A stretch of 64,000 nucleotides of DNA from an uncultured Bacillota bacterium. Lineage in GTDB: Bacteria > Sysuimicrobiota > Sysuimicrobiia > Sysuimicrobiales > Segetimicrobiaceae. Shown here piece after piece: positions 1 through 64,000 of this stretch (positions are counted from its first letter, which is position 1; every line of letters starts with the position of its first letter). The notes beneath the pieces are model-generated. The model had not been told where the DNA came from. It made no database searches and worked only from the letters and a program-made list of their open reading frames with translations. The position numbers were made by a program, and so were the translations under genes. The DNA lies in contig CAWDRG010000022.1 in the NCBI GenBank assembly GCA_963804645.1, positions 111,642 through 175,641 on the forward strand. The letters run 5' to 3'.

Positions 1-647
1 CCCGGCCAAGCGGTATGCGCCCACCCGTCATTCAGCCGTTCCGCGCACGTTCCCCCCCCAGATTTCCGGCAAACATTGACCGTCGAGTGCGCAATTCCTT
101 CTCGGCCCGCGCCTCAGGGGAATGAGTGCCAACACCGCCGACCGTCCGCGGCAGACGGGTGCCGCCCCTGGCGGAGGCGCGGGGGCACACCGGTCCGGCA
201 TCCCCCACCTTCCAGACCCGGGGGGTCGGCCGAGACCAAATATCAGAATCCGTCACGACGCAAGGGGTTTCGCTGGTGGAGTGTATGGGAAGGAAGAGTA
301 CCGCGGCACGATACGTCACGCGGTGCTGCCGGCGCTCGCGGCGCAGTTCGTGGGTGACCGATCCCATGCGGCGGGGGCCGTACTTACGGCCGATCCTGAG
401 CGCGTGCTTCACGTACCGCGCGCTGCTGCTCGCGGCCCTCAACTGGAGCCATCTCGTGCTGGCGACCCTCGCCCGCGGGCGCTAGCCGCGCTCGCGCTCC
501 GGCTCGCGATTACCCTGATGAATCGGAAGAGCGTCGGCTTCCGGTTCTACGTGAACGCCGGCGGCCGCCCGCCTGAGACGCTGACCGCGATCCCCGGACG
601 AGGACGCCGCAACGACAGCGCGTCCTCGTCCGGCGTCGATCGCACGC

Positions 648-1004
648 CTAGCGGCGGAGGTACGTGTCAGTCTTGTCGATCCAATCCTGCCGCGGCGGGC
701 TGAAAAAGTCCATTTCCACGGTATCCTCGACCATCTCGGCGCCGTGCGGGACGCCGCCCGGGATCAGCAGCACCTCGCCGGGGGACAGCATCAGCTCACC
801 GTCCGGAAACGTAAACCGCATGAGGCCGGACAGGCAGTGGGTCAGCTGCTCGTTCTCGTGGTCGTGGACCGGCACCACGGTGCCGCGCTTGAATTCGAGC
901 AAGCTGACCATGATCCGGTCCCCCCACAACAGCCGCCGTACCATGCCGGGATTCACCGCTTCCGGTTCGAGATCCGAGAGTCGACGGTGCACGGGACGTC
1001 GCAT
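648..1004 (-). CDS. Cupin domain protein
   Basis: Cupin motifs VPVHDHENEQ and IPGGVPHG; C-terminal DFFSPPRQDW. Confidence 0.85.
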   Translation of the reverse strand: MRRPVHRRLSDLEPEAVNPGMVRRLLWGDRIMVSLLEFKRGTVVPVHDHENEQLTHCLSGLMRFTFPDGELMLSPGEVLLIPGGVPHGAEMVEDTVEMDFFSPPRQDWIDKTDTYLRR

Positions 1005-1163
1005 GCGAGCCCTCCTTCGAACGTTGCGCGGTCGCCTGTCCGTGTGGAACGCGCCATCCGATCGCGTCGTCGATGTTCACTTCCGCGCGGGCGTCGGCGT
1101 TCCTCGCCCGCGCAGCACGGCGGGAGGGCTCGTCAGACGCCGACGCGTCTCGCCGGCCCCGGT

Positions 1164-2330
1164 CTAGCGCCGCAGGCGCTCATCGAACGGAAAATCCGTC
1201 AGCAGCCGGGACCCGGACTCGGTAATGACGACCGTGTCTTCCAGCTCGACGCCGCCCACTGTGAGATCGTCAAAGGTATAGAGGGACGGTTCCAGGTTGA
1301 TCACCATGCCGGGCTGCAGCGGCACGTCGACCCCGGGACCCAGAAGCGGCTCGCCGTGCAACCCAAACCCCAGTTGATGCCCGCTCGCCCATCCCTGCGC
1401 ATACCTGCCGAGCCCGGCGTCGTGGACGACCCGGCGCACGGCGGCGTCGACCGCCGAGCAGAGGACGCCCGGTTTCGCGGTCTTCACCGCCTCCTGCAGG
1501 GCATCGTAGGCGGTGCGATAGAGCCTCCGCTGGGGAGCGGTCGGCTCGCCGACCACGATGGTCCTGGCGAAATCACCCGTGTAGCCTCGGTGCACGCACC
1601 CGAAGTCGAGAATCACCATCTCGCCCGACTCAATCCGCCGGGTCGTCGCGACGCGCTCCCAGATGGCTGCGTTCGGGCCGGACGCGACGACGGGGATGAA
1701 GGGGTTCATTTCGGATCCGAGGGTCCGCATGCGATACTCCGCTGCCGCCGACACCTCGATCTCCGTCCGGCCGGGCGCCGCCGCCTCGATCGCCGCGGCC
1801 GTTCCCTCCTGCGCGATCTTCAACGCGCGTTCGATCAAGACGACTTCCAGGGGGTGCTTGATCGCGGCGATGTCGACCCAGACGTCGCCGGCGTCGATCA
1901 GCTCCAACCCGGGCAGGCGATCGCGCAGACCCTGATACATGAACTGCGGCAGCAGATCGAACCCAACGCGTCCATGCGCCAGCGAATAGTCCGCGAGCAT
2001 CACGGCAAGCGCCGCGGGCCACTCCGCGAGTCGCGGCAGGCGCCGCGTCTCGCGCACCCGGCTCCGGATCGCCGCGCGCCGCTCCTCGCCCGCGGTTGTA
2101 AACCCCAGCACCGCGTCGCGGCCGCGCGGGACCAACGCGGCGTACTCGATGTCGAGAAACGGACGATAGCCCTTCGCGTAAAACTCGGTGACGTACCGCA
2201 CCGCGTCGTGCTTCAGGAGCAGCAGCGCGTCGAGATCTCGGCGGATCAGCGCGTCCTGGACCTTCTGAATCTTGGCGCGGTGGACGTCATCTCCACAGTA
2301 GAACAGCGGTTCCAGGTCTAAGGTCGTCAC
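1164..2330 (-). CDS. Xaa-Pro peptidase (M24 family)
   Basis: Creatinase-like N-terminus; metal motifs ILDFG..GYTGDFART, GHQLG..LHGEP, INLEP, VELED. Confidence 0.9.
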   Translation of the reverse strand: MTTLDLEPLFYCGDDVHRAKIQKVQDALIRRDLDALLLLKHDAVRYVTEFYAKGYRPFLDIEYAALVPRGRDAVLGFTTAGEERRAAIRSRVRETRRLPRLAEWPAALAVMLADYSLAHGRVGFDLLPQFMYQGLRDRLPGLELIDAGDVWVDIAAIKHPLEVVLIERALKIAQEGTAAAIEAAAPGRTEIEVSAAAEYRMRTLGSEMNPFIPVVASGPNAAIWERVATTRRIESGEMVILDFGCVHRGYTGDFARTIVVGEPTAPQRRLYRTAYDALQEAVKTAKPGVLCSAVDAAVRRVVHDAGLGRYAQGWASGHQLGFGLHGEPLLGPGVDVPLQPGMVINLEPSLYTFDDLTVGGVELEDTVVITESGSRLLTDFPFDERLRR

Positions 2331-2409
2331 CGCGCCCCCCCGTCGGCGCCGCTGGCGCGCCGTCCTCCAACGCTCCCACCGCGCCGCCGCGGCGGCGGCG
2401 CCGGTGACG

Positions 2410-3267
2410 CTACACGAATAAGGGGCGCATCGCCAGCCGCGCGATCTGGTCCTGCATCAGCGCCGGATCCGGCGGGGCCGTGAATCGACTCGCAGCATCC
2501 AACACCTTCGGCAGCAGCGCGATGTCGCCCACCGTATTCAGAAACACGCCGGGCCGACCAAGGACCCAGTGCACCGCGAGGTCGATGTCGTGCTGGTCCT
2601 CGAACGGTTGGTACCAGGTGGCACGCGTGCGCGGGTTCCCCCACCACGGGCTCCGCGCGATCGCCTTGATCGTCTGCACCGCGACGTTCCGCTCGCGGCA
2701 CGTCGCGACGACGCGGTCGAACATCGCGGCGTAGTGGGCGTCCTGCATCGCGATATAGCTGCACGGCAGCAACACCGAGTCGAACTCGAATCGTTCGAGG
2801 CTCCGCAGGTGCGTCGCCGCGATCTGTGTTCCGTGCCCCGTCACGCCGATGTACCGGACCAGGCCCGCCGCGCGCGCCTCGACACACGCGTCCAGCGCGC
2901 CCCCGGGGCTGAGCGCGGTATCCCACTCGATCGGGTCGGCGAGGTTATGCAGCTGGATCAGGTCGACGTACGGGACGCCCATCCGTTCGAGCGAGAGGTG
3001 GATCTGGCGCTTGGCCGCGTCGTAGGTCCGCCCACCCGTCTTGGTGGCGAGGAAGACCCGGTCACGGTGCGTCTTCAGCCATGGAGCCAGCCGCAGTTCA
3101 GCGTCCCCATAGCTCGCGGCGACATCGATGTGATTCACCCCGTAGCGCAGGAGCAGATCGAGCGTGCGGTCCGCGTCGTCCTGACTGACACGGCCGAGCG
3201 CCGCAGCACCGAAGATCGTCCGGGTGCTCGCGTGTCCGGTACGGCCGAACGGGTGCGTCGCGATCAT
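2410..3267 (-). CDS. Aldo/keto reductase
   Basis: [36 protein letters not shown] motifs. Confidence 0.9.
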
Positions 3268-3439
3268 GACCGGTCCTCCCCTACTCCGCGGTCTGGAGAT
3301 GAGAGCCCGCGTGCCGCTCGAGCGTCACGAAACCACCCGTGCTAAGCACAGTCTACCGCACGCGCAGGGACGCGCGCAAATACCGCGCACGTGGGCATCG
3401 GACGGATTCCGTCCGGTCCGCACGCCGCCGCGCGCGTCC

Positions 3440-3682
3440 ACTACCACGGCAGCGGCGGCACGGGGGGCAGGCGCGTAGTGCGTGCCTCCCGTGAAGACAT
3501 GACGCACGTGCTTCGTCGCGGAGATGTCCTCGAGGGGGTGTCCCGCGAGCCGCACGATATCCGCTGACGAACACCGTGAAGCCGGTGCGGAGCACGATCG
3601 AGCCCATCTCCTCGGCGACCGCCTGCAGCCGGTTGTGAAGACTCTCGAGGAAGACGCGGTCCTCCGACGATGCGTGCGTCAT
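3440..3682 (-). pseudogene. Deletion chimera: hydantoinase B/oxoprolinase N-terminus joined to an amidohydrolase C-terminus
   Basis: LESLHNRLQAVAEEMGSIVLRTGFTVFV abuts, in another frame, DIVRLAGHPLEDISATKHVRHVFTGG. Confidence 0.6.
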
Positions 3683-3858
3683 GAGGGCTCCGGCGCCGGG
3701 CAGTCCTGCCAGGCCGCGCCCGCGTCGATCTCGCGCATCGTTCGCCGCTCGACGCAATCGCGCAGCGACGGCGGATACGTCATGAGACTGCGTTTCAGGG
3801 TAAATGTGCCCCCGATATCCACGCCCAGCCGATCACGTCCCACCATCCGGCCTGCCCC

Positions 3859-4740
3859 CTAGCGCGCCGACCCACCATGCGGCTTCGATTCTTTTCGTCC
3901 AACTGACTGGGTCTGGCCGACTGGCGCCGCAAGGGTACGCTCCAGCAGGCGAGCGTCTCCCAGACGCTCCGACCACCTCGCGAATGCGGCAGTGGGCCCG
4001 CGCCACCGAAGCTCGTCCGCGTCGTCGAACAGGTGCGCATCGGTTCTGAGCGTGGCCAGACCTTTGAACAGCAGCGCCAGGTCGCGCCGATCTCCATCCA
4101 AAGCGGCAGGTGGAAAATTTTCAATGGTTCCGTACCGGTTGAGCAGCCGCGCCGCTCCGACCGGACCGATTCTTGGTATCCCTGGATATCCGTCCGCGGT
4201 GTCACCGACAAGGGCGAGGAAGTCGGGGATCAGCGCGGGTACTACGCCGAACTTGGCGCGCACTCCTTCCGCGTCGAGGGTCTTCTGCCCCCTGCGGTCG
4301 ACCTGCACGATCCTGTCGCCGCGCACGCACTGCGCCAGATCTTTGTCAGGAGACCAGATGCAGATCTTCTCCACGCCACGGTTCCGGCACGCGATGTGCG
4401 CGGCGGAAGCGAGGCCGTCGTCGGCCTCGAGCTCGGTCATCGGCCACACGGCGACACCCATGGCCGCGAGCGCTTCTTCGAGCGGATGAAACTGCGAGAG
4501 GAGAGCGGGTTCGACGCCTTCCCCGGTCTTGTAACCAGGCCACAGGTCATTGCGGAAGGACTCAATGACGTGGTCGGTCGCAACACCGAGGTGGGTCGCT
4601 CCGGTCTCGATCATCTGCAACACCGTATGGAGTACGCCGTTCACGGCGCCGAGGGGTGGATCACCGCTCTGGTGGAATCGGCGAAGACCGTAAAAGTGGC
4701 GAAACAACTCGTAGGTGCCGTCTACGAGGTGAACAATCAT
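3859..4740 (-). CDS. 5'-3' exonuclease / flap endonuclease (stand-alone Pol I N-terminal domain)
   Basis: HLVDGTYELFR, FRNDLWPGYK, EADD, SPDKDLAQ, LVGDTADGYPGIPRIGP; start trimmed to ATG 4740. Confidence 0.9.
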   Translation of the reverse strand: MIVHLVDGTYELFRHFYGLRRFHQSGDPPLGAVNGVLHTVLQMIETGATHLGVATDHVIESFRNDLWPGYKTGEGVEPALLSQFHPLEEALAAMGVAVWPMTELEADDGLASAAHIACRNRGVEKICIWSPDKDLAQCVRGDRIVQVDRRGQKTLDAEGVRAKFGVVPALIPDFLALVGDTADGYPGIPRIGPVGAARLLNRYGTIENFPPAALDGDRRDLALLFKGLATLRTDAHLFDDADELRWRGPTAAFARWSERLGDARLLERTLAAPVGQTQSVGRKESKPHGGSAR

Positions 4741-4786
4741 GGCGCGGTGAAGTGGCGAGGCGCCTTGCGCGACACAGCGATTGCCC

Positions 4787-5074
4787 TTACCGCCGAACCG
4801 CAGGCGCAGCGCCGAATCTCTCGGCGGTGCGAGCCTTCGCCCTCGCGGCCTCCACTTGTCGATTCTTTGCCGGTGCGGTGGTGTCGAGCGAACGGAGAAA
4901 CCGAGTCGAGGCGGCGGCGATGTCATCCACCGCAGCCAGGAACGCGCCTTCGTTGATCCGTGACGGTTTGGTAAATCCGCTGAATTTTCTCACGAACTGA
5001 AGTGACGCGTCTCGGATCTCCTCGACAGTGGCAGGGGGATCGTAATTGAAGAGGGTTCTGATGTTCCGGCACAT
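4787..5074 (-). CDS. DUF2277-like small protein
   Basis: MCRNIRTLFNYDPPAT..EIRDASLQFVRK.SG signature. Confidence 0.8.
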   Translation of the reverse strand: MCRNIRTLFNYDPPATVEEIRDASLQFVRKFSGFTKPSRINEGAFLAAVDDIAAASTRFLRSLDTTAPAKNRQVEAARAKARTAERFGAAPAVRR

Positions 5075-5365
5075 TCGACAAGCCCTCAACGGTGAGACAT
5101 GCTCACATGGCGTGAGCGGCGCTGTGTTGCTTCGGGCAATTCTCGTCTGCATTCCTACTTTCCTCGGCAGGTGCCGAGCACGCCAACGCACGTGAAACTC
5201 CGGAAGGATTCGCGTCTTGGCTTATGCCTCTAGGTCCCTCATCCACGCTCATCGTCACGGGTTCCGTTCGTGGCTGAGTTTCCTCAAGGCGATCCTATCG
5301 CTGTGCGTACACTCGCTCAGGTTCACGACCAAGAGCTCCGTGAACGCGCCCGCGAGCATCACGAC

Positions 5366-5515
5366 CGCATCCCGCACTTGCGCTGGAAAATCGGGGCGTT
5401 GCTGGGATTCGGCGTCCGCGCCGATTACTTCGACTATGTGAACATGTTTGTCGCCGCCCCGCAGCTCCAGCAGCTCTTCCACCTCGGTCCGGCCCAGATC
5501 GGCCTGTTCGGGCCG
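5366..5515 (+). pseudogene. MFS transporter N-terminal fragment
   Basis: LRWKIGALLGFGV..DYFDYVNMFVAAPQLQQLFHLGPAQIGLF resembles the first TM helices of ACS-type MFS transporters; no continuation. Confidence 0.5.
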
Positions 5516-5710
5516 AGCGCCGCTCCGCGCCTACGAGCGGCGGCCGGCAGACACCTTCGCGGCGCGCCGAAGCGTCAGCGTCGTGTCGTTCGAGAACGCG
5601 GCAATGCACGCAGGGCGTAATGACTTGATGACGAACACCCCATTCGACTTGACACCGATCACAGGCGGACAGCCCACATTCGGAGTGCCCGCCGGGCACA
5701 GGAGGCTACC

Positions 5711-6187
5711 GTGGCTTTACAAATTTTCTTGCAGATCCCCGGCATAAAAGGAGAGAGTACCGTAGCAGGGCATGAACAGTGGATTGAGCTGAACAGCGTC
5801 TCGTTCGGCGTCAGCACCGCGGTTGCAGCACCCACAGGACAGCTCGGCAAGCCACAGTTCGATGCAGTGACTGCAACGAAACCCTTGGACAGCACGTCGT
5901 TTCCCCTGTACAACTATGCTCTCACGGCCAAGGGCATCGACGGGGCACTGATTGAGATCGTAGGGCAGGCAGGCGACGTCCAAACGGTGTTGTACCGGGT
6001 CGACCTAACCAAAGGCAATATCGTCGCGGTGTCGTCTCAGATTCAGAACGCGCAAGCCCAGGGACAGGAGACGCTTCAGTTCTGGTGCAGCCAGATGCAG
6101 TGGTCGACGAACCGCGTCAGCGCAAGTGGAGCACCCGTCGTGGCTTTTCAAACCGGATGGGACGTGGTCAACAATAAAACGATCTGA
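5711..6187 (+). CDS. hcp: Type VI secretion tube protein Hcp (orphan)
   Basis: IFLQIPGIKGEST..GHEQWIELNSVSFG, TKPLDSTS, C-terminal GWDVVNNK; GGAGG RBS at 5701. Confidence 0.85.
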   Translation: MALQIFLQIPGIKGESTVAGHEQWIELNSVSFGVSTAVAAPTGQLGKPQFDAVTATKPLDSTSFPLYNYALTAKGIDGALIEIVGQAGDVQTVLYRVDLTKGNIVAVSSQIQNAQAQGQETLQFWCSQMQWSTNRVSASGAPVVAFQTGWDVVNNKTI

Positions 6188-6313
6188 GCGAACGGCTACG
6201 CTGGCGTGTGTGCGCGCCCCGTAGGGTGCGGCCGGACGCGATCGGCTCCCGTTTTCCGAAACCCTGGCGCCCTTGAAGGTTTTCTCACGCGCGCGACAGG
6301 TTTAGGCCGACAA

Positions 6314-7159
6314 TTACACTCCGAAATCGCCACGCCTCCCCCGTCCTAAAGCGGTATCTGCCCGGACCAGCGGACCGTAGAGTCCGGGCCGCCGGCTGGC
6401 GAAATAGTCAAACAGTCCCCGGCTTTGCGCGATCAGGGACAGGTCCAAATCGCCGACAAGCAGCGTTTCGTCTGCCCCGGCTCGACACACCACACGGCCG
6501 AGGGGGTCGCAGATCCCGCTTCCGCCGAAGAACTGGACATTCTCTTCCGTTCCCACCCGGTTGGTAAGCACCACGAACGCGTGATTCTCCAGTGCTCGCG
6601 CTTTGAGATACGCCTCCTGGTAGGATTCGAACGGCGACATGTTCGCCGACGACACGAGTAGGATCTGGGCACCTTGCAGCGCAGTGATGCGAGCCGACTC
6701 GGGAAATTCGATGTCGAAGCAAATCATCAGCCCGACCCGGCAACCAGCGATAGTAACCACCACATGCTCGCTGCCGGCGGAGAAATACCGATGTTCCGCA
6801 CCGTAGAGATGGATCTTGCGGTAGCAAGCCTCGAACTCCCCAGTGGCCGAAATCAGGCAGACCGCGTTGTAGACGGTATCGCGCGCCCGATCGGCCTCGG
6901 GGAATCCTATGACGACGGCGATCCGATGGGCGCGCGCGTGCGCGGCCAAGATCTTCAGTGTGGACCCGTCGACGTGCTCGGCAATCTCGCGGGTGTGTTC
7001 GCGCGTAAAATACCCGGTCAAAAAGAGTTCAGGAAACACCAGCAGATCCGCCCGCGCCGCGGAAGCGTCTGCGATGACGCGCGCCGCGGTCGCCAAGTTC
7101 GCGGGCTTGTCCCCCAGGACCGGGCGAAGTTGTGCGAGTGCGACTCTCATCTGCGTCAT
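6314..7159 (-). CDS. Carbon-nitrogen hydrolase (nitrilase family)
   Basis: Catalytic triad motifs FPEL, YRKIHL, ICFDIEFPE; ARALEN. Confidence 0.9.
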   Translation of the reverse strand: MTQMRVALAQLRPVLGDKPANLATAARVIADASAARADLLVFPELFLTGYFTREHTREIAEHVDGSTLKILAAHARAHRIAVVIGFPEADRARDTVYNAVCLISATGEFEACYRKIHLYGAEHRYFSAGSEHVVVTIAGCRVGLMICFDIEFPESARITALQGAQILLVSSANMSPFESYQEAYLKARALENHAFVVLTNRVGTEENVQFFGGSGICDPLGRVVCRAGADETLLVGDLDLSLIAQSRGLFDYFASRRPGLYGPLVRADTALGRGRRGDFGV

Positions 7160-7537
7160 GTCCTCCCGTTGGCGGCGATGTCGCAGTTGCGCGATTCAAC
7201 GCGAGATCGCTTCCGTCCCGGTCTCCGAGCCCCGTCGTGCAACTTACCGTCGTAGCACGTTTCGTCCACCCTGCGTTGCCACTCCTCCCGGTCGTGAGGC
7301 GAACGTCACCCGCTGGACCGGCATGACTGCGCGGGCCTCGCCATTGCGAACCAGGCAGGCAATGAATGGGTCCATGGAAGCGGTCTGGGACAGCGACGCC
7401 GGCGAGGGGCGAGGCGTGTTGCCCATCGGGTCGGTGGCGTGACCGATGTCATCGTACGGCAACACCATCACAGGGCGATCACCAGCGTACCAGCGGGTGG
7501 CGCGGGCGCGGAGACCCAGACGCCACCCGCTGCACGG

Positions 7538-8581
7538 CTATGGCCAATTGACGACTGGCACACCGGTCGGCACGACGCTCCCGCCCGCCGGCTCAATCGT
7601 GACTTCGATCGCATTCGGCAGTGTTTCAAACGCCGACCCTTCCGCGATGACACGTCCCTCGCCCTGCGCATCGATTCGGACCACCCCGAGTGATGTCCAC
7701 ACAGCGCCGTGTCGGACCCAGGCTTGATAGCTCCGCCCCTGCGGGGCGGGTGACAGGTAGGAAACGGTCAGGATTGCCATCGGCACCCCGGCCCGGCCGC
7801 GATAATATCCATGTGCCGCCCGCGGCGCGTTGGGCGTCGGCGCGAGCCGGATCACTTTGGTTTCGCTGGTCGTGGCGAGCGTCAGCGCCCGTTCGTCGAG
7901 GTTGCGCGTCGCGACCTCGTCGTGGTAAAGCACTCCGGCGGCGCCGAGGATGGCGACGAGCGCGCCCCCAATCGCGAGGGGCGCCAGTTTGTCTCGCAAC
8001 CGCTGTAACCCGCCGCGGATTCGCGTCTTGGCCGTCCCGAGCGGAAGGCGCAGTTCCTCGGCGACCTGTTCGTGGGTTTGGTCTTCAAAGAATGCGAGTT
8101 TGAGGGCCTCGCGTTGCGCCGCGGGCAGCTCGTCGAAGGCCGACCGGACCGTCGACCGAACGCTGTCCCGCCACGCGATCTCATCCGGCTCCGGACCCGC
8201 GTCCGGGACGCTCGCGAGCGTGAATCCATCGGGATCGTTGACCGCCTGAGGTCGCCGGCTGCGTCCGCGAAGCTCGTTCAGGACCCGATAGTGCGCGATC
8301 TGAAGCAGCCACGGGCGAAACGCACCCCGCCTGGGATCGAAGACCGAGGCCTTGCGCCAGACTGTCAGAAACACGTCTTGCACGACTTCCTCGGCGGCTG
8401 CCCGGTCGAGCGAGTGACTCGCGACCGCAAAGACCACGCGCGCGTAACGGCTGTAGAGCGGCCCGAGCGCCTCCTGGCGTCCCGCGGCCAACTCGCTCAT
8501 CAACCGCTCGTCGGTGTGTTCCTGACGGGGTGATAGCTTTCTGAACATGCTGCCCTCCACGCTACAGTTGTCGGCCATCAT
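7538..8581 (-). CDS. ECF sigma-70 factor fused to a TM helix and an RskA-like anti-sigma domain
   Basis: Region 2 (AEEVVQDVFLTVW) and region 4 (LPLGTAKTRIRGGL), then hydrophobic helix, then LSPAPQGRSYQAW..IEVTIEPAGGS..PTG. Confidence 0.85.
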   Translation of the reverse strand: MMADNCSVEGSMFRKLSPRQEHTDERLMSELAAGRQEALGPLYSRYARVVFAVASHSLDRAAAEEVVQDVFLTVWRKASVFDPRRGAFRPWLLQIAHYRVLNELRGRSRRPQAVNDPDGFTLASVPDAGPEPDEIAWRDSVRSTVRSAFDELPAAQREALKLAFFEDQTHEQVAEELRLPLGTAKTRIRGGLQRLRDKLAPLAIGGALVAILGAAGVLYHDEVATRNLDERALTLATTSETKVIRLAPTPNAPRAAHGYYRGRAGVPMAILTVSYLSPAPQGRSYQAWVRHGAVWTSLGVVRIDAQGEGRVIAEGSAFETLPNAIEVTIEPAGGSVVPTGVPVVNWP

Positions 8582-8601
8582 TCATCTTCCTTCACCGCGC
8601 G

Positions 8602-9147
8602 TCAGCGGACGATGACCGTCGCCTGCATAAACGGATGCACCGTGCAATTGTAGAGGTAGGTCCCGGCCTTCGTGAACGTGACGCTGACGCTGGTCCCCGG
8701 CTGCAGCTGCCCCGTATCCCAGGCTTTCGCCGCATCCGTGGCGGTATGTGGGACCGGGTCATCGTTCACCCACGTCACCGGCTGGCCGGCATCGACGGTC
8801 ACGGTCGCCGGGCCGAACGTGAAGCTCTTAATGTGGATACGGACCCCTTGAATCGCGGCCGCCTGCGGTGACTGGGCGAGCGCGCCGGCTGGTCCTGTGG
8901 CGGTTGCCGTCCCTCCGTGACCTGAACCGGTCTCCCCGATGCCGATCACGTGGCGGCGAGGGACACCGCTGTCGAAGCCGGGTGCCGCCGTCGCCGTCAG
9001 AAGAGGATGCAGCTGCGAGAGCCCGACGAACGCCACCGTCACCAGGCTCGCCAGCGTCGGCAGGACCGGCCGCGTACCCCGCCGTCCCGCGCCCGTCGCC
9101 GGTTCACGTATGAATCTGCGAAGAACGCCACCCACGAGTGTCGTCAT
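8602..9147 (-). CDS. Cupredoxin (plastocyanin/azurin-like) protein
   Basis: VTWVNDDPVPHTAT and YNCTVHPFM type-1 copper ligands; N-terminal TM/signal; start uncertain. Confidence 0.85.
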   Translation of the reverse strand: MTTLVGGVLRRFIREPATGAGRRGTRPVLPTLASLVTVAFVGLSQLHPLLTATAAPGFDSGVPRRHVIGIGETGSGHGGTATATGPAGALAQSPQAAAIQGVRIHIKSFTFGPATVTVDAGQPVTWVNDDPVPHTATDAAKAWDTGQLQPGTSVSVTFTKAGTYLYNCTVHPFMQATVIVR

Positions 9148-9252
9148 GATCGATCGTCCCCTCATCGTGTTGATTGCAACGGCTTGGCGCGGCGCCGGAC
9201 GGACACCAGACAGAGGGCGCGTCCTCGCGCGGACCATACCGCAGCGGCACGT

Positions 9253-9945
9253 CTACGGCATCGCCAGCGCTCGGATATCGGCGGTAAGATCGTCGGGGTC
9301 CAGGTTGCCCGGGAGGAACAGCACGAGCTTGCCGGTCCGGTCGATCATGTACACGATCGCGGTATGGCCCACTTCCGAGGTCGTGGGCGTCGCCGCGGCC
9401 ACCGCCTCGGGATTGACAGCCTTGGCGTCACTCCCGACGTAGTAATGCGCCCAGACCGGGCGAAGCTGCGCGAACGTCCCGCGCAGGTACGTCAGCTCGT
9501 TCCGCACGTGGTGGACCGCGAGGAATCTCCGCACGGCTTCCCGGCTGTCGCCGGTTGGGTCCACGCTGACCGCCACGAACGCTACGCGGCTTGCCGCCGG
9601 CCCCAACCGGCCGTGCACCGTATGCATCGCGTCGGCAATCAGCGGACACACGTCTGGACAGTGCGTATAGAGGAACGTCAACACCACGACCTTGCCGCGG
9701 AGATCGGCGAGCGACACGACGCGATCGTCCTGGTCCGGCAACCGGAACTCGTAGGCATTCACGGGCGGATTCAAGAGGGCGCCCGCGAGCGCCGGTGCCT
9801 CATGGGCCCGGATTGTGGCCGCAGTCGCGGCGACTGCCGCGGCAACAACCAGCGCGAGCGCGAGGCTCCGCCACCGCGCACGGGCGCCGGTCGGCGGCTC
9901 GTCGAATCGGGGCCCTGCAGCGTCGTCTGCACGATGAGACGTCAT
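9253..9945 (-). CDS. SCO family copper chaperone
   Basis: FLYTHCPDVCP (CxxxC), VSVDP, conserved His in VGHTAIVYMID. Confidence 0.9.
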   Translation of the reverse strand: MTSHRADDAAGPRFDEPPTGARARWRSLALALVVAAAVAATAATIRAHEAPALAGALLNPPVNAYEFRLPDQDDRVVSLADLRGKVVVLTFLYTHCPDVCPLIADAMHTVHGRLGPAASRVAFVAVSVDPTGDSREAVRRFLAVHHVRNELTYLRGTFAQLRPVWAHYYVGSDAKAVNPEAVAAATPTTSEVGHTAIVYMIDRTGKLVLFLPGNLDPDDLTADIRALAMP

Positions 9946-10066
9946 CGACATTCTCCTCTCGGTTCGAGCCGTGCCCGCCGACACACGCACATCCCGGTGG
10001 GGGCGCGGCGCAGGTCGGACGCGGGTGAGCCCCAACACCACAGGGCCCACCGGCGCCCGCGGACCG

Positions 10067-11449
10067 TCACGGCGTCACGATCACCTTCGCTTGCATGAAC
10101 GGGTGGTCGTTGCAGCTGTACGCATAGGTCCCCGGCTTCGTCATGGTGACGGTGAAGCTGCCGCCGGGCACGACTTGATTGGTGTTCCACTGCGCACCCT
10201 GAGCCGTCGCGCTGTGAGGCACGGCATCGTCGTCGATCCACGTGACCGTATGCCCCGCCGCGACGGTCACGGTCGCCGGGCCGAACGCGAAGTTTCGCAT
10301 GCGGATCTGCACATCTCCGGCCATCGGCGCGGGCGCGGGGCGAGGCGCCTCCGCGGCGAACCCGGCCGCTGCCCCGGCGGCGGTGGGCGGCACGTAGTCG
10401 CCCAGCGCACCGTCACCCCGCTGCAGTGAGATCTTGCGGGGCTCGTTGCCGGTGGGGAGCACCGCCACGACCTGCGCCTTGGCCATGTCGACGACCGAGA
10501 CGGTGTCGTCGCCTTCGTTCGTCACGAAAGCGAGCGCACCGTCCGAGGTGACGCTGACCCAGTGGGGAAAGTGACCGACCGCCACGTCCTTCACGACTTG
10601 CTGCGACGCGGCATCGACGATGGCGAGCTGCCCGGTCCCCTGCACCGTGACCAGCGCGTACTTGTGATCTGGGGTAAACGCGATCTGGTGTGGGATCGGG
10701 CCTACGGGAATCTGGGCAATGATGGCGTGGCTCGCCGTGTCGAGGATTTGAACCATTGCACTGTTCGCCGTGGTGAAGTAGAGCAGGCTGCCGTCGGGAC
10801 TGACGGTCAGCCCGCGTGGCGCCTGATCGACCGGCACGCGCGCCGCAACACGTCCCGCTGGAACGTCCAGAACGATGATCGCGTCATCGTTCGGCTGGTC
10901 CTGCTGCCCCACGTACGCCGTGTGTCCGTCCGGCGAATACGCGACGCCGTGCGGCTTGGCGACCCGAAACTGTGCCATGACCCGGAACGTCGAGGTATCG
11001 AGGGCGTCGACTTTGTTCTCGTCGAAGATCGCAACGAGCAGCGTCTTGGTATCGGGGGACAGGGCGATTCCTTCCGGCCCGCGCCCGAGCGTCAGCGTCT
11101 TGATCACCGTGTCGGTCGCGGTGTCGATCACGCTGAGCTGGGCCGCGTCTTCGCTCGTCACATACACGCGCTGCCCGTTGGGCGTCACGAGCACGGCTTC
11201 CGGTCCGGCCGGAACCCTGATCCGCCGGAGCATTTGTCCCGTCGAGGTATCGACCACACCGACTGCGTTCTCGGCATACAGGCCGACGTACGCCTTGGGG
11301 GCCCTCGTCTGAGCCGCCGTCGTCCGCGGCTGGGCCGCGAGACCCCACACGCCCGCCAGGGCCAACACCATTCCGGCCGCGAGCAGCCGCAGACCGTGTG
11401 GACGCGTGCGAAGGACGATGCGCTTGCAACACACCAACCCGTCGGTCAT
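10067..11449 (-). CDS. Secreted YVTN/YncE beta-propeller fused to a C-terminal cupredoxin
   Basis: About 7 repeats of P..(V/I)..(S/T)PDG...YV; C-terminal PHSAT..YSCNDHPFM; RBS GAGGAG before ATG 11449. Confidence 0.85.
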   Translation of the reverse strand: MTDGLVCCKRIVLRTRPHGLRLLAAGMVLALAGVWGLAAQPRTTAAQTRAPKAYVGLYAENAVGVVDTSTGQMLRRIRVPAGPEAVLVTPNGQRVYVTSEDAAQLSVIDTATDTVIKTLTLGRGPEGIALSPDTKTLLVAIFDENKVDALDTSTFRVMAQFRVAKPHGVAYSPDGHTAYVGQQDQPNDDAIIVLDVPAGRVAARVPVDQAPRGLTVSPDGSLLYFTTANSAMVQILDTASHAIIAQIPVGPIPHQIAFTPDHKYALVTVQGTGQLAIVDAASQQVVKDVAVGHFPHWVSVTSDGALAFVTNEGDDTVSVVDMAKAQVVAVLPTGNEPRKISLQRGDGALGDYVPPTAAGAAAGFAAEAPRPAPAPMAGDVQIRMRNFAFGPATVTVAAGHTVTWIDDDAVPHSATAQGAQWNTNQVVPGGSFTVTMTKPGTYAYSCNDHPFMQAKVIVTP

Positions 11450-11655
11450 GAGTAGTTCTCCTCTCGTCAGAGACTGGAGCGGGCGCACGGACGCGGTCCC
11501 GGGCCCACGTTCCATCCACCCTTCCCCGCTGATACACCACGTGTAGCGTTTTGGATTGACCCGACGGCGACGGGCCGTCCCGTCCGTGACCTTGGTCGTG
11601 TGCCGTCCAAGGATCCGTGGACGCCTGCGGCACCCGAAGATCCGGCCCCGGCATG

Positions 11656-11687
11656 GGGCTGCCCGGACCCCGGGGTCCGGGCAGCCC
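11656..11687. repeat. Perfect 32-bp palindrome (possible terminator or RNA stabiliser)
   Basis: GGGCTGCCCGGACCCC/GGGGTCCGGGCAGCCC, just downstream of the 11702 stop. Confidence 0.8.
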
Positions 11688-11701
11688 GTCTCGGGCACCG
11701 G

Positions 11702-11881
11702 CTACTGCGCCTGCGTATTGGACGCAAACGGCGTCGCCTGCTGGTCGACCGTGTACGGCGAGGTCTGGTCGCTCTGGCCCACAGCCGGCTGATCGGTGCC
11801 CATATTGTCCTGAGCGAAGGCCGCGGACGCGCTCACGATGAGCGCGCCGCCCATCAGCATGATCGCGAGAAACTTTCGCAC
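11702..11881 (-). CDS. Small secreted protein
   Basis: AAAGGAGGT RBS, signal peptide VRKFLAIMLMGGALIVSASAAFA. Confidence 0.7.
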   Translation of the reverse strand: MRKFLAIMLMGGALIVSASAAFAQDNMGTDQPAVGQSDQTSPYTVDQQATPFASNTQAQ

Positions 11882-12292
11882 GGGGATCACCTCCTTTCAT
11901 CGCAGATCAGAGGCACGAGGTCTCTGTCTCTTACGTGCTGAGATAAACTGATCCAGCGGAGACGGATTTCGGATAGGGCGAAGCGTGACCGTGTCGTTAC
12001 CGCGCGCGCGATGCCGCACGGCGTCGACGGCTGGCCGTTGCTTGAGGTTCTAGCGATGCGCCCGGTGGCTCAAAGGCCAGGCGATGCTGTTCAAATCTCT
12101 ACGTTACTTCAGTCGCTGCAACCCGTGAGGTGACCGCGTCCGCCGCATCTCAATGCCCCAGGACACGCGCCGACCGTAACAACATGGTGAACAATCCGTG
12201 GTGACGGGATCTCCGCGACGCGGCGCGGCCTACCCATGATGCAGGCCCGACGGTTCGTCCCGTACCGGGCGCACGGGCAGAAGGAGAAATCA

Positions 12293-12490
12293 ATGATGCG
12301 ACAGCTATTCGCGGCAATGCTGCTGGGCGGCGCACTGCTGGGAGTCACCACGGCCCGCGCCGCGGCCGCGGACGGTGAACCGTGGGAACCTCCGCAGGTG
12401 ATCGTGCCGCCGCCCATCGGGCAGATCCAGATCGCACCGCTGGTCCCATTCGATAGCCGCAGCGACACATTGCGAAAATCGAAAGTCTAG
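12293..12490 (+). CDS. Small secreted Pro-rich protein
   Basis: AAGGAG RBS, signal peptide MMRQLFAAMLLGGALLGVTTARA. Confidence 0.6.
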   Translation: MMRQLFAAMLLGGALLGVTTARAAAADGEPWEPPQVIVPPPIGQIQIAPLVPFDSRSDTLRKSKV

Positions 12491-12683
12491 CACGGCTCGG
12501 CATCGCTCGCGGCCTGACTGCACGCATTCTACCCGTGCAGAGCCCCGGCAGGATGGCGGCCGGACGCCGCCATCCCGCGGCGTTTCTTCGGCTCACATCC
12601 CCAGGGACCCAGAAGGCAAGTACGGCCGGACGGGCCTCACCGAACCGAAATGAACGTGCGCGCTACGACCCCGCCCAACATCG

Positions 12684-15068
12684 TTAGGCGAACGTCACCG
12701 TTTGAGCCTGCGTGGCTGTGCGGGCCGCGCCGTTGCGATCCAGGCTGGCAATGAGGGTGATCACGTAAGCGCCAGCCTGGGTCGCGACGATGGTCCGGCT
12801 GCCGCTCAATGGAAGGCCCGAAGCCGCCGGCACGCTGCCCGTTGGCGGGCGAACCTCAAGGCTGACCGCAGTCCCCGGCGGGTTGCCGGCGCAGTTCCAC
12901 GCCACGGTGCAGGAATGAGTCGATGACGACGGCGGGCTCGTGACAGCAAAGGAGGAAATCACCGGCTGAACGATCTCGAGCCCGGTGCGGCGCGTGAAGT
13001 CGCTGCTAAATCCGTCCAATCGGCCGTTGTCGGTCAGCCGCGCGAGGACGGATCGCCATTGCCGCAGCGGGCCGGTCGGGTTGCCCGGCGTGTCACCAAA
13101 CCGAGACTCGAGGTCGGCCTGGGTGCTTTCATTCTGCTGCCCCCAGTGCAGGATACCTTTGATCGTAGGGTCGAGCGCGAGCTTGATCGCATAGTCGACG
13201 AACTGGCTGCTGCCCAGCTCATCCGCGAGACCTGCGCACTCGATCGCACAGGTCCGCGGGAAGGCTTCCTGCGCGATGGTGGCGCGTGACTGCCCGCAGA
13301 AACGCAGCGAAATGTATCCGGCAACCGAGAGGCCGGAGTCGACCTCCTGCTCGGTCTCGAACTGCAGCAGGCGGTTGACGAAGGCGAGCAAGTTGGGATC
13401 CGCGGCATCGAAGAACACTTCCATCGATCGCACATTCACGTCGCAACTAATGTCGGCGTAGTCGTGGCCGTCCATGACCGCGTAGCTGATGGCGGAGAAG
13501 GTTTGCGGCGACTGCTGGAATTGGAAGACCTGGGCGGCGATCGTCCTCCACAAGATGAGTCCGGCGGCCCGCTCCAACCGATTCGAGGATCCCAGAAGCA
13601 TGGCGCGCAAGGTGTTCAGCGCCTGACCGACGGTGGATCCGTCGCGTCTCAAGGAATTGAGGAACGCGGTCAGGAGTCCCCGGATCCCATGCAAGAACGC
13701 CGAGAGCAACCCGAGGCCGAGGCGTTCGGAGATCGCACCCAGAGACCCGCTGGTTGGAACATTCTTGTGGCTCAGGAAGTCGTCAATCTCCGTATAGATG
13801 CCGTTGACGATCCCGTCCATGAAGTTGGCATCGGCGCACGCGGCGTCAAAGACGTTGAACGAGGTAATGCCAGCGTCATTTGGCGAGAAGGCGACACCAT
13901 TGCCGGCGGCCGAAAACCGCGGGGCGTTCAGCAGGGGGTCGTTCGCCATAAGGATGTTGCCGACCCGCTCGGGCCGCCCCGCGGGATTCCCCGGACCGGG
14001 CCAGGTGACGGGGGGCATGGGCGACGACGGCACCGCCGACAGCGGCACCGTCCAATGCCGCGTGATGCCACAGACGTGCGTGGTGCCGTTCGTGCTCGGA
14101 ATCGGATTCACCGCGATCTGCAGAAACCGTTGAGGAATCGATCCTCCAAACGGCTTCACAAACAGCGCGGAATTCGGGTCGGCGATCAGGTGCTGCACGT
14201 TCTCCCACTCGTCGAGCAGGAGTTCCTGACGCAACCCGTACTGCGGCGTGACCTGGAGGACGGCGGAATAGATGATGCCGAAGCGCCCGACCTGGACCAT
14301 GGCCGCGCGCAAGACGTCATCATCATAGATGACGCCGAAGTTGCCTGGGCCACCGTACCTGGCGGCGCCGTAGAACGCGCGCAGTTTCCCCTCATCGGTC
14401 AAGGGCGCCCGATTGATATGGCCCCGTTCGATCCAATAGTGCTGGCCGCCGTCGACGACCAGGTGCAGGGCGACGAGGGCATCCGCGAGCGGAGGGCGAT
14501 CGAAATCGCCGCCGTGGGTTCCGGTGGAGAGCGCGCCTACGACGGTCTGGCCCCCGGCACCACCGAGGGTGGAAAATCCCCACGATCCTTCAAAGGAGCT
14601 GTTGCTGAATCGCGATTTCATGAGGGCGCATAGGCTGTCGCTGTTCGCACCGTCGCCGACGTCCAACTCCGCGTAGAGCTGATAGATCCGTTTTCCCGCC
14701 TCAACGTGGACATAGTACGCAGGTGCTGCCGTGGCCGCGGCGGATGTCGATGACGCCTGCAGCTCATCCAAGAACGTCTCCGACAAACACGCAGGCACGA
14801 CGCAGTACAGGGTCCGTCCCATGGCTGAAATCCGGTTGTTCACATCATGGGTTTCAATGAAGGTATGATCGCTGATGGCGGCCTGGGAAAGAGCCCAGTG
14901 ACTGCCCGCGGCATGGAGACGCTGCCCGGCCGGTCTTGTCGAACAGATGACGATCAGGTCTTCCAGCCCCTGTGGAAACAGGATCTCAGGCGCGTGCGGA
15001 ATGAGCGGTGTCCCTGGCTTGTCGTGCTTGCGCGTCCAGGGCGCGAGCCGTAACTCAGGGATACCCAT
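12684..15068 (-). CDS. Large FAD-binding oxidoreductase (VAO/gulonolactone oxidase-like) with a C-terminal beta-rich domain
   Basis: AAGSHWALS, VHVEAGKRI, QTVVGALSTGTHG, VGRFGIIYS, LHWGQ; GGAGG before ATG 15068. Confidence 0.7.
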   Translation of the reverse strand: MGIPELRLAPWTRKHDKPGTPLIPHAPEILFPQGLEDLIVICSTRPAGQRLHAAGSHWALSQAAISDHTFIETHDVNNRISAMGRTLYCVVPACLSETFLDELQASSTSAAATAAPAYYVHVEAGKRIYQLYAELDVGDGANSDSLCALMKSRFSNSSFEGSWGFSTLGGAGGQTVVGALSTGTHGGDFDRPPLADALVALHLVVDGGQHYWIERGHINRAPLTDEGKLRAFYGAARYGGPGNFGVIYDDDVLRAAMVQVGRFGIIYSAVLQVTPQYGLRQELLLDEWENVQHLIADPNSALFVKPFGGSIPQRFLQIAVNPIPSTNGTTHVCGITRHWTVPLSAVPSSPMPPVTWPGPGNPAGRPERVGNILMANDPLLNAPRFSAAGNGVAFSPNDAGITSFNVFDAACADANFMDGIVNGIYTEIDDFLSHKNVPTSGSLGAISERLGLGLLSAFLHGIRGLLTAFLNSLRRDGSTVGQALNTLRAMLLGSSNRLERAAGLILWRTIAAQVFQFQQSPQTFSAISYAVMDGHDYADISCDVNVRSMEVFFDAADPNLLAFVNRLLQFETEQEVDSGLSVAGYISLRFCGQSRATIAQEAFPRTCAIECAGLADELGSSQFVDYAIKLALDPTIKGILHWGQQNESTQADLESRFGDTPGNPTGPLRQWRSVLARLTDNGRLDGFSSDFTRRTGLEIVQPVISSFAVTSPPSSSTHSCTVAWNCAGNPPGTAVSLEVRPPTGSVPAASGLPLSGSRTIVATQAGAYVITLIASLDRNGAARTATQAQTVTFA

Positions 15069-15399
15069 CGTGGCCTCCAACGGCATGGCACTAAAGGAAC
15101 ACCGTATCGTGCTGAGGGTACACCGATCACGACGGGACCGCCAACCACGCAGGTTCCGTCGCAAGTCCGCCCGATAGGCTCATTCTAGCGTTCGAGGAGG
15201 CTTGTGCGATTTCCGCTGACGGCAAGACTTCGGCAAGGCCATTGAGTAGGAACCGGAGTATGGTGGATGGAACTACTCCGCGTTCTCTGGCTCAGCACAA
15301 CCGCAGAGATGGAGCGCCCGACCGACTGCGCCAGATAGGAGCGGGTCCTCGCCTACCATCTCGCGCTGGCCCGGGGCCGCGACCCGGACCGCACCCGCT

Positions 15400-16055
15400 T
15401 TCCGGAGCGGTTGGTCGCCGAAAATCCAGAGTACGTCCGTCTCATCGAAGTCGCACACTGGCATCAGCTCGACCGCGGTCACGCCCAGTTGCCGCAGATA
15501 CGGGATCTTGTCGGTGATGGCGGAGAACGTCCCGGGGTGCGCAACCCCGGATGACGGGGACTTGGAAAACCCGCGCATGTGCAGTTCGTAGATGATCGTG
15601 TCCTCCATCGGGCGACCGAGGGGCAGATCACCTTCCCAGTCGTACCCGGCCGGAGCGATCACGGCAGACCGCATCGATGTGGCGAGGTTATCGCCTGCGA
15701 CGCACGCACTGGCACGCTGCCACAGGCTGTTCGTATTGCCTTCGGCATAGGGGTCGATGAACACCTTCTCCCGGTCGAAGCGCTGCGCGTCTTTCGGTTT
15801 CTGGGGGCCGTCAACACGGTAGGCGTAGTGGGTCTCCGGAGGCAGACCGCGGATAAAGACATGCCAGAAATGAAACGTCTTGTTGACCTGCGGATCGAAG
15901 GCAACCGTCTGAAACGGCCCGGCATCGTCGTGCCGCTCAAACAACAAGAGTTTGACGCCCGTGGCATTCTCCGAAAATAGAGAGAAATTGACGCCCTCCC
16001 TGTCCGGCGTCGCGCCCTGAGGAAGCGCCGTTCCGGGCTCGACATCATAGATCGC
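15400..16055 (-). pseudogene. glgX: Truncated glycogen debranching enzyme (isoamylase) N-terminal part
   Basis: GVNFSLFSENA, YAYRVDGP, IDPYA, IIYELHMRGFS, LGVTAVELMPV; the similarity breaks off before the catalytic core. Confidence 0.8.
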
Positions 16056-16197
16056 ACGCGTTGACGCAGGCCCCGTGCTACTCCTACGCGGATCCGGGCG
16101 TCCGCACTCCTCCACGTCTCTTATTGCAACGGTCGGCGTGCGGTTCAACGTGGGCGCGCGCACCATCGGCAAGCCGACACGGCCTAAATTCTGTCGA

Positions 16198-16226
16198 TGG
16201 CGGAGGTGGCGCGAATCTAACCTGGG
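16198..16226 (-). repeat. Degenerate copy of tmRNA 3' end
   Basis: TGGCGGAGGTGGCGCGAATCTAACCTGGG matches 39623-39651 at 23/29. Confidence 0.65.
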
Positions 16227-16324
16227 GTCGGCGGCCCCTTCTTCCCGAGCTGCCGGTTTCGAGGACCGTCTGTCCCTACGATGGTACGCCGATTCGTCGC
16301 CCGCCCGTCGCAGCCGAGGCCTGT

Positions 16325-16720
16325 TCAGGGAAGAGCCCGTTTGACATCCGTATGGACAAAATCCTTGCCCTTGAACAATAGTGGCTCCCCCGTGGCCTTT
16401 GCCAGTGCATAAGCGAAGCAGTCGCCAAAGTTCAATTTCGCCGGGTGCCCGCTGCCTCGGCCAAAATCACGATAGGCGTCACGCGCGATCCGAGCCTGGG
16501 CCTCCGTAATCGGGGTAACGATAATCTGTGCCTCCTGCAACAACTCGTCGAAGCCCCGGCTGGCTACCGGATCCCGACCACCGTCGACGACCACCGCGGC
16601 CTCCACGAAACTTACCGCCGACAGGCGTCGGCTTTCCACCACTTGAATCGCTTCCGCATATAGAGCGGCATCGGGTTCGTCCCGAAGGATCGCCAGCAGC
16701 GCCGAGGTGTCAATGATCAT
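16325..16720 (-). CDS. vapC: VapC PIN-domain toxin
   Basis: [39 protein letters not shown]. Confidence 0.92.
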
Positions 16721-16971
16721 CGCGGGAGGCCGTGCTCGTCATAAAGCAGTTCCGCGTGATCGGCAGATCGATAGGGTTCCTTGAGGTGTTTGGCCGTCCG
16801 TTTGCCAATCGCCAGCAATCGGTCAGTAAGACTGTCTTGTTTCGCGCGTCGAACATGCTCCAGCCGCTCACGTATTGCCTCAGTCACAGCCGCGGTCATG
16901 CTCTCACCGGTAAGGGCGGCGAGTCTCTTGGCCAACCGGTGTGCCTCTTCGTTTTTGATGTTGAGGCCCAT
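16717..16971 (-). CDS. vapB: VapB antitoxin (RHH type)
   Basis: [31 protein letters not shown] overlap with vapC. Confidence 0.9.
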
Positions 16972-17030
16972 ATTCTACCTCTTCTACCTTTCGTTTCTAC
17001 CATTCTATCCAAGGACAACATGCAGGTCAA
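16972..17030 (-). promoter_or_regulatory. Sigma-70 promoter and repeated operator of vapBC
   Basis: TTGACC-N17-TAGAAT (17030-17002) followed by three GGTAGAA direct repeats before the ATG. Confidence 0.7.
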
Positions 17031-17170
17031 GCCGAAAGGTCGCGAGGATGCCCGGAGAGTGCCTGCCGGGCATAATGGCCATCCTTCTCCCGGGACCACG
17101 GCCGTCAATGGCCGCGCGGCGGGCCGTGGGCTTTACCCACACGATTGCCGGAAGACCCACCTAATTAATT

Positions 17171-18630
17171 GCCTCTACCGGCTTTCGAGTGGGTACAGGT
17201 CCAGCCCTCCGCAGTGAAAGTAGATGGCCGTCTTGAAATTGTCGACGTTCCGGAAGCCGCGTGCGGTCTTCTTGACCCACTGGATCGTGGCGTTGACGGC
17301 CTCGAGCCCGGCATTCGTGATGCGGTGGCGATGGTAGGTCAGCACGTTCGGTAGGTGCCTGCGGATCAGCCACGCGACCTGCGCCATAGGCTTGAGCCGG
17401 CTGTGCGTGGCGCGCCAGAACCAGCGCGCGAAGAACGTCTCCGCGGACCGGCGGTAACTGTACTCCCAGAAATGTCGGAAGCGCTCCTTGAGTGCCCAGG
17501 CGCGTCCCACTTTCAGGTCATCGCCGAGCAAGAGCCGGAAGGTGCGCCGCTGTTCGGGCTTGAGCTCGCTCGGCCGGCGTAGCCAAAGGTATTTCGTCCC
17601 CGTCAACCGACGATCGGAGGAGCGGGACAACTCCCGGGGTTCGGTCCGCCGCACCTTGTCCACGGCCGTGTGGAGATGCTTCACGACATGGAACTTATCA
17701 AACACAATCTTGTCCACCCCGTCGGGCACGTGACTGGTGACCGAGTGTATGTAGGGCTCCCACATGTCCATCGCGACGGCGGCGATGCTCTCGCGCTGGG
17801 CCGGCGTGCAGGTGGGCCAGAAGGCGTCGAGGCTTTCCGCTTTGCGATCCTCGTTGACGAACAGCACCCGGTGGCGTTGCAGGTCCGCCACCACGGTCAA
17901 GTACCGGTGGCCTTTGGTGATTGCCTTCTCGTCCACGCCGACGTACGGGATCGGTTCCGCTGTCCGGCGCGCCAGCCCGCGCTTCACCGCCCGGCTCTTA
18001 ATCCCCCACGCTTCATCCCAGGTGATCCGGAGTAGGGCCGCCGCGCCGGTGACCGAGCATTCCCGCAGAAAGTCGATCGCCAACCGCTCAAACAACTGCG
18101 TGAACTGGCTGCCCGGCTCGGCCCACGGGATGGTGATCTGCTTGATCCCGTGCTGAGCGCACTGCACCCGCGGGACATCGGCTTCAATCCACGTGCGCAG
18201 CTGGAGCGTGTCCAGATGCCGCCACCGCCGCGGACGGCGATCATAGCCCGGCGACGGCGTCTGACATTCCGGACACGGAAACGGGCCCGGGCCCGCCTCG
18301 ACTTTCACCGTCACTTGCTCGCCGGGGATATCCACCTCCACCCCGACCACCTTCCACGGTGGCGTGAGCCCCAGGATCGTAGCGTATAACTCGACATCGC
18401 GCACCAGACCAGCCTCCTCACGAAGCGTTCCCGCCCCGCGGGTCAGATTGCGCCTGCCGACCATAGTGGCAGGGGTGCACCCGCCCCCGACGGCGGTCAA
18501 GAAGCGCGCAGCGCGCCGAAGGCCATGTTCTTGACGGCCGGCGGGGGTAGGTGTCTGGCTTTGAGCTGGTCGGCAGGCGTTGGTTTCTACTGGTCTACGC
18601 TATTTCACCCACACAACTTCCCGAAGAGCC
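17171..18630 (-). mobile_element. ISL3-family insertion sequence
   Basis: Imperfect 24-bp terminal IRs; 8-bp target duplication AATTAATT (17163-17170, 18631-18638). Confidence 0.92.
17175..18404 (-). CDS. ISL3 transposase
   Basis: Zn finger CPEC, RRWRHLD, GVDE, AMDMWEPY, FDKFHV, ITNA.LEA.N, ARGFRN. Confidence 0.93.
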   Translation of the reverse strand: MRDVELYATILGLTPPWKVVGVEVDIPGEQVTVKVEAGPGPFPCPECQTPSPGYDRRPRRWRHLDTLQLRTWIEADVPRVQCAQHGIKQITIPWAEPGSQFTQLFERLAIDFLRECSVTGAAALLRITWDEAWGIKSRAVKRGLARRTAEPIPYVGVDEKAITKGHRYLTVVADLQRHRVLFVNEDRKAESLDAFWPTCTPAQRESIAAVAMDMWEPYIHSVTSHVPDGVDKIVFDKFHVVKHLHTAVDKVRRTEPRELSRSSDRRLTGTKYLWLRRPSELKPEQRRTFRLLLGDDLKVGRAWALKERFRHFWEYSYRRSAETFFARWFWRATHSRLKPMAQVAWLIRRHLPNVLTYHRHRITNAGLEAVNATIQWVKKTARGFRNVDNFKTAIYFHCGGLDLYPLESR

Positions 18631-18671
18631 AATTAATTAGGTCGTGTTTCTGTTGTTTGATGGGTCCCAAT

Positions 18672-19406
18672 CTACGTCTTGGGCACCACGAGCGGTGTAA
18701 CGAACGCTTCCCGGACCCAGACGTTCGGCCCGGTGGCCAGAACGGACCGGACCACCTGGGCGACATCATCGGGACGGAGCGCCCAGTCACGGCGCGCCAT
18801 GTTGTCCGAGAACTCCGTCCGGACCGACCCGGGTTCAACTACGCTTACCTTCACGCCGCTCTGTCGGACCTCCAGACCCACCGCCTCAGTGAACCCAATC
18901 ACGCCAAACTTCGAGGCTGAGTAGGCGGCGCTTTCCGCCATTCCCAGGCGGCCCGCTCCCGAGGCGATGTTGATAATGTGCCCGTGACGCTGCGCGATCA
19001 TCACCGGCAACGCGGCCCTGGTAAAAAGAAACACCCCGGTCAGGTTGACGTTCATCAGACGCCGCCACGCATCGACCGGCATGGTATGGGTCGGTCCATG
19101 CCATCCGATCCCCGCGTTGTTAACCACGGCATCTAGCCGGCCTCCCCACTCTTGCGCGTGGGCGACCGCCGCCGCAGCGGTCGCCTCATCGGCCACGTCG
19201 CCGGCAACCCCCGCCGCCCGGTTCTCGCCGATTTCCTGGGCGACCCGGGCGAGATCGGTCTCCGTCCGCGAGACCAGGATGATCCGGGCTCCCGCAGACG
19301 CGAGTTCTATGCTCACCGCGCGCCCGATGCCTCGTCCCGCGCCGGTCACGATGATAACCTGATCAAGAAGCTCCTGACCCATCTCCGCACCTCCCGCCGC
19401 GCTCAT
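18672..19406 (-). CDS. SDR family oxidoreductase
   Basis: TGAGRGIG, NNAG, YSASK. Confidence 0.92.
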   Translation of the reverse strand: MSAAGGAEMGQELLDQVIIVTGAGRGIGRAVSIELASAGARIILVSRTETDLARVAQEIGENRAAGVAGDVADEATAAAAVAHAQEWGGRLDAVVNNAGIGWHGPTHTMPVDAWRRLMNVNLTGVFLFTRAALPVMIAQRHGHIINIASGAGRLGMAESAAYSASKFGVIGFTEAVGLEVRQSGVKVSVVEPGSVRTEFSDNMARRDWALRPDDVAQVVRSVLATGPNVWVREAFVTPLVVPKT

Positions 19407-19554
19407 GCGATATATGGTTCAACCTGCTGTGTCGAGGATCGTACCAGCATGCGCTGTAGCAACAACTCCCAGCAACAACCGGGCCACCAAGCATATTGCA
19501 ACGCGTCTCATCATCGTTGATCACGTCTGGAATACGGCCTAGGAACTAAGTTTC

Positions 19555-19803
19555 GGCTCTACCGGGTTTCCCGTGGGTAAAAGTCGGCCGCTTCCTAATG
19601 GATGGAGGATCGCTCTCAGAAGCATTCGGCCTGCCGGTCATATTAGCCCTTTCCCGAGACCAAGGCCGTCAACGGCTGCGCAGCGGGCCACAGGCTTTGC
19701 CGTTAAACGCCGCGGAAGCGGAAGAGTTGCTTTGCAAATGACCGGCAGGCGTCTTGTTTTCGTACCCATGTTCGCCTTTGCCCACACGATTGCCGGACGA
19801 TCC
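19555..19803. mobile_element. Non-autonomous ISL3-type miniature element or remnant
   Basis: GGCTCTACCGGGTTTCCCGTGGGT at left and GCCCACACGATTGCCGGACGATCC at right resemble the ISL3 IRs in inverted orientation; no ORF and no clear TSD. Confidence 0.55.
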
Positions 19804-19963
19804 GAAAAGGAAAGGGAGTCGCGGGTGGCAAGAGGTGCGCTGCCATGCGTAGTGTTTCTCAAAGCTTCGAGGCGAACCGGAAAGCATGTGTGATGTGATG
19901 ATGCCCCACGGTGCCAAAAATCGTGCAAACGAGTGAACAACCTTGCAGATAAAACCTGAGGCG

Positions 19964-19994
19964 TGGTGGACCCGATCTCAAAGAATTCGAACCG
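19964..19994. mobile_element. Putative serine-integrase attachment junction (core plus P' arm)
   Basis: TGGTGGA core followed by CCCGATCT-CAAAGAATTCGAACCG; the last 16 nt are the exact reverse complement of 23896-23911. Confidence 0.7.
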
Positions 19995-20298
19995 TTGCGG
20001 AAGTCCCCATCCAGTGGCCCTGCTCGACACCGGTGCAGTACCAGTGTACCAGCAAATCGCCCCGACGGCGCTTCATCTGCGGCAACTTGGCCTCGCGCGC
20101 GCAACTGAGCCCTACCCCTGCCTCGACAGTCGGTCTCGCCGGGTGTGCCACAGTGCGCTGAAGGACGTCACGTACGAGCGAAGGAGAGAAGAGGCGGTTA
20201 CGAAGTAGGTCGACGATCGCCCGTTCCATGAACGCCCGACGCACCACCGACCCTCATTCGTCTTCAGCCCGTCCCCGAAATGGAATGCCGCCGGGCAG

Positions 20299-21801
20299 TT
20301 AGCACGAACGGGTATCCGGAGGTACCCGTCCCTGCGCGTTCTGCGCACCTCGCAGACAGCTCATTAGTGAGTCAAGCGTGCGGAGATGTTCGAGGTCATG
20401 AAGCACCAGCCCTATGAGCTGCGTCCGACCCTCCGCAGACAAGCGCCCACTGGTCATTTCTGTAAACTTGGCGATGAGGTCACCGTCCGTGAACTTCGCG
20501 TCGGGAGGGCCCCACATGTCGCCGTATGCAAAGTCCGTCCGGAGCACAAAGCTTCGCTGCCGGCTTCGAAGCTCGATTTCACATGGCGCCTTTTTGAATA
20601 CATCCGCAATCGAGGACCCCGTCCACGGACGATAGTGCACTTCCGTCCCAGGTGGATTTCCTTCTACCCGAACCTTGGCCATCAAACGCTGAATTTCCGG
20701 GTCTCGACTCAGTGACAGGTCCACCCACTTGGGGCCTGGAATAATGCCTCTAAGTGCCAGCGCAACGGCAAATACCCCGCTCATATGGACGGCTTCTTGC
20801 GTGTCGGGCGGACCACCCTCGTTCGGGCGGTCCAGTCCGGCAGGCCCGGAAAACCGCAGCACAATCTCATCGATTTGCGTCACAGAGAGGTGTTCGGCAT
20901 TTCGGAGCCTGGACAACAGCCACAGGTGTGGTCGATACAGATTGCATACCGGCTCTGGTTTATACGAGAGCCAGCGCATGCACTCCCACGTGTGCCCGAG
21001 ATCTTCTAGCAGATACTTGGGTTCAAATCGGTGGGTATTCCACAGCGCCGGTAACCCATTGGGATCGTCCAATACGCTTGTATCTCCCGTATACCCGCGG
21101 GCCGCGAGGAACGCCGCCGATACGCCGACCTGAGCTGTCCATCCCATTGGAGAATACTTGACCATGGAAAACGGACGAGTGCGTAACCATTTAAGCAGAC
21201 TGGGGCCGGGGCTAAGGTATGTTGCCAGTCCCACCGCCTGTGTCATGCGTCCTACGTCAAGTCGCAACAATCTTCCAACCCCAACGGCCACGCCGAGCGC
21301 CCCATATCCATACCCAAACACTGGCCCGATCGCATACCGCGTCTTCAACCCGTCATGTCCCTCAAGCAAGGGGGCCATCGCCATCGTGAGACGCGCCGCG
21401 ATCTCGTAACCGATCAAGACAGCCTCGACCACGGATCGACCACTGGCCTTGACGTACTCCCCCGCCGCGAGAATGCCTGCGAGCACGCTTGGAACATGGT
21501 GTGCAACGTTCAAAAATACGGCGTCTCCGTCTAGCGCGTTGGCAAGTTCCGCATTGGCAAACGCTGCGCGGTCGACAGCGGTTTGAGACGTCATCCCAAC
21601 CACGGTCGCCTGCGGGGCTCCGGACATATCCTCTACGAATCCTGCAGCCAACCGCCCCTTTTCCGTCGCCCACCCACCGACCATGCACCCCAGGGTATCG
21701 AGAATGAGTCGTTTGACCTCGTAAACCAAGGCGTCCGATAGTCCAAGTTCCTGCTCAAGTGATCTGGCAGCAATCGTCTGTATTAGGTTCACCATATGCA
21801 C
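20299..21801 (-). CDS. MmgE/PrpD family protein
   Basis: VKRLILDTLGC..GG, AAFANAELANALDGD, IGYEIAARL, AARGYTG, YKPEPVC. Confidence 0.85.
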   Translation of the reverse strand: MHMVNLIQTIAARSLEQELGLSDALVYEVKRLILDTLGCMVGGWATEKGRLAAGFVEDMSGAPQATVVGMTSQTAVDRAAFANAELANALDGDAVFLNVAHHVPSVLAGILAAGEYVKASGRSVVEAVLIGYEIAARLTMAMAPLLEGHDGLKTRYAIGPVFGYGYGALGVAVGVGRLLRLDVGRMTQAVGLATYLSPGPSLLKWLRTRPFSMVKYSPMGWTAQVGVSAAFLAARGYTGDTSVLDDPNGLPALWNTHRFEPKYLLEDLGHTWECMRWLSYKPEPVCNLYRPHLWLLSRLRNAEHLSVTQIDEIVLRFSGPAGLDRPNEGGPPDTQEAVHMSGVFAVALALRGIIPGPKWVDLSLSRDPEIQRLMAKVRVEGNPPGTEVHYRPWTGSSIADVFKKAPCEIELRSRQRSFVLRTDFAYGDMWGPPDAKFTDGDLIAKFTEMTSGRLSAEGRTQLIGLVLHDLEHLRTLDSLMSCLRGAQNAQGRVPPDTRSC

Positions 21802-21860
21802 ACCTCGTGGTTCGATAAGCCCGGCGTCACGGGCTCCGACGATAGAGTGCAGATCTTAGC

Positions 21861-22015
21861 TTATCGCGCACGCGGATCAAGGGAGTCACGAAGTGCGTCC
21901 CCGAACGAGGCGACCACGACAACTATCAGGGGTAGAAAGATTCCCGGCATCGTCGAAATCCACCGTACGCTATCCAAGGAGTTGCGGCCCTGACTAATTG
22001 TGACTCCCAGTGAAG
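21861..22015 (-). pseudogene. Peptide ABC permease (DppC-like) C-terminal fragment
   Basis: PSLGVTISQGR....WISTMPG....GDALRDSLDPR. Confidence 0.7.
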
Positions 22016-22252
22016 GGGTCGATGAAGCGGATTTGCGGGGATGAGCTCGTAGTCGACCGCGGCGGACGATCAGAAAGGCGACCAGGTTCAGGATCGTCTG
22101 CTCGGATAGGATTGGCCGGTCGAGATTCGGATTCTCCCACGTAGTAGACAGCGACGCGAACATGCTGCAATGCGCTTGTCCTCCCGGCTGGTCACGGTGC
22201 GTCCTCGTCTCGCGGCTAACTCGTCCGCACCTCCACGCTCGTCGACCGGGTT

Positions 22253-23140
22253 CTATGCTCGCTCTGCGCTCGGGGTACCGGTCCGAGGCCGGCGGACCAG
22301 AGCGCCGCCCGCAGGCCACAGCGCGTCGCGCAGTTCGGGGCGCTGCCATTGGGTCAGCACCCCAGCCTTGGCGCCATTGCGCCGCTGCGAGTCCACCCGG
22401 TCATCCTGGGCGCGCAGGTCGCGGATGCGGTCCAGGCCAATCTCTACGAGAAACAGGCCCGGCTGCGTGGTCTCAAAGATAATCTCCTCGGGGGCGGCGA
22501 CCATTGCCAGTCCCCGTTGCTCCCGTCCAAAAAGGTTCTGGGTCGTTGCCACGATGGCCAGGTTTTCGATTGCGCGCGCCCAGATGAGACAGCGCCACGA
22601 GGCCCACAGCTGCTGCTTATCGGTCCCCGCCGGTAGGAAAATCATTTCAGCGCCCCGCAGCGCCAAGGCGCGGCTGACTTCCGGCATATACACCTCGCTG
22701 CACATGGCGAGGCCGATCGTCCCGTACTCGGTATCGAACACCGGGAATTCGTCCGCGGCGACGTAGTCGAAATCCCAATCGGTCCCGCCACGGTAGATCC
22801 AGGGTCCGGGCGGATAGGTCCGCCGGTATCGCCCCGGCGACCCGCCGGTCGGGCGCGCCAACAAGAGCACGTTGTACGCCCGTCGCGTGCCGTCGTTAAA
22901 CGGCTCGAGCGTTCCGAACACGACATACACGCCGTAGCGCGCGGCGGCCTCTGTCATCTGCGGTATCGGATCAAACAGCGTCGGCACCCGCCACGGCCCG
23001 GGGTAGGTCTCCGGAAACAAGACAACCTGGGCGCCCTGTTGCGCCGCTGTCTCGATGTGCCGCACAGCGGCCGCCACGTTGCGTTCGTCGTTCGGTGGCC
23101 GGTGCGCTAGTGGCTGTACTATCGCAAGCGTGCAATTCAT
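22253..23140 (-). CDS. Carbon-nitrogen hydrolase family protein
   Basis: LFPETYPG, YRRT, MCSEVYMPE, ARAIEN. Confidence 0.85.
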   Translation of the reverse strand: MNCTLAIVQPLAHRPPNDERNVAAAVRHIETAAQQGAQVVLFPETYPGPWRVPTLFDPIPQMTEAAARYGVYVVFGTLEPFNDGTRRAYNVLLLARPTGGSPGRYRRTYPPGPWIYRGGTDWDFDYVAADEFPVFDTEYGTIGLAMCSEVYMPEVSRALALRGAEMIFLPAGTDKQQLWASWRCLIWARAIENLAIVATTQNLFGREQRGLAMVAAPEEIIFETTQPGLFLVEIGLDRIRDLRAQDDRVDSQRRNGAKAGVLTQWQRPELRDALWPAGGALVRRPRTGTPSAERA

Positions 23141-23895
23141 CCCGTCACTCCACGCAAAGCAGCTTGGCTACCCAACGCCTTGGCTTCTGTATCTGGGCCG
23201 AGCCTGGGGTTCCGGACGAACGTCAGCGGCACCCCCATGTTCCCGCAGTCGATTCCGCACCACGCACTGAGTGGTGATGGTCGCGGTCCGCGTACCGGTC
23301 GGGGTCGTTGACAGCTCCCCGTGCGGGAGACGCGTCTGGGCCACGGAACGCCGCCCCCAGCGGTCGTAGGGCACGGGTTCGTCCTGGGGGTGGGGATTCC
23401 TCCCGGCCGGACGCCTTCCGTCAGTACGCCGCCTCCAGGGCCCGTGTGGCGGCTCTGGAGTTCCGCTTGATCGCGCGGACCCACTCGTAGATCGCGTTGC
23501 GGAATCTCCACCGAGGCTCATGGAGCTCCATGTCCACCGCCAACCCATGCGTTCGGCGTCGCGGTCTGCATGGCGGCGCGCTGGATGCTCTGCAGCCCGT
23601 ATCAAGAAGCGAGGATGGCCGAATGACCGGCGCGGGCATGGACAGAAGTGAAGCGCCAGTGCTGCCAGTCCGCTGACGCGTTGCGCATGTCCCCGGGGAT
23701 GGGATCCAGCGCGGAAGCCACCTCCCCAACGCACGGTCATCCCAAGAACCGTGGAAGGCACCGGTCGAGGTCTGAGCACGCCGGTTCTATCATGAACCCG
23801 TGGGAATGCCGGCCGACACGCTTTCACAGGTCGCGTTGTCCGTCAATATCCTGACGCCCATTGGGCACGCCGGGCCAAGACGAAGTGCGGGGAGG

Positions 23896-23943
23896 CGGTT
23901 CGAATTCTTTGCGCTGGTGGAGGCGGCGGGAATCGAACCCGCG
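23896..23943 (-). repeat. Perfect tmRNA 3'-end copy (23915-23943) with adjacent att arm (23896-23911)
   Basis: 29/29 identity to 39623-39651, preceded by CGGTTCGAATTCTTTG-CGC. Confidence 0.92.
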
Positions 23944-23948
23944 GCCAG

Positions 23949-23985
23949 TTGACATCATGATGCCGATCACGATAGCATCATGATG
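23949..23985 (+). promoter_or_regulatory. vapBC promoter with twin palindromic operators
   Basis: TTGACA-N18-TAGCAT; CATCATGATG at 23953-23962 and 23976-23985; GTG start 7 nt after the -10 with no RBS. Confidence 0.8.
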
Positions 23986-24230
23986 TGCGAACGACACTTA
24001 CGCTAGACGATGACGTTGCGGTCAGGGTCAAGGCCGAGGCCCGAAAGTCAGGCCGTTCTTTCAAGGAGGTCGTGAACAGTCTCCTCCGTCTCGGGCTGAC
24101 AAAGAAGCATGAGAGCGGCACGATCGACCGTTTCGTCGTGCGAACCCGGCCACTCGGCCGCAGACCGGGACTCAACTACGACAAGATCAGTGAACTGATC
24201 GAGCATGTCGAAGGACCTCTCCATCGATGA
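23985..24230 (+). CDS. vapB: VapB/CopG-type antitoxin
   Basis: MRTTLTLDDDVA......A...GRSFKEVVN..LR.GL; ATGA overlap with vapC. Confidence 0.88.
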   Translation: MRTTLTLDDDVAVRVKAEARKSGRSFKEVVNSLLRLGLTKKHESGTIDRFVVRTRPLGRRPGLNYDKISELIEHVEGPLHR

Positions 24231-24658
24231 TTCTGATCGATGCCAACGTCCTCTTGTACGCGTATAACCCGTCTGCGCAACAACACGGACGCGCGCGGGA
24301 CTGGCTGCAGGACACGCTGAGCAAGCCTGAGCCTACGGGCCTCGCCTGGATCACGATCCTGGCGTTCCTTCGGTTGACAACAAACCCGCGAGTTTTTGAG
24401 ACCCCGTTCCTTCCAGAGGAAGCTATTCCACTCGTTTCATCGTGGCTTGCGAGAACGAACGTCATCGTATTGCAGCCAGGTGAGCATCACTGGCAGATTT
24501 TTGCCAATCTCCTCACGGCTACGCGCGCGCGCGGCGCGCTCGTGATGGATGCGCATCTCGCCGCACTTGCAATAGAGCACGGCGCCAGCCTCGGAACGAC
24601 AGACAACGATTTTGCGCGGTTTCCAGGTCTTCGTGTGATCAACCCGCTAGAAGAGTAG
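24227..24658 (+). CDS. vapC: VapC PIN-domain toxin
   Basis: MILIDANVLLYA, FLRLTTNPRVF, DAHLAALAIEHG, TTDNDFARFPGL..INPL. Confidence 0.92.
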   Translation: MILIDANVLLYAYNPSAQQHGRARDWLQDTLSKPEPTGLAWITILAFLRLTTNPRVFETPFLPEEAIPLVSSWLARTNVIVLQPGEHHWQIFANLLTATRARGALVMDAHLAALAIEHGASLGTTDNDFARFPGLRVINPLEE

Positions 24659-24691
24659 CCCGTCCGCGGTAGGATGGTAAACTTGACTTCT

Positions 24692-24719
24692 TGGTGGAGG
24701 CGGCGGGAATCGAACCCGC
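24692..24719 (-). repeat. tmRNA 3'-end copy
   Basis: 28 consecutive identities to 39623-39650. Confidence 0.92.
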
Positions 24720-24800
24720 CGTCTTTCTGGACCGCCGTATCCGAGGCGTTTTCAGGAGAGAGCCGGTTTGCCGCACACGATGAGCAGTCGCGCGCACCGA

Positions 24801-25340
24801 TCATACGCCCGGCGCCTTGTCTTTGGGGAACTCCTCGCGGCGCCAGACGAACCCGAGGTAGTCCAAGTTCTGTGCTTCGACGCCAAGTTGTCGCAACATC
24901 GCCATCACCTGCGCGCGGTGGTGCGTTTCGTGTAGGAGCATCTGAGTCGCGAGGTCAGCCTTGGTCATGGTCCACACGATGACCATGTCGCCTTCCTCGA
25001 TGCGGCGAGTCACGGTCCGGGTCCAGTCAGAGATTCCAGCCAGCGTCGCCCGTGTTTCTCTAGCCTGCGTCGTCCAAAATCTCTCGAGATCGGCAAACGT
25101 CGGCAAATTCGTCTCACTAACGGGGAAGGTTGCGGGCAGCGGCGGAGCCGGCACCGGTTCTTCGCGCAACCGCTTTCCGTAGACCAGTTCTGCCCTGACG
25201 ATCTCAAGCAACGTGGCGCGTAGCGTGCCGAGCCCGAACGGAAACCGCTGCGTATACTGCGCCTGGCTAAGTGGGCGGACCCAATTGAAGAGCCGTTGGC
25301 GGGCTTGCGTCAACACGTCGTACACACGAGGGTATTCCAC
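24801..25340 (-). CDS. DinB family protein
   Basis: GTLRATLLEI..AE, QMLLHETHHRAQVMAMLRQLG; GGAGGT RBS before GTG 25340. Confidence 0.85.
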   Translation of the reverse strand: MEYPRVYDVLTQARQRLFNWVRPLSQAQYTQRFPFGLGTLRATLLEIVRAELVYGKRLREEPVPAPPLPATFPVSETNLPTFADLERFWTTQARETRATLAGISDWTRTVTRRIEEGDMVIVWTMTKADLATQMLLHETHHRAQVMAMLRQLGVEAQNLDYLGFVWRREEFPKDKAPGV

Positions 25341-25556
25341 GGCGTCACCTCCGTAGCCCGATACTTCTTTCACCTGCGCGGCCTCGGAAACCTATGACGC
25401 CCCTGCGTTTGAGACGTCCCACAAGGGCGAGAGCGCGCTTGCGATTCATTCCTTTTAGCAACATGCGCGCCGCGTCGGGATCGTACCAAGGATAACGCCC
25501 CCATTCTTCGAACAAACGAACCACGATTCGTTCGACATCCGCGAGGAGAACAGAGC

Positions 25557-26297
25557 ATGAAATGGCCGCTGTGGCTGAAACGGGCGACCATGGCCCTTGT
25601 GTGTGGAGGCGGGGTGTTTCTAGGGGCAGGCGCGGCACAGGCCATCCCGGTGACCTTGACCGGAACCGCGTGGCTTAACCAACCCGCCTCAGTGTCCATG
25701 AATGCGTCGCTTCCCACTCCCGCCTTCCCGCCGGATCTGACGTTTACGGTGACAACGAGCAACGATCTCTTCTTCAGCTCGTGCTTGACTCTTTCGCCCA
25801 GTGGGGTATGTACGGCGCCGACGAATGCGTATACCGTCGGCACTTGGTTGAACACCCCGCCCGTCGTCGGTACGCAGGTCCTCGGGAGCTTTGCTAGCCC
25901 CAGCGGGTTGGGCGTCGCGAACGCCCTGGCCAATACCGTGGACAACTCGTACTGGGACTTTCAGGGGATCGTAAACGTGACGAGCGGCGAGGTGTTCACG
26001 GTGACCCACGACGACGGCGCGACCTTCCTCGTCAATGGCGTTGCTATCCCAGGCATCAGCCCGAACCCGACGGGACCAATCCAGGACATCATCACGTATA
26101 CTGGCCCGACCCTCGCCAACGCGTTGTTCGAGATGGTCTACAGTGAGTGCTGCACCGCTCCGGCGGTATTCGAAACCGACTTCCCTACCTGTGGGTGTAT
26201 CATCACTCCAGTTCCTGAACCCGGCAGTCTGGCGTTGCTCGGCACCGGCGCCTTTGGGCTCATCGCATTCGCCCGGAGACGTTTCCGAGTACTGTAG
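25557..26297 (+). CDS. PEP-CTERM sorting-domain surface protein
   Basis: Signal peptide; Thr/Pro-rich body with THDDG; C-terminal VPEPGSLALLG-TM-RRR. Confidence 0.88.
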   Translation: MKWPLWLKRATMALVCGGGVFLGAGAAQAIPVTLTGTAWLNQPASVSMNASLPTPAFPPDLTFTVTTSNDLFFSSCLTLSPSGVCTAPTNAYTVGTWLNTPPVVGTQVLGSFASPSGLGVANALANTVDNSYWDFQGIVNVTSGEVFTVTHDDGATFLVNGVAIPGISPNPTGPIQDIITYTGPTLANALFEMVYSECCTAPAVFETDFPTCGCIITPVPEPGSLALLGTGAFGLIAFARRRFRVL

Positions 26298-26416
26298 TCG
26301 CCAGAAGTGGTCGCTGAGATGGGTCGCCGCACGTGACGTTCTTCTCCCCGGCGATCAGCGGCGAGGACTATTCTGTTACCCGTCAGTATACGCTCCAATC
26401 GTATTGCTCTTCGTCG

Positions 26417-26770
26417 TCAGTTACTGTCGGTCTCCTTTTGATGTGAACCGGACGCGGCCTCCTCGAGGTCTTCAAACTGCGTGATCTCGTAGTCTCCCTC
26501 AGGGAACTCCGCGATGATTCGCAATCGACCATGCATGGCTTCCACATAACTGCGAAGGGTGCTGATATAGGCGTCGGTGCGATGTTCTAACTTCGAGATT
26601 TCACCTTGCGAGGTATTCATATCCTTTGCGAGTGTTTGCTGCGAGAGTGTACGCGCACGCCGCAACTCTTGAAGAGGCATGGCGGCGAGAATAGCCTCTG
26701 CACGCTCCTTTGCGCGAACCTGGCGATCTAGCGGCATTTTCCCACGTAGACGAGCGAACTTTTTAGCCAT
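26417..26770 (-). CDS. XRE-family antitoxin (HigA-like)
   Basis: LQELRRARTLSQQTLA....SQGEISKLEHRTD.YISTLRSYVEAM.G. Confidence 0.88.
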   Translation of the reverse strand: MAKKFARLRGKMPLDRQVRAKERAEAILAAMPLQELRRARTLSQQTLAKDMNTSQGEISKLEHRTDAYISTLRSYVEAMHGRLRIIAEFPEGDYEITQFEDLEEAASGSHQKETDSN

Positions 26771-27140
26771 GTCGCTGCTCCTCTCGGCCTATCTCCGCTA
26801 AGTGTTCATCATAAAGACGATCGGCGACTGGGATATACGAGCTGTAAAACTCTTCATCTGTAAACCCCTTCTTGTCGGCCCCGATAAACAAGATCGCAGT
26901 CCGACGTGGATCGAAAGCGTACAGGATTCGAATGGGATGTCCCCGGCTCTGAACGATGCGCTCGCGCATGTTCCGATGCCGGGAGCTTTTGACAGTATCC
27001 GCGTGAGGCCGCATCAATGCCGGACCACGAGCCTCAAGCAAGTGTACAAACACGTCAATGTCCTCTTGAGTCTCGGCATCTAAAGTGGTCCACCACTCTT
27101 CAAACTGGTCTGTGTATTCGACCTCCCACGGACCGACCAT
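26763..27140 (-). CDS. RelE/ParE (HigB/Gp49-like) toxin
   Basis: WEVEYTDQFEEWW, GPALMRPHADTVKSSRHRNM, RILYAFDPRRTAIL; toxin-first order; start trimmed to ATG 27140. Confidence 0.88.
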   Translation of the reverse strand: MVGPWEVEYTDQFEEWWTTLDAETQEDIDVFVHLLEARGPALMRPHADTVKSSRHRNMRERIVQSRGHPIRILYAFDPRRTAILFIGADKKGFTDEEFYSSYIPVADRLYDEHLAEIGREEQRHG

Positions 27141-27371
27141 GGCTGAAGTATAGGGGGGGGAGGGAATTATTCTGTCAAGCCTATGTCGCGGTGGTGCGAG
27201 GCGGGACCAAGGAGCCCCCACCCTAGCCCTTGTGGAATAAGGCTTAGCGATGCCTCGCGGTACGTGGGCGTGGGGGGGACCGCACGAACGCGGGAAGCAC
27301 CGCACAGTGCGGGCACCGGCATCAACGTTCAGCCCACCGCAGCGTCGTGCAGTCGGATGCAGCCGAGTACG

Positions 27372-27400
27372 TGGTGGAGGCGGCGCTAATCGAACCCGCG
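27372..27400 (-). repeat. tmRNA 3'-end copy
   Basis: 27/29 identity (GG to CT change in the T-stem). Confidence 0.88.
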
Positions 27401-27489
27401 GCCTGTGCTCCTCTTCGACACTTTGCCAGCGGATCTCGATGCGGACCCGCGTCGGGCCAATATTGTACGTGGCAAGCGGGCGCTGATGA

Positions 27490-27513
27490 GTATATACTAA
27501 GTGTGTATACAAT
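27490..27513 (+). promoter_or_regulatory. Displaced promoter/operator of vapBC at 28918
   Basis: GTATATAC and GTGTATAC boxes with TATACT/TACAAT; would sit about 30 nt before vapB if the IS were removed. Confidence 0.65.
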
Positions 27514-27532
27514 GTCATTGGTGTCGGAGGAA

Positions 27533-28901
27533 GAGCTCTAGTCAAGAGATGTGGAAATTGCATCAAGCGGCGCCCTTCCTTTTCTTCGCTGACTCGAGCG
27601 CTTCCACGCCATTGACGAACTGAACGCCCTCGAGCACCTTGGCCACCAAGTGCGGTGCGTCGATTCGTCGCCACCGCTGCTCTGCACGGCGGATAAGTTG
27701 GAAGACGAGGTACAATCCAGTCTGCGCCTTACGCATGCGGCGTGTCGCGCGCGTGCGCAGTCGCACCGGATCAAAGACCGACTCGATCGGATTGGACGTC
27801 CGAAGACTCTTCCAGTGCTCCCGCGGGAACTCATAGTACGTGAGCAGCTCGGCCTGATGATCCCGGAGGGAAGCCACCGCACGCGGGTAATCTCGCTCGA
27901 AGCGGAGCGCGAATTTCGTGATCCGGGCTTCGGCCTCGTCCCGCGTGGGCGCGGTGTAGACGTCCCGCACGAGCGTGCGGGCCTCCGGCTGCAGGCGCTG
28001 CGGTAGCTTATCGAGCACGTTGAGCATCTTGTGACACCAGCAGAGTTGATGCCGCGCCGTCGGATACACCTCCCCGACCGCCGCCCAGAGTCCCAGGCCG
28101 CCATCCCCAATGAACACGCGCACGGTTTTGAGGCCACGCCGGCGCAGATCCCGCAACACATCGCGCCAGCTCTCGCGAGACTCGCGATAGCCTTCGACCA
28201 TTGCCAGGAGCTCTTTCTGGCCGTCCTCCGTCACGCCGATGATGATCAGCACGGCCGTCTTCTCGTCGGCCGGCCCGGCTTTCAAGTAGAGCCCGTCGGC
28301 CCAACAATAAACGTAGCGCGCGTCGAGGCGTCGGTGGGTCCACGTCTCATAGTCCGCCTGCCAGCTGGCTTTCAAGCGGACGATCGACGTCGGACTCAGG
28401 GGCGCGGCCTCTCCCAGAACCGTGCGGAGGGCCGGCTCAAAGTCGCCGGTGGCCAGTCCTTGCAGATAGAGCTCGGGTAACAGGGCGCGGACGGCGTCGC
28501 TCGAGCGCTGATACCGCGGCAGCACGTGGGAGTGAAACGCTTCCGTGGTGTCGCTGACCCGTGGGGGCCGAACCTCGAGCGTCCCGCAACCCACCGCGAT
28601 CTTGCGCGGCTTCCCGGCGCCATTCCGGTACCCGCGCCGCCGTGCCCCGCCGCGCTCATAGCGAGCCCGGCCGAGGAATTCCTCCACTTCTTGCTCTAAC
28701 GCGCCCGCCAGCATGCGCTGCGCGCCCTCACGCGCGAGGACGTCCAACGTCGCGCGTACTTCCTCCTTGTCCAACCCCCCTTGTGGCTGATATCCTGGCA
28801 TTGGCGTACTCCTTTCCCCTCCCCAGCAAGGGAGGTTCCGATGTGGGTGGATCTCGGAAAGGGTACGCCACTTGAATTTCCACACCCTTTGACATTAGCT
28901 C
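27533..28901 (-). mobile_element. IS256-family insertion sequence (copy A)
   Basis: Imperfect 27-bp IRs (GAGCT...GTCAA...TGTGGAAATT); 8-bp TSD CGGAGGAA. Confidence 0.93.
27563..28801 (-). CDS. IS256 transposase
   Basis: YRNG, LPELYLQGLATGDF, WADG.Y.K, GDG.LGLW, LRTSNPIES. Confidence 0.93.
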   Translation of the reverse strand: MPGYQPQGGLDKEEVRATLDVLAREGAQRMLAGALEQEVEEFLGRARYERGGARRRGYRNGAGKPRKIAVGCGTLEVRPPRVSDTTEAFHSHVLPRYQRSSDAVRALLPELYLQGLATGDFEPALRTVLGEAAPLSPTSIVRLKASWQADYETWTHRRLDARYVYCWADGLYLKAGPADEKTAVLIIIGVTEDGQKELLAMVEGYRESRESWRDVLRDLRRRGLKTVRVFIGDGGLGLWAAVGEVYPTARHQLCWCHKMLNVLDKLPQRLQPEARTLVRDVYTAPTRDEAEARITKFALRFERDYPRAVASLRDHQAELLTYYEFPREHWKSLRTSNPIESVFDPVRLRTRATRRMRKAQTGLYLVFQLIRRAEQRWRRIDAPHLVAKVLEGVQFVNGVEALESAKKRKGAA

Positions 28902-28917
28902 CGGAGGAAATCCTGGA

Positions 28918-29148
28918 ATGGCCAAGACACGGGTATTCCAGAGTGGAAATTCGCAGGCCGTACGTCTCCCAAAGCAATTCCAGTTTGACGTAGATGAAGT
29001 CGAGATCTTCCGGCGAGGCGATGAAGTTGTTCTCCGGAAGGTTCCTGACAATCTGACCGGGGCGTTCACCCTGCTCACAGGTCTGTCCAGAGACTTCATG
29101 GCCGGTGGCCGGAGTCAGCCATCTACTCAGAAGCGCCGCGGTCTCTGA
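28918..29148 (+). CDS. vapB: AbrB/SpoVT-type VapB antitoxin
   Basis: TRVFQSGNSQAVRLPKQFQF. Confidence 0.92.
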   Translation: MAKTRVFQSGNSQAVRLPKQFQFDVDEVEIFRRGDEVVLRKVPDNLTGAFTLLTGLSRDFMAGGRSQPSTQKRRGL

Positions 29149-29552
29149 TGCGATACCTAATCGATACGGATACATGCATCGCAGTCGCCAGACAAAGGCC
29201 GATGCACGTTCTCGAGCGGCTCCGGCGACTGAGGCCGGGAGATGTCGGGATGTCGGTCGTGACATACTTGGAGCTGTGCTATGGCGCGCTAAAAAGTCAG
29301 GCCCCGAGCGCGAACTTCGAAAAACTAGCGACACTGGCGGGCTTGATTCCGCCGCTCCCGTTGGAGGCCAATACTGCATCGCACTACGCGCGTATCCGAG
29401 TAAAGCTCGAACGCAGCGGACGGCGTATTGGAGGATATGACATGCTTATTGCTGCCCACGCGTTAACCTTACATTTGATCGTGATAACAAACAACGTCGC
29501 CGAGTTCTCACGAATTCAAGGACTTCGGTTGGAGAATTGGCTGGCACAGTAG
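29148..29552 (+). CDS. vapC: VapC PIN-domain toxin
   Basis: YLIDTDTCI, EL.YGA.KS, IGGYDMLIAAHA, TNNVAEFSRIQGLRLENW. Confidence 0.92.
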   Translation: MRYLIDTDTCIAVARQRPMHVLERLRRLRPGDVGMSVVTYLELCYGALKSQAPSANFEKLATLAGLIPPLPLEANTASHYARIRVKLERSGRRIGGYDMLIAAHALTLHLIVITNNVAEFSRIQGLRLENWLAQ

Positions 29553-29577
29553 ATAAGTCAGTTCGAACTCGTTGCGT

Positions 29578-29603
29578 TGGTGGAGGCGGCGGGAATCGAA
29601 ACC
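29578..29603 (-). repeat. tmRNA 3'-end copy interrupted by IS256 (continues at 30981-30991)
   Basis: Removing the IS and one TSD gives TGGTGGAGGCGGCGGGAATCGAAACCGCG, 28/29 identity. Confidence 0.9.
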
Positions 29604-30980
29604 GAGGTACCCTCAAAGGGTGTGTAAATGCTGAAGGCGGTGTATCCTCCTGAGAGAGAGACCAACAACCAGGCCTTGTCAGAGGCCCAGGGAGGAAACA
29701 CACCGCCATGGACAAGCAGAACACGGATCACGACACGTCGTCAAGTCCCAGCTGGGACAAGTTGGAGGCCTGGGCTCGGATGCAGATCCAGACGTGGTTC
29801 CAGGATCTCCTCGAGGCGGAAGTCACGGAGCTGCTCGGGCGCCGCAAGGCGCAACGCCGACCGGCCGTGGACGCGCCGGCGGGCTATCGCAACGGCTATG
29901 GCAAGCCGCGGCGGCTGACGCTGAGCGCCGGGACGATTACGGTGCGACGTCCGCGCACCCGCGGGCTGGAGGACCGGTTCGAGAGTCGGCTCTTGCCGTT
30001 GTTCGTCCGCCGGACGCGCGAAGTGAACGCCCTGCTGCCGGAGTTGTATCTGCATGGCCTGGCCCAGGGGGATTTGGCGCTGGCGCTGCGCGGGCTCCTG
30101 GGCGAGGCCGCGCCGCTGTCCGCGAGCACGGTGGCCCGGCTCACAGAGAAGTGGCAGGGGGAGTACGAGGCGTGGAACCAGCGCCGGGTGGACGAGCTGG
30201 AAGTGGTCTACCTCTGGGTCGATGGGGTCTATGTCAAGGCCGGTCTGGAGAAGGACAAGGCCGCGCTCCTGGTCGCGCTGGCGGGCTTGAGTGATGGCCG
30301 CAAGGTGCTCCTCGCCGTCGCGAGCGGGCCCCGGGAATCCACGGAGGCCTGGGGCACGTTCCTGCGGGCGCTGCGCGCGCGGGGGCTCTGCGCGCCGAAG
30401 CTGGTGATCGGGGATGGCCATCTGGGGATCTGGGGCGCGCTGCGCGACGTGTATCCGGAGGCGGCGGAGCAGCGGTGTTGGAATCACCGCATCGTCAACG
30501 TGCTGGACACGCTCCCCAAGCGCGCGCAACCGCAGGCCAAGCCCCTCCTGACCGCGATCGCGTACGCGGAGACGCGGGAGGAGGCCGAGCGGCGGAAGGC
30601 CGCCTTCCAGCGCTGGGCCACCGGCCGGGGGCACGAGGACGCCGTGCGCGTACTGGATCGCGACTGGGACCGGTTCGTCACCTTCTACCAGTTCCCCCGG
30701 GAGCACTGGTCACATCTGCGGACGTCGAACCCGGTGGAGTCACCCTTTGCGGCCTTGCGGTTGCGCACGGATGCCGCGAAACGCTTCAAGAAGGTTGCCA
30801 ACGCGCGCGCGATCATCTGGAAGCTGTTGCTGGTCGCGGAGCGCCGCTTCCGACGGCTCACCGCCCCGGAGCGTGCCACTGAGGTCTACCTAGGCGTGAA
30901 GTTCGTGAATGGCGTGAAAGTCACGACCAACGGTCAGGAGGTCGCCGCCTGAAGATTTACACACCTATTGACGGAACCTC
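29604..30980 (+). mobile_element. IS256-family insertion sequence (copy B)
   Basis: 26-bp IRs with 22/26 match; 8-bp TSD TCGAAACC. Confidence 0.93.
29708..30952 (+). CDS. IS256 transposase
   Basis: YRNGYGKPR, LPELYLHGLA, WVDG.YVKAG, GDGHLGIW, LRTSNPVES. Confidence 0.93.
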   Translation: MDKQNTDHDTSSSPSWDKLEAWARMQIQTWFQDLLEAEVTELLGRRKAQRRPAVDAPAGYRNGYGKPRRLTLSAGTITVRRPRTRGLEDRFESRLLPLFVRRTREVNALLPELYLHGLAQGDLALALRGLLGEAAPLSASTVARLTEKWQGEYEAWNQRRVDELEVVYLWVDGVYVKAGLEKDKAALLVALAGLSDGRKVLLAVASGPRESTEAWGTFLRALRARGLCAPKLVIGDGHLGIWGALRDVYPEAAEQRCWNHRIVNVLDTLPKRAQPQAKPLLTAIAYAETREEAERRKAAFQRWATGRGHEDAVRVLDRDWDRFVTFYQFPREHWSHLRTSNPVESPFAALRLRTDAAKRFKKVANARAIIWKLLLVAERRFRRLTAPERATEVYLGVKFVNGVKVTTNGQEVAA

Positions 30981-31620
30981 TCGAAACCGCGACCCCTGCT
31001 CTATCGCCTATCCCTGTCTACCTGCGCATGCGTCTGTAGAGCTTGCTGCGCAATGCGTTCACCCTCTTCTTCGACCACTGTTCATTCGTCCAATTCCGGC
31101 TATGGCTGGCAAGTGGTGTGACAATAGCGTGACAGCCACATCAGATCCTCCGGCCACCTAGTGTCGCTGTGATCGCCCCAAACGGTATCCGACGGCTTGA
31201 ATGGCCCCCGGTGAGGGGATGAGCGATGGAATCGGCGCGGATACCTCCCGACGCGCATCCGCGACGGTCGCATGGGCCTCCTGCCACGGAGCGAGTGCGT
31301 TCCGCATCCTCTGCACCACGTCGACGAACTCGGACGCGATTGACACGTTGACAGTGCCTGCTCCCTTCAACTCGCCGAGCAACCGGCCAAGATTCTAAGG
31401 AAGGACAGAACGGGCTCTTCTGGGGCTCGGGCTGCAGAAGACCGGGGTGATCTTCCGAGACAAGGTGCTCAGGAGTATACTGAGGGTGAGTCGAAAAGCT
31501 AAAGTGAAAATTCCGGCTCAGGAGGGTGGTTTCGGTAGAAGCTGGTGAGGGTCAGGACCGCAGCGCAGCAATCTCCGTGCAGCGGGTCACAGGGTTCATG
31601 CTCGGAGGGGAGGCACCGAT

Positions 31621-33000
31621 ATGCGACGCCGGATGACTGCACTCGTGCTGCTCAGCGCGTTTGCGTTTGTCGTGCAGGGATGGGGCGGACTCGCTCCGAT
31701 TCGGGCCGCCGGCCAGCAAACCGTCCACCTCACCGCCTGGACGATCGGGCCGGATGAACCGTCCTACTACCGCAAGGACAACCTCCTGAGCGCCGCTGAC
31801 GCGCTCAACAAGCAGCTGGCTGCCGAAGGCTCGGGGATCCGGGTCACTCTGGATGCGACCTTCGCCACCGGAGGCGGACAGACGTGGGGCGCGTACAAAC
31901 AGCGGTTCGTGCTGGCTGCGCAGTCGGGGAAGGCTCCCGACATTGTGGCGACCGGGAACGAGGACATCGCGGCCTGGGCTGCTGCTGGCTACGTGATCCC
32001 CTTGGACACGTATGTGAAGCAGTACAAGCAGTTCGCGGACGTCATCCCATCACTCTGGAATGCCACCAAGTTCGATGGGAGAATCTACGCGATTCCGCAA
32101 GATGTCGAGGCGAGACCCCTGTACTTTAGCATGCCGTTCCTGGCGAAGCTCGGATGGTCGCAGGACAAGATCGCGGGTCTGCCCAAGGCGATTGAGGCCG
32201 GCCAGTTCACGCTCACCGACATGTTGCAGACGGCCAAGGAGGCGCAGGACAAGGGGCTCGTGTTGAAGGGATACGGGTGGTGGATCCGTCCGATCAACGG
32301 GCCGGATTATTACATGTACTACGAAGCGTTCGGCGGCAAGATGACGGATGCAAGTGGCAAGTTGCTGCTCGACACCAAGGCGCTCCGTGGTGACTATTCG
32401 TTCTTCCACGACGCCGTGTTCACATATAGCGTGACGCCCAAGGATATCATCGGGACCGATTGGAACAGCTGGCACGGGGCCGTAGTCGGAAAGCAGGTGC
32501 TGTTCACGCAGTGCGGGACATGGTGCTGGGCCCAGTGGATCCAGCAGTACAAAATGCCGGCCGATGAGGTGTGGAAGACGTACGGGTTCGCGCTCGTGCC
32601 CTCGGGCACCAAGGGCGGACGTCCCGTGACCCTGAGTCATCCGATCGTGTACATGATCAGCAAGTCGTCGCCACACGCGGACCTCGCGGCGCGCCTCCTG
32701 GCGCTCGCCACGACCCCGCAACTTAACGCCCGACACGCCGTGACGAGCGGCCATCTCGCGGTGCTCACTGATGAGGCACAGGTACCGGCGTACGCGCAGG
32801 ACACGTTCGCGAAAGATACGATCTACATGCTGCGGTACACGACGTTCTTGCCGAACGACGCACTCTTCGGCACCTATGACCAGGCAATCTGGGAGGGCCT
32901 CTCGGCCGTGGTTTCCGGCAAGATGACGGCGGACCAGGCCGTACAGACAGTCACGCAACAGTTGCAGACGAACCTGAGCGACCACGTCGTTATCCGGTGA
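31621..33000 (+). CDS. Carbohydrate ABC transporter substrate-binding protein
   Basis: Signal peptide, SGKAPDIV, GRIYAIPQDVEARPLYF, VVSGKMTADQA. Confidence 0.88.
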   Translation: MRRRMTALVLLSAFAFVVQGWGGLAPIRAAGQQTVHLTAWTIGPDEPSYYRKDNLLSAADALNKQLAAEGSGIRVTLDATFATGGGQTWGAYKQRFVLAAQSGKAPDIVATGNEDIAAWAAAGYVIPLDTYVKQYKQFADVIPSLWNATKFDGRIYAIPQDVEARPLYFSMPFLAKLGWSQDKIAGLPKAIEAGQFTLTDMLQTAKEAQDKGLVLKGYGWWIRPINGPDYYMYYEAFGGKMTDASGKLLLDTKALRGDYSFFHDAVFTYSVTPKDIIGTDWNSWHGAVVGKQVLFTQCGTWCWAQWIQQYKMPADEVWKTYGFALVPSGTKGGRPVTLSHPIVYMISKSSPHADLAARLLALATTPQLNARHAVTSGHLAVLTDEAQVPAYAQDTFAKDTIYMLRYTTFLPNDALFGTYDQAIWEGLSAVVSGKMTADQAVQTVTQQLQTNLSDHVVIR

Positions 33001-33974
33001 AGCCGTCCCCGGAGAGCCTCTCCGGGAGGCCGGTCACCACGCAGGGTGCCGCCCGGCGTCGATGGACAGCGGGCGGCTATCCTACGTTGTTTCTGGCCCC
33101 CGCCGGGCTTGTCGTGCTGGCGCTGTTTCTCGCGCCAGCATTGCTGACGATCGTCATCAGCCTGACGAACTTGAGCGTGGCGACCGGGCTGACCCATTAC
33201 CGTTGGATCGGGCTGGCCAACTACTCGCAGATCGCCCACAGCCCGTGGTTGAGCCTCATTCTCTGGAACACCCTGATCTATGTGGCCTGCACCCTCGTTC
33301 TGTTCAACGTCGGGCTCGCGCTGGTGCTCGCGCTGCTGACCGCGCATCTGTCGGAGCGAGCGGCCGGAGTGTTCCGCGTCCTGTGGATGCTGCCGCGCAT
33401 CACGCCCTCGGTCGTGTACGCGCTGATGTGGCGGTGGGCCGCCGCCCAGGCTCCGTACGGCACGCTGAGCCAACTCCTAGGGCTTTTCGGCATCCCCGGA
33501 AGGAACTGGATGAACGCGCACCCGTGGGCGTTCGTAATCGGCTTGAACGGGCTTGTCGGTGCGTCGTTCGGCATGATCATCTTCTCGTCCGCGATCACGG
33601 CCATCCCGCGCGATCAGTACCTTGCTGCCCAGGTCGATGGAGCATCGGCCTGGCAGCAGGTGTGGCGGATCACCTTGCCGCGGCTGCGATGGCCGGTTTT
33701 GTTCGTAACAGCGTACCAGACGCTATCGCTGTTGACGTCGTTCGAGTACATCCTGCTGACAACCAACGGGGGCCCCGGGTTCTACACGACCGAGGTGTGG
33801 TCGCTGTACGCGTTCCATCTGGCGCTGTCCAACTACTTCGGGAACACGCAGTTCGGGCTCGGCGCCGCCCTCGCCGCGATTCTCGTGGTCCTCGGCGTCG
33901 GTGCCTCGGTCTGCTACCTCCGGCTCTTCCGGTTCAGCGAGCTCGTGGCGCCGCCACGGATCGAGGTCAACTGA
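32997..33974 (+). CDS. Carbohydrate ABC permease 1
   Basis: IGLANY, EAA-like YLAAQVDGAS.WQ..WRITLP, LTTNGGPG. Confidence 0.9.
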   Translation: MKPSPESLSGRPVTTQGAARRRWTAGGYPTLFLAPAGLVVLALFLAPALLTIVISLTNLSVATGLTHYRWIGLANYSQIAHSPWLSLILWNTLIYVACTLVLFNVGLALVLALLTAHLSERAAGVFRVLWMLPRITPSVVYALMWRWAAAQAPYGTLSQLLGLFGIPGRNWMNAHPWAFVIGLNGLVGASFGMIIFSSAITAIPRDQYLAAQVDGASAWQQVWRITLPRLRWPVLFVTAYQTLSLLTSFEYILLTTNGGPGFYTTEVWSLYAFHLALSNYFGNTQFGLGAALAAILVVLGVGASVCYLRLFRFSELVAPPRIEVN

Positions 33975-33975
33975 G

Positions 33976-34803
33976 ATGCCGGTGGCGGCCCTCCGGTGGC
34001 GCTGGACGATGGGGGCCGCCCTGCTGGTACTGTCGGCCCCCATCGTCCTAACCTACGGATGGTTGGTGATGGCGTCGTTCAGCGTCAGTACAACGGGCAT
34101 TGTTCCGCACGGGTTCACGTGGGACAACTGGCGGTTCTTGTGGAGCACGCTGCCGAACGAGGCGAACGCGTGGGTAGCGGCCACAAACTCGCTGCTCTTT
34201 GCCGTGTCGCTGGCGCTCGCGGAGGTGCTCATCGGCTCGATGGCGGCGTACGCGCTCTCCCGCCTGAACTTCCGCGGACGCGGGGCGTTTCTTGCCTCCA
34301 CCATGGTTCTGCATTCGTTCCCCAGCGTGACGCTCCTCATCGCGATCTTCCTGATTCTCCGCGTTCTCGGGCTCTACGACCAGCTCGGCGGCGTCATCCT
34401 GGTGAAGCTGGCCCTCGACCTGCCCCTCGGAATCTGGATCATGAAGGGGTTTTACGACGCGGTTCCCTGGGACATCGAGATGGCCGCGATGATGGACGGG
34501 TACTCTCGGCTACAGATCTGGTGGCGGGTAATGCTTCCGCTCATCTCGCCGGGGCTGTTCGCGTTCGGCATCTTCGCCTTCCTGAGCGGATGGAACGAGT
34601 TTCTGCTGCCGTACGTGCTGCTGCCGAGTCAGAACTCTCAAACGCTGTCGGTGTTGATGGCCAGCCTGTCCGGGGAGGAGCAGTACGCGGACTACGGGTT
34701 GGTGACGGCGCTCAGCGTATTCTACATCCTGCCCGCGGTCGTGTTCTTTGCGCTGACGCAGAAGTACCTTCTGCGAATTTTCACGGGGGGAGTGAAGGGG
34801 TAG
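33976..34803 (+). CDS. Carbohydrate ABC permease 2
   Basis: AAYALSRLNFRG, EMAAMMDG, WNEFL, GGVKG C-terminus. Confidence 0.9.
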   Translation: MPVAALRWRWTMGAALLVLSAPIVLTYGWLVMASFSVSTTGIVPHGFTWDNWRFLWSTLPNEANAWVAATNSLLFAVSLALAEVLIGSMAAYALSRLNFRGRGAFLASTMVLHSFPSVTLLIAIFLILRVLGLYDQLGGVILVKLALDLPLGIWIMKGFYDAVPWDIEMAAMMDGYSRLQIWWRVMLPLISPGLFAFGIFAFLSGWNEFLLPYVLLPSQNSQTLSVLMASLSGEEQYADYGLVTALSVFYILPAVVFFALTQKYLLRIFTGGVKG

Positions 34804-34804
34804 C

Positions 34805-35878
34805 GTGGAATTGACGTTGGAGCACGTCTCCAAAGAGTTCGGCCGCGTCAGAGCGGTCGATGACGTCTCCCTGACAGTCCGCGACGGTGAGCTCGTGGCG
34901 TTGCTGGGCCCTTCAGGCTGTGGCAAGTCAACCACGCTCTTCCTCGTGGCCGGGCTGTACCGGCCGTCGGCGGGACGTATTTTGTTCGGACAGCGCGTGG
35001 TCAACGACGTGAGTCCACAATCCCGCGGCGTGGGCTTGGTCTTCCAGAGCTACGCACTGTACCCGCACTTAACCACCTTCGAGAATATCGCGTTCCCGCT
35101 GCGCGTGAAGCGGGCGTCCCGCGCGGAGGTGACCCGACGGGTGCACGAGGTCGCCGAGCTGACCGGCATCACCGAGTGCCTGCCGAGACCGCCGGCCCAG
35201 TTGTCTGGCGGACAACAGCAGCGCGTGGCACTTTGCCGGGCGCTCGTGAAGGCGCCCGCGATCCTGCTGCTGGACGAACCGCTCTCCAACCTCGACGCTC
35301 GGCTCCGCGAAGCCACGCGGGCGGAGATCAAACGGCTGCAACGGGAACTGGGGATCACGACGCTTTTCGTTTCCCACGACCAGGCCGAGGCGCTAGGGAT
35401 CGCCGATCGGGTCGGGATCATGGACCACGGTAAACTCGTGGTGCTGATGACACCGATGGATTTGTATCAACGGCCGCCGTCGCGCTTCGTCGCGGAGTTT
35501 ATCGGCACGCCGCCGATGAACTTCATGCCGGTTCAAGTGGCGGAGAATGGTATCCTGTTCGATGGCGCGTCGCTTCGACAGCTGCCGCGCCCCATCGCTC
35601 AGGGCGCGTACATGCTCGGCGTGCGGCCCGAGCATCTCCACGTAGCGGCCGACGGCACTCTACCCGCCCGGATCGTGCTCGTCGAAACCCTGGGCCGAGA
35701 CCTGCTGATCCACGCGAACTGCGGGGGCGTGCGCCTGCGGATCCTCGCCGACCCGGAGACGCACGTCGGGCCCGACGATCACGTCCGCCTACGGCTCGAC
35801 TGGGATCGCGCGCACCTGTTCGAAGCGGACAGCGGACGGGTCGTGCCGTTCGCCGGGAAAGAAGGGAGCGTGCTATGA
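34805..35878 (+). CDS. Carbohydrate ABC ATP-binding protein (MalK-like)
   Basis: GPSGCGKST, LSGGQQQR, LLDEPLSNLD, TOBE-like tail. Confidence 0.93.
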   Translation: MELTLEHVSKEFGRVRAVDDVSLTVRDGELVALLGPSGCGKSTTLFLVAGLYRPSAGRILFGQRVVNDVSPQSRGVGLVFQSYALYPHLTTFENIAFPLRVKRASRAEVTRRVHEVAELTGITECLPRPPAQLSGGQQQRVALCRALVKAPAILLLDEPLSNLDARLREATRAEIKRLQRELGITTLFVSHDQAEALGIADRVGIMDHGKLVVLMTPMDLYQRPPSRFVAEFIGTPPMNFMPVQVAENGILFDGASLRQLPRPIAQGAYMLGVRPEHLHVAADGTLPARIVLVETLGRDLLIHANCGGVRLRILADPETHVGPDDHVRLRLDWDRAHLFEADSGRVVPFAGKEGSVL

Positions 35879-37224
35879 CCGCACGGCGCAACGCGGTGGT
35901 CCTGCTCGTCGACAGCCTACGCTACGACTTCGTTGGATTCAACGGCAACGCGCGGATTCGAACACCGTGCCTCGATGCGTTCGCGCGGCGGGCGGCCGTC
36001 TTCGATCAGGCCGTGGTGGGTTCCTACCCGTGTCTGCCGTGCCGGCGGGAGATGTGGACGGGCCGCTACGAGTTCCCGTTTCGGGGCTGGGGACCGCTTG
36101 AGCGCAGCGACGTGATCTTCTCGGAGTTGGCCCGCGGCGCAGGGTATACGACGATGTTTATCACCGACAACTATCTGCTCTGCTACCAAGATGGAGACTA
36201 CCAGCGCGGCTTCTGCTGGGATCTCATCCGGGGACAGGAGCACGACGCCTGGGTGACCGATCCGACGCTGCCGATCGTGCTGCCGTGCCGGCCGGAGAAG
36301 CTCCGCGACCCCTACGGCCGAGTCGCCCAGTACTTGCGGAACACCGCTTCGTGGCGCACCGAGGAGGACCATTTCGGCCCTCAGGTCATGCGCCGTGCGT
36401 CCGAATGGCTTGAGCGCAACCGGACGCTCGACGGATTTCTCCTGTGGGTGGATTGCTTCGACCCGCACGAACCCTGGGACCCGCCCTATCAGTACCACCA
36501 ACTCTACAACCCGGGCTATCAGGGCGAGCGTGTTTTCTACCCAGCGTACGGCCGTGCTGATTCGCTGTCGGATGAGGAGCTGGCCGAGTGTCGAGCGCTC
36601 TACGCGGGTGAAGTCACGATGGTCGACCGATGGATCGGGCGCGTGCTGGAGAAACTCGAGGACCTCGGCCTGCTGCGGAACACCCTGGTGGCGATCATCA
36701 CCGATCACGGCTATATGTTCGGCGAGCACGGGCTCCTGGGGAAACCCTGGGCCGCACTCGCCGAGTCGAACCTCTATCGTGAAGTGGCGCACCTCCCGTG
36801 GGTCATGTTTCATCCCGAGGGGGCGGGCGCCGGTCGCCGCTTCGACGCGCTTGTGCAGCCGGTCGATCTATTCGCGACCCTCCTCGCGTGGTTGGATGTG
36901 CCGGTCCCCGGTCCCGTCCATTCGCGCAGCCTGCTGCCGCTGTTGGAGGGCCGTGCCCCGCGCATTCGTGACCACGCGTTCTGGGGGCGCTTCGGAGAGG
37001 CGATACACATTACCGATGGGAGCTGGGAGGCCTTCTTCTGGCCGGAGGGGGCACCGTACCGGGACCGGCTCTATCACCTCGCCGTCGATCCGGCCGAGAC
37101 CAGCGACCTCTCGGACTCGCATCCCGATGCGCTTCGGCGCTTGCGCGACAGCGCCCAGGCGTGGCTACGTGAGATCGGCGGGCCGGACCTCCGACGGCGA
37201 GCGTTTGTGCGTGATCATGTGTAG
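35875..37224 (+). CDS. Sulfatase
   Basis: VDSLR, CLPCR (CxPxR), FDPHEPWDPP, TDHG. Confidence 0.9.
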   Translation: MTARRNAVVLLVDSLRYDFVGFNGNARIRTPCLDAFARRAAVFDQAVVGSYPCLPCRREMWTGRYEFPFRGWGPLERSDVIFSELARGAGYTTMFITDNYLLCYQDGDYQRGFCWDLIRGQEHDAWVTDPTLPIVLPCRPEKLRDPYGRVAQYLRNTASWRTEEDHFGPQVMRRASEWLERNRTLDGFLLWVDCFDPHEPWDPPYQYHQLYNPGYQGERVFYPAYGRADSLSDEELAECRALYAGEVTMVDRWIGRVLEKLEDLGLLRNTLVAIITDHGYMFGEHGLLGKPWAALAESNLYREVAHLPWVMFHPEGAGAGRRFDALVQPVDLFATLLAWLDVPVPGPVHSRSLLPLLEGRAPRIRDHAFWGRFGEAIHITDGSWEAFFWPEGAPYRDRLYHLAVDPAETSDLSDSHPDALRRLRDSAQAWLREIGGPDLRRRAFVRDHV

Positions 37225-37295
37225 AGGAGACCCGACGACCATTGGGACGCCGTTCTCGATGTGCGGCGCGGGCCCTGCGATCGGTGAGGGCGGCG

Positions 37296-38201
37296 ATGTC
37301 GAACCAGGATCTATCTGAAGTCCACGCCCACCTGTGCGCCGCCGCGGACGCTCTGTTGAAGGCGGCCGTGCGCATGGATTGGGGCGCGCGTAGGATCGAG
37401 GACGACCCGGTTATCGAGGCGACGATCACGACGCTCCGGGCCATCGTTGGCATGCATCACGCTGATCCTCGCGCCTTCGAACAGCTCGCGATCCTGCTGC
37501 ACAATGTCGGACGCCTCAACGCAGCGGCCCGTCTGTACGCCGAAGTCAACCGCCTTGATCCGCCGTATCCTCCCGACGACCGGCAACGTCAGGCCATCGA
37601 GGATCTCTGCCCGCGTCTGCTGACCACCCGGCCCGAGTGGTTCAGGTTATCCGATTGCGCGGCGATTCACCATCCGGTGGATCCGGTCATCGGGTTCCAT
37701 TTCTTTTGGGAGGATGACTGGGACTATCCCGACGATGACGAACCGTGCGACCACGAGGTCGTCTGGGTTCGGTACCGGCCGCCGGCGCTTGTGCCCGTCG
37801 AAGTAATGACGTATTTTCATGGACGCATCCTGACCGGGTCCATGTCCGCTACGCCGGCGCGTCCGGCGGTCTGCGTGCAGTGGGGCAAGCACGGCTCGCT
37901 GCCCGCCGGATGGGAGCACGCGGATGAGCTGCGCGCGGCGTTGCGTTGCGACTTCGACGCATCCCAGCAGGGAGGACGCGTGCCGGATCATCCGCGAAAG
38001 CGCGCCTGGCCGCGTCAGTTCCCCGGTGGATGGCCGGAGTATACGCGGTTCGACCGCGAGGTCGACCCGCTTCCGTTAATTCGAACGCGGAAGTGGTGTG
38101 CCAGCGCTCGCTGGGCGAACGCGGCGCTGCACGATCTCTTTGTCCCTTACAATTTCCATGCAAAGCGAGAGTGGCCAGACGACGGCCTGGTCAACCTCTG
38201 A
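37296..38201 (+). CDS. Hypothetical protein with TPR-like helix and acidic/His-rich domain
   Basis: In operon; FFWEDDWDYPDDDEPCDHEVVWV, YFHG, QWGKHGSL. Confidence 0.7.
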   Translation: MSNQDLSEVHAHLCAAADALLKAAVRMDWGARRIEDDPVIEATITTLRAIVGMHHADPRAFEQLAILLHNVGRLNAAARLYAEVNRLDPPYPPDDRQRQAIEDLCPRLLTTRPEWFRLSDCAAIHHPVDPVIGFHFFWEDDWDYPDDDEPCDHEVVWVRYRPPALVPVEVMTYFHGRILTGSMSATPARPAVCVQWGKHGSLPAGWEHADELRAALRCDFDASQQGGRVPDHPRKRAWPRQFPGGWPEYTRFDREVDPLPLIRTRKWCASARWANAALHDLFVPYNFHAKREWPDDGLVNL

Positions 38202-38269
38202 TCCCACCCGAAGGGCTCGCTAGCGGAGCGGGCAGCGGTGTGATGAGCGCAATCTCTTTCCGTGAGCCG

Positions 38270-38438
38270 CGATGATTCCGCGACACCCGAACCCGCAGAT
38301 AGGCATACTCCCGAATGTCCCATCCATACATCTTGTCGTACAGGGTGTAGAACCGAGATTGTGGCTTCTTCTCACCTTGGCGTGGAGCTGCCGCTGAAGG
38401 GTCCGAATCCGCTCCGGGATTCCTAAGCTCCTCGCCAA
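38270..38438 (-). pseudogene. Group II intron reverse transcriptase N-terminal remnant
   Basis: SLGIPERIRTLQRQLHAK, then after a frameshift RFYTLYDKMY..DIREYAYLRV (RT0-like). Confidence 0.7.
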
Positions 38439-38501
38439 TCCTCCATCATTTCGCTCCGTTGAACGGCATCTCAGAACTGAGGTCTCTTCCCTCCGCCGGC
38501 T

Positions 38502-38530
38502 TTGTGGAGGCGGCGGGAATCGAACCCGCA
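38502..38530 (-). repeat. tmRNA 3'-end copy
   Basis: 27/29 identity, with 26 consecutive matches. Confidence 0.9.
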
Positions 38531-38588
38531 CCCCCAAGCTTCGTCCCAAGACACTTGGAAATCCCAAGAATAGACCGATCCACATGGT

Positions 38589-38627
38589 ATACATTTTTGT
38601 ATCAAACTAACTACATTATTGTATAAT
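38589..38627 (+). promoter_or_regulatory. Promoter with two palindromic operators
   Basis: ATACA-TTTT-TGTAT (38589-38602), TACA-TTAT-TGTA (38612-38623), TATAAT at 38622-38627. Confidence 0.75.
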
Positions 38628-38633
38628 ATGCCC

Positions 38634-38957
38634 ATGGACGATAAACTCTTCGGTTCCTCAATCAGGACCGATACGCTAGTCACTATCGGTCGCCTTCAAC
38701 GGACTTACTCGTCTGAGATTGCCCGTCTGCTTGGCCGGCGAGTTGTCGAGATTCAGCGGGCCGTGGCGTCCCTCGAACTCGCAGGGGTGATCGTAACCAA
38801 CCGCCTGGGCAACACACGGATTGTGGAACTCAATCCGACCTTTCCCGTAAGAGATGAATTGTACGCGTTGCTATTACGCATGAGCGAGTTACCGATATAC
38901 GTAGATCGTTGGTCAAAGATCCGGCGTCGCCCACGCGCCATGGGCAAGCCGTCATGA
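38634..38957 (+). CDS. Winged-helix protein (putative antitoxin/regulator)
   Basis: KLFGSSIRT, YSSEIARLLG...VEIQRAVASLELAGV.....GNTR; ATGA-coupled to next gene. Confidence 0.75.
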   Translation: MDDKLFGSSIRTDTLVTIGRLQRTYSSEIARLLGRRVVEIQRAVASLELAGVIVTNRLGNTRIVELNPTFPVRDELYALLLRMSELPIYVDRWSKIRRRPRAMGKPS

Positions 38958-39520
38958 AATTCTCCGGTATGTCGCTCGTCGAGGTGGCCGCACTCGTCGC
39001 TGCACATTTGAAGACTTATGGAATTGAGGTTGTCGTTGTCGGCGGCAGCGCCATCACGTGTCATGTTCCTGCGGTGTATACCTCGATGGATATTGACTTT
39101 GCCGTCACGTCGGGCATCGATCGACGCAGGATCACCCGTGCGTTGCACGAACTCGGCTTTGAGTTACGCGGGCGAGTCTTTGTCCATCCTGACACCATGT
39201 ATCCACTGGACTTTGTGGCAGATCGACCATATGTCGAGCAGGACCCCATCTATGACTTTGCGGCGATTCATACGCCCACAGGTACCGTCCAAGTCCTCCG
39301 CCTCGAAGACGCCATCGCCGATCGCATCGCCGCATTCCTTCACTGGAGTGATTCCGAATCGCTCGAGGTGGCGGTACGCGCTGCAATCGCTGCACGAGAT
39401 CGGCTGACGTGGCCACGCGTGAGCGCTGCGTTACGAAGACTGGATACAACGTCGCCAGACACTGAGCAGCGCATGACCTTAGCACACGTGCGATTGAGGC
39501 GCGCGATCGCGGACGCATAG
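38954..39520 (+). CDS. Nucleotidyltransferase-fold protein (putative toxin)
   Basis: VVVVGGSA....YTSMDIDF (GG/S..DxD pol-beta-type motif). Confidence 0.72.
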   Translation: MKFSGMSLVEVAALVAAHLKTYGIEVVVVGGSAITCHVPAVYTSMDIDFAVTSGIDRRRITRALHELGFELRGRVFVHPDTMYPLDFVADRPYVEQDPIYDFAAIHTPTGTVQVLRLEDAIADRIAAFLHWSDSESLEVAVRAAIAARDRLTWPRVSAALRRLDTTSPDTEQRMTLAHVRLRRAIADA

Positions 39521-39622
39521 CAACAGGCCCAACGATCGCTCTCGTCGAACGTGGCGCGCGTCGAAATACCTCGTCTAAGAGAGCAACACCCCGATTCGGG
39601 TCACGCTGGCGCTTATCGGGCA

Positions 39623-39973
39623 TGGTGGAGGCGGCGGGAATCGAACCCGCGTCCTGAAGCCGCGAGGGCAGGGCATCTACGCGCGTATCCTGCGGTTTGG
39701 TGTCGCGGGACCGGACTCCCGCAGGCCGGATTCCAATCCCGCCAGCTCTCTAGGTCTTAGCCGGCCCTCCCGGAGCGAGGAGAACCGGAGCATCCGGCTG
39801 GTGACGCTCGATCCCCGCCCGCCGGCGCTGCGGGGGGAGCGACGCTACTTAATTAAGCAGCGTATGCGAGCTGATTGTCGGCGTGTATGCGCCGTCCAGT
39901 TGTTTAACGAGGACCTGGACCACCTCGGCGCGCCACCCTGCTTCTGCCTGCTCAGTCGAAGCCGTTCGCCCCC
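39623..39973 (-). ncRNA. ssrA: tmRNA
   Basis: 5' GGGGGCG pairs with 3' CGCCTCC-ACCA including the G3:U alanine wobble; T-arm GCGGG-TTCGATT-CCCGC; tag ORF 39882-39853 ADNQLAYAA*; 351 nt. Confidence 0.97.
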
Positions 39974-40017
39974 ATCGATTGATGTACCGGAGCCTCATAC
40001 AGGCCCCGGCCAACCTC

Positions 40018-40026
40018 ATTATACCA
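40018..40026 (-). promoter_or_regulatory. Extended -10 promoter of ssrA
   Basis: TGGTATAAT about 45 nt upstream of the mature 5' end. Confidence 0.75.
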
Positions 40027-40214
40027 CGCGCCGCACATCCGCCATCCCCTCCGGTCCGTACGCGTCGAGCGCGGTGCGCGATCCGGCCGGAGCGAGGGAC
40101 CGAGTTGTTCCAGCGTGAAGTACTCAGGGATTCCACCGGCACGCGAGGCCGCGCCCGATCGCGGAGCCAGTACGGCCGGCGAGGGCGCAACCGACCACAT
40201 TGGGGGGGCAGCCG

Positions 40215-41636
40215 ATGAACACGACCGATCTGTGCTTTACACCGGCGACCGAGCTCAAGCAACTCATTGCCGCGCGCAAGCTTTCCCCCGTCGAGCTCGT
40301 GGACGCCATCTTGACGCGCATCGAGCAGCTGAACCCCATCCTCAACGCGTACCTGACCGTGACGCCGGATCTCGCGCGGGCCCGGGCCCGCGAGTCCGAG
40401 GCCCGGGCCCGCGCCGGCACTCTCCGCGGCCCGCTCGACGGCATCCCCTATTCGGTCAAGGACCTCGAGCTGACGGCGGGCGTCCGCACGACCTTTGGGT
40501 CGAAGTGGTTCGAGCACAACGTGCCTGACACGGACGGGGCGGTCGCGGCGCGCCTGAAGAGGGCCGACGGGGTGCTTCTCGGCAAGACGAACACTCCGCA
40601 CTACGGCCACAAAGATATGGCCGACAATCTGATCGGTCCGCCGTGCTGGAATCCCTGGAAACTCGATCGCACCTCGGGGGGATCGTCGGGCGGGGCGTGC
40701 GCCGCGGTGGCCTCGGGGCTCGGGCCCCTCGCGCACGGATCCGACGGCGCGGGCTCGATCCGGATCCCGGCGGCCCTGTGCGGCGTCTTCGGTCTGAAGC
40801 CCTCGCTCGGGCGCATCCCGTACTACCCGAGCCCGGACCTGTGGGCCGGACGCTCTCACAACGGCCCGATCACGCGCACGGTCCGCGACGCAGCGCTGAT
40901 GCTGGGCGTCATGGCGGGCCCGGACCCCCGAGACCCCCTCACCATCGATGCGCCGCCGGAGGACTACGTGGCCGCCTGCGACGGTGAGATCAAAGGCCTC
41001 CGCGTCGCGTGGAGCGGTGATCTCGGATTCGGGGCCTGCGACCCCGAGGTGCGGCGGATCGCGGAAGCCGCCGCGCGCCGCTTCACCGACCTCGGCTGCA
41101 CGGTCGAGGCGCCAACCGTCACCTGGCCGAACCCGCGCGAGTTCCACAAGATCATCTGGGAGGTCAGCGTCGGCACTCGCAACCTCGAGCACGCGCTCGA
41201 ACGCCCCGACTGGATCGAGCCGAGCCTCGCCCAGATGGTCATCAACGCCGGCCGCGTGAGCGCGATTGACTTTCAGAAGGCCCTGCTCGCGCGGACCGAG
41301 TTCACGAACGCGGTGACCCGGTTCTTCGAGGATTACGACCTACTGCTGACGCCGCAGATGCCGATCGGGGCCTGGTCGGGCGCACCCGGCGCCAACCAAG
41401 GCCCGCGCGACATCGACGGCCGGCCGGGGACGATGTTCGACCGGCTCTGCTTCACCTACCCATTCAACCTGACGGGGCAGCCGGCCGCGTCGGTCCCGTG
41501 CGGGTTCACGTCCGAGGGGCTCCCGGTCGGCCTGCAGGTCGTCGGCCGCTGGCACGCCGACGCGCTCGTGCTGCGCGCGTCCGCGGCGTTTGAGGCCGCC
41601 CAGCCGTGGGCGGACCGCCGCCCGCCGGTGGGTTAG
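40215..41636 (+). CDS. Amidase signature family protein
   Basis: LDGIPYSVKD, GGSSGG, GSDGAGSIRIPA, GLPVGLQ. Confidence 0.93.
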   Translation: MNTTDLCFTPATELKQLIAARKLSPVELVDAILTRIEQLNPILNAYLTVTPDLARARARESEARARAGTLRGPLDGIPYSVKDLELTAGVRTTFGSKWFEHNVPDTDGAVAARLKRADGVLLGKTNTPHYGHKDMADNLIGPPCWNPWKLDRTSGGSSGGACAAVASGLGPLAHGSDGAGSIRIPAALCGVFGLKPSLGRIPYYPSPDLWAGRSHNGPITRTVRDAALMLGVMAGPDPRDPLTIDAPPEDYVAACDGEIKGLRVAWSGDLGFGACDPEVRRIAEAAARRFTDLGCTVEAPTVTWPNPREFHKIIWEVSVGTRNLEHALERPDWIEPSLAQMVINAGRVSAIDFQKALLARTEFTNAVTRFFEDYDLLLTPQMPIGAWSGAPGANQGPRDIDGRPGTMFDRLCFTYPFNLTGQPAASVPCGFTSEGLPVGLQVVGRWHADALVLRASAAFEAAQPWADRRPPVG

Positions 41637-42292
41637 GCGAGCGGCGCGCCCCCGAGGATGAGGACGTGCACGTCCCCGGGGCCGTGGACCCCGGTCACGT
41701 GCTGGAGGTCGATGTCGGCGGTCCCGCTGGGTCCCGAGATGAGGGTCACCGTGTGCTCCACCGGCGACGCCGACAGCGCCGTGAACAGGTCGTCGAGACT
41801 CGGCAGCACCGCCTCCGCCCGCAGCACCGCCACGTGAAGCGGCGGGACCAGTGACAGGCTGCGCGGCTGCGACGGGCGCGAGACTTCGACGAGCGTCGCG
41901 GTCTCGGCGACGGCGTAGGTGGGGACCGTCACCCCTGCGTCAATCTGCGGGAGCACCGCATGCACCGCCTCGAGCGAACGCGGCGGCTCGACCAGCGCCA
42001 TGCCGGCGGCTTCGATCGCCCGGGCGAGCCCGATCTCCGCAAGCAGCGGGTCCGTCGAGAGCACGACGCGCTTGACTCCCGCGGCGGCCAGCACGCCCAC
42101 CACGGCCGCCGCGCCGGCTGCGTCGGCCGCCTGCGCGCACGCCGCGTGGGGACGCCGCCACCGCTGCGCGAACTGCGCGAGCGCGGGGCCGCGGTCGCGC
42201 GCGGGCGACGGCGCCAGAAAATTCGGGGCCACTCCCGGCGGCTGCGCGCCGGTCGCGGCGCTGACCCGCGCAAGGAACGCGTCACGCGTCAC
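41633..42292 (-). CDS. lutC: Lactate utilisation protein C (LUD domain)
   Basis: VAETATL, RSLSLVPPLHVAV, ISGPSGTADI...GVHGP. Confidence 0.85.
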   Translation of the reverse strand: MTRDAFLARVSAATGAQPPGVAPNFLAPSPARDRGPALAQFAQRWRRPHAACAQAADAAGAAAVVGVLAAAGVKRVVLSTDPLLAEIGLARAIEAAGMALVEPPRSLEAVHAVLPQIDAGVTVPTYAVAETATLVEVSRPSQPRSLSLVPPLHVAVLRAEAVLPSLDDLFTALSASPVEHTVTLISGPSGTADIDLQHVTGVHGPGDVHVLILGGAPLA

Positions 42293-43736
42293 GGCTGCCC
42301 GTCCCCGCGTCCGGCCGGCCCGACGCGCCGCCGCCATCGAGGAATGACGCGCGCGGCGGCGCCGGAAAGTCCCGCCGGCGCGTCCAGCTCCCCAGCGGCC
42401 CCGGGAGCCGCGGAATCCGATCGCCGCGCACGAACGGCCGGAGCGCCGCACGCAGCGCGCGGCCGGCCCACGCCCAGCGCGTGGGGGTCGCGGCGGCCCA
42501 CGCGTATCCCTGCATCGCGAGCCGCTCGAACGGGGTCACCCCCTCCCCTGCCGCGGCGGCGCGCCGCCGCATCACGAGGAGCAGCTTCGGCAGATCGATC
42601 TTGACCGGACAGACCTCCTGGCAGTATCCGCACAGCGAGCTCGCGAAGGGCAGCGTCCCGGCGCGCTCCAGCCCCTGGTACAGCGGGGTCAGCACGGCGC
42701 CGATCGGCCCCGAGTAGATGCTGCCGTAGGCGTGGCCGCCGGCGCGCTCGTACACCGGGCAGACGTTGAGGCACGCGGCGCACCGAATGCACTGCAGCGA
42801 TTCGCGCACCTCCCTATCGGCCAGGATCCGGCTGCGGCCGTTGTCCAGCACGACGACGTGCAGCTCGTCGGGCCCGTCGGCCTCTCCGGCACGCCGGGGC
42901 CCGGTGATCATCGACACGTACTCCGCCATCCGCCCCCCGGTCGCGCTGAGCGGCAGCACGCGCAGCATCACCGCGAGCGCAGCAAGGTTCGGGACGAGCT
43001 TCTCCATCCCCATCACCGCGACGTGGATGCGCGGCAGCGTCGTGACCATGCGGGCGTTGCCCTCGTTTTCGAAGACGACGAGCGTGCCCGTCTCGGCGAC
43101 GCCGAAGTTGACCCCGCTGATGCCCATCTCGGCGCGCAGGAATCGCTCCCGCAGATAGGTCCGCGCCGCTCGGGTCAGCTGCTCCGGCACCGTCGTCGGC
43201 GCCGCGCCGATCTTCGCGGCGAACAGAGCCCCGATCTCGGCGCGGCTCCGATGAATCGCCGGGGCGACGAAGTGAATCGGGGCCTCCTCCCCCAACTGGA
43301 CGATGAACTCGCCGAGGTCGGTCTCCGTCACCTCGATCCCATCGCGCTCGAGCGACGGGTTGAGCTCGATCTCGTCCGTGGTCGACGACTTGCTCTTGAT
43401 GATCCGCCGCACGCCGCGCCGCCGCGCGAGGTCGCCGATGATGCGGCGCGCCTCGGCGCCGTCGCCCGCCCAGTGCACCTGGCCCCCGGCCGCACGCACG
43501 TTCCGGTCGAAGTGGTCGAGGTAGGTGTCGAGGTGCGCCAGCGTGTGCGCCTTGATCGTCCGCGCCTGCTCGCGCCACTCCTCCCACCCGGCAAAGTCCT
43601 TGAGCACCTCCGCGCGCCGGGCGCGGAAGACGTGCACGGCGTGGCCGACGTTGTGTTGAAACGCCGGGTCGTCGAGGACCCGCCGTGCGTGGTCGAGAAA
43701 CTCAATCGGCCCGTCGGAGGCGTGGTCGGCCGTCAT
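42282..43736 (-). CDS. lutB: Lactate utilisation protein B (Fe-S)
   Basis: KSKS, ETDLGEFIVQL, ENEGNAR, CIRCAACLNVCP, SSLCGYCQEVCP. Confidence 0.9.
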   Translation of the reverse strand: MTADHASDGPIEFLDHARRVLDDPAFQHNVGHAVHVFRARRAEVLKDFAGWEEWREQARTIKAHTLAHLDTYLDHFDRNVRAAGGQVHWAGDGAEARRIIGDLARRRGVRRIIKSKSSTTDEIELNPSLERDGIEVTETDLGEFIVQLGEEAPIHFVAPAIHRSRAEIGALFAAKIGAAPTTVPEQLTRAARTYLRERFLRAEMGISGVNFGVAETGTLVVFENEGNARMVTTLPRIHVAVMGMEKLVPNLAALAVMLRVLPLSATGGRMAEYVSMITGPRRAGEADGPDELHVVVLDNGRSRILADREVRESLQCIRCAACLNVCPVYERAGGHAYGSIYSGPIGAVLTPLYQGLERAGTLPFASSLCGYCQEVCPVKIDLPKLLLVMRRRAAAAGEGVTPFERLAMQGYAWAAATPTRWAWAGRALRAALRPFVRGDRIPRLPGPLGSWTRRRDFPAPPRASFLDGGGASGRPDAGTGSRDA

Positions 43737-44467
43737 GGACGGGTCTCGTCCCGGGCCAGGATCTCGGCCAGGTGCAGCGGGCGGACGCCGGCGCCCGCCC
43801 GAGACAGCCCGCCGCCGAGGTGCATCAGGCACGATACGTCCGTCCCGGTGACCACCGCGGCCCCGGTCTCCCGCACCGCGTCGACCTTGGACCGCAGCAT
43901 CGCGCCGGACAGCGGCTCCATCTTGACCGCGAACGCCCCGCCGAAGCCGCAGCACTCGTCGGCCGCCGGCAGCGCGACGTACTCGAGACCGCGCACGGCG
44001 CGCAGCAGCCGCAGCGGCGCCTCATACAGGCCGAGTTCGCGATACCCGTGACAGGACACGAGATACGTGACGCGGCCGGGAAAGGTCGCGCCGACGTCGG
44101 TCAGTCCGAGGCGCGCGACCAGAAACTCCGACAGTTCGTACGTGCGCGCGCCCACCGCGCGCGCGAGCTCCACGCCGGCCGGGTCCCCCTCAAACAACAC
44201 CGGGTAAAAGTGCCGGACCATCCCGGCGCACGATCCCGACGGGGTCACGATCGCGTCCGCGTCCGCGAACGTCTCGAGGTGATGCCGCGCGATCCGCCGC
44301 GCCTCGTCCCAGAACCCGTCGTTGAACGGCAGTTGGCCGCAGCACGTCTGCGCCGGGGGCACGTCGACCTCCGCGCCGACCCGCTCCAGCACGCGCACCG
44401 CCGCCCGCGCAACATCGGGGAACAGTTGATCCACGAGGCAGGTTGTGAAGAGCGCGACGCGCGTCAT
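43733..44467 (-). CDS. lutA: Lactate utilisation protein A (CCG domains)
   Basis: LFTTCLVD, QTCCGQ, PSGSC, ECCGFGG.FAVK. Confidence 0.9.
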   Translation of the reverse strand: MTRVALFTTCLVDQLFPDVARAAVRVLERVGAEVDVPPAQTCCGQLPFNDGFWDEARRIARHHLETFADADAIVTPSGSCAGMVRHFYPVLFEGDPAGVELARAVGARTYELSEFLVARLGLTDVGATFPGRVTYLVSCHGYRELGLYEAPLRLLRAVRGLEYVALPAADECCGFGGAFAVKMEPLSGAMLRSKVDAVRETGAAVVTGTDVSCLMHLGGGLSRAGAGVRPLHLAEILARDETRP

Positions 44468-44707
44468 GGTGGGTACGGCTCAGCTTCTCGCCCGGTCCGA
44501 GCCGCACCTGCGCCGGCGGACCCGTTTCGGCCGCCGACGGCACGGGGGAAAATTATCGCCGCTGAGGAGGAAGCGCGAAAGAGGCCACGCACCATGCTTG
44601 CGCTGTTCGTGCTCGCGGGCGTGATCTTGTGGGCAACCGATCGTCTGATCGTCAGGTGAGCGCCCAGGGGCGGGCGGTGCACGCGCGTGAGACGGAAGGG
44701 CCCGCGG

Positions 44708-45220
44708 CTACGACTCGGACCGCGGGGCGCGGCGGGCGGGCCGGGGCGTCCGCGCGCCGAGCGCGCGGGCTATCCTCCGCTCCGCGTCGCGCTCCGCGAT
44801 CCGCTCCCGCTTGTCGAACTCGCGGCGGCCCCGCGCCACGCCCAGCTCGACCTTGGCCACCCCGTTGCGAAAATACAGCTTGAGCGGCACGAGCGTGTAG
44901 CCCTTCTGGTCGGCGCGGTCGGCGAGGCGCAGGATCTCCCGGCGGTGCAGCAGGAGCTTGCGCGTGCGCAGCGGGTCGTGATTATTGATGTTCCCCTGCT
45001 CGTACGGACTGATGTGGAGGTGGTACAGCCACGCCTCCCCGTCCTGCACCCTGGCGTAGGCGTCTTGGAGGTTCGCCCGCCCGGCGCGCAGCGATTTCAC
45101 CTCGGTCCCGGTCAGGGCCAGGCCGGCTTCGTGGGATTCCTCGATCCAGTATTCGTGGCGCGCCCGGCGGTTCGTGATCACCGGGCGAGCCCCGTCGGCG
45201 TCGGCCGCGCGCTTGGCCAC
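44708..45220 (-). CDS. smpB: SsrA-binding protein
   Basis: NRRARHEY, EAGLALTGTEVKSLR, RKLLLHRREI, DKRE. Confidence 0.96.
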   Translation of the reverse strand: MAKRAADADGARPVITNRRARHEYWIEESHEAGLALTGTEVKSLRAGRANLQDAYARVQDGEAWLYHLHISPYEQGNINNHDPLRTRKLLLHRREILRLADRADQKGYTLVPLKLYFRNGVAKVELGVARGRREFDKRERIAERDAERRIARALGARTPRPARRAPRSES

Positions 45221-45224
45221 GGTG

Positions 45225-45611
45225 CTACCCCGCGCGCACGAACGTGCCGAGCCCGTCGGCGAGGCGCGTGCCGTCCGGCAGCTCCAGCGCCGCTTCGGCC
45301 GAGAACACCCGGCCGCGCTCCTCCACGACCGCGGCCGTCACGATCAGCCGGGCGCCGATCGGCGCCTCGCGCCGGAACCGCACCTCGAGCCGGGCGGTGA
45401 GCGTCTCCTGGCCCCGCATGTGGAACAGGTTGGCCATCGCGTCGTCGAGCGCGGCCGCCACGATCCCGCCGTGGAGCACGCCCTCGTAGCCCTGGTACTG
45501 GGGACCCGGCGTGAACTCCGCGCGGACCCGGCCGCCGTCCTGCACAAACCGCAGGCGGAGCCCGATGGGATTCTCCGGACCGCACGCGAAGCACTGGTGG
45601 GCGTCACGCAC
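45225..45611 (-). CDS. PaaI/hotdog-fold thioesterase
   Basis: CFACGPENPIGL, QGYEGVLHGG....LDDAM. Confidence 0.87.
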   Translation of the reverse strand: MRDAHQCFACGPENPIGLRLRFVQDGGRVRAEFTPGPQYQGYEGVLHGGIVAAALDDAMANLFHMRGQETLTARLEVRFRREAPIGARLIVTAAVVEERGRVFSAEAALELPDGTRLADGLGTFVRAG

Positions 45612-47577
45612 CGGCCTGCTCCTCCACGCCTTCGAGCTCCCCGTACAGCGCCTCGAGCGCCGCGCAGACTTCCTCGTAGCGCTCCACCGTGCGGCGCGCC
45701 CGGTCGGCGTCTCGATACAACTCGGGATCGCCCATCAGCCGGCTGAGATCCGTCTGCTCCGTCTCCAGCGCGGCGATCCTGGCGACGAGCTCGGAGGCGT
45801 TCGGGGCCGCGCCGCGCGACCCGGCGGCGCGCGTCTCGCCGCGCGCGCGGTCGCTGGGCGGTGTCGGCCGCACGGCCGCGGGCGGCGCGGCCGGACGCGG
45901 GACCGGGCGGCGCTCCCGCACGTCCGGCTGGGACGCGGCCTCGCGCGCCGCGAGCGCTGCGCGGTAGGCGTGGTACGGCCCGGCGGCCTCCACGACCGTC
46001 CCGCCGCCGAGCACCAAGAGACGCGAGGCCACGTGGTCGAGCAGGTAGCGGTCGTGGGAGACGAGCAGCATCGCACCGGGAAACGCGCGCAGGGCGCCTT
46101 CGAGCGCCTCGAGCGAAGGCAGATCGAGATGCGTCGTCGGCTCGTCGAGCAGCAGCACGTCGGGCCGATCCAGCACCAGCTTCGCGAGCGCGACCCGGCG
46201 CCGCTCGCCTCCGCTCAACTGGCCGATCCGCTTATACGCCGTCTCCCCGGAGAACAGAAACCGCCCCAGCAGCGTGCGCACCTGTTCGGGTGAGAGCGGC
46301 CGGCTCCCGAGCACCTCGTCGAGCACCGTGCGATCGAGATCGAGGGCCTCCTCGGCGTGCTGCGCGAAGTAGCCCAGCCGCACGCCCGGACCCAGCTCCA
46401 CGGTCCCCGACGTCGCGGGCTCGAGCCCGGCCGCGATCCGGAGGATCGTCGTCTTGCCCGTGCCGTTCGGGCCGATCATCCCGACTTTCTCGCCCCGACG
46501 GATCTCGAACGAGACCTGGCGCAGCACCTCGCGCTCGTCGAAGCGCTTCGTCAGGTTCCGAGCGCGCAGGACGAGCTGAGGGCCCCGCCGCGGCGCGTCG
46601 AGACGAAACGACAGCGTGCGGGCGTGCTTCGGGGCCGCGATCGGCTGGATCTTGGCCAGCCGCTTCTCGCGAGACTTGGCCTGCCGTGCGTTCTGACCAC
46701 CGCTGGCGTGATTGCGCCGGATGTAGTCCTTGAGCCCCTCGACCTCTTCCTGCTGGCGCTCGAACAGCTCCTGCTGCCGGGCCCGGCGCGCCACCCGCTC
46801 GGCCGCATAGTAGGAGTAATTGCCGGGGTAGTCTTCGATCCGGCCGTCCTCCAGCTCGAGCGTGCGCGTGGTCACCGCGTCGAGCAGGTACCGGTCGTGA
46901 CTGACCAGCAGCAGCGCCCCGCGGGACTGCGCGAGAAATCCCTGGAGCCATTCGAGCGCGTCGAGATCGAGATGGTTGGTCGGCTCGTCGAGCAGCAGCA
47001 TGTCGGGCCCCGACAGCAGGAGGCGCGCCAGCGCCGCGCGGGACCGCTGGCCGCCGCTCATCGACGCGAGCGGCTGCTCGAACTGCTCCTCTTCGAACCC
47101 GAGTCCGGCGAGGGTGCGGCGGATCTCCGCCTCGTACGTGAAGCCGCCGGTCGTCTCAAACCGGTCCCGGAGGCGGCCGTACTCTTCGAGCGCGCTGGCG
47201 AGCTTCGCGTCGTCGCCGTGCACCTCCGGAGACGCCATCAGCGCCTCGGCGTCCGCGAGACGCTGCTCCACCTGCCGGAGCCCCGCGAACGCCGCGGCCG
47301 CCTCTTCCCACAGCGTGTGCCCGTCGCTCACGTCCGGGATCTGCGCAAGGTAGCCCGCGCGTGCCCCGGGACGGAGGCTCACGGCGCCCCCATCCGCGTG
47401 GTCGAGGCCGGCGAGCAGCCGCAGCACGGTCGTCTTCCCCACGCCGTTGCGGCCGACGAGCCCGAGTTTCTCGCCCGGCTCGACGCCAAACGAAACGCCG
47501 GCGAGCACCGTGGTGTCGCCGTACGCCCTCGTCAGATTGGAGACGCTGAGTACTGGCATCGCCGAGTTCGATCCCAT
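45604..47577 (-). CDS. ABC-F family ATPase
   Basis: Two ABC domains (GRNGVGKTT, GPNGTGKTT), LLDEPTNHLD, no TM helices. Confidence 0.93.
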   Translation of the reverse strand: MGSNSAMPVLSVSNLTRAYGDTTVLAGVSFGVEPGEKLGLVGRNGVGKTTVLRLLAGLDHADGGAVSLRPGARAGYLAQIPDVSDGHTLWEEAAAAFAGLRQVEQRLADAEALMASPEVHGDDAKLASALEEYGRLRDRFETTGGFTYEAEIRRTLAGLGFEEEQFEQPLASMSGGQRSRAALARLLLSGPDMLLLDEPTNHLDLDALEWLQGFLAQSRGALLLVSHDRYLLDAVTTRTLELEDGRIEDYPGNYSYYAAERVARRARQQELFERQQEEVEGLKDYIRRNHASGGQNARQAKSREKRLAKIQPIAAPKHARTLSFRLDAPRRGPQLVLRARNLTKRFDEREVLRQVSFEIRRGEKVGMIGPNGTGKTTILRIAAGLEPATSGTVELGPGVRLGYFAQHAEEALDLDRTVLDEVLGSRPLSPEQVRTLLGRFLFSGETAYKRIGQLSGGERRRVALAKLVLDRPDVLLLDEPTTHLDLPSLEALEGALRAFPGAMLLVSHDRYLLDHVASRLLVLGGGTVVEAAGPYHAYRAALAAREAASQPDVRERRPVPRPAAPPAAVRPTPPSDRARGETRAAGSRGAAPNASELVARIAALETEQTDLSRLMGDPELYRDADRARRTVERYEEVCAALEALYGELEGVEEQAGA

Positions 47578-47649
47578 CCCGCGCGCCGTGCGCGCGACCC
47601 GCCAGAATGTACTAAGTTGCCGGACGTCGTGTCAAGCGCGGCAGCGCGC

Positions 47650-48174
47650 TCAGGCCTGATGCTCCCGCCCCCACTCGAGCGGCCGGTTCTGCAGCAGTTC
47701 GACGGCGTGGGGCAGGATGGGCAGCAGCACGTCCATCCACTCCCGCACGGCCTTCGGACTCCCCGGCAGGTTCACGATCAGCGTGTGGCCCCGGATGCCC
47801 GCGACGGCGCGCGAGAGCGCGGCCAGCGGCGAGCGCGCCGCGGTCGCCACGCGGGCCGCCTCGGGAATCCCCGGGACCTGCCGCTCGACGACGCGGAGCG
47901 TCGCCTCGGGCGTCACGTCGCGGCCCGCGACACCGCTGCCGCCGGTCGTCAGCACCAGGTCCACGCCGAGCGTGTCCGCCATGTCCGCGAGCGTCCGCGC
48001 GATCGTGTCGAGATCGTCCGGTACGGTGACGTGCACGACGATCTCGGCGCCCCGCGCGCCGAGCGTGTCCACGAGGTACTGGCCGCTGTCGTTCGCCCCG
48101 GCGCCCCGGCTGACGCGGTCGCTCGCGGTCAGGACGCCGCACCGCATGCCGCGCATCCGCCGCCCCTCGCTCAT
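47650..48174 (-). CDS. MogA/MoaB molybdopterin adenylyltransferase
   Basis: TASDR, LTTGGSG...[17 protein letters not shown]. Confidence 0.9.
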
Positions 48175-48704
48175 CGCGCGGCCCTCGCCCTGCGGCGCGC
48201 TTCTCCCGCGCGCACGTAGGTCCCAGACGCCCCCCCGGACTTCCGGACGAGCCGGATGTTCCGAATCACCATGCCGCGCTCGACCGCCTTCAGCATGTCA
48301 TACACGGTGAGCGCGGCCACCGCCACCGCGACGAGCGCCTCCATCTCGGCCCCGGTGCGGCCCAGGGTGCGCACCCGCGCTTCCACGCGCACGCACCGCC
48401 GACGGAGATCCGGCACCAGATCCACCGCCACCCCTGTCAGGGGGATCAGGTGGCAGAGCGGGATCAGCTCCCACGTCCGCTTGGCAGCCGCGATCGCGGC
48501 GACCTGTGCGACCGCGAGCACGTCGCCCTTGCGGGCCGTCCCCGCGGTGATGCGCCGCACCGTCGCCGCGGCCATCCCTACCTCGCCGCGGGCGACCGCG
48601 TCCCGCACGGTCTCCGGCTTCTCGCCGACGTCCACCATGCGGGCCCGCCCGCGCCGGTCGAGATGCGTGAGGCGGCCGCGCACCGGTGCCGGGCGCGCGC
48701 TCAC
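48171..48704 (-). CDS. moaC: Cyclic pyranopterin monophosphate synthase
   Basis: [43 protein letters not shown]. Confidence 0.93.
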
Positions 48705-49948
48705 GGCGGGAATAGGTGGACCTCGACCTCGGCGCCCCGGTCCACGCTCTCCTGTCCCGTCGGCACGACCACGACCCCGTCCGCCCGCGTCATCGTGGTG
48801 ATGATGCCGGACTTGCCGAGCACCGGCACCGCCCACGTGCCGTCGGCCCGCGCGTCCAGCGCCACTCGAATGTGATCCTCGCGCACGCCCGCCGACGGGA
48901 TGCGCCGGTCCATGCGCGCCCGGACGACCTGCCCGAACCCGCGCGGCCCCGTCCACCCGGCGAGCCCGCGCAGCACATCCCGCACGAACACGTCGAAGAT
49001 GACCATGCCGCTCACCGGATTCCCGGGGAGGCCCACGACCGGCGTCCCCTCGACAAGGGCGAGGATCGTCGGCTTGCCGGGCTTGATCTCCACCCCATGG
49101 ACGATCACGCCGGGCCGGCCGAGCTCGTCGATCGCGCGCGCCACCTCGTCCTTGGCGCCGACCGACGTGCCGCCGCTCACGAGCACCAGGTCGCTCGCTG
49201 CGCGCGCGTCCGCGAGCGTGCGGAGCAGCAGGCCGTAGTCATCTTTGACCACGCCATAGAGGCGCGGCTCCCCGCCCTCCTGGCGCACCAGCGCCGCGAG
49301 CGCGTACGTGTTCGACTCGCGGATCTGCCCCGGACCCGGCCGGCGGTCGGGCGGCACGAGCTCGTCCCCCGTCGGCACCACCGCGACGCGCGGCCGCAGG
49401 AACACCTCGACCTCGGCGACGCCGATCGCCGCCAGCAGCCCGAGGTCCTGCGGGCGCAGCCGCACACCGGCCCGTAGCGCCGTCTCACCCGCGCGGACGT
49501 CCTCGGCGCGGCGCATGATGTTGTCCCCAGAGCGCGGCGCCCGCGCGACCGCGACCGTCCGCTCGTCCCGCACCTCGACGTCCTCAAGCATCACGACCGC
49601 GTCGGCGCCCTCGGGCAGCATCCCGCCGGTCGGGATGCGGACCGCGGTGTGCGGGGCGACCGGCGTCCGGGCCGCCTCGCCCATCAGCACTTCACCGACC
49701 AGCGCCAGCGTCACCGGCGCCGCCTCGGACGCCCCGGCCACGTCGTCGGCGCGCACGGCGTAGCCGTCCACCGTCGAACGATCGAACTCGGGCAGGTCCT
49801 CGGGGGCCTGGGCGTCCCGCGCGAGCACGCGGCCGAACGCGTCGGCCAGCGGCACCCGCTCGGTCCCGCGCGGCCGTGGAACATACGCCCGGGCGTAGCG
49901 AGCCTTGGCCTCGGTGGGTGTCAGCAACGTGGTGAATCCGGGCATCAC
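48701..49948 (-). CDS. moeA: Molybdopterin molybdenumtransferase
   Basis: [31 protein letters not shown]. Confidence 0.93.
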
Positions 49949-50118
49949 TCAAATAGTATAGCATGACCGATTCACACGCCCCGGAGCGCGGCGCCGCCGG
50001 AGGAGTCTCGCGCGTCGCGACGAACGAAGAGAGGGCGCGGCGTCTCCGAACCGCACCAAGGGTGGACGCGCTCGCGCGGCGCGGACCGCCCGGGCGCGCT
50101 TCGAGAAGGAGCGGCGAC

Positions 50119-51957
50119 ATGGTCAAGGAGCTCACCAAAAATCAGGCGCTCGTCCGATGGGTCGACGAGGTCGCGGCGCGCTGCGAGCCCACCGGCATCC
50201 ACTGGTGCGACGGGTCGGACGACGAGTACAACCGCCTCACCGCCCAGCTGGTCGCGCAGGGCACGCTGCTCCGCCTGAACCCCGCGAAGCGCCCGAACTC
50301 GTTCCTCGCGTGGTCCGATCCGAGCGACACCGCGCGCGTCGAGAACCGCACGTTCATCTGCACGACCCGGAAGCAGGACGCCGGCCCCACCAACAACTGG
50401 GTCGAGCCCGACGCCATGCGGAAGACGCTGGCGGGCCTGCTGCAGGGATGCATGCGCGGGCGGACCCTGTACGTTGTCCCGTTCAGCATGGGCCCGCTCG
50501 GCTCGCCGTTTTCGCTGATCGGGGTGCAGCTCACCGATTCCGCGTACGCGGCGGTCAGCATGCGCATCATGACGCGCATGGGCGAGCAGGTCCTCGACGT
50601 GCTCGGCAACGGGACGTTCGTCAAGTGCCTGCACACGGTCGGCGCACCCCTCGCCCCCGGGCAGGTCGACTCCCGCTGGCCGTGCAACGACACGAAGTAC
50701 ATCGTCCACTTTCCCGAGGATCCGTCGATCGTCTCGTTCGGCAGCGGGTACGGCGGCAACGCGCTCCTCGGCAAGAAGTGTCTCGCGCTCCGCATCGCGT
50801 CCTGGATGGCCCGGGATCGGGGCTGGCTCGCCGAGCACATGGTGCTGATGGGGGTCACCTCCCCCGAAGGGGAACAGACCTACGTCGCGGCGGCGTTCCC
50901 GAGCGCCTGCGGCAAGACCAACTTCGCGATGCTGGTGCCGCCGGAATACTTCCGCAAGCAGGGATGGAAGGTCACCACCCTCGGCGACGACATCGCGTGG
51001 ATTCGCCCCGGCCCCGACGGCGGACTGTGGGCGATCAATCCGGAGACGGGATTCTTCGGGGTCGCCCCCGGCACGAACTCGAAGACGAATCCCAGCATCA
51101 TGGCAACGATCAGCCGGAACACGATCTTCACGAACTGCGCCCTGACGGCGGACGGGGACGTGTGGTGGGAAGGCCTGACCCCGGAGCCGCCGGCGGGCCT
51201 GACCGACTGGCGGGGCCAGCCCTACGACCGGACCAGCGGGAAGCCGGCGGCCCATCCCAACGCGCGGTTTACGGCCCCGGCCGCCCAATGCCCCTCGATC
51301 GATCCGCGGTGGGAAGACCCCGACGGCGTCCCCATCAGCGCGTTCCTGTTCGGGGGCCGTCGCAGCACCGCCGTCCCGCTCGTCTACCAGGCGGTCAACT
51401 GGAACTTCGGCGTGTACATGGCGGCGACGATGGGCTCGGAGATGACCGCGGCGGCCGAGGGCGCGGTGGGCCAGGTGCGGCGGGACCCCTTTGCGATGCT
51501 GCCGTTCTGCGGCTATCACATGGCGGAGTTCTTCAATCACTGGCTGCAGGTCGGACGCGAGCTGCCCAATCCGCCGCGGATCTTCACCGTCAACTGGTTC
51601 CGCAAGGGCGAGGACGGACAATTTCTCTGGCCCGGCTTCGGCGAGAACATGCGCGTCCTCAAATGGATCGTCGACCGGTCGCGCGGGCGGGGGTACTCGG
51701 TCGAAAGCCCGATCGGCTGGATGCCGCGGTACGAGGACCTCGACTGGGGCGGCCTCGAGGAGATCACCCGCGAACGCTTCGCGCAGCTGATGTCGGTCGA
51801 CCGGGATGCGTGGCAGCAGGAGCTGCTGTCCCACGAAGAGCTGTTCGCCCGCCTCTACGACCGGCTGCCGAAGGAACTGATCTTCATCCGGGAGTTGATG
51901 CTCTCCAGCCTGTGGCGGTCGCCCGAGCACTGGCGGCTCGCGCCCGAGACCGCCTGA
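50119..51957 (+). CDS. pckG: Phosphoenolpyruvate carboxykinase (GTP)
   Basis: [55 protein letters not shown]. Confidence 0.96.
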
Positions 51958-52012
51958 GCCGCGGGGCCCGGCGCCCGACGTCGTCCCGGCCGCACGCGTC
52001 CCCCGACGCGCA

Positions 52013-53239
52013 TCACGCGCGCGACCTCGACGCCGGCCTCCACCCGCGGCGGAGCACGATGCCGTGGATGGCGAGCGCGCCGACGAGTCCCGCGCCCCCG
52101 CCCACCAGGAGACCCGCGGAGAGGCCCCACATCCCGACGAGACCGCCCACGAGGAGCGCGCCGAACGGGGTCGTTCCGTTCCAGATGAGCGAGTAGATGC
52201 TCATCACCCGGCCGCGGAGCGCGTCGGGGGTGAGGAACTGCGTGGTGCCGTTGGCCACGGAACTGAAGATGGTCATGCTGCCTCCCGCCAGAAACAGCAG
52301 CCCGGCGGCGACGTCGGCCCGCGCGGCGAGGCTCAACACCATCGTGGTCGCGGACAGCACGAGCGCGGACCAGTACAGGTACGCGCCCCTCGGGAAGTCA
52401 CGGCCCCTCGAGGCCACGAGCAGCCCGCCGAGCACGGCCCCGGCGCCGTTCGCCGCCGTGAGGAACCCGAACCCGGACGCCCCAAGTCGCAGCCGCGCCT
52501 GCGCCAGCACCGGGATGAAAATGTTGTAATTCGTCGGGAAGAGCCCCATCACGGTCAGGAGCACCAGCAGCCAGAGGATTGCGGGCGTGCGATAGACGAA
52601 CTCCATGCCCTCTTCGATGCGATCCAGCAGCCCGGTCCACGACGCGACCGCCTGCTGGGGAAGGGCGCGCATGGCGCACAGCGCCGTGATCACCGCAAGG
52701 AAGCTCGCCGCATTCGCGAGAAACGCCGCGCCCACGCCCCACGCCGCGATCGCGAGCCCGCCGACCGCCGGCCCGATCAGCCGCGCGGCGCTGAACAGCG
52801 ATGAGTTGAGCGCCACCGCGGCGGACACATCGTCGGTCCCCTCCACCATCTCCACCACAAACGCCTGCCGGGCGGGAAAATCGACGGCGCTGACGATGCC
52901 GAACCCGACCGCCAGCACGGCCACGTGCCAATACCGCACACGGCCCAGGACGCTCAGCGTGCCCAGGCACAGGGCCAGGAGGAGAAACATTGTTTGGGTC
53001 CCGATGAGCAGGCGGCGTTTCGCGACGCGGTCCGCGAGGACCCCGGCGGGCAGGGACAGCAGGAGCGTGGGAAACCACTGGAGCGCGCTGACGACGCCCA
53101 GGAGAAACGCCGAGTGCGTCAGTTGCAGCACCAGCCACGCTTGGCCCACGGACTGCATCCAGGTGCCGATCAGCGACACGAACTGACCGGCGAAGAACAG
53201 CCGGAAGTTGCGGTGGCGCAACGGGGCCAGCGCCGGCAC
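52013..53239 (-). CDS. MFS transporter
   Basis: LRHRNFRLFFAGQFVSLIGTWMQ, GVLADR, RGRVMS; start uncertain. Confidence 0.88.
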   Translation of the reverse strand: MPALAPLRHRNFRLFFAGQFVSLIGTWMQSVGQAWLVLQLTHSAFLLGVVSALQWFPTLLLSLPAGVLADRVAKRRLLIGTQTMFLLLALCLGTLSVLGRVRYWHVAVLAVGFGIVSAVDFPARQAFVVEMVEGTDDVSAAVALNSSLFSAARLIGPAVGGLAIAAWGVGAAFLANAASFLAVITALCAMRALPQQAVASWTGLLDRIEEGMEFVYRTPAILWLLVLLTVMGLFPTNYNIFIPVLAQARLRLGASGFGFLTAANGAGAVLGGLLVASRGRDFPRGAYLYWSALVLSATTMVLSLAARADVAAGLLFLAGGSMTIFSSVANGTTQFLTPDALRGRVMSIYSLIWNGTTPFGALLVGGLVGMWGLSAGLLVGGGAGLVGALAIHGIVLRRGWRPASRSRA

Positions 53240-53253
53240 GTCGCGAAGCCGTT

Positions 53254-53700
53254 TCAGCGGCGTTCCGACACCGCCGCCTGATTCCCGTCCGTCGCCGAGC
53301 GCACACCGGCGCGCGCCGCGATCTGCGCCACGAGCGCCGGGTACGCACCGCCCAGTTCGCGCACCGCGACCATGGACACCCGCAGCACGGTGACCCGGGT
53401 GCGCGCGTACCCTCCCGCGGGGTGCGGCGGCGCGTCGAGGAGTGCGCCCTCCCCAAGGGCCACGCCGACGCCGGCGATCCCGACCCGCAGCGGGCGCCGG
53501 CGGCGGTCGTGGACCAGCGCCATGTCGCCCCGCACGATCACGCCGAACCATTCGTGCTGGGCGCCCTCATGAAACAGCCAGCGTCCGGCCTCGTACGTGT
53601 GCACGTCGGCATACGCGGCGAGCTTGGCGAGATCCGCCGCCGCGCACCCCGCGAAAAATGGACTGTGCGTCAAGGCGTCTCTAGCCTCGTCGACACCCAC
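53254..53700 (-). CDS. Cyclic-nucleotide-binding domain protein
   Basis: SPFFAG....LAKLA, LFHEG, GEGALLD. Confidence 0.75.
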   Translation of the reverse strand: MGVDEARDALTHSPFFAGCAAADLAKLAAYADVHTYEAGRWLFHEGAQHEWFGVIVRGDMALVHDRRRRPLRVGIAGVGVALGEGALLDAPPHPAGGYARTRVTVLRVSMVAVRELGGAYPALVAQIAARAGVRSATDGNQAAVSERR

Positions 53701-54064
53701 CGTCCGATCCTCCTCGCCGGTTCACATGCCAGCCGCGCCCCCTGCGACGTCCCGGCAGGTCGCATGACGTGCTCCATGCGTAGCGTACCGGCCGGCGGCG
53801 GCGGAGGGTATCGGGCGATCAGAGGATGCGGCGGTCGGACGACCCTGAGTGACGTCGCAGTCAAGACGCACCCGCCAGGACAACGTCGATCGCGGCCGCG
53901 GCTGACGTCCCGGCATGCGTGCACACCCATGTCGGCTCGGCCACAGGAATGCTCGATTGCAGTGTGAAGTAGTTCCGCAGATCGGCCGCACGAGCGTCTC
54001 ATGACGCGGCGTCGCCGAGGACGGTTTCGCAGATTCGATTGGGGGGGCACGGCCGGATGAGTGG

Positions 54065-56758
54065 GTGTCGCATCGCAACGACCGTGACCCCGCCGTGCGA
54101 CCGCTAATGCCGCCGGCCCGGAGCACCTCCGGGGAGTGGCTCGGCGATGCGCTGCCCGATCTCGCCACGGTGGCGTGCTTGCCGGCCGAGGACGTGCTCG
54201 GGCGGCTGCACACCACGCGCACCGGCCTGACGACGAGCGAAGCGACACGCCGGCGGGCGCTCGTTGGGTCCAACGCGCTGCGCAGCCACCGGCTTGGGAC
54301 GCTGAGGCTGCTCTGGGGCCAGCTCAACAATCCGTTCCTCCTCCTCCTCGCTGGCACCGCCATGGTCTCGCTCGTGTCGCGGGACCGGATCGATGCCGCC
54401 ATCATCTTGGGCATCGTGGCGATGAGCGTGGGGCTTGGGTTCATCAGCGAGTACCGCAGCGCGCGGGCGATTGCGGATCTCCAGGCCCAACTGCGCCCCA
54501 CGGCACGGACGATGCGCGACGGGCGGCTGACGGCGATTGACGTGACCGCGCTCGTTCCGGGCGACATCGTCGTCCTCGACGTCGGCGACATCATCCCCGC
54601 GGATCTGCGGCTGCTCGACGCGCGGGGCCTCGAGTGCGATGAAGCGGTCCTCACGGGCGAGTCGGTGCCCGTCGAGAAGACGTCCACGGCGAGCGCCAAC
54701 GGCGGCCCCGTCGATCTGTCGCCGTGCGCGCTCATGGGAACGGTCGTCCGCCAGGGCATGGGCAGTGGCGTTGTGGTCGCCACCGGTTCCGCCACGCAAC
54801 TTGGGCGGATCGCGCTGCGGATCGGTGGACGGTTGCCGGAAACCGCCTTTCAGCAGGGGCTGCGGAACTTTTCGAATCTCCTGGTCTGGATCACGGGCGT
54901 CGTGACGAGCGTCGTGTTCGTCGTCAACGCGCTGCTCCGTCACTCCGTCTTCGAGTCGCTCCTGTTCGCGCTCGCCATCGCCGTCAGCTTGACCCCCCAG
55001 CTGCTGCCGGCGATCGTCACCGTCAGCCTCGCGACGGGGGCGCGCCGCATGGCCGCCCGCTCCGTCCTCGTCAAACGTCTGGTCAGCATCGAGGATCTCG
55101 GCAACATGGTGGTGCTGTTCACCGACAAAACGGGCACCCTCACCGAGGGACGCACGACGTTCGCGGCGGCGCTCGATCTCCACGGCGCGCCGTCCCCCGA
55201 GGTACTGCAGTTGGGGCTGCTGTGTACCCCGGCGACCGCGGCCGAGGGCGGCGTTGCCAGCCGTAGCACGACCAACGCGCTCGACGCGGCGCTCTGGGAC
55301 GCGTCGGCACCCGTGCGCGCGGGCCTGAATGCCTGGCACCGCGTCGCCGACGCGCCGTTTGACTACGACCGCCGCCTCATGTCGGTCCTGGTCGATGACG
55401 GGACACACCGCCGGTTGATTGTCAAAGGAGCGCCGGAGTCAGTCCTGGCCCGGTGCGCCACGCGTCCGCCCGACTTTACGCAGCTGCTCACGGCCCAGTT
55501 TGCCGCCGGGGTGCGCGTCATTGCGGTCGCCACGCGCGAGGCACCCGGACTGACCGCGATCAGCCCGTCCGATGAGGACGGGCTGATGCCGGCGGGCGTC
55601 CTCACCTTCGCCGACCCGCCGAAGGCCGATGCCGCTGCGTCGATCGTGCGTCTCGAGCAGTTGGGCATCGCGATCAAGATCGTCACGGGTGATAACGAAC
55701 TCGTGGCGCAGAAAGTCTGCCGCGACCTCGGGATGGCAGTGGCCGGGACGCTGACCGGCACGGCGCTCGCGCAGATGAGCGATCCGGAGCTCACCGCCGC
55801 GCTGCCAGGCACCACGATCTTCGCCCGCATCTCTCCCGAGCAGAAGGCGCGGCTCATCCAACTGCAGCGCAAGACCGGCGTGGATGTCGGGTTCCTCGGC
55901 GACGGCGTGAACGACGCGGTCGCATTGCATGACGCCGACGTCGGCATCTCCGTCGAATCGGCGACGGACGTGGCCAAGGACGCCGCCGACATCGTCCTGA
56001 TCACGAAGGACCTCGGGATCCTCGCCGACGGCGTCGCCGAAGGACGGCGGATCTTCGCCAACACGATCAAGTACCTCGTCATGGGCACGTCATCGAACTT
56101 CGGCAACATGCTCAGTACCGCGGGGGGCTCGTTGATCCTGCCGTTTCTCCCGCTCCTGGCGTCGCAGGTGTTGCTCGGCAACCTCCTGTACGATGGCAGC
56201 GAGATGACGATCCCGACGGACAATGTCGATCCGGAGCAGTTGCTGCGGCCGGCGCACTGGGACATCGGGATCATCCGGCGCTTTATGACCGTGTTCGGCC
56301 CCATCAGTTCCCTCTTCGACTACGCGATCTTCGCCGTCATGCTGCTGGTGTTTCACGCCACGCCGAGGGAGTTTCGTTCGGGGTACTTCGTGGAATCGTT
56401 CGTCACGCAGACGTTGATCATCTTCGTGCTCCGCACGCGCCGGGTGCCGTTTTTTCGCAGTCGACCCAGCTGGCCGCTGGCCGCCACGACACTCGGGGTG
56501 GCGATCGTCGGCGCCGGCCTCCCGTTCTCGCCGATCGCGGCCGTCCTCGGATTTGCCCCTCTCCCCCCGACGTTTTTCGGCGTCCTCGCCGTGCTGGTCG
56601 TCGTCTACATCGTCCTCGTGGACGCCGCGAAGACCTGGTTCTTTCGTACCGTCGCGTCTCGTCGCCCGACCACCCCCGGTACCAGCCCACCCGAGCACCG
56701 CCGGCTCGCGCGCATGGTGGCCCGCTGGCGGCAGCCTAGGAGTCAGGTAGCGGGGTAA
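54065..56758 (+). CDS. mgtA: Magnesium-translocating P-type ATPase
   Basis: LTGES, LTPQLLP, DKTGTLT, GDGVND, TSSNFGN, IPTDNVD. Confidence 0.9.
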   Translation: MSHRNDRDPAVRPLMPPARSTSGEWLGDALPDLATVACLPAEDVLGRLHTTRTGLTTSEATRRRALVGSNALRSHRLGTLRLLWGQLNNPFLLLLAGTAMVSLVSRDRIDAAIILGIVAMSVGLGFISEYRSARAIADLQAQLRPTARTMRDGRLTAIDVTALVPGDIVVLDVGDIIPADLRLLDARGLECDEAVLTGESVPVEKTSTASANGGPVDLSPCALMGTVVRQGMGSGVVVATGSATQLGRIALRIGGRLPETAFQQGLRNFSNLLVWITGVVTSVVFVVNALLRHSVFESLLFALAIAVSLTPQLLPAIVTVSLATGARRMAARSVLVKRLVSIEDLGNMVVLFTDKTGTLTEGRTTFAAALDLHGAPSPEVLQLGLLCTPATAAEGGVASRSTTNALDAALWDASAPVRAGLNAWHRVADAPFDYDRRLMSVLVDDGTHRRLIVKGAPESVLARCATRPPDFTQLLTAQFAAGVRVIAVATREAPGLTAISPSDEDGLMPAGVLTFADPPKADAAASIVRLEQLGIAIKIVTGDNELVAQKVCRDLGMAVAGTLTGTALAQMSDPELTAALPGTTIFARISPEQKARLIQLQRKTGVDVGFLGDGVNDAVALHDADVGISVESATDVAKDAADIVLITKDLGILADGVAEGRRIFANTIKYLVMGTSSNFGNMLSTAGGSLILPFLPLLASQVLLGNLLYDGSEMTIPTDNVDPEQLLRPAHWDIGIIRRFMTVFGPISSLFDYAIFAVMLLVFHATPREFRSGYFVESFVTQTLIIFVLRTRRVPFFRSRPSWPLAATTLGVAIVGAGLPFSPIAAVLGFAPLPPTFFGVLAVLVVVYIVLVDAAKTWFFRTVASRRPTTPGTSPPEHRRLARMVARWRQPRSQVAG

Positions 56759-56828
56759 CACGCACCCCACGCGACGAGGTCCGGCGTCGTGGACGAGGGA
56801 CAGCACGCAGCGCCGCCCGCGCGGCCGG

Positions 56829-57188
56829 CTACAGGCGCTGCAAATGCGTGTCTTTGAACCCGGTCGGGTACTTCAGCCCATAGCCGAGGAGCCGATCAAC
56901 TCCGATGTGGGCTCCAAGAATCAGGGCGCACAATACCACAAACCCGTGCCCCGTAACGACACCAACTGCCGCCAGGACCCCGGCGGTCGTGTACGTGTGG
57001 ACCAGATTGTAGGCGGCGGCGCCGACGCGGGGTCCGGCGAGGTAGCCGAGCATGGAGAGATCGGGGACCAAGAAGAGCACCGCGAACCAGAGCCAACCCC
57101 CGCCGTGGAACGCGTAGAGCGCCGCGGCCAGCACCGCGGCGGTCAGGCCCTCCAACCGGATCAGCACATTGGGATGAAGCACAGCCAT
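56829..57188 (-). CDS. DUF4260-like membrane protein
   Basis: RLEG, PDLSMLGY, YNLVH, HIGVDRLLGYGLKY..FKDTHL. Confidence 0.82.
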   Translation of the reverse strand: MAVLHPNVLIRLEGLTAAVLAAALYAFHGGGWLWFAVLFLVPDLSMLGYLAGPRVGAAAYNLVHTYTTAGVLAAVGVVTGHGFVVLCALILGAHIGVDRLLGYGLKYPTGFKDTHLQRL

Positions 57189-57284
57189 CCTCCCCCCGCT
57201 GATCTGCCTCGGCGCGCCCCGCCACCGCCGCCGTGGGGCCCCGTCCCCTCGGCGGCGCGGCGGCTCCCGGCGATGCCGTGGCGC

Positions 57285-58466
57285 TCACCGGACCACCCCC
57301 ATCTCACGGCCCACGGCACCGCAGATCGCAAGCGCGCGCGTCAAATCCTGCGGCGTGTGACCCGCGCTGACGATCGTGCGTACGCGTGCCTTCCCGCGCG
57401 GAACCGTCGGGTAGGCGATCCCGAGCGCGAACACGCCCTCCTCAAAGAGCCGGTCGGAGAACCGCATCGCCTCGGCCTCACCGCCGATCATGATCGGCGT
57501 GATCGGCGTCTCGCTCGCGCCCGTGTCGAACCCGAGGCGCGCGAGGCCCGCCTTGAACAGCCGCGTGTTGTCCCACAGCCGATCGATGAGGCCCGGATCC
57601 CGCTCGATCAAATCGAGCGCCGCGATCGCGGTCGCCGCCACCGACGGGGGATGCGACGTGCTGAACAGCAGCGGCCGCGCGCGCTGCATCAGAAACTCGA
57701 TCAGCGGCCGCCGGCCGGCAACATAGCCGCCGAGGCACGCCCACGCCTTGCTGAGCGTGCCGACCTGGATGTCCACCTGGTCGTGCATCCCGAAGTGCTC
57801 CACGGTGCCGCGCCCGCCCGCGCCCATCACCCCGCTCGCGTGCGCGTCGTCGACCATCATGATCGCCCCGAACTCCCGCGCCAGGGCGCACAGCTCGGGC
57901 AGCGGCGCCACGTCGCCGTCCATGCTGAACACCCCGTCGGTGATGAGCAGCACGCGGCGGGCCCCGCGGGCCTCTTCGAGGCACCGCCGCGCCGCCGCGA
58001 CGTCCTTGTGGGGAAAGATCTTCCGGTCGGCGCCGCTCAGCCGGCAGCCGTCGATGATGCTCGCGTGATTCAGCGCGTCGCTGACCACGACGTCGCCCTT
58101 CCCGAGAATCGCCGACACCGTCCCGGCGTTCGCCGTGAACCCGGACTGGTACAGGAGCGCCCCCTCGGTGCGCTTGAACACCGCCAGCCGGCGCTCGAGC
58201 TCGTCGTGGATCGCCATGTTGCCGGCGATCGTCCGCACCGCCCCGGAGCCGACCCCGTACGCGTCGATCGCGTCCCGCGCCGCCGCCTTGAGGGTCGGGT
58301 CGTTGGCCAGCCCCAGATAGTTGTTGGCGCAGAGGTTGATGACCCGGCGGCCGTCGTAGACGCACACGGGCGCCTGCTCGCCCGCGAGCTCGCGGGGCCA
58401 CCGGTACACGCCGCTCTCCCGCAGCGCGCGGAGCTCGTCATCGAGAAACGCCAGCGGATCGCTCAT
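57285..58466 (-). CDS. kbl: Glycine C-acetyltransferase
   Basis: NNYLGLA, SDALNHASIIDG, TDGVFSMDGD, GTLSKA; adjacent to tdh. Confidence 0.9.
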   Translation of the reverse strand: MSDPLAFLDDELRALRESGVYRWPRELAGEQAPVCVYDGRRVINLCANNYLGLANDPTLKAAARDAIDAYGVGSGAVRTIAGNMAIHDELERRLAVFKRTEGALLYQSGFTANAGTVSAILGKGDVVVSDALNHASIIDGCRLSGADRKIFPHKDVAAARRCLEEARGARRVLLITDGVFSMDGDVAPLPELCALAREFGAIMMVDDAHASGVMGAGGRGTVEHFGMHDQVDIQVGTLSKAWACLGGYVAGRRPLIEFLMQRARPLLFSTSHPPSVAATAIAALDLIERDPGLIDRLWDNTRLFKAGLARLGFDTGASETPITPIMIGGEAEAMRFSDRLFEEGVFALGIAYPTVPRGKARVRTIVSAGHTPQDLTRALAICGAVGREMGVVR

Positions 58467-58524
58467 CCCATACGCCTCCCCGGAGCGTGCGCGAGCGCCG
58501 GACAACGCCGCGGGACCGCGCGCC

Positions 58525-59577
58525 TCATGCCGCCCCGTCCACGCTGAGTATCACTTTGCCGCACTGACCGGACCGCATCAGATCGAACGCCTCCCGAAAC
58601 CGCGCCATCGGGAATCGGTGGGTGATGACGGGGCGCGGGTCGAGCCCGGCGGCGAGCAACGCGCTGCCCTTGTACCACGTCTCCCACAGGCGGCGCCCGA
58701 AGATCCCCTGCAGGCGGAGCCCCTTGAAGATCACGTCGTTGGCCAGATCCACGGCGAACGGGGCGTGCGGCAGCCCGAGCAGCGCGGCGAAGCCGCCGTT
58801 CCGCAGCCCCGCCAGCCCCGCGTGCAGTCCCTCGGGACTGCCGGAGAACTCGAGCAGCACGTCGGCCCCCTCCCCCCGCGTCAGCGACCGCACGAACGCG
58901 GCCGTGTCCTCGCGGCCCGCGTCGACCACCCGGTCCGCGCCGACCGCCCCGGCCAGGCGCAGCCGGTAGGGGTTCACATCGACAGCGATCACCGGGGCCG
59001 CCCCGGCCCGCCGGGCGATCAGCACCGCGCACAGTCCGATCGGACCGCACCCCATCACGACCACCGAGCGGGTGGCGAGATCGGTGGCGAACGCGGTGTG
59101 CACCGCGTTGCCGAACGGATCCATCATCGCCGCCACCTCGCGCGGCACATCGGGCCACATCTTCCAGGCGTTGCGCGCGGGCAGCACGACGTACTCCGCG
59201 AACGCCCCGTCGCGGTCGATCCCGATGATCTGCAGCGCTTCGCAGATGTGCCCGTCCCCGCGCCGGCACAGGTGGCAGCGGCCGCAGTTGATGTGGCACT
59301 CCCCCGCGATGAAGTCCCCCGGGGCAACGCCGGCGGCGTCCGGCGCGGCCTCGACGACCGTCCCGCAGAACTCATGTCCGATCACGCGCGGTGGACGCAC
59401 GTGCGAAGCGGCCCACGCGTCCCACTCGTCGATGTGGAGGTCGGTCCCGCAGATTCCGACGGCGTGGACCCGGACCAGCACGTCGCCCGGACCCAGCCGC
59501 GGCACCGGCACGGTCCGCAGTTCGAAGCCGGGACCCGGGCCGGGTTTGACGAGGGCGCGCATGGTGTCCCCGCTCAT
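58525..59577 (-). CDS. tdh: L-threonine 3-dehydrogenase
   Basis: GICGTDLHI, GHEF, Zn Cys cluster, DPFGNAVHT, GCGPIG, GRRLWETW. Confidence 0.9.
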   Translation of the reverse strand: MSGDTMRALVKPGPGPGFELRTVPVPRLGPGDVLVRVHAVGICGTDLHIDEWDAWAASHVRPPRVIGHEFCGTVVEAAPDAAGVAPGDFIAGECHINCGRCHLCRRGDGHICEALQIIGIDRDGAFAEYVVLPARNAWKMWPDVPREVAAMMDPFGNAVHTAFATDLATRSVVVMGCGPIGLCAVLIARRAGAAPVIAVDVNPYRLRLAGAVGADRVVDAGREDTAAFVRSLTRGEGADVLLEFSGSPEGLHAGLAGLRNGGFAALLGLPHAPFAVDLANDVIFKGLRLQGIFGRRLWETWYKGSALLAAGLDPRPVITHRFPMARFREAFDLMRSGQCGKVILSVDGAA

Positions 59578-61274
59578 CGGGTCGGCTCGCCCGCCGCCAG
59601 CGGAGCGGCGGCCGCCAGCGCCTCGCGGGCGCCGTCGAGGTCGAGGTGCTGCGCTCCCGCGCGTGGAGCCGCGGCGTACGCGATCAGCGCGTTCGTACGG
59701 GCCTGCGCGTCTGCGGAATCGCGGTTGTCGGGATCAGACCCCACGATCGCGTTGAGATCGTAGCAGCGGGTCGCGCGGTGCAGCATGCGAAACAGCTCCC
59801 CCTCAAATGCCAGCGTGGGCGGCACCGCGGGAGACCGCTCGAACGCATGGTAGAACGCTTCGGCGCCGCCGGCCCGGGCGGCCGCCTCGGACGCCAGCGC
59901 ATCGACCGCGGCGCGCTCGACGTCGGGCGACGCCGCGCGGTGAGGGTTGTAGGCCACCTGGCGCGTCCCGTCGGGGGCCTCGCCGGTCAGCACGCGGGTG
60001 ATGAACCGCGCGAGCGGGAGGGTGTCGAGCACGGTCCGATCCCGCGGGTCCCGCCGTAGAAGCACGACGGTTGACAGGCGCACACCGTCCATCGGGGCCG
60101 CGACGACGCCTCCGCCGGCGAGCCCCCTCGCAGGGTCGAGCATCGCGCGGCCGGCGGGGCACGCGAGCAGCGCGGTCAGGTGCACGCGCACGTCGTCCCG
60201 GGCCCCCCGCGACTCCGCGTCGCCGTCGGGTGTGCCCAGCACCGCGTTCGCGAGGACGTCGAGCATCGCGGCGCGGGCCGCCAGTCCCTCCGGCGTGACG
60301 TCCGGAACGTTTTCGAGCGGGGCCGCCAGCAGCGCGGCGGCGAGCCCGGGCACGAGGCCGAGGAGATCCGTTCGGACGTACGTCGCTTTCGTGCTCGCGT
60401 AGGCGTACGCTTCGACCGGACTGGTGAGATCGAGCGCCGAGAGCGGCGCACGCACGTCGGCGTGATCGAGGCCGGTGCTGCGAAACTCTCCGGCCGCCCC
60501 GCGGTGCGTGTCCAGCCACCGAAAGACACGGTAGCCGCGGACCGGTCGGCCGTGCACGGGGATGATCTCGAACGGTGCCACCCGCCGGCCGTCGCGCATC
60601 GCGAGCGTGTAGCGCACGTGCACCGTGTTCTGGGAGAGGAAGCGGGCGCCGGGGTCTCCGGACGCGAGGCCGAACGCCGCCGCGGCCTTTCCGGTCCCGG
60701 CTGGCCCGAGACATACCACGCCGCCGTCCCGGCCGCCGACGCACCCCGCGTGGAGGCTGTGGATCCCGCGCTCTTCCGCGAGGAGGCGGCCGGCCGCCGC
60801 GAGCGCCGCCGACCAGAGCTCGCCGTAGTACGTGGTGTTGAACAGAACGACCGTCCCGGTGCGGTGGCTGTAGTACGCTCCCTGCTGCTGGTCGGCCACC
60901 CCGCCGATCGCGTAGATGGTCACCTGCGGCCGCGCCGGCGGCGTGAGTCCGGTCGCGCGCCGCCACTCGTCCGGGCGGTACCAGTGGGCGGTCCAAAACT
61001 GTTCGAGGTGCGTTGAGTTCGTGATCACCCGCACGCGCACGCCGTGGATCACGGCATCGCACACGGCGAGCGGCTCCGCCCCGGCATGGCGGACGACGTG
61101 CTCCACCGCGGACGTGACCAGCTCGTCGCGGCGCCCCTCGACCCGATCGATCGCCACGTCGCGCGTCGGGAGCAGGGCTTTTACGCGCGTGATGACGTTG
61201 CCCGCGCCGATCGGGGGACCCGGCCACTCCAGGGCCTTCGCGTTGGGCGGATCGGGAAACACAAACGGGTCCAC
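59574..61274 (-). CDS. HPr-kinase/PEPCK-like P-loop protein of unknown function
   Basis: SLHAGCV....GVVCLGPAGTGKAA; GGAGG before GTG 61274; coupled to tdh. Confidence 0.65.
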   Translation of the reverse strand: MDPFVFPDPPNAKALEWPGPPIGAGNVITRVKALLPTRDVAIDRVEGRRDELVTSAVEHVVRHAGAEPLAVCDAVIHGVRVRVITNSTHLEQFWTAHWYRPDEWRRATGLTPPARPQVTIYAIGGVADQQQGAYYSHRTGTVVLFNTTYYGELWSAALAAAGRLLAEERGIHSLHAGCVGGRDGGVVCLGPAGTGKAAAAFGLASGDPGARFLSQNTVHVRYTLAMRDGRRVAPFEIIPVHGRPVRGYRVFRWLDTHRGAAGEFRSTGLDHADVRAPLSALDLTSPVEAYAYASTKATYVRTDLLGLVPGLAAALLAAPLENVPDVTPEGLAARAAMLDVLANAVLGTPDGDAESRGARDDVRVHLTALLACPAGRAMLDPARGLAGGGVVAAPMDGVRLSTVVLLRRDPRDRTVLDTLPLARFITRVLTGEAPDGTRQVAYNPHRAASPDVERAAVDALASEAAARAGGAEAFYHAFERSPAVPPTLAFEGELFRMLHRATRCYDLNAIVGSDPDNRDSADAQARTNALIAYAAAPRAGAQHLDLDGAREALAAAAPLAAGEPTR

Positions 61275-61433
61275 CGAGGCCTCCGGACCGGAACCGATGC
61301 CGCCGGGTTCGCACCGTGCGCCCGGCCATCCAGTCTTCGGGACCGGGCCGGCATGGCCCCTCTTTCGGGCGCGGGGGACCGGTGCGGTCCCGGCGAACCC
61401 CCAGCCATCGCGGCGGACCGCACACGGAGGCAC

Positions 61434-62503
61434 GTGGTGGATCGGATTCCCCTCAGCTTTCTCCTGCGGCATCTCGCGCGGGTGCTCGAATCGCGGCTCT
61501 TGTGGCGGAGGCGGCCCTCGCCGTTCGCATACGACGAGGTCGTGCACGGACCGGTCTGGGCGTGCGCCGACCCGGGCGCGTTCCCGAGGCCGCTCCCCGC
61601 CCTCCCGGGCCTTGAGGGCGTGGTCCTGATGGAAGATCGGCACCCGCAGTTCTTCCTGTCGTTCGGCGAGTTTGCGCCCGCGACACCGACCGGTCTGAAC
61701 CGCCACGGCCCGCTCCACGCCTGGACCACCCATCAGGACCTAAAAGAGCTGGTGGGCGCCCTCCGCGCGCAGGGCATGCGGGTCGCGATCGGATGCTGGA
61801 ACTACGGAGGCTGGTGGCCGCTCCCTCCCTCCCCTGGCTGCGCGGGCATCCGGAGCTGCGCCGGATGCCGGGGAGCTCGGACCTCAACCCCTTCGCGCGC
61901 ATTCGGCCCGACGGGATCGAGTACGCGGACTACATTGGACGCCAGTACGAGCGGCTCAAATCCGCGTTCGGGTTCGACGGCCTCATGCTCGGCGACGGCT
62001 TCTGCGGCTTCGGCTCGTTCATGGTGCCGGACCGCTACAACGACCGCGAGGACGCGATTCCCGCGTGGACCGAGTTCTACCGCACCGTCGCGTCGTGGGT
62101 GCACCGCGAAGGGGACGTGCTGCTCGCGTACGACCGCATGGGGTTCTCGTACGAGGAGGCCAAACGGCACGGCGCCGACTATCGCGCGCTCGCCGGCGCC
62201 GGCCTCGACGTGCTCGTGTACCAGTCGTATCCGCAGGCATGGGGCGGCTACTGGCTCACGCACCACGGGGACCGCTTTGGGCTCGCGGCGTGCGCGGCCA
62301 ACCTCGCCTCCGTCCGCGACGCGCTGCGAGACACGCCGACGCGCATCCTCTACACGGCGGAGCTGGGCGACTCCGTCGAACGGTGGAACGTGGTGCCCAA
62401 GGCGACGCGTCGGGAGTACGCGGCCCTCGACCCGCTGGCCGACGGCCGGTTTCTCGTCTGGGCGAACGATGTCTTCGCCGCGCAACAGATCCGCTCCATC
62501 TAA
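61434..62503 (+). pseudogene. Frameshifted hypothetical protein (glycoside-hydrolase/TIM-barrel-like)
   Basis: GGAGG RBS plus GTG; coding sense switches frame at the CTCC repeat 61821-61834 (WNYGGWWPL to PWLRGHPEL..FGFDGLMLGDG). Confidence 0.6.
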
Positions 62504-62507
62504 GACT

Positions 62508-63993
62508 CATCGCCACTAACATAACTTGCGTCCACCGGACAGATGCGTGAACGATTTCCACCGATGCCGGCTCGCGCAGTATCGGCGCTTGCGACGCGTG
62601 CCACGACGGCGTTCGAGCAGCAGCGCGGCCAGCGAGACCTGCGTTGGGGGCAGTTCCGCCCAGCCCGGTTTGGTGAGTACGACCCCGGGATTCGCCCGTT
62701 GGGTGGCGGCAAACGCGAGCTCCGCATCCACGATCGCGATCGACGCGCGGGCGACGCGGGGGAAGAGCTTGGCCGGCGACAGTTGCTCAGGCGTGAGGCC
62801 ATGCGTCTCCGCGATGCGGGCTTGCGCCGCGCGCATCGCCGCATAGACCACGCCCGCCGCATACACTTGTTGGGCGACGCCGCGCGGGCTGGCGAGGTAG
62901 AAGTGGTGCAGATCGAGCACCTCTTTCAGATCGAAGAACAGGCGCTCCACCTGCCAGCGCAGGCGGTAGCAGGTCAGCGCTTCCTCGGCCCGCAGCCGCG
63001 AGGGCTCCAGGACGGTGGTCAGCAGATCCAGCGCTTCGCGCCGCGCCCGCCAGCGGATGTGCCGCATCCGTTGGGGCGGGGCGGTTTGGCCCGAGCCGAC
63101 GATCACGAGGCGTTCGGTGAGCGTTCCTCCGCCCCGCTGGACGCGCCGCAGCAGTTTCACCTGCTGCACTTTCACCTGCCGGTTCAGTCGGCACACGCCC
63201 CACAGCTGGTGCTGCGAGAGCGCCGCGATGAAGGTCACCGAGGCGTAGAGACGATCCGCCACGAGCAGCGTCCCTGGCGGGATCTGCCCCAGCAGCTCCT
63301 GGGCCCGTGGCAGTTCGCCCCGGGCCGCATCGGTGCAGAAAGCGATCTGGCGCGGGAAGCCGCGGAAGAGATCGTAGAGGACCAGCACACACCCGGGCAG
63401 GAGCGCCGAGCGGACATCCCAGGTCAACTTGAGACGATGGGCCACCTGATTCAGGCGCGAGCCATCCAGGACCCAGACCTCGGGGAAGCGCTCCCGCAAC
63501 CCGCTCACGGTGGCCGCATAGAGCGGGCGGGCATCCGCCACCAGCTGCGCGATGAACGCGTCGTACAAGGCCTGGAAGAAGTGGGGCCGCAACCGCTCCG
63601 CCCGTTGGAAGAAGGCCTCGGGCGAGGTGCGGGCCGCCGGCCCCAGGGCGGGGAACATCATCCCGCCCTCTTGGAGCGCTTGGGTCAGCGAGCGCGGAGC
63701 GGTGAGGATCACGGTGAGCCAGAACTGGGCCAGGGCCGCCAGCGTCCAGCGGCGCTGGCGTTCCCGATTGCGGACCCGCTGGAACACCGTGTGGCATAAG
63801 GCGGCGGTCAGATGCCTGTGCAGGAGTTCGACGGTCTCAGCCAGGTTGACCCGGGGCGCGGCGGAGCGAGCGGCAGGCGCTGCAGCCATGACTGCTCACC
63901 TCGTTGCTGCGACGATGGGTGCGACTGGTAGTCCGATGCTGGCTGTGTCTGGGGACTATTCGACGCGCGGGTCAAATTATCTTATCGGCGATG
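62508..63993 (-). mobile_element. IS4-family insertion sequence
   Basis: Imperfect 19-bp IRs CATCGCCACTAACATAACT / CATCGCCGATAAGATAATT; TSD not verifiable at the window edge. Confidence 0.8.
62516..63889 (-). CDS. IS4-family DDE transposase
   Basis: VLDGS, VADRLY, YRLRWQVERLFFDLK (YREK motif). Confidence 0.9.
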   Translation of the reverse strand: MAAAPAARSAAPRVNLAETVELLHRHLTAALCHTVFQRVRNRERQRRWTLAALAQFWLTVILTAPRSLTQALQEGGMMFPALGPAARTSPEAFFQRAERLRPHFFQALYDAFIAQLVADARPLYAATVSGLRERFPEVWVLDGSRLNQVAHRLKLTWDVRSALLPGCVLVLYDLFRGFPRQIAFCTDAARGELPRAQELLGQIPPGTLLVADRLYASVTFIAALSQHQLWGVCRLNRQVKVQQVKLLRRVQRGGGTLTERLVIVGSGQTAPPQRMRHIRWRARREALDLLTTVLEPSRLRAEEALTCYRLRWQVERLFFDLKEVLDLHHFYLASPRGVAQQVYAAGVVYAAMRAAQARIAETHGLTPEQLSPAKLFPRVARASIAIVDAELAFAATQRANPGVVLTKPGWAELPPTQVSLAALLLERRRGTRRKRRYCASRHRWKSFTHLSGGRKLC

Positions 63994-64000
63994 CCACTAA

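Follow-up and report, generated by a model that had tools for sequence, protein, structure and literature searches.

The 64,000-nt window analysed here derives from a peat-soil bacterium (GCA_963804645.1) and contains an intact tmRNA gene, ssrA, at positions 39623-39973 on the minus strand. The gene was predicted with ARAGORN, matches Rfam RF00023 over its full length (152.7 bits) and encodes the tag peptide ADNQLAYAA. An array of repeats lies directly behind it. The initial annotation had placed copies of the ssrA 3' end, all in the same orientation, at six positions, and all six were confirmed. A plus-strand 29-mer search recovered those at 23915 (no mismatch), 24692 (one) and 27372, 29578 and 38502 (two each), in addition to ssrA itself. 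The chance expectation for 29-mer matches was 0 (100 shuffles). The sixth copy, at 16198, differs at six of 29 positions (22/28 in the core); at ≥19/28 shuffles yield about one match per strand, and a trailer-A-like flank (see below) is also present there. Position 29 varies in the displaced copies, here and in relatives, and the shared block is therefore the 3'-terminal 28 nt of ssrA, taken as the attachment core.

The displaced core copies, all on the plus strand, are r38502 (38502-38529, 27/28), r29578 (29578-29605), r27372 (27372-27399, 26/28), r24692 (24692-24719, 28/28), r23915 (23915-23942, 28/28) and r16198 (16198-16225, 22/28), which is the most distal and most decayed. The number of mismatches shows no steady increase away from ssrA, being 0 at 23915 and 24692 and 1-2 at the nearer copies. 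Including ssrA, seven cores occur in one orientation, all within 24 kb downstream of the gene. No more copies at ≥19/28 were detected left of 16198. The core is absent elsewhere in the 5.3-Mb assembly, where the sole other match is a tRNA-like sequence with three mismatches on contig C9. The exact core was found in 61 IMG/VR viral contigs, indicating that many different elements target it.

These cores delimit six units, U1 to U6 counted from ssrA, with net sizes of 1093, 7512, 801 (without IS256-a), 2652, 749 and 7688 nt (U6 without its ISL3 element, 6223 nt). The recomputed sizes and the annotated gene contents agree with those first reported. The G+C content of all units is 0.55-0.64, compared with 0.686 for the genome. 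U1 (38530-39622, between r38502 and ssrA; G+C 0.556) carries two plus-strand ORFs, a weak winged-HTH ORF (38619-38957; profile match below Pfam cut-offs) and an AbiEii-like nucleotidyltransferase ORF (38909-39520; AbiEii E=0.001, 19.5 bits against a cut-off of 22.5), which possibly form an AbiE-type toxin-antitoxin (TA) pair. U2 (29606-38501, between r29578 and r38502) includes the element IS256-b and plus-strand cargo encoding an ABC sugar-type transporter SBP (31621-33000), two permeases (32997-33974 and 33901-34803), an ATPase (34805-35878), a sulfatase (35875-37224) and a product of unassigned function (37242-38201). U3 (27400-29577; G+C 0.549) has vapBC as its sole cargo, with a vapB of the MazE/AbrB type (28918-29148) and a PIN-domain vapC (29148-29552), both on the plus strand. 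U4 (24720-27371) encodes DinB (24801-25373, minus), a PEP-CTERM protein (25557-26297, plus), an HTH-type higA (26417-26770, minus) and a Gp49-family higB (about 26763-27140, minus). U5 (23943-24691; G+C 0.574) again contains vapBC alone, with vapB (23985-24230; weak RHH match) and the PIN-domain vapC (24227-24658) on the plus strand. U6 (16226-23914, between r16198 and r23915) carries, all on the minus strand, a PIN-domain vapC (16325-16720), an Rv0623-type vapB (16717-16971), an SDR gene (18672-19406), an MmgE/PrpD gene (20299-21801) and a CN hydrolase gene (22253-23140), together with an ISL3 element (17171-18636).

Beyond the last repeat, 11900-16197 is strain-specific DNA (G+C 0.633) with a truncated CBM48/alpha-amylase gene (15273-16172, minus), a 66-nt gene-end remnant (15341-15406), of which a sibling strain has a longer version, and an 826-aa ORF (12684-15164, minus) that lacks both Pfam matches and homologues in the family. 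This segment may be an older unit minus its far repeat.

The predicted TA operons in the array are three vapBC, one higBA and the weak AbiE-like pair. Of 15 PIN matches in the genome, three fall within these 23.8 kb, where 0.07 would be expected by length. The three vapBC pairs are not local duplicates, because their antitoxins belong to different families.

No PF00589 or PF00239 match was found on the 175-kb contig C22, which bears out the earlier observation that a tyrosine or serine recombinase is lacking. Likewise, tblastn with five serine recombinases and five tyrosine integrases of the family found at ssrA in relatives (family A) located no recombinase body in the window. A 40-nt remnant of a family-A integrase 3' end (27332-27371, plus) abuts r27372. 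It shares 85-88% identity (blastn, with the flank aligned by eye) with integrase ends beside ssrA in relatives G015, G016, G012 and G019, and its tblastn match is weak (19 aa, E=0.65). A recognisable integrase remnant is thus kept by one of the six units. A frameshifted group II intron fragment (38286-38503, minus), covering domain IV and the reverse transcriptase start, terminates exactly at r38502 and replaces the first 2 nt of that repeat; a longer copy lies on contig C15 (RVT_1, E=3.3e-33). IS256-b (29596-30980, plus; transposase 29708-30952) sits inside r29578 and is flanked by the 9-bp duplication TCGAAACCG. Its removal restores the 28/29 match at this repeat, as the initial annotation had it. 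Copies of IS256-b occur on C19 (100%) and C15 (99%), and the element is missing from one metagenome contig. IS256-a (27525-28901, minus; transposase 27563-28885) shows an 8-bp overlap at the joint and is missing from contigs of two metagenome runs.

Repeat arrays were also found in related genomes. Ten of 93 relatives of the class have 2-3 cores (≤2 mismatches) on the ssrA contig. Of 12 ssrA-proximal regions, five contain an integrase body, G002 has a 61-aa remnant only, and six have none, a pattern of erosion like that in the window. A PF00589 search of ten relatives gave matches no more than about 400 nt from the end of the intact ssrA in G006, G015, G016, G019 and G046, all convergent with ssrA, and in G012 an integrase fragment containing a stop adjoins a displaced core copy. 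The G015 and G019 integrase ORFs terminate in ...MVEAAGIEPAS, encoded by the core itself. Both belong to intact small islands, one of 3.1 kb in G019 (integrase, excisionase-like HTH_17, methyltransferase) and one of 4.3 kb in G015 (integrase, arsR, P-type ATPase).

A second end type, trailer A, abuts r23915 (23894-23914), r29578 (29558-29577) and, in degenerate form, r16198. In relatives it occurs at the distal copies of G015, G016 and G012 and at the intact ssrA of G055 and G037. In the genome studied here (G000) it is also present after a tRNA-Ala on C15, where its neighbours are a vapBC pair and a large serine recombinase that is truncated. This recombinase fragment matches an ORF reading into the ssrA core of G055 (E=2e-9). 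A solitary inverted copy of trailer A (19977-19993) lies in U6, where the PrpD/CN-hydrolase block is bracketed by a 16-nt perfect inverted repeat of it.

We consider it likely that the array arose by tandem accretion of at least six elements integrated at the ssrA 3' end, which have since eroded to a CIME-like state. Site-specific integrative elements would have entered this end successively, or partly as blocks. Every incoming element would bring the final 28 nt of tmRNA with it, so that integration would rebuild ssrA and shift the former end, together with the older element, downstream. The site appears to have served at least two element families: family A, with its integrase gene end inside the core, and a putative family B, marked by the trailer A end and accompanied elsewhere by large serine recombinases. 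The recombinase would then have been lost from every unit through deletions, IS insertions and the group II intron, and the survivors would be cargo and, above all, the predicted TA operons. The most likely reason would be selection against deletions of a TA pair or damage to ssrA, the DNA between being expendable. The units would now be immobile, or at best cis-mobilisable. The initial annotation had left the choice between islands eroded to their TA cores and mini-cassettes kept in an integron-like stock and mobilised in trans. The former is favoured by the integrase remnant, the cut repeat, the IS and intron debris, the truncated genes and the strong PIN excess, and also by relatives, which retain integrases at precisely the position where the window lacks one.

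Arrays of this kind are already known from other bacteria. In Dehalococcoides, the single-copy ssrA is followed by several islands in tandem, whose boundaries are ssrA itself or short direct repeats of the gene's 3' end; the repeats all fall within 100 kb (McMurdie et al., 2011; PMC3146451). According to the same report, insertion takes place in the T-loop region, the gene for the recombinase adjoins the ssrA-proximal boundary, and 15 of 31 islands have no integration module, being discussed as cis-mobilisable or fixed. The tandem 3'-end repeats and the units without an integration module are common to both systems. As described, however, the Dehalococcoides islands involve one serine-recombinase family (DsiB), a 20 bp repeat and reductive dehalogenase cargo, whereas the present repeat is 28 nt, relatives have a tyrosine integrase and a second end type with serine-recombinase remnants, no unit of six has a recombinase, the smallest unit measures 0.75 kb and TA modules are predominant. 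CIMEs have lost integration and transfer genes and kept attL and attR (Guedon et al., 2017; PMC5704250); they are defined there by functional att sites and demonstrated cis-mobilisation, whereas this array is known from 28-nt cores and its arms look eroded. The signature used by Islander/TIGER, an intact tDNA accompanied by displaced, directly oriented 3' fragments (Hudson et al., 2015; PMC4383910), is also that of the array. In that survey, tmRNA is the most enriched target, with the attachment site in the T-stem region, and the 3919 islands include 125 tandems of at least two and four of at least three. A tandem member is counted there only with its own integrase, a filter that the array would fail entirely. 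The tycheposon islands of Prochlorococcus lie beside tRNA or tmRNA genes with partial tRNA copies between them, and integrase fragments and additional partial tRNAs are the marks of older events (Hackl et al., bioRxiv 10.1101/2020.12.28.424599). They resemble the array in the gene-end copies between units and the integrase fragments, but belong to a different phylum, carry mainly nutrient-uptake cargo and, in that account, include active integrase-bearing elements shown to excise.

Sibling-strain contigs raise the alternative that, in place of six separate integrations here, multi-core blocks arrived from outside or were rearranged through homologous or illegitimate recombination, the activity of IS elements or composite-island excision, with chromosomal operons captured between cores. 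We assign this a low probability. In contig L079, which shares 99.6% identity over 2.4 kb, position 26366 is followed immediately by 31345, and the PEP-CTERM gene region thereby meets the ABC operon leader; identity falls to 88% at the joint. This contig lacks 4978 nt (2216 nt once the two IS are discounted), so that higBA, r27372, U3 and r29578 are missing en bloc, and it has an IS inside r23915. Contig L158 (95-98% identity) lacks 15407-18630, 19851-23809 and 72 nt spanning the trailer and most of core r23915. These differences are indels whose ends are not at cores, and the L079 block loss thus suggests that non-att recombination may have moved part of the array. The block alternative also fits the three trailer-A ends, since simple stacking would give an end type only where that family landed, and the inverted trailer-A repeat in U6. 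Moreover, some cargo may have arrived by other routes: homologues of the ABC/sulfatase operon (89% identity to G002 contig C61; 74-76% to G012, G010, G001, G003 and G014) are always off the ssrA contig in relatives, those of the SDR gene are at non-ssrA loci, and those of the U1 pair (67-74% identity) lie away from ssrA. Against it, seven same-orientation cores found only downstream of ssrA are what stacking predicts, not random shuffling, and the metagenome contigs, being short, may be chimeras or may come from other species (L158 has 95-98% identity). Because accretion and co-transfer of composite islands both belong to the known model (Guedon et al., 2017; PMC5704250), this alternative is a refinement more than a true competitor.

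In staphylococci, the SCC composite islands at rlmH (orfX) are cassette arrays that follow a conserved gene at its 3' end and have short repeats as boundaries. Some SCC and integron cassettes have no recombinase of their own, and TA cassettes stabilise large arrays in chromosomal integrons. By analogy, U1, U3 and U5 could be miniature recombinase-less cassettes mobilised in trans via the 28-nt core, the enzyme being encoded elsewhere in the genome or by a visiting element and the array serving to store TA and defence modules; we regard this proposal as improbable. These three units of 0.75-1.1 kb each hold one two-gene module between two cores, the vapBC pairs are not duplicates, small integrase-less units exist in relatives (G001, 2.6 kb; G060, 1.1 kb; G086, 0.26-0.29 kb), and four intact large serine and several tyrosine recombinases are encoded elsewhere in G000. 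However, no intact cognate enzyme was found. The family-A-like integrases of G000 are fragments adjoining tRNA-Pro genes, and the trailer-A-linked serine fragment on C15 is just 28-29% identical to the intact recombinases. Since the core is nowhere outside the array, the genome offers neither a free attP nor a second landing site. The distal arm motif common to the family-A islands of G019, G015, G012, G006 and G016 is, by eye, absent from all window repeats. Circles joined at the repeat, which the integron-like reading had anticipated, and repeat-to-repeat joints were not seen in four metagenome runs (contigs only), and the strain differences are not cassette-shaped. Relatives of the U5 and U3 VapC proteins have a core at two of 152 loci, both near-identical self contigs, and at 0 of the other 150. 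No TA gene or integrase is among the 57 ORFs that lie up to 1.3 kb from the ssrA end at the loci of a further 23 relatives. In addition, the array has no ccr or intI gene, and its repeats are copies of the target-gene end and not attC hairpins as in integrons.

Collapsed or chimeric joins at the short repeat are very improbable despite the 22-contig metagenome-assembled genome, its 4.2% estimated contamination and the many repeats and IS of the region, because independent-run contigs bridge 24692 (X1 record 1), 27372 and 29578 and cover 23931-26366 (L079), although 23915 and 38502 have no intact bridging among the matches listed; furthermore, the repeat is merely 28 nt and relatives have the same architecture.

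For the accretion and erosion reading, one intriguing detail is left, namely the two units, U3 and U5, with a vapBC operon alone. Erosion down to such units would need several well-placed deletion ends: the gaps between operon and core are only 25 nt (after the vapC stop) and about 124 nt in U3, and 41 nt (before the vapB start) and 33 nt (after the vapC stop) in U5.

An intact tmRNA gene (ssrA) was identified at 39623-39973 on the minus strand by ARAGORN and Rfam. Five plus-strand positions, 23915, 24692, 27372, 29578 and 38502, match the reverse complement of its last 29 nt with 0-2 mismatches, and a decayed seventh copy is located at 16198 (23/29, or 22/28 across the core). No 29-mer matches were obtained in 100 shuffles. 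These positions agree with the initial annotation, and the unit sizes and gene contents that it gave proved correct when the units were re-measured and scanned with Pfam. The block common to all copies, referred to here as the core, comprises 28 nt, from the CCA end through the entire T-arm; position 29 varies among displaced copies, both in the window and in relatives. The copy at 29578 is split by an insertion sequence (IS256-b); without this insertion the core matches at 28/29, and a 9-bp duplication is found there. The core was not found outside the array in the whole 5.3-Mb assembly of the genome under study (G000), and no further copy beyond chance level at ≥19/28 was found left of 16198 or on the other strand. 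An Islander-type signature is thus present, with ssrA and six displaced copies downstream in direct orientation on one strand. Cores flank every unit (U1, next to ssrA, to U6, the most distal) on both sides, with one core truncated and one split by the IS.

The initial annotation reported no tyrosine or serine recombinase, and this holds. PF00589 matches 11 places in G000 and PF00239 identifies four large serine recombinases, with none of either on contig C22, which contains the array (the window is C22:111642-175641). Ccr-type large serine recombinases, which in SCC-like composite islands act on repeats at a target gene's 3′ end, are likewise absent from C22, and the four large serine recombinases located elsewhere in G000 are intact. 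None of the 181 ORFs (≥62 aa) of 12000-42450 has a Pfam recombinase match, and tblastn with five ssrA-adjacent integrases of relatives and five serine recombinases of G000 recovered no recombinase body in the window. No serine-recombinase remnant was found in the window below E=0.1, and no conjugation genes are among the Pfam matches of the array. An integrase remnant of 40 nt (27332-27371) is located left of the copy at 27372 and, core included, shares 85-88% identity with the 3′ ends of integrases from tyrosine-integrase islands of relatives (family A); its protein-level match alone is weak. The family A tblastn returned only the core-encoded tail, a stretch at 27347-27403 and a 15-aa match at 22022-22066 (E=0.004). 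The 15-aa match was rejected as an integrase remnant because the ORF containing it (21861-22349) shows no similarity to a full integrase. The absence of a recombinase, together with the integrase 3′ remnant, matches the loss of integration and transfer genes via ICE/IME decay that characterizes a CIME (cis-mobilisable element), a concept defined together with accretion in the available text of an IME review (PMC5704250).

Other decayed or inserted sequences were also identified in the array. Left of the copy at 38502 is a frameshifted group II intron fragment (38286-38503, 218 nt) that covers the start of the reverse transcriptase. A longer copy on contig C15 has an RVT_1 match at E=3e-33. The intron homology ends exactly at the core start, and this core lacks its first two bases. 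The array also contains three IS copies, ISL3 (17171-18636), IS256-a (27525-28901) and IS256-b (29596-30980). Both IS256 copies are missing from some metagenome contigs and are therefore recent. Past the last repeat there are a truncated CBM48/amylase gene and a 66-nt remnant of a gene end whose counterpart in a sibling strain is longer. A mobile element lies inside or flush against three of the six displaced cores: IS256-b in the T-loop of the copy at 29578, the intron fragment abutting the copy at 38502, and, in a sibling contig (L079, positions 1-123), an IS-like sequence matching C19 DNA in the T-loop of the copy at 23915. Such elements may prefer the T-arm hairpin as a target.

A cognate integrase elsewhere in the genome, which had been proposed as worth seeking, did not emerge; the other family A-like integrases of G000 are likewise only fragments, beside tRNA-Pro genes. 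Integrase fragments adjoin tRNA-Pro(cgg) at C8:110000-110420 and tRNA-Pro(tgg) at C11:25400-26100, and a third accompanies two tRNA-Pro-like 3′ ends 3.5 kb apart at C17:12715-16271. These are other decayed tDNA islands of G000. A second mobile-DNA-rich region, C15:175000-245000, combines four PIN genes with a large serine recombinase, an integrase-like fragment, two stretches resembling IS256-b and a group II intron that includes a long reverse-transcriptase ORF.

Contigs with two or three cores (≤2 mismatches) were found in 10 of 93 other genomes of the class, and G000 has the highest count, with six and a decayed copy; the unpublished genome G034 enters only the 93-genome and 60-genome core tallies. 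PF00589 was searched in ten relatives. In G006, G015, G016, G019 and G046 a tyrosine integrase is found no more than about 400 nt from the ssrA 3′ end and in convergent orientation to it, and a stop-containing integrase fragment adjoins a displaced core copy in G012. The integrase frames of G015 and G019 enter the core and terminate in ...MVEAAGIEPAS. Four islands are complete. The G019 island (3.1 kb) encodes an integrase, an HTH_17 protein and a methyltransferase; that of G015 (4.3 kb) an integrase, ArsR and a P-type ATPase; that of G016 (9.3 kb) an integrase followed by an MNT/HEPN pair; and that of G046 (14 kb, C1:2883025-2897303) a tyrosine integrase beside ssrA and a complete type I-E CRISPR-Cas set. 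A distal-arm motif (...acaaggattcccgcgatg...) is common to G019, G015, G012, G006 and G016 and, judged by eye, occurs in none of the window's repeats; the arms of the window cores show no conservation with the family A islands. Integrase loss is common in relatives as well. An integrase body is present in five of 12 ssrA-proximal regions, G002 retains a 61-aa remnant, and six have none. The window units are missing downstream of ssrA in 22 family relatives, indicating sporadic presence, and neither TA (toxin-antitoxin) genes nor integrases were found among 57 ORFs located up to 1.3 kb from the ssrA end at 23 further relatives' loci. The exact 28-nt core is present in 61 IMG/VR contigs, of which 29 have a tmRNA call and about ten have non-tmRNA sequence following the core; many unrelated elements evidently target it. 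In the window smpB (44708-45217) is about 4.7 kb from ssrA, with amidase and lutABC-like genes between them (39974-45217); in G015, G016 and G012 the smpB homologue is about 1 kb or less from ssrA.

A conserved sequence of 17-20 nt (GGTTCGAATTCTTTGCG), here called trailer A, precedes the copies at 23915 (23894-23914), 29578 (29558-29577) and, in degenerate form, 16198 (16181-16197). At ≤3 mismatches the window has three matches, versus 0.18 expected. In G015, G016 and G012 trailer A adjoins the distal copies, and in G055 and G037 it adjoins the intact ssrA; other relatives have a terminator hairpin in its place. It also follows an intact tRNA-Ala on C15 of G000 (C15:441441). The gene that comes next encodes a truncated large serine recombinase with Recombinase and zinc-ribbon domains and no catalytic domain, and a vapBC pair is located 1.8 kb beyond it. 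In G055, an ORF that enters the ssrA core matches this recombinase fragment (35% over 105 aa, E=2e-9); the fragment shares only 28-29% identity with the four intact large serine recombinases of G000. Because of this fragment and its match at the G055 ssrA, two loci in all, trailer A is interpreted as the probable target-proximal end of a serine-recombinase family (family B). One 28-nt tmRNA end would then be a target for two families of recombinase, the tyrosine type and probably the large serine type, in one bacterial family. The idea that trailer A encodes the end of a conserved protein was rejected, as similarity over about 35 residues is confined to G055 and G016 and stops occur in the other copies. 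Trailer A stands directly after the CCA end of tmRNA or tRNA-Ala and resembles an inverted copy of a T-arm half-site; a recombinase site, a terminator and a processing signal are candidate roles. A solitary inverted trailer A inside U6 (19977-19993, minus strand) forms a perfect 16-nt inverted repeat with 23896-23911, and the two together bracket the PrpD/CN-hydrolase block, roughly what the metagenome contig L158 lacks.

The units have a G+C content of 0.55-0.64, compared to 0.686 for the genome. Their predicted TA content is three vapBC pairs with three antitoxin types, one higBA and one weak AbiE-like pair. Fifteen PIN matches at E≤1e-5 were found in G000, three of them within the 23.8 kb of the array, where 0.07 would be expected by length. 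The three PIN toxins (E = 8e-17, 1.7e-10 and 2e-16) have Rv0623-like, weak RHH and MazE/AbrB antitoxin genes immediately upstream, overlapping or adjoining the toxin genes, and are putative VapBC pairs. A Gp49 toxin gene (E=6.5e-15) followed by an HTH antitoxin gene is a putative higBA, whose HTH_3 and HTH_37 matches are below their own cut-offs (22.3 and 21.1 bits). The AbiEii-like nucleotidyltransferase of U1, at 19.5 bits, falls short of the 22.5-bit cut-off, and the matches of its HTH partner are weak (E=0.002-0.3). The ABC/sulfatase operon shares 89% identity with G002:C61 and 74-76% with five more genomes, never on the ssrA contig, and has no second copy in G000. Homologues of the SDR gene and the U1 pair occupy ordinary sites elsewhere in relatives. 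In a genome of another genus (G010:C73:5396-7247), a homologue of the U5 vapBC (70% DNA identity) adjoins two DinB genes. The order and orientation are as in the window (vapBC, copy 24692, DinB), with no core between, which could be coincidence or the trace of an older joint unit.

We consider the array to be, most likely, a stack of decayed, accreted islands, in line with the known accretion-and-decay model. Incoming elements bearing a copy of the tmRNA end would integrate, restore ssrA and push the older end away, so that later arrivals would stack in front of older elements. Recombinase genes and much of the cargo would be lost afterwards, and TA operons would persist since losing them carries a penalty. 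As long as a unit is the proximal one, ssrA itself would limit deletions on its other side, which may be why vapC stops just 25-33 nt from the core. Erosion to TA cores, one of two readings offered initially, fits the decay remnants and the three of 15 PIN genes in the array; the very tidy U3 and U5 and the restriction of integrase remnants to a single unit count against pure erosion. Core decay, moreover, is not graded by distance from ssrA, and there are signs of block movement in contigs L079 and L158.

These signs bear on block import or shuffling, which overlaps with accretion and decay and is unlikely to have been the main builder of the array. L079 (99.6% identical over 2.4 kb) and L080 (99.5% over 961 nt) carry another IS-like sequence within the copy at 23915. 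L079 joins 26366 to 31345 directly, with identity dropping to 88% there. It thereby lacks higBA, the copy at 27372, U3 and the copy at 29578 as one block, whose ends are not cores, and this favours block import. No coding-like ORF runs across the joint, so the 26367-31344 block splits no gene. L158 (95-98% identity) is without 15407-18630, 19851-23809 and 72 nt comprising trailer A and most of the copy at 23915. Core-to-core unit differences were not found among L079, L080 and L158. Since these contigs are short and may be chimeric or from other species, strain differences that are not core-bounded are suggestive only.

The other initial reading, small units mobilised in trans as mini-cassettes, is equally improbable. 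The tidiness of U3 and U5 speaks for it. At 152 loci of VapC relatives (80 metagenome loci for U5 and 72 genome loci for U3), five of them near some tRNA gene, the core was absent from all 150 that remain apart from two near-identical self contigs, which argues against it. No core-like sequence at ≤8/28 mismatches was found at the vapBC homologues of G010:C73, G002:C91, G005:C398, G010:C165 and G015:C167. Contigs of four public runs over 21000-40500 contain no joint at a core, and their only variant forms are two IS-free ones; rare forms being invisible in contigs, this weighs on neither side. Joints resting on a short side (about 20 nt) were set aside as untrustworthy. The likeness to an integron fails, as C22 has no PF00589 match where an integron would have intI beside attI and a cassette promoter, the units are delimited by copies of the tmRNA 3′ end in direct repeat rather than by attC sites (imperfect inverted repeats that are recognised folded, as single strands), and unit genes lie on both strands. 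It is somewhat less probable still that the TA-only units U5 (749 nt), U3 (801 nt net) and perhaps U1 (1093 nt) are minimal recombinase-less cassettes, not debris, which visiting ssrA-specific recombinases capture and move via the bare 28-nt end. The ssrA tail would then be an integron-like, self-stabilising addiction or defence store, with displaced ends also serving as landing pads for IS and introns. If the vapBC-only units were mobile, they would constitute a new kind of minimal cassette. An assembly artefact is almost certainly not the explanation, since contigs from independent public runs bridge each of the copies at 24692, 27372 and 29578 and another metagenome contig spans 23931-26366; the copies at 23915 and 38502 had no intact bridging contig among the rows examined.

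The architecture interpreted here as accretion and decay is already known; notable here are the repeat number, the fact that no unit retains a recombinase, the TA content and the presence of two units that hold TA genes alone. According to the available text of PMC3146451, Dehalococcoides has tandem ssrA islands of the same architecture with a 20-bp repeat and an integration module in 16 of 31, and islands without the module are discussed as cis-mobilisable or fixed. These ssrA islands use a serine recombinase, the type proposed for family B. Older events in Prochlorococcus islands, according to the available text of 10.1101/2020.12.28.424599, have left partial tRNAs and integrase fragments. 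In the available text of Islander (PMC4383910), tmRNA is the most enriched target and there are four arrays of at least three members among 3919 islands. Islander, as there described, counts only tandem members with an integrase, and none of the six window units has its own. Island finders requiring one integrase per island would miss the entire array. As an example of a tmRNA integration hotspot after mobile elements die, the window is clean and well delimited, with TA operons as the main survivors in a stack of recombinase-less remnants. On present evidence it illustrates and extends the accretion-and-decay model and does not change it.

Gene-less units of 257-290 nt between cores were observed in G086, from another family, at C105:1-1000 and C71:88278-88595. 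They have their own diverged terminator hairpin after the core, together with part of the tmRNA T-arm region in inverted orientation, and three contigs of this genome have a tmRNA. Beyond the array, an 826-aa ORF (12684-15164, minus strand) has a coding-like G+C pattern, matches nothing in Pfam even at E≤1 and lacks a DNA homologue in the 22 family relatives. A patch of lower G+C content (4000-7200, 0.60-0.63) contains an isolated Hcp gene of type VI secretion (5711-6187) and another CN-hydrolase gene (6314-7159). It adjoins a conserved 5′-3′ exonuclease gene, which in G001 is located 1.2 kb past the distal ssrA repeat.

Follow-up and report, generated by a model that had tools for sequence, protein, structure and literature searches.

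The segment from position 19964 to 23921 of the 64-kb window (the whole stretch of DNA analyzed here) is very probably a genomic island in decayed form, once inserted by a large serine recombinase (LSR) at the 3′ acceptor end of a tmRNA gene. Comparison of loci in many genomes suggests that the element is one member of a family, widespread and little described, with a docking site that would copy the tRNA T-loop, a reading that is largely supported.

Anatomy of the element in the window

A first-pass annotation had proposed that a serine integrase attachment site, attP, can be reconstructed from two inverted 16-nt arms next to copies of a tmRNA-derived core. The arm CGGTTCGAATTCTTTG has only two exact copies in the 64-kb window, at 23896-23911 on the plus strand and at 19979-19994 on the minus strand; with up to two mismatches allowed, 0.02 matches to it are expected, and two copies were obtained in 0 of 100 shuffles. 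Both arms flank the core TGGTGGA, which was found at 19964-19970 and 23915-23921, with spacings of 3 nt from the right arm to the core and 8 nt from the core to the left arm. These spacings put the midpoint of the 16-mers between G and A of the core, so the proposed symmetry center at GA was confirmed, as were the ends of the TCGAACC motif 23 nt past the core on the P′ side (19993) and 18 nt past it on the tmRNA side (23939). The joined attP is a near-perfect palindrome of 48 to 50 bp around the nonpalindromic GA, with exact 16-nt arms and its center on G/A (natural contiguous sites match over up to 19 nt). The identity between attL and attR in the window amounts to 7 nt, and long flanking direct repeats are absent.

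The left core copy (19964..19970, plus strand) forms the distal, attL-type junction, with host sequence or an older flank to its left, and three relatives also have this core with this arm behind it. It is followed by the P′ arm (19971..19994, plus strand), whose half-site positions 16 to 24 are occupied by the T-loop-like box ATTCGAACC. The same region harbors a vestige of an integrase C-terminal extension (19964..20103, plus strand), which was recognized by translation and by tblastn in two frames (E value of 2e-12 to the extensions at L139 and L167). Its peptide reads WWTRSQRIRT...VYQQIAP...LRQLGL; a frameshift near 20005-20014 breaks it, and the likeness fades after about position 20103. 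At the right end, a serine integrase tail vestige (23786..23895, plus strand) comprises the last 35 to 45 codons or so, with an in-frame stop, as seen by translation and tblastn (L088 residues 502 to 562 against window positions 23786-23947; E value of 4.4e-8). The adjacent P arm (23896..23914, plus strand) codes for GSNSL of this tail and leads into the core and a displaced 29-nt tmRNA 3′ end, the B′ half-site (23915..23943, plus strand), where the T-loop box AATCGAACC takes up positions 11 to 19. This copy matches the last 29 nt of the tmRNA gene, while the match at 19964 is limited to the 7-nt core. Tail and extension vestiges are both translated in the TGG TGG frame, and the rest of the integrase gene is missing from the window. 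The earlier claim of a deleted integrase gene thus holds for the bulk of the gene but not for its tail and C-terminal extension, vestiges of which persist at both ends of the element.

The interior harbors an MmgE/PrpD-family gene (20299..21801, minus strand; Pfam E value of 5.5e-44), which may be cargo or may have come in later as a replacement, and a carbon-nitrogen hydrolase gene (22253..23140, minus strand; Pfam E value of 1.3e-29); these genes may not be the original cargo. Insertion sequence (IS) transposases lie near the element, and none lies inside 19964-23921. The functional tmRNA gene, target of the whole island array, is located at 39623..39973 on the minus strand (ARAGORN; Rfam, 152.7 bits). 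At 29559..29600 (plus strand), a second P arm that has diverged at 3 of 16 positions runs into a tmRNA 3′-end copy; it is what remains of a further element of the same family, and no P′ partner for it was found within the 64-kb window. Pfam searches detected no Resolvase, Recombinase, zinc-ribbon, or phage-integrase domain in the 38 ORFs of the array (17.2 to 41.6 kb). Neither an excised circle nor an empty site of the window element was seen: in a comparison of the left flank (19000-19963) with 30 relatives, the SDR gene alone was conserved, and it never lay beside a tmRNA gene within the flanks examined.

Arms, serine recombinases, and attachment sites in other genomes

The pattern GGTTCGAATTCTT-N5-TGGTGG, combining right arm and core, was present in 12 of 100 relatives, including 11 of the 22 from the same family, and a reversed control pattern gave no match among the same 100 relatives. 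A species-wide genome scan yielded 67 distinct sites, which abut a whole tmRNA gene (28 sites), a tmRNA 3′ fragment (8), a tRNA-Ala gene (8), a P′ arm (6), or something else (17). The arm also adjoins tRNA-Met ends, where the core is TGGTGGG, and the tmRNA half-site is near-identical across contigs labeled with at least seven phylum-level groups. A general tRNA trailer motif was ruled out, as the arm is limited to 2 of the roughly 50 tRNA genes of the genome. A phage origin was likewise rejected: the arm pattern had no match among 2.9 million viral contigs, and the nearest phage or plasmid proteins are at most 29% identical, with the tail uncovered. An ORF on the minus strand that directly adjoins the P′ arm was dismissed for lack of conservation across loci.

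The check suggested by the first-pass annotation, whether homologous arms adjoin LSR genes at ssrA, gave a clear outcome. Immediately upstream of 11 of the 67 sites is a near-full-length LSR gene (at least 500 aligned residues) whose reading frame continues through the arm, and all nine full ORFs beside the arm encode Resolvase, Recombinase, and Zn_ribbon_recom domains. At family loci the LSR gene overlaps the att site and reads into ssrA. The genome that contains the window (on C15) and two relatives have LSR remnants ahead of the arm; four other LSR genes of the window's genome (C4, C11, and two on C15) have unrelated ends. The best NCBIfam likeness of the family LSR is CcrB, and solved structures match its sequence in the LSR catalytic domain only. 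The attribution to a serine integrase therefore stands, whereas its proposed specificity for tmRNA does not, since tRNA-Ala and tRNA-Met ends are used as well.

The attP that had been proposed by joining the two ends exists as one contiguous stretch elsewhere: P-core-P′ sites were found 6 times in genomes and 16 times in metagenomes, every one with its symmetry center on G/A, and the one at L079 differs from the joined attP at two bases. In three intact elements, of 2.8, 21.6, and 69.8 kb, a core-P′ boundary is matched by P-core-tRNA or P-core-tmRNA at the opposite end, and the ends share a direct identity of 7 to 9 nt. The minimal 2.8-kb element, at L176, contains only an extension stub, orf190, orf78, and the gene of a 554-amino-acid LSR, with palindromic repeats ahead of orf190 and orf78; the conserved 190-amino-acid ORF upstream of the LSR is weakly MerR/excisionase-like and only a candidate RDF. 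At the five P-core-P′ loci checked, all LSRs are N-terminally truncated and no live integrase-plus-extension gene was found; the idea that these loci represent a live excised form was dropped, as they look like fossil junctions within arrays.

P and P′ half-sites carry ATTCGAACC at positions 16 to 24, and the tmRNA B′ half-sites have AATCGAACC (21 of 32) or AGTCGAACC (9 of 32) at positions 11 to 19. LSR zinc-ribbon domains distinguish attP from attB by a 5-bp motif offset. The box positions are those of the LI/A118 model, in which the 9-bp ZD motif lies at 16 to 24 in attP and 11 to 19 in attB (Rutherford et al. 2013, PMC3783163), and they agree with the earlier claim of a motif 5 bp closer to the crossover in attB. 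By this analogy, the T-loop box would be a putative zinc-ribbon target. In the B half-site (the downstream flank), nothing beyond CCACCA is conserved and no box occurs in eight of eight attL junctions, so a canonical two-sided attB was not seen; the box is present only in the tmRNA-side half-site.

The best-surviving alternative accepts an LSR island but places the crossover away from GA and denies that the boxes are zinc-ribbon motifs, the arms being kept for coding (GSNS...RIRT) or for binding by another domain. Comparison of junctions indeed narrows the crossover only to the 7-nt core, and at tRNA-Met sites the seventh base is G, not A; judged from this base, GA cannot be a crossover common to that subgroup. 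Furthermore, the B half-site lacks any box, the arms fall in coding sequence, and by eye no such arm precedes the tRNA ends at 13 of 13 loci of other tRNA-targeting LSR relatives. Against this stand the G/A center of all contiguous sites, the agreement of both box positions with the solved LI complex, and the P′ arms, which are nucleotide-identical in five of six unforced sites although their flanks diverge (P-arm conservation is partly forced by the search pattern, and only the six P′ arms of the species-wide scan are unforced). Taken together, we consider this alternative unlikely. The crossover at GA, as originally proposed, agrees with the symmetry center, from which we infer it, while the sequence data place it within the core.

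That a tyrosine integrase inserted the island, with the arms as its arm-type or core-type sites, is very improbable. The tmRNA gene is a classical target of such enzymes, and neighboring islands in the array bear the 23- to 36-nt tmRNA repeats typical of them; however, the present element repeats just 7 nt, none of the 38 ORFs across 17.2 to 41.6 kb has a tyrosine integrase domain, and elsewhere the arm adjoins LSR genes, not tyrosine integrases. There is equally little to recommend the right arm as a native, conserved tmRNA 3′ trailer with a left copy due to chance or secondary duplication. It does lie immediately downstream of 28 whole tmRNA genes, most without an integrase, but it is confined to 12 of 100 relatives, occurs behind tRNA-Ala and tRNA-Met genes too, has remnants of integrase-tail coding sequence in front of it, and in intact elements has P′ counterparts at the opposite end. 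Least likely of all is a transposon or MITE that came to lie by chance beside tmRNA-like sequence, with the 16-mers as its terminal inverted repeats: the exact 16-nt inverted repeat around 3.9 kb and the nearby IS transposases would fit, but the ends lack a target-site duplication, no transposase lies inside, and elsewhere the arm is single, with a constant 5-nt distance to the tRNA/tmRNA CCA end and an LSR gene on its upstream side.

A split integrase gene and a proposed mechanism

A feature that appears to be new here is the location of the family attP within the integrase reading frame, by which integration would detach a C-terminal helix-turn-helix domain. Of 21 P-core-P′ rows, 16 keep the frame open for at least 76 codons beyond the arm, and two of the three intact elements have an in-frame extension of 73 to 74 codons at their far end. 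Structure prediction for the extension gave a three-helix bundle (pLDDT of 90 to 97). Its matches to helix-turn-helix Pfam models are below threshold (best, 22.8 versus 24.6 bits), and a fold search with the extension returned nothing significant (best E value of 0.34), the likeness being to helix-turn-helix folds in general.

We propose that an LSR inserted the island into the tmRNA 3′ acceptor end by a crossover within TGGTGGA, which would fall at acceptor nucleotides U70-C71 if it occurred at GA. The tmRNA would stay intact because the element brings an identical CACCA end. Each attP arm would mimic the T-loop box, placed 5 bp farther from the center than the real box in the tmRNA gene. With attP inside the integrase frame, integration would sever the C-terminal helix-turn-helix domain, which would end up at the opposite end of the element. 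A later deletion would have removed the integrase gene from the window except for the last codons, at 23786-23914, and the stub of the extension, at 19964-20103, and islands arriving afterwards would have entered nearer the tmRNA gene, displacing the 19964-23921 element by 16 kb. This order of deletion and later insertions is the one that we infer from the remnants.

A more far-reaching interpretation is tentative, and we regard it as rather less probable than not. The LSR family may read the alanine-type acceptor end (core) and the T-loop box (zinc-ribbon motif) as DNA, with one specific attB half-site being enough, and could then enter the tmRNA gene of very many bacteria. The split gene may function as a sensor of the integrated or free state, with integration removing and excision restoring the C-terminal DNA-binding domain, which would aid directionality or expression.

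Serine integrases are leading tools for the insertion of large DNA and normally need a preinstalled landing site. This requirement might fall away in many nonmodel bacteria with an enzyme that naturally takes the highly conserved tmRNA 3′ end as its attB, and the split-integrase layout would be a natural switch that is directly testable. Because only 7 nt are repeated, such islands are overlooked by mapping based on tRNA-derived direct repeats, and the fossil arms and integrase tails at many tmRNA genes are easily mistaken for trailers or small ORFs.

Comparison with known systems

A search of the full-text literature (excluding subscription journals and bioRxiv supplements) returned no description of this att architecture, and within the same scope a paper on Dehalococcoides is the only one to connect ssrA or the T-loop with a serine recombinase. 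Classical tyrosine-integrase islands in tmRNA and tRNA genes, reportedly described by Williams in 2002 and 2003, resemble the present family in target gene, in regeneration of the 3′ end by the element, and in tandem arrays; they differ in enzyme family, and the family has no long direct repeats and a short palindromic attP. In the integration-dependent immunity of mycobacteriophages, attP lies inside the repressor ORF, and integration by a tyrosine integrase alters the C terminus. The location of attP within an ORF is shared, but here it is the integrase gene itself that is split, and by an LSR.

Prochlorococcus tycheposons are islands at tRNA and tmRNA genes, of which 27 of 937 have an LSR (bioRxiv 10.1101/2020.12.28.424599); hosts and elements differ from those of the present family, and in the part of the preprint consulted no description of the att architecture of the LSR members was found. 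Similar in site design is Listeria A118/LI, with an attP of about 50 bp, dyad symmetry, a central dinucleotide, and identical motif positions. In LI, both attB half-sites contain the motif (PMC3783163), in contrast to the tmRNA side only in the present family, whose target is moreover the end of an RNA gene and not a protein-coding gene and whose attP lies inside the integrase ORF. LI and the family proteins are distant.

In layout, the family also resembles the Dehalococcoides ssrA islands, which lie in tandem downstream of a single tmRNA gene and involve DsiB, a serine recombinase of about 540 amino acids (McMurdie et al. 2011, PMC3146451). In that paper, the 3′ end of the DsiB gene by the junction overlaps the att site and runs antisense into ssrA, and the gene is suggested to be complete perhaps only on the circular form. 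Tandem islands at tmRNA and an LSR gene overlapping the att site are thus common to both, and CcrB, the best NCBIfam likeness of the LSR here, is a further point shared with DsiB. The Dehalococcoides islands have a 20-bp ssrA repeat with an insertion inferred in the T-loop (PMC3146451), compared with 7 common nt and a center in the acceptor stem here. A palindromic attP mimicking the T-loop is not described for them in the text consulted, where "inverted repeat" has no occurrence. Their six-gene integration module comprises DsiB, DsiA, RecF-like, ParB-like, and Mom-like genes and an embedded tRNA-like gene (PMC3146451); the minimal 2.8-kb element lacks the DsiA, RecF-like, ParB, and Mom module and has orf190-orf78-LSR.

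Remnants of tmRNA islands in the window

The functional tmRNA gene of the window lies on the minus strand (39623-39973), and copies of its 3' end, the true end being at 39623, occur on the plus strand at 23915, 24692, 27372 (two mismatches), 29578, and 38502. These repeated copies mark region 19971-39622 as a series of island remnants in tandem. Domain tests on 38 ORFs from the 17.2-41.6 kb interval detected no integrase domain of either kind. The array (23915-39623) contains PIN/VapC-type toxin modules, a Gp49/HTH pair, two Mutator-family transposases, an ABC sugar transporter, and a sulfatase.

In the element studied here (19964-23921), the 16-mer CGGTTCGAATTCTTTG, termed the arm, is present in exactly two copies in the window, at 23896-23911 on the plus strand and inverted at 19979-19994, with a chance expectation of about 0.02 matches. 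The core TGGTGGA adjoins each copy (23915-23921 and 19964-19970) at gaps of 3 nt and 8 nt, placing the midpoint of the arms at G|A inside the core. The motif TCGAACC ends 23 nt past the core at the left junction and 18 nt past it on the tmRNA-derived right side. The first-pass annotation had reported this inverted pair with its cores, midpoint, and 23/18-nt spacing, and all of it was borne out. Identity to tmRNA extends over 29 nt at 23915 and comprises the 7-nt core alone at 19964. Being most distal in the array and abutting the 29-nt tmRNA fragment, the element was probably the first to integrate; later arrivals that recombined further inside the tmRNA 3' end would have pushed it away.

At 29559-29600, another P arm, diverged in sequence, sits immediately in front of the tmRNA 3' copy at 29578, and a PIN-domain gene stops 6 nt short of this arm. 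The window contains no P' arm to match it, which suggests loss of that element's left end. Separately, the intergenic stretch at 19629-19803, upstream of an SDR gene, recurs with 73 to 81% identity at four places in three relatives and had no Rfam match at the gathering threshold.

Arms, targets, and integrases in other genomes

Elsewhere in the same genome, the arm recurs, again 5 nt from the CCA end, after tRNA-Ala(CGC) on contig C15 and tRNA-Met(CAT) on contig C17, and after no other of about 50 tRNA genes. At the C15 site (441362-442447; locus L010, 362-1448), it is adjoined by a truncated, frameshifted large serine recombinase (LSR) gene with Recombinase and zinc-ribbon domains. A further LSR-tail fragment 11.5 kb away on that contig (452970-453326) suggests another decayed array. 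The C17 arm (319264-319356; locus L028) is a variant in which ACAC replaces GCGN before TGGTGG and the core reads TGGTGGG; no Recombinase domain (PF07508) was found on this contig. The variant is also present in two relatives.

Among 100 relatives, the pattern arm-N5-TGGTGG (one mismatch allowed) matched in 12, including 11 of the 22 same-family genomes, and the reversed control pattern matched in none. Inspection by eye of 18 sites, three of them in the window's own genome, assigned seven to tmRNA-like, seven to tRNA-Ala-like, and three to tRNA-Met-like ends and one to other sequence. Several have an open frame through the arm with a conserved tail ending GSNSL-(R/Q)-WW. Two relatives carry LSR remnants just upstream of the arm. 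In three relatives the core is followed by a P' arm, as at the left junction, and the sequence to the left of it is unrelated.

A species-wide scan with the exact pattern yielded 68 loci (67 distinct sites) spanning many phyla, as named in the source records. The right-hand partner was the 3' end of a complete tmRNA gene at 28 sites, a tmRNA 3' fragment at 8, tRNA-Ala at 8, an inverted arm (P-core-P') at 6, and other sequence at 17, a class in which variant tmRNA ends and some probable chance matches are counted. The first-pass proposal of a tmRNA-specific integrase thus holds for tmRNA as a target but not for exclusivity, as tRNA-Ala and tRNA-Met ends are also used. The predicted association of homologous arms with LSR genes at ssrA was found: an LSR with at least 500 aligned residues lies directly upstream at 11 of the 67 sites, and Resolvase, Recombinase, and Zn_ribbon_recom domains were detected in all nine full ORFs tested beside the arm. 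Full ORFs open with the N-terminal motif of serine recombinases, and their frame continues across the arm into tmRNA or tRNA sequence in antisense. Most remaining sites retain just 25 to 160 tail residues, making decay like that in the window the common state.

At five MAG sites (L086, L113, L114, L138, and L144), arm and TGGTGG are followed by the conserved non-tRNA sequence GGTTGTTGCA... and no tRNA or tmRNA end; one of them adjoins an intact 561-aa LSR. At all 13 loci examined, LSR relatives (~31 to 41% identity) within the same bacterial order have a tRNA gene as neighbour (L047, L048, L049, L050, L051, L056, L058, L059, L060, L062, L064, L065, and L070), namely, Leu-GAG (six), Leu-CAA (three), Gln, Glu (two), and Met. 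Their ORFs, at least for the most part, terminate a few codons into the antisense tRNA 3' end, and inspection by eye revealed no T-loop-like arm upstream of the 13 tRNA ends.

Intact elements and the split integrase gene

The P-core-P' arrangement reconstructed by joining the window's arms occurs in nature as one stretch, at 6 genome sites and 16 metagenome loci; the copy at locus L079 departs from the joined attP at two bases. The two arms of these sites agree over as many as 19 nt, and every site is centred on G|A. The five loci checked all carry N-terminally truncated integrases beside P-core-P', none a live full-length form. Such junctions sit within chromosomal contigs, sometimes several per contig (three in L139, two in L134; also L161, L164/L172, and L159), and may have arisen when elements integrated in tandem at a junction already present, or when multimers integrated. 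Between the two attP-like sites of L134, an 831-aa protein with a TOTE conflict-system primase domain and a helicase is encoded (4030-6522), a defence-type cargo like the type I restriction-modification system of the 21.6-kb element described next.

Locating the far end in three intact-LSR genomes gave element sizes of 2.8, 21.6, and 69.8 kb; one boundary is core-P', and the opposite one is P-core-tRNA-Ala or P-core-tmRNA. All three share the module orf190-orf78-LSR, in which orf190 has weak MerR/excisionase-like matches only. A different element of the three has TPR-CHAT, caspase, and ankyrin proteins as cargo, and phage genes were not encountered. The 2.8-kb minimal element (L176) has two short palindromic repeats (ATAGACA..TGTCTAT-like; 1270-1300 and 1885-1910) just upstream of orf190 and orf78/LSR, candidate operators for a helix-turn-helix protein of the element.

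Where the site is in the P-core-P' state, 16 of 21 rows have an integrase frame that continues without a stop for at least 76 codons beyond the arm and encodes a conserved C-terminal extension, predicted as a three-helix bundle (pLDDT 90 to 97) behind a disordered att-encoded linker. Its Pfam matches were to helix-turn-helix families, all below threshold (HTH_23 in 6/6 sequences; best 22.8 bits, cut-off 24.6), and a fold search gave no significant match, its top rows all being DNA-binding helix-turn-helix domains. Two of the three intact elements retain the extension at their far end (73 to 74 codons), its TGG TGG frame matching that of the integrase, and the third keeps 39 codons of it. Integration thus swaps this domain for about 20 residues of antisense tmRNA.

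Both ends of this split gene persist in the window's element: a tail vestige at 23786-23914 (matching residues 502-562 of the integrase at locus L088; E = 4.4e-8) with an in-frame stop, and an extension vestige at 19964-20103 (E = 2e-12) broken by a frameshift. The integrase gene, previously described as deleted, is therefore missing from the window in its catalytic and DNA-binding parts but not at its ends. An MmgE/PrpD gene and a carbon-nitrogen hydrolase gene between the vestiges are candidate cargo. The feature in the window is a fossil, of interest for the family that it brings to light.

Half-site geometry and comparison with known systems

Numbered outward from the G|A centre, positions 16 to 24 of P and P' read ATTCGAACC, exact in 5/6 unforced P' arms; P arms were retrieved with a pattern that itself fixes this box, so its conservation there is partly imposed. 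The tmRNA half-site B' has AATCGAACC (21/32) or AGTCGAACC (9/32) at positions 11 to 19, and that of tRNA-Ala has TCGAACC or TTGAACC at 13 to 19 (8/8). The B half-site, downstream of the RNA gene, showed nothing conserved past CCACCA at eight of eight junctions. The suggested 5-bp offset of a zinc-ribbon-type motif between attP and attB applies to B'; B lacks the box at these eight junctions, and attB appears one-sided. The shared core confines the crossover to TGGTGGA, the 7-nt limit of the sequence data; by symmetry, it would fall at the proposed GA, U70-C71 of an alanine-type acceptor stem. The tRNA-Met subgroup has G at the seventh core position. With these corrections to target range, vestiges, attB, and crossover, the interpretation as an LSR island remnant at tmRNA is supported.

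A full-text literature search found no description of this att architecture. The box positions are exactly those given for the 9-bp zinc-ribbon motif of LI integrase, 16 to 24 in attP and 11 to 19 in attB (Rutherford et al. 2013, PMC3783163). According to the respective reports, the serine-recombinase islands at Dehalococcoides ssrA have 20-bp repeats and a six-gene module, with DsiB overlapping the att site and reading into ssrA (PMC3146451), and a minority of tycheposons carry LSRs (bioRxiv 10.1101/2020.12.28.424599). Compared with both as described there, the arm family is distinguished by its 7-nt acceptor-stem core, a palindromic attP that mimics the T-loop, and a small module.

Follow-up and report, generated by a model that had tools for sequence, protein, structure and literature searches.

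A dead serine recombinase element downstream of ssrA and the probably detachable C-terminal tail of its family

At 19964-20100 of the window (the whole 64,000-nucleotide stretch of DNA analysed here) lies what we read, with a probability of about 0.8, as the attL end of a dead element of the large serine recombinase (LSR) type, in which attP lies within the LSR gene and integration detaches the tail of that gene. Elements of this kind would move by means of their LSR, inserting at the last bases of tmRNA and tRNA-Ala genes. Their attP would be part of the LSR coding sequence, some 75 codons ahead of the stop, with the P arm coding for GSNSL, the core for x-W-W and the P′ arm for QRIRT (full peptide TR[S/T]QRIRT), and with some 60 codons after the P′ arm coding for a flexible linker and a three-helix HTH. 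Crossover on integration would fall within TGGTGGA, probably at GA. In the integrated state the LSR body would stand at attR beside the RNA gene, its frame continuing into the antisense of that gene, and the tail, lacking its own start codon, would stay at attL on the opposite side of the element. The two parts would be rejoined in frame by excision or by the insertion of a second element beside the first.

Remains of the element in the window

The target of the element family, the tmRNA gene, is on the minus strand of the window, and its 3′ end, TGGTGGAGGCGGCGGGAATCGAACCC, reappears on the plus strand at 23915, 24692, 27372, 29578 and 38502 with 0-2 mismatches. The gene's own end included, there are six copies, and none was found in 100 shuffles. 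The six copies are a stack of islands downstream of ssrA. The features that matter here are as follows.

19964..19970, plus strand: core TGGTGGA at attL, common with the CCA end of the tmRNA gene
19964..20094, plus strand: pseudogene of a detached LSR C-terminal tail (tblastn with the tail of element L064)
19971..19994, plus strand: P′ half-site, CCCGATCT followed by the 16-nt arm CAAAGAATTCGAACCG, conserved in relatives
19995..23788, minus strand: interior of the relic, without a recombinase (Pfam)
20299-21801, minus strand: MmgE/PrpD-like gene (Pfam)
22253-23140, minus strand: CN_hydrolase gene (Pfam)
23789..23914, plus strand: LSR C-terminus remnant ending ...DEVRGGGSNSLR, equal to aa 515-562 of an intact relative
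23896..23911, plus strand: P arm CGGTTCGAATTCTTTG, coding for GSNSL
23915..23943, minus strand: displaced 29-nt copy of the tmRNA 3′ end (B′ half), the leftmost of the six
29563..29603, plus strand: second, degenerate attR of the same family, with the arm CAGTTCGAACTCGTTG, CGT and a tmRNA 3′ copy
39623..39973, minus strand: tmRNA gene (ssrA) (ARAGORN; Rfam RF00023, 152.7 bits)

In this layout, 19964 is the attL end of the relic and 23896-23921 its attR end. The attL shares 7 nt with the RNA gene, at the CCA end, and the same 7 nt stand again, as a second TGGTGGA, at 23915-23921. Both cores are flanked by a perfect 16-nt inverted repeat, CAAAGAATTCGAACCG at 19979-19994 and CGGTTCGAATTCTTTG at 23896-23911, which is the sole perfect 16-mer among the 25 longest of the 47 inverted pairs listed for 19400-24100. 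At attR, CGGTTCGAATTCTTTG-CGC directly precedes the leftmost tmRNA 3′ copy, so the arm is 3 nt from that copy, as in an element that abuts the 3′ end of an RNA gene. From 23891 the plus strand codes for GGGSNSLRWW and goes on as RRRESNPRPVDI, antisense to the tmRNA 3′ fragment; this is the left arm that a first-pass annotation of this DNA had described. The frame to the left of 23915 is open for 14 codons before GSNSL, with a stop ahead of them, and measures 43 codons from stop to stop. With the LSR of an intact element as the query, tblastn matches 23789-23944 over aa 515-572 (E 9e-7, 43% identity), and a three-frame reading of this remnant shows an in-frame stop and at least one frameshift. 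What survives of the LSR in the window is about 45 broken codons, the frame of which still passes through the core, and no catalytic domain of an LSR was found within the window by Pfam or tblastn. The degenerate attR at 29563-29603 also gives a tblastn match to the LSR, over aa 556-574 with 74% identity.

At the other end, the plus strand reads WWTRSQRIRTVAEVPIQ from 19964 and VALLDTGAVPVYQQIAPTALHLRQLGL in the next frame, the same peptide and 1-nt-shifted continuation as first annotated. The L064 tail is matched by tblastn in two pieces and two frames, 19964-20014 and 20005-20094, and the frame from 19964 requires a frameshift after codon 17. This tail lacks helices 2 and 3 of the HTH, was scored as broken in the survey of copies given below, and had no match in a Pfam scan of its frame. 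Because only about 45 broken C-terminal codons of the LSR are left and there is no catalytic domain, the window's copy is a relic, a non-working member of its family. The notion of a working gene in the window itself finds no support, with the LSR reduced to this extent and the tail frameshifted and shortened, and, since both halves are pseudogene remnants, nothing switches here.

The interior of the relic is probably cargo or replaced DNA. With the proteins of an intact element as queries, tblastn detects neither the MerR-like gene nor the LSR body in it. The CN_hydrolase has homologues of 72-75% identity in relatives, on other contigs, and no 16-mer arm was found on those contigs by a 16-mer scan. 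Further, unassigned ORFs are present in the interior besides the MmgE/PrpD-like and CN_hydrolase genes.

The site at 19964 is like the end of a tRNA, and an RNA gene at this place was considered and rejected. ARAGORN gives the tmRNA gene alone within the window, and Rfam returned no match there at the gathering score (a chance snoRNA row had E 1.7).

A family of elements at tmRNA and tRNA-Ala genes

What lifts the frames in the window above chance is solely the recurrence of the motif and of both peptides elsewhere, in other genomes. In a DNA search of 41 relatives, 19964-19998 and 23862-23946 were each conserved in other genomes. The 16-mer of the arms, with at most one mismatch, is present in 14 of the 23 genomes of the window's family, and the reversed control gave 0. 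On the tRNA side, it follows the 3′ end of a tRNA-Ala or tmRNA gene (...CTCCACCA plus 3 nt; the tRNAs were confirmed with ARAGORN) and is the antisense of the LSR C-terminus ...GDIGRPYY[TV]ARTSLNTLALLD...GSNSL-x-WW. At the far end, an unrelated flank is followed by TGGTGGACCCGnnCG, the 16-mer and the tail peptide. In one genome contig (G022:C85) the tail peptide runs unshifted, ...PVYQRVASKALHLQQLGLGPVVIARRFGIDRKTVAKALAWL..., to its stop, and a MerR-like gene and the N-terminus of a serine recombinase come next.

Of the 115 stretches matched in a metagenome scan with ACCCGNNCGCAAAGAATTCGAACC, 80 were fetched, and these contained 68 distinct far-end copies. A looser pattern, taken together with the genome loci and the window, brought the set to 82 distinct copies, 6 of them too short to judge. 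Four complete integrated elements (L064, L065, L070 and L133) are 2681-2797 nt long and consist of attL, the tail, a MerR-like gene, the LSR and attR; L064 and L133 are at tmRNA, and L065 and L070 at tRNA-Ala. A decayed fifth element (L071) and a sixth with the same gene order, from a MAG (L173), were also found. The LSR of L064 matches Resolvase, Recombinase and Zn_ribbon_recom at 98, 73 and 34 bits, all above cut-off, and the protein beside it matches MerR_1 at E 6e-4, just below cut-off.

A sample anchored on the LSR, and thus independent of the motif, comprised 54 loci from species genomes of many phyla. Their neighbours are tmRNA in 36, tRNA-Ala in 5 and tRNA-Met in 3; the remainder are 7 loci without an RNA gene within 300 nt and 3 without a matched C-end. 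Such LSR loci occur in MAGs labelled Acidobacteriota, Actinomycetota, Gemmatimonadota, Myxococcota, Dormibacterota, Gammaproteobacteria and others. Viral contigs had 0 matches to the 18-nt pattern and 0 relatives of a single LSR query. An LSR alignment retrieved 37 loci from them, and the tail profile matched none of the plus-strand frames of these loci. Of the three nearest viral loci, two (L224 and L225) end in a tmRNA-end-like sequence and the third (L226) ends at tRNA-Val. On plasmids, tblastn gave only LSRs of less than 30% identity, including one 752-aa Planctomyces plasmid recombinase.

Serine recombinases ending in the first motif at ssrA, with the second motif at the far end of the island, had been named at the outset as support. 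Four of the five LSR-bearing genomes checked have exactly one stop-free tail on the same contig and strand as the LSR. These paired tails are about 7.8, 8.8, 11.4 and 21.6 kb upstream of the LSR, where contig coordinates are assumed to equal record coordinates. Distances of some 8 to 22 kb imply that the family includes islands with cargo, as in the window. For 29 tails the downstream sequence extends for at least 2.9 kb; in 24 of them the nearest 4 kb or so contain no homologue of either the LSR or the MerR-like gene. Such lone tails fit large islands and also a tail with an independent life.

The LSR frame at the core and at rejoined junctions

The first-pass annotation supposed that the recombinase gene had ended across attP, and at the level of the family this holds. 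In the LSR-anchored sample from species genomes, the LSR frame is open through the core at all 42 of the ends that bear a P arm, and 27 of the 42 stop at the same place, 19 codons past WW. In the window's own family, the frame passes the core without a stop and continues antisense to the RNA gene in 10 of 11 copies; the exception (L023) has TGA directly after GSNSL. LSR ends with a stop before the core amount to 0 of 42 and 1 of 11, and the check for homologues that stop early, which would have spoken against a gene crossing attP, did not refute it.

A complete attP, with the P arm directly upstream, is present in 9 of the 68 metagenome copies. The LSR and tail form one continuous frame of 581 codons in L095 and 417 codons in L069, and in L085 and L068 the frame reaches the start of the locus. 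At four other rejoined junctions (L055, L067, L087 and L128) the upstream LSR is decayed, L122 has TAG inside the core, and a 17-nt, frame-breaking spacer occurs in 2 of about 12 rejoined junctions (the second site of L122, and G017:C4). By Pfam, the L095 frame contains part of Resolvase, then Recombinase and Zn_ribbon_recom, with HTH_23 at residues 535-562. The N-terminal catalytic part is absent from both long frames, L095 being without about the first 100 residues and L069 without the first 220. The junction of L069 sits in a 126-kb contig, and P-P′ junctions were found in long contigs (also G017:C4).

Among the protein sequences matched by a profile of the tail (see below), 6 of 18 that were fetched have an LSR C-end fused to the tail (P0024, P0033, P0141, P0134, P0011 and P0002). 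These library fusions are fragments of 113-288 aa, and the arms of P0134 have diverged. Two word-index searches, weak by design, added little: with the 74-aa L013 tail against longer proteins, 0 of 419 candidates scored, and with the C-end of L095 plus its tail, its own record (P0152) alone was returned. No intact full-length gene for an LSR plus tail was seen among the rejoined junctions and library fusions. Of the proposal that the excised form carries an extra HTH tail, the part that concerns DNA therefore stands, in the form of rejoined in-frame junctions, and the part that concerns a whole protein finds no intact fusion to match it. Besides, the continuity of the frame across attP follows from the fixed geometry of the site, and so it is no independent evidence of translation.

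The tail as a coding sequence

The far-end tail consists of an in-frame linker plus predicted HTH of about 73 codons, which is unbroken in the WW frame in 45 of the 76 judged copies and broken in 31, the window's copy included. Codon analyses used 43 tails, after two of the 45 had been dropped (L074 for an internal deletion and L107 as frameshifted). In these tails, which were picked for lacking stops and are slightly biased toward the WW frame on that account, codons 11-27 of the linker, which lie between the roughly 50-bp site and the folded domain, have a pN/pS of 0.57, as against 1.06 and 1.49 in the shifted frames. The downstream frame thus has coding-type conservation, the absence of which would have told against the original proposal. 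Mean pairwise differences in the linker at codon positions 1, 2 and 3 are 0.41, 0.34 and 0.63, so that the third position varies most, and the HTH part of the tail has a pN/pS of 0.47.

The alternative that survives best is that the tail is an independent small HTH gene, for a regulator or an excision factor, located just inside attL, and that the LSR has no meaningful extension and runs on into the RNA gene by accident. An in-frame ATG, GTG or TTG is indeed present at codons 3-27 in 24 of the 43 intact tails, often as GTG at codon 18, and gene callers report hundreds of tail-containing proteins of 69-170 aa. The folded domain, moreover, begins only at residue 28 in the AlphaFold2 prediction, residues 1-27 being of low confidence, and intact tails are often far from any LSR and sometimes in arrays (four in L124). 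Nevertheless, ATG occurs in just 5 of the 43 tails and no start position is common to all; 19 lack ATG, GTG and TTG throughout codons 3-27, and in 11 all three are absent from the first 45 codons. The linker upstream of the possible starts is coding-like in the WW frame, even in the 19 start-less copies (pN/pS 0.55), which an independent gene beginning at such starts does not account for. Most of the called proteins start upstream of WW, at varying distances and in unrelated flanks. An LSR with its own stop before the end of the core was seen in 0 of 42 and 1 of 11 copies, and in four of five genomes with an LSR a single tail stands at the opposite end of the island, which also argues against an independent gene. 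On account of the possible starts, the tails without an LSR, the 17-nt spacers, the broken tails and the selection of copies for openness, some probability is kept for this alternative, which we consider improbable.

A further alternative is that the frames are chance by-products, with arms and core conserved as recombinase-binding DNA only and the high G+C content keeping frames open. The frames in the window are short (43 codons on the left, a frameshift on the right), tail codons 1-10 are nearly invariant as DNA (pS 0.13), and the length of the spacer is set by the geometry of the site, all of which chance frames would accommodate. By contrast, conservation of the tail reaches about 190 nt past the 50-bp site with a third-position pattern, and the other two frames have stops in 41 and 32 of the 43 copies. 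A profile made from 39 of the 43 tails (A1) and run over 1.84 billion library representatives had 1727 matches at E ≤ 0.001, and 670 matches passed E ≤ 1e-10. Among the 1727, the top 150 are mostly 69-170 aa long and start at varying distances upstream of WW. In the AlphaFold2 model of A1, helices are predicted at residues 28-41, 46-53 and 57-68 with pLDDT above 90. Codon pattern, profile matches and predicted fold already refute chance frames for the family, and we give this alternative very little credence overall.

As to what the tail is, Pfam HTH_23 matches it at E 0.004-0.03, below cut-off, in all five sequences scanned. Foldseek gave no match to the predicted fold at E ≤ 0.001, and its top rows above that value are HTHs of ParB/Spo0J/KorB, the IstA transposase and the Tn3/gamma-delta resolvase. 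Given the predicted fold, the sub-threshold HTH_23 matches and the non-significant Foldseek rows, the tail is likely, short of proven, to be a DNA-binding HTH domain.

Taken together, the LSR frames that pass through the core, the conserved tail at the far end and the rejoined frames show that the swap of the C-terminus is real in the family at the level of DNA.

Geometry of the site

When the two ends of the relic are rejoined on paper (23896-23921 plus 19971-19994), the arms are 16 nt and perfect, and the spacer between them is 18 nt, CGCTGGTGGACCCGATCT, with GA at its centre. This reconstructed attP, of about 50 bp with inverted half-sites, exists as the same joined site in the 9 of 68 copies mentioned above. 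By this symmetry, we infer that the crossover dinucleotide is GA at 19969-19970. In both P and P′ the distance from GA to the start of the motif GGTTCGA is 23 nt, as against 18 nt in the tmRNA half. In the Listeria integrase, the zinc-ribbon motif of attB is 5 bp closer to the centre than that of attP (PMC3783163). If the central dinucleotide is placed correctly, the spacing of 23 versus 18 nt in the window matches this 5-bp shift between attP and attB, and the outer motif of attB would then be provided by the T-loop of tRNA-Ala or tmRNA. Across the core from the RNA gene, the flanking sequence differs from copy to copy, and this may allow insertion beside an existing element, which would give P-P′ junctions.

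That the 16-nt repeats are the termini of a transposon or insertion sequence, spanning 19979-23911, is hardly credible and was rejected: a perfect inverted repeat does bracket 3.9 kb, and transposases of the ISL3 and Mutator families (the latter PF00872, Transposase_mut) occur elsewhere in the window, but there is no transposase between the arms (Pfam) and no target duplication at them, one arm in relatives always abuts a tRNA or tmRNA 3′ end and is located within an LSR gene, the arms stand head to head, 17-18 nt apart, at rejoined junctions, and no arm-bounded copies at tRNA-unrelated sites with target duplications were seen among the copies examined.

Relation to known systems

The nearest precedent is in Dehalococcoides, where dsiB, the gene of an ssrA-specific serine integrase, is described as always overlapping att, with its stop outside the island (PMC3146451). 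McMurdie et al. (2011, BMC Genomics 12:287) suggested that dsiB is perhaps fully functional only on the circle or, alternatively, that it is functional beside an island carrying 'the requisite 3′ gene fragment'; the paper does not identify such a fragment (PMC3146451). As in the DsiB islands, a CcrB-like LSR lies at the ssrA-proximal edge of the elements described here, islands are stacked downstream of ssrA, and, likened by gene layout, the LSR gene overlaps att with no earlier stop (42 of 42 and 10 of 11 copies) (PMC3146451). There are also differences from the DsiB islands as there portrayed. The 3′ fragment lies here at the far end and consists of some 73 residues, a conserved linker and a predicted HTH. 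The place of crossover is the last 7 nt, TGGTGGA, instead of the T-loop within a 20-bp repeat. In place of a six-gene module, elements of 2.8 kb have the tail, the MerR-like gene and the LSR only, without the small second serine recombinase DsiA, ParB and Mom, and tRNA-Ala genes are targets as well.

With phage LSRs (Listeria A118-type, phiC31 and Bxb1), the family shares the Resolvase, Recombinase and Zn_ribbon_recom domains, a pseudo-palindromic attP of roughly 50 bp, and an outer motif that is 5 bp nearer the centre of attB (Rutherford et al. 2013, PMC3783163). Compared with these phage integrases, attP is inside the integrase ORF here, an extra, predicted C-terminal HTH follows the zinc ribbon and coiled-coil region, and attB shows no conservation in its left half, on the downstream side of the RNA gene. 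Unlike phages, the elements here are non-phage and as small as 2.8 kb. Among open-access papers and bioRxiv, McMurdie et al. (2011) was the only report found of attP inside a serine integrase gene, and no description was found of a conserved HTH tail at the far end. An LSR island at tmRNA or tRNA with an integrase gene that spans attP is of a known kind, and the missing piece is identified here as a linker plus predicted HTH.

Two other systems are similar in principle. In archaeal tyrosine integrases of the SSV1 type, attP is inside the gene and integration partitions the gene. The elements described here likewise have attP within an integrase gene that is split on integration, but the SSV1-type enzymes are tyrosine recombinases with another chemistry and fold and have a large part removed, whereas only the terminal HTH is exchanged here. 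In the integration-dependent immunity of mycobacteriophages, attP is inside the repressor gene and the part that is lost is a degradation tag. Integration alters the C-terminus in both cases, which gives two forms; in contrast to the mycobacteriophage system, the gene here encodes a recombinase and the part lost would be a domain of DNA-binding type.

A possible switch

Serine integrases carry out attP × attB recombination alone, and the reverse reaction proceeds only with a directionality factor. For the present family, we infer that the activity of the enzyme would differ according to whether it carries the tail. The allocation of roles is tentative and on balance doubtful: the full-length form might serve integration or self-repression when the element is excised, and the tail-less form would be the one that comes from the integrated copy. 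Of similar probability is that the detachable HTH tail acts as a commitment switch, the state of which would be set without a separate directionality factor. In such a switch, full-length LSR-HTH would be made only from the excised circle, or from an older element that has gained the tail of its neighbour, and it would drive integration or shut its own promoter. The tail-less enzyme of the integrated state would end in about 19 residues of tmRNA antisense, with a changed stability or choice of sites. The integrase of the inner element would then be re-armed whenever a second element inserted in tandem, which would explain the stacked ssrA islands.

Significance

By itself, the window is a modest case: its copy is dead and stands last in the stack of ssrA islands, at the far end. 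For the family, the tail and arms mark the exact ends of such islands, and they explain many orphan 'HTH proteins' of 70-170 aa as well as over-long 'recombinase' calls beside tRNA and tmRNA genes. The tail also supplies the '3′ gene fragment' that was guessed in 2011 for the ssrA islands of Dehalococcoides. If the switch is true, integration that rewrites the C-terminus of the enzyme would be a second, genetic layer of control in a widespread natural family.

The recombinase tail after integration

In integrated large serine recombinase (LSR) genes, the reading frame continues past the WW codons of the att core into antisense tmRNA. In 27 of 42 such genes (loci L172-L220), this read-through stops at one common codon, 19 codons past WW, and the frame ends in ...LRA* or ...LRV*. 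Because this stop is shared, the substitute tail RRRESNPRP... is fairly uniform in the integrated form of the LSR.

One library protein that matches the profile of the far-end tail, P0133 (330 aa), has an upstream part that continues in frame into the tail. To the eye, this part resembles the final stretch of a tyrosine-recombinase-like gene; most likely, the frame of the flank at an attL reads through into the tail by chance.

Repeated insertion at ssrA and arrays of far-end tails

In the window, six copies of the tmRNA 3′ end are stacked downstream of ssrA (23915-39973). Pfam detected no integrase gene among the ORFs scanned in this interval. A second attR of the LSR family, degenerate and reading CAGTTCGAACTCGTTG-CGT-TGGTGG..., lies at 29563-29603; thus, at least two insertions of the family have occurred at this ssrA. 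The features of the stack and of the flank to the left of the relic LSR element are as follows.

Features of the left flank and of the tmRNA 3′-end stack (window coordinates; strand where assigned)
16325-16971, minus strand: Rv0623-like antitoxin and PIN toxin pair (Pfam)
17175-18500, minus strand: ISL3-family transposase, immediately left of the relic (Pfam)
23985-24658: RHH and PIN, toxin-antitoxin-type pair; islet between tmRNA 3′-end copies
26417-27674: HTH and Gp49-like, toxin-antitoxin-type pair; islet between tmRNA 3′-end copies
27563-28885, minus strand: Mutator-family transposase (Pfam PF00872, Transposase_mut); islet between tmRNA 3′-end copies
29708-30952, plus strand: Mutator-family transposase (Pfam PF00872, Transposase_mut); islet between tmRNA 3′-end copies
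31621-37224: clustered genes for a solute-binding protein, components of an ABC transporter and a sulfatase; islet between tmRNA 3′-end copies
38909-39520: AbiEii-like, toxin-antitoxin type; islet between tmRNA 3′-end copies

Far-end tails also occur in direct arrays, spaced 1.2-2.3 kb apart, at two loci: L124 carries four intact tails inside 5.5 kb, and L075 carries three, two of them intact. No LSR lies between the arrayed tails of either locus, and the arrays have the appearance of stacked attL ends. The rejoined P-P′ site at L040 (G017:C4:5322-5370), whose spacer is 17 nt long, lies 2.2 kb from a tmRNA gene on a contig that bears a second far-end copy at 7632. It is immediately preceded by an open frame of 641 codons that, on inspection, looked like a leucyl-tRNA synthetase.

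A conserved MerR-like protein and the choice of target

A conserved protein, ~190-200 aa long, carries a MerR-like HTH, REWTLTEAARLLGEPQHRLIYLCEKGVV, at its N terminus. Its gene (L064:2834-3427, minus strand, in a complete integrated element) has homologues in L065, L070, L133, L068 and L090, always between the tail and the LSR, and its product may serve as a directionality factor or a regulator.

LSR relatives in Arenicellales MAGs (L169, L170 and L174) and in IMG/VR (L226) are found at tRNA-Met or tRNA-Val and are devoid of the GGTTCGAATTC arm; those on two IMG/VR viral contigs (L224 and L225; 152 kb and 28 kb) end in ...ALRWWRRRR* over tmRNA-end-like sequence. This clade of LSRs seems to switch targets among tRNA-like 3′ ends.
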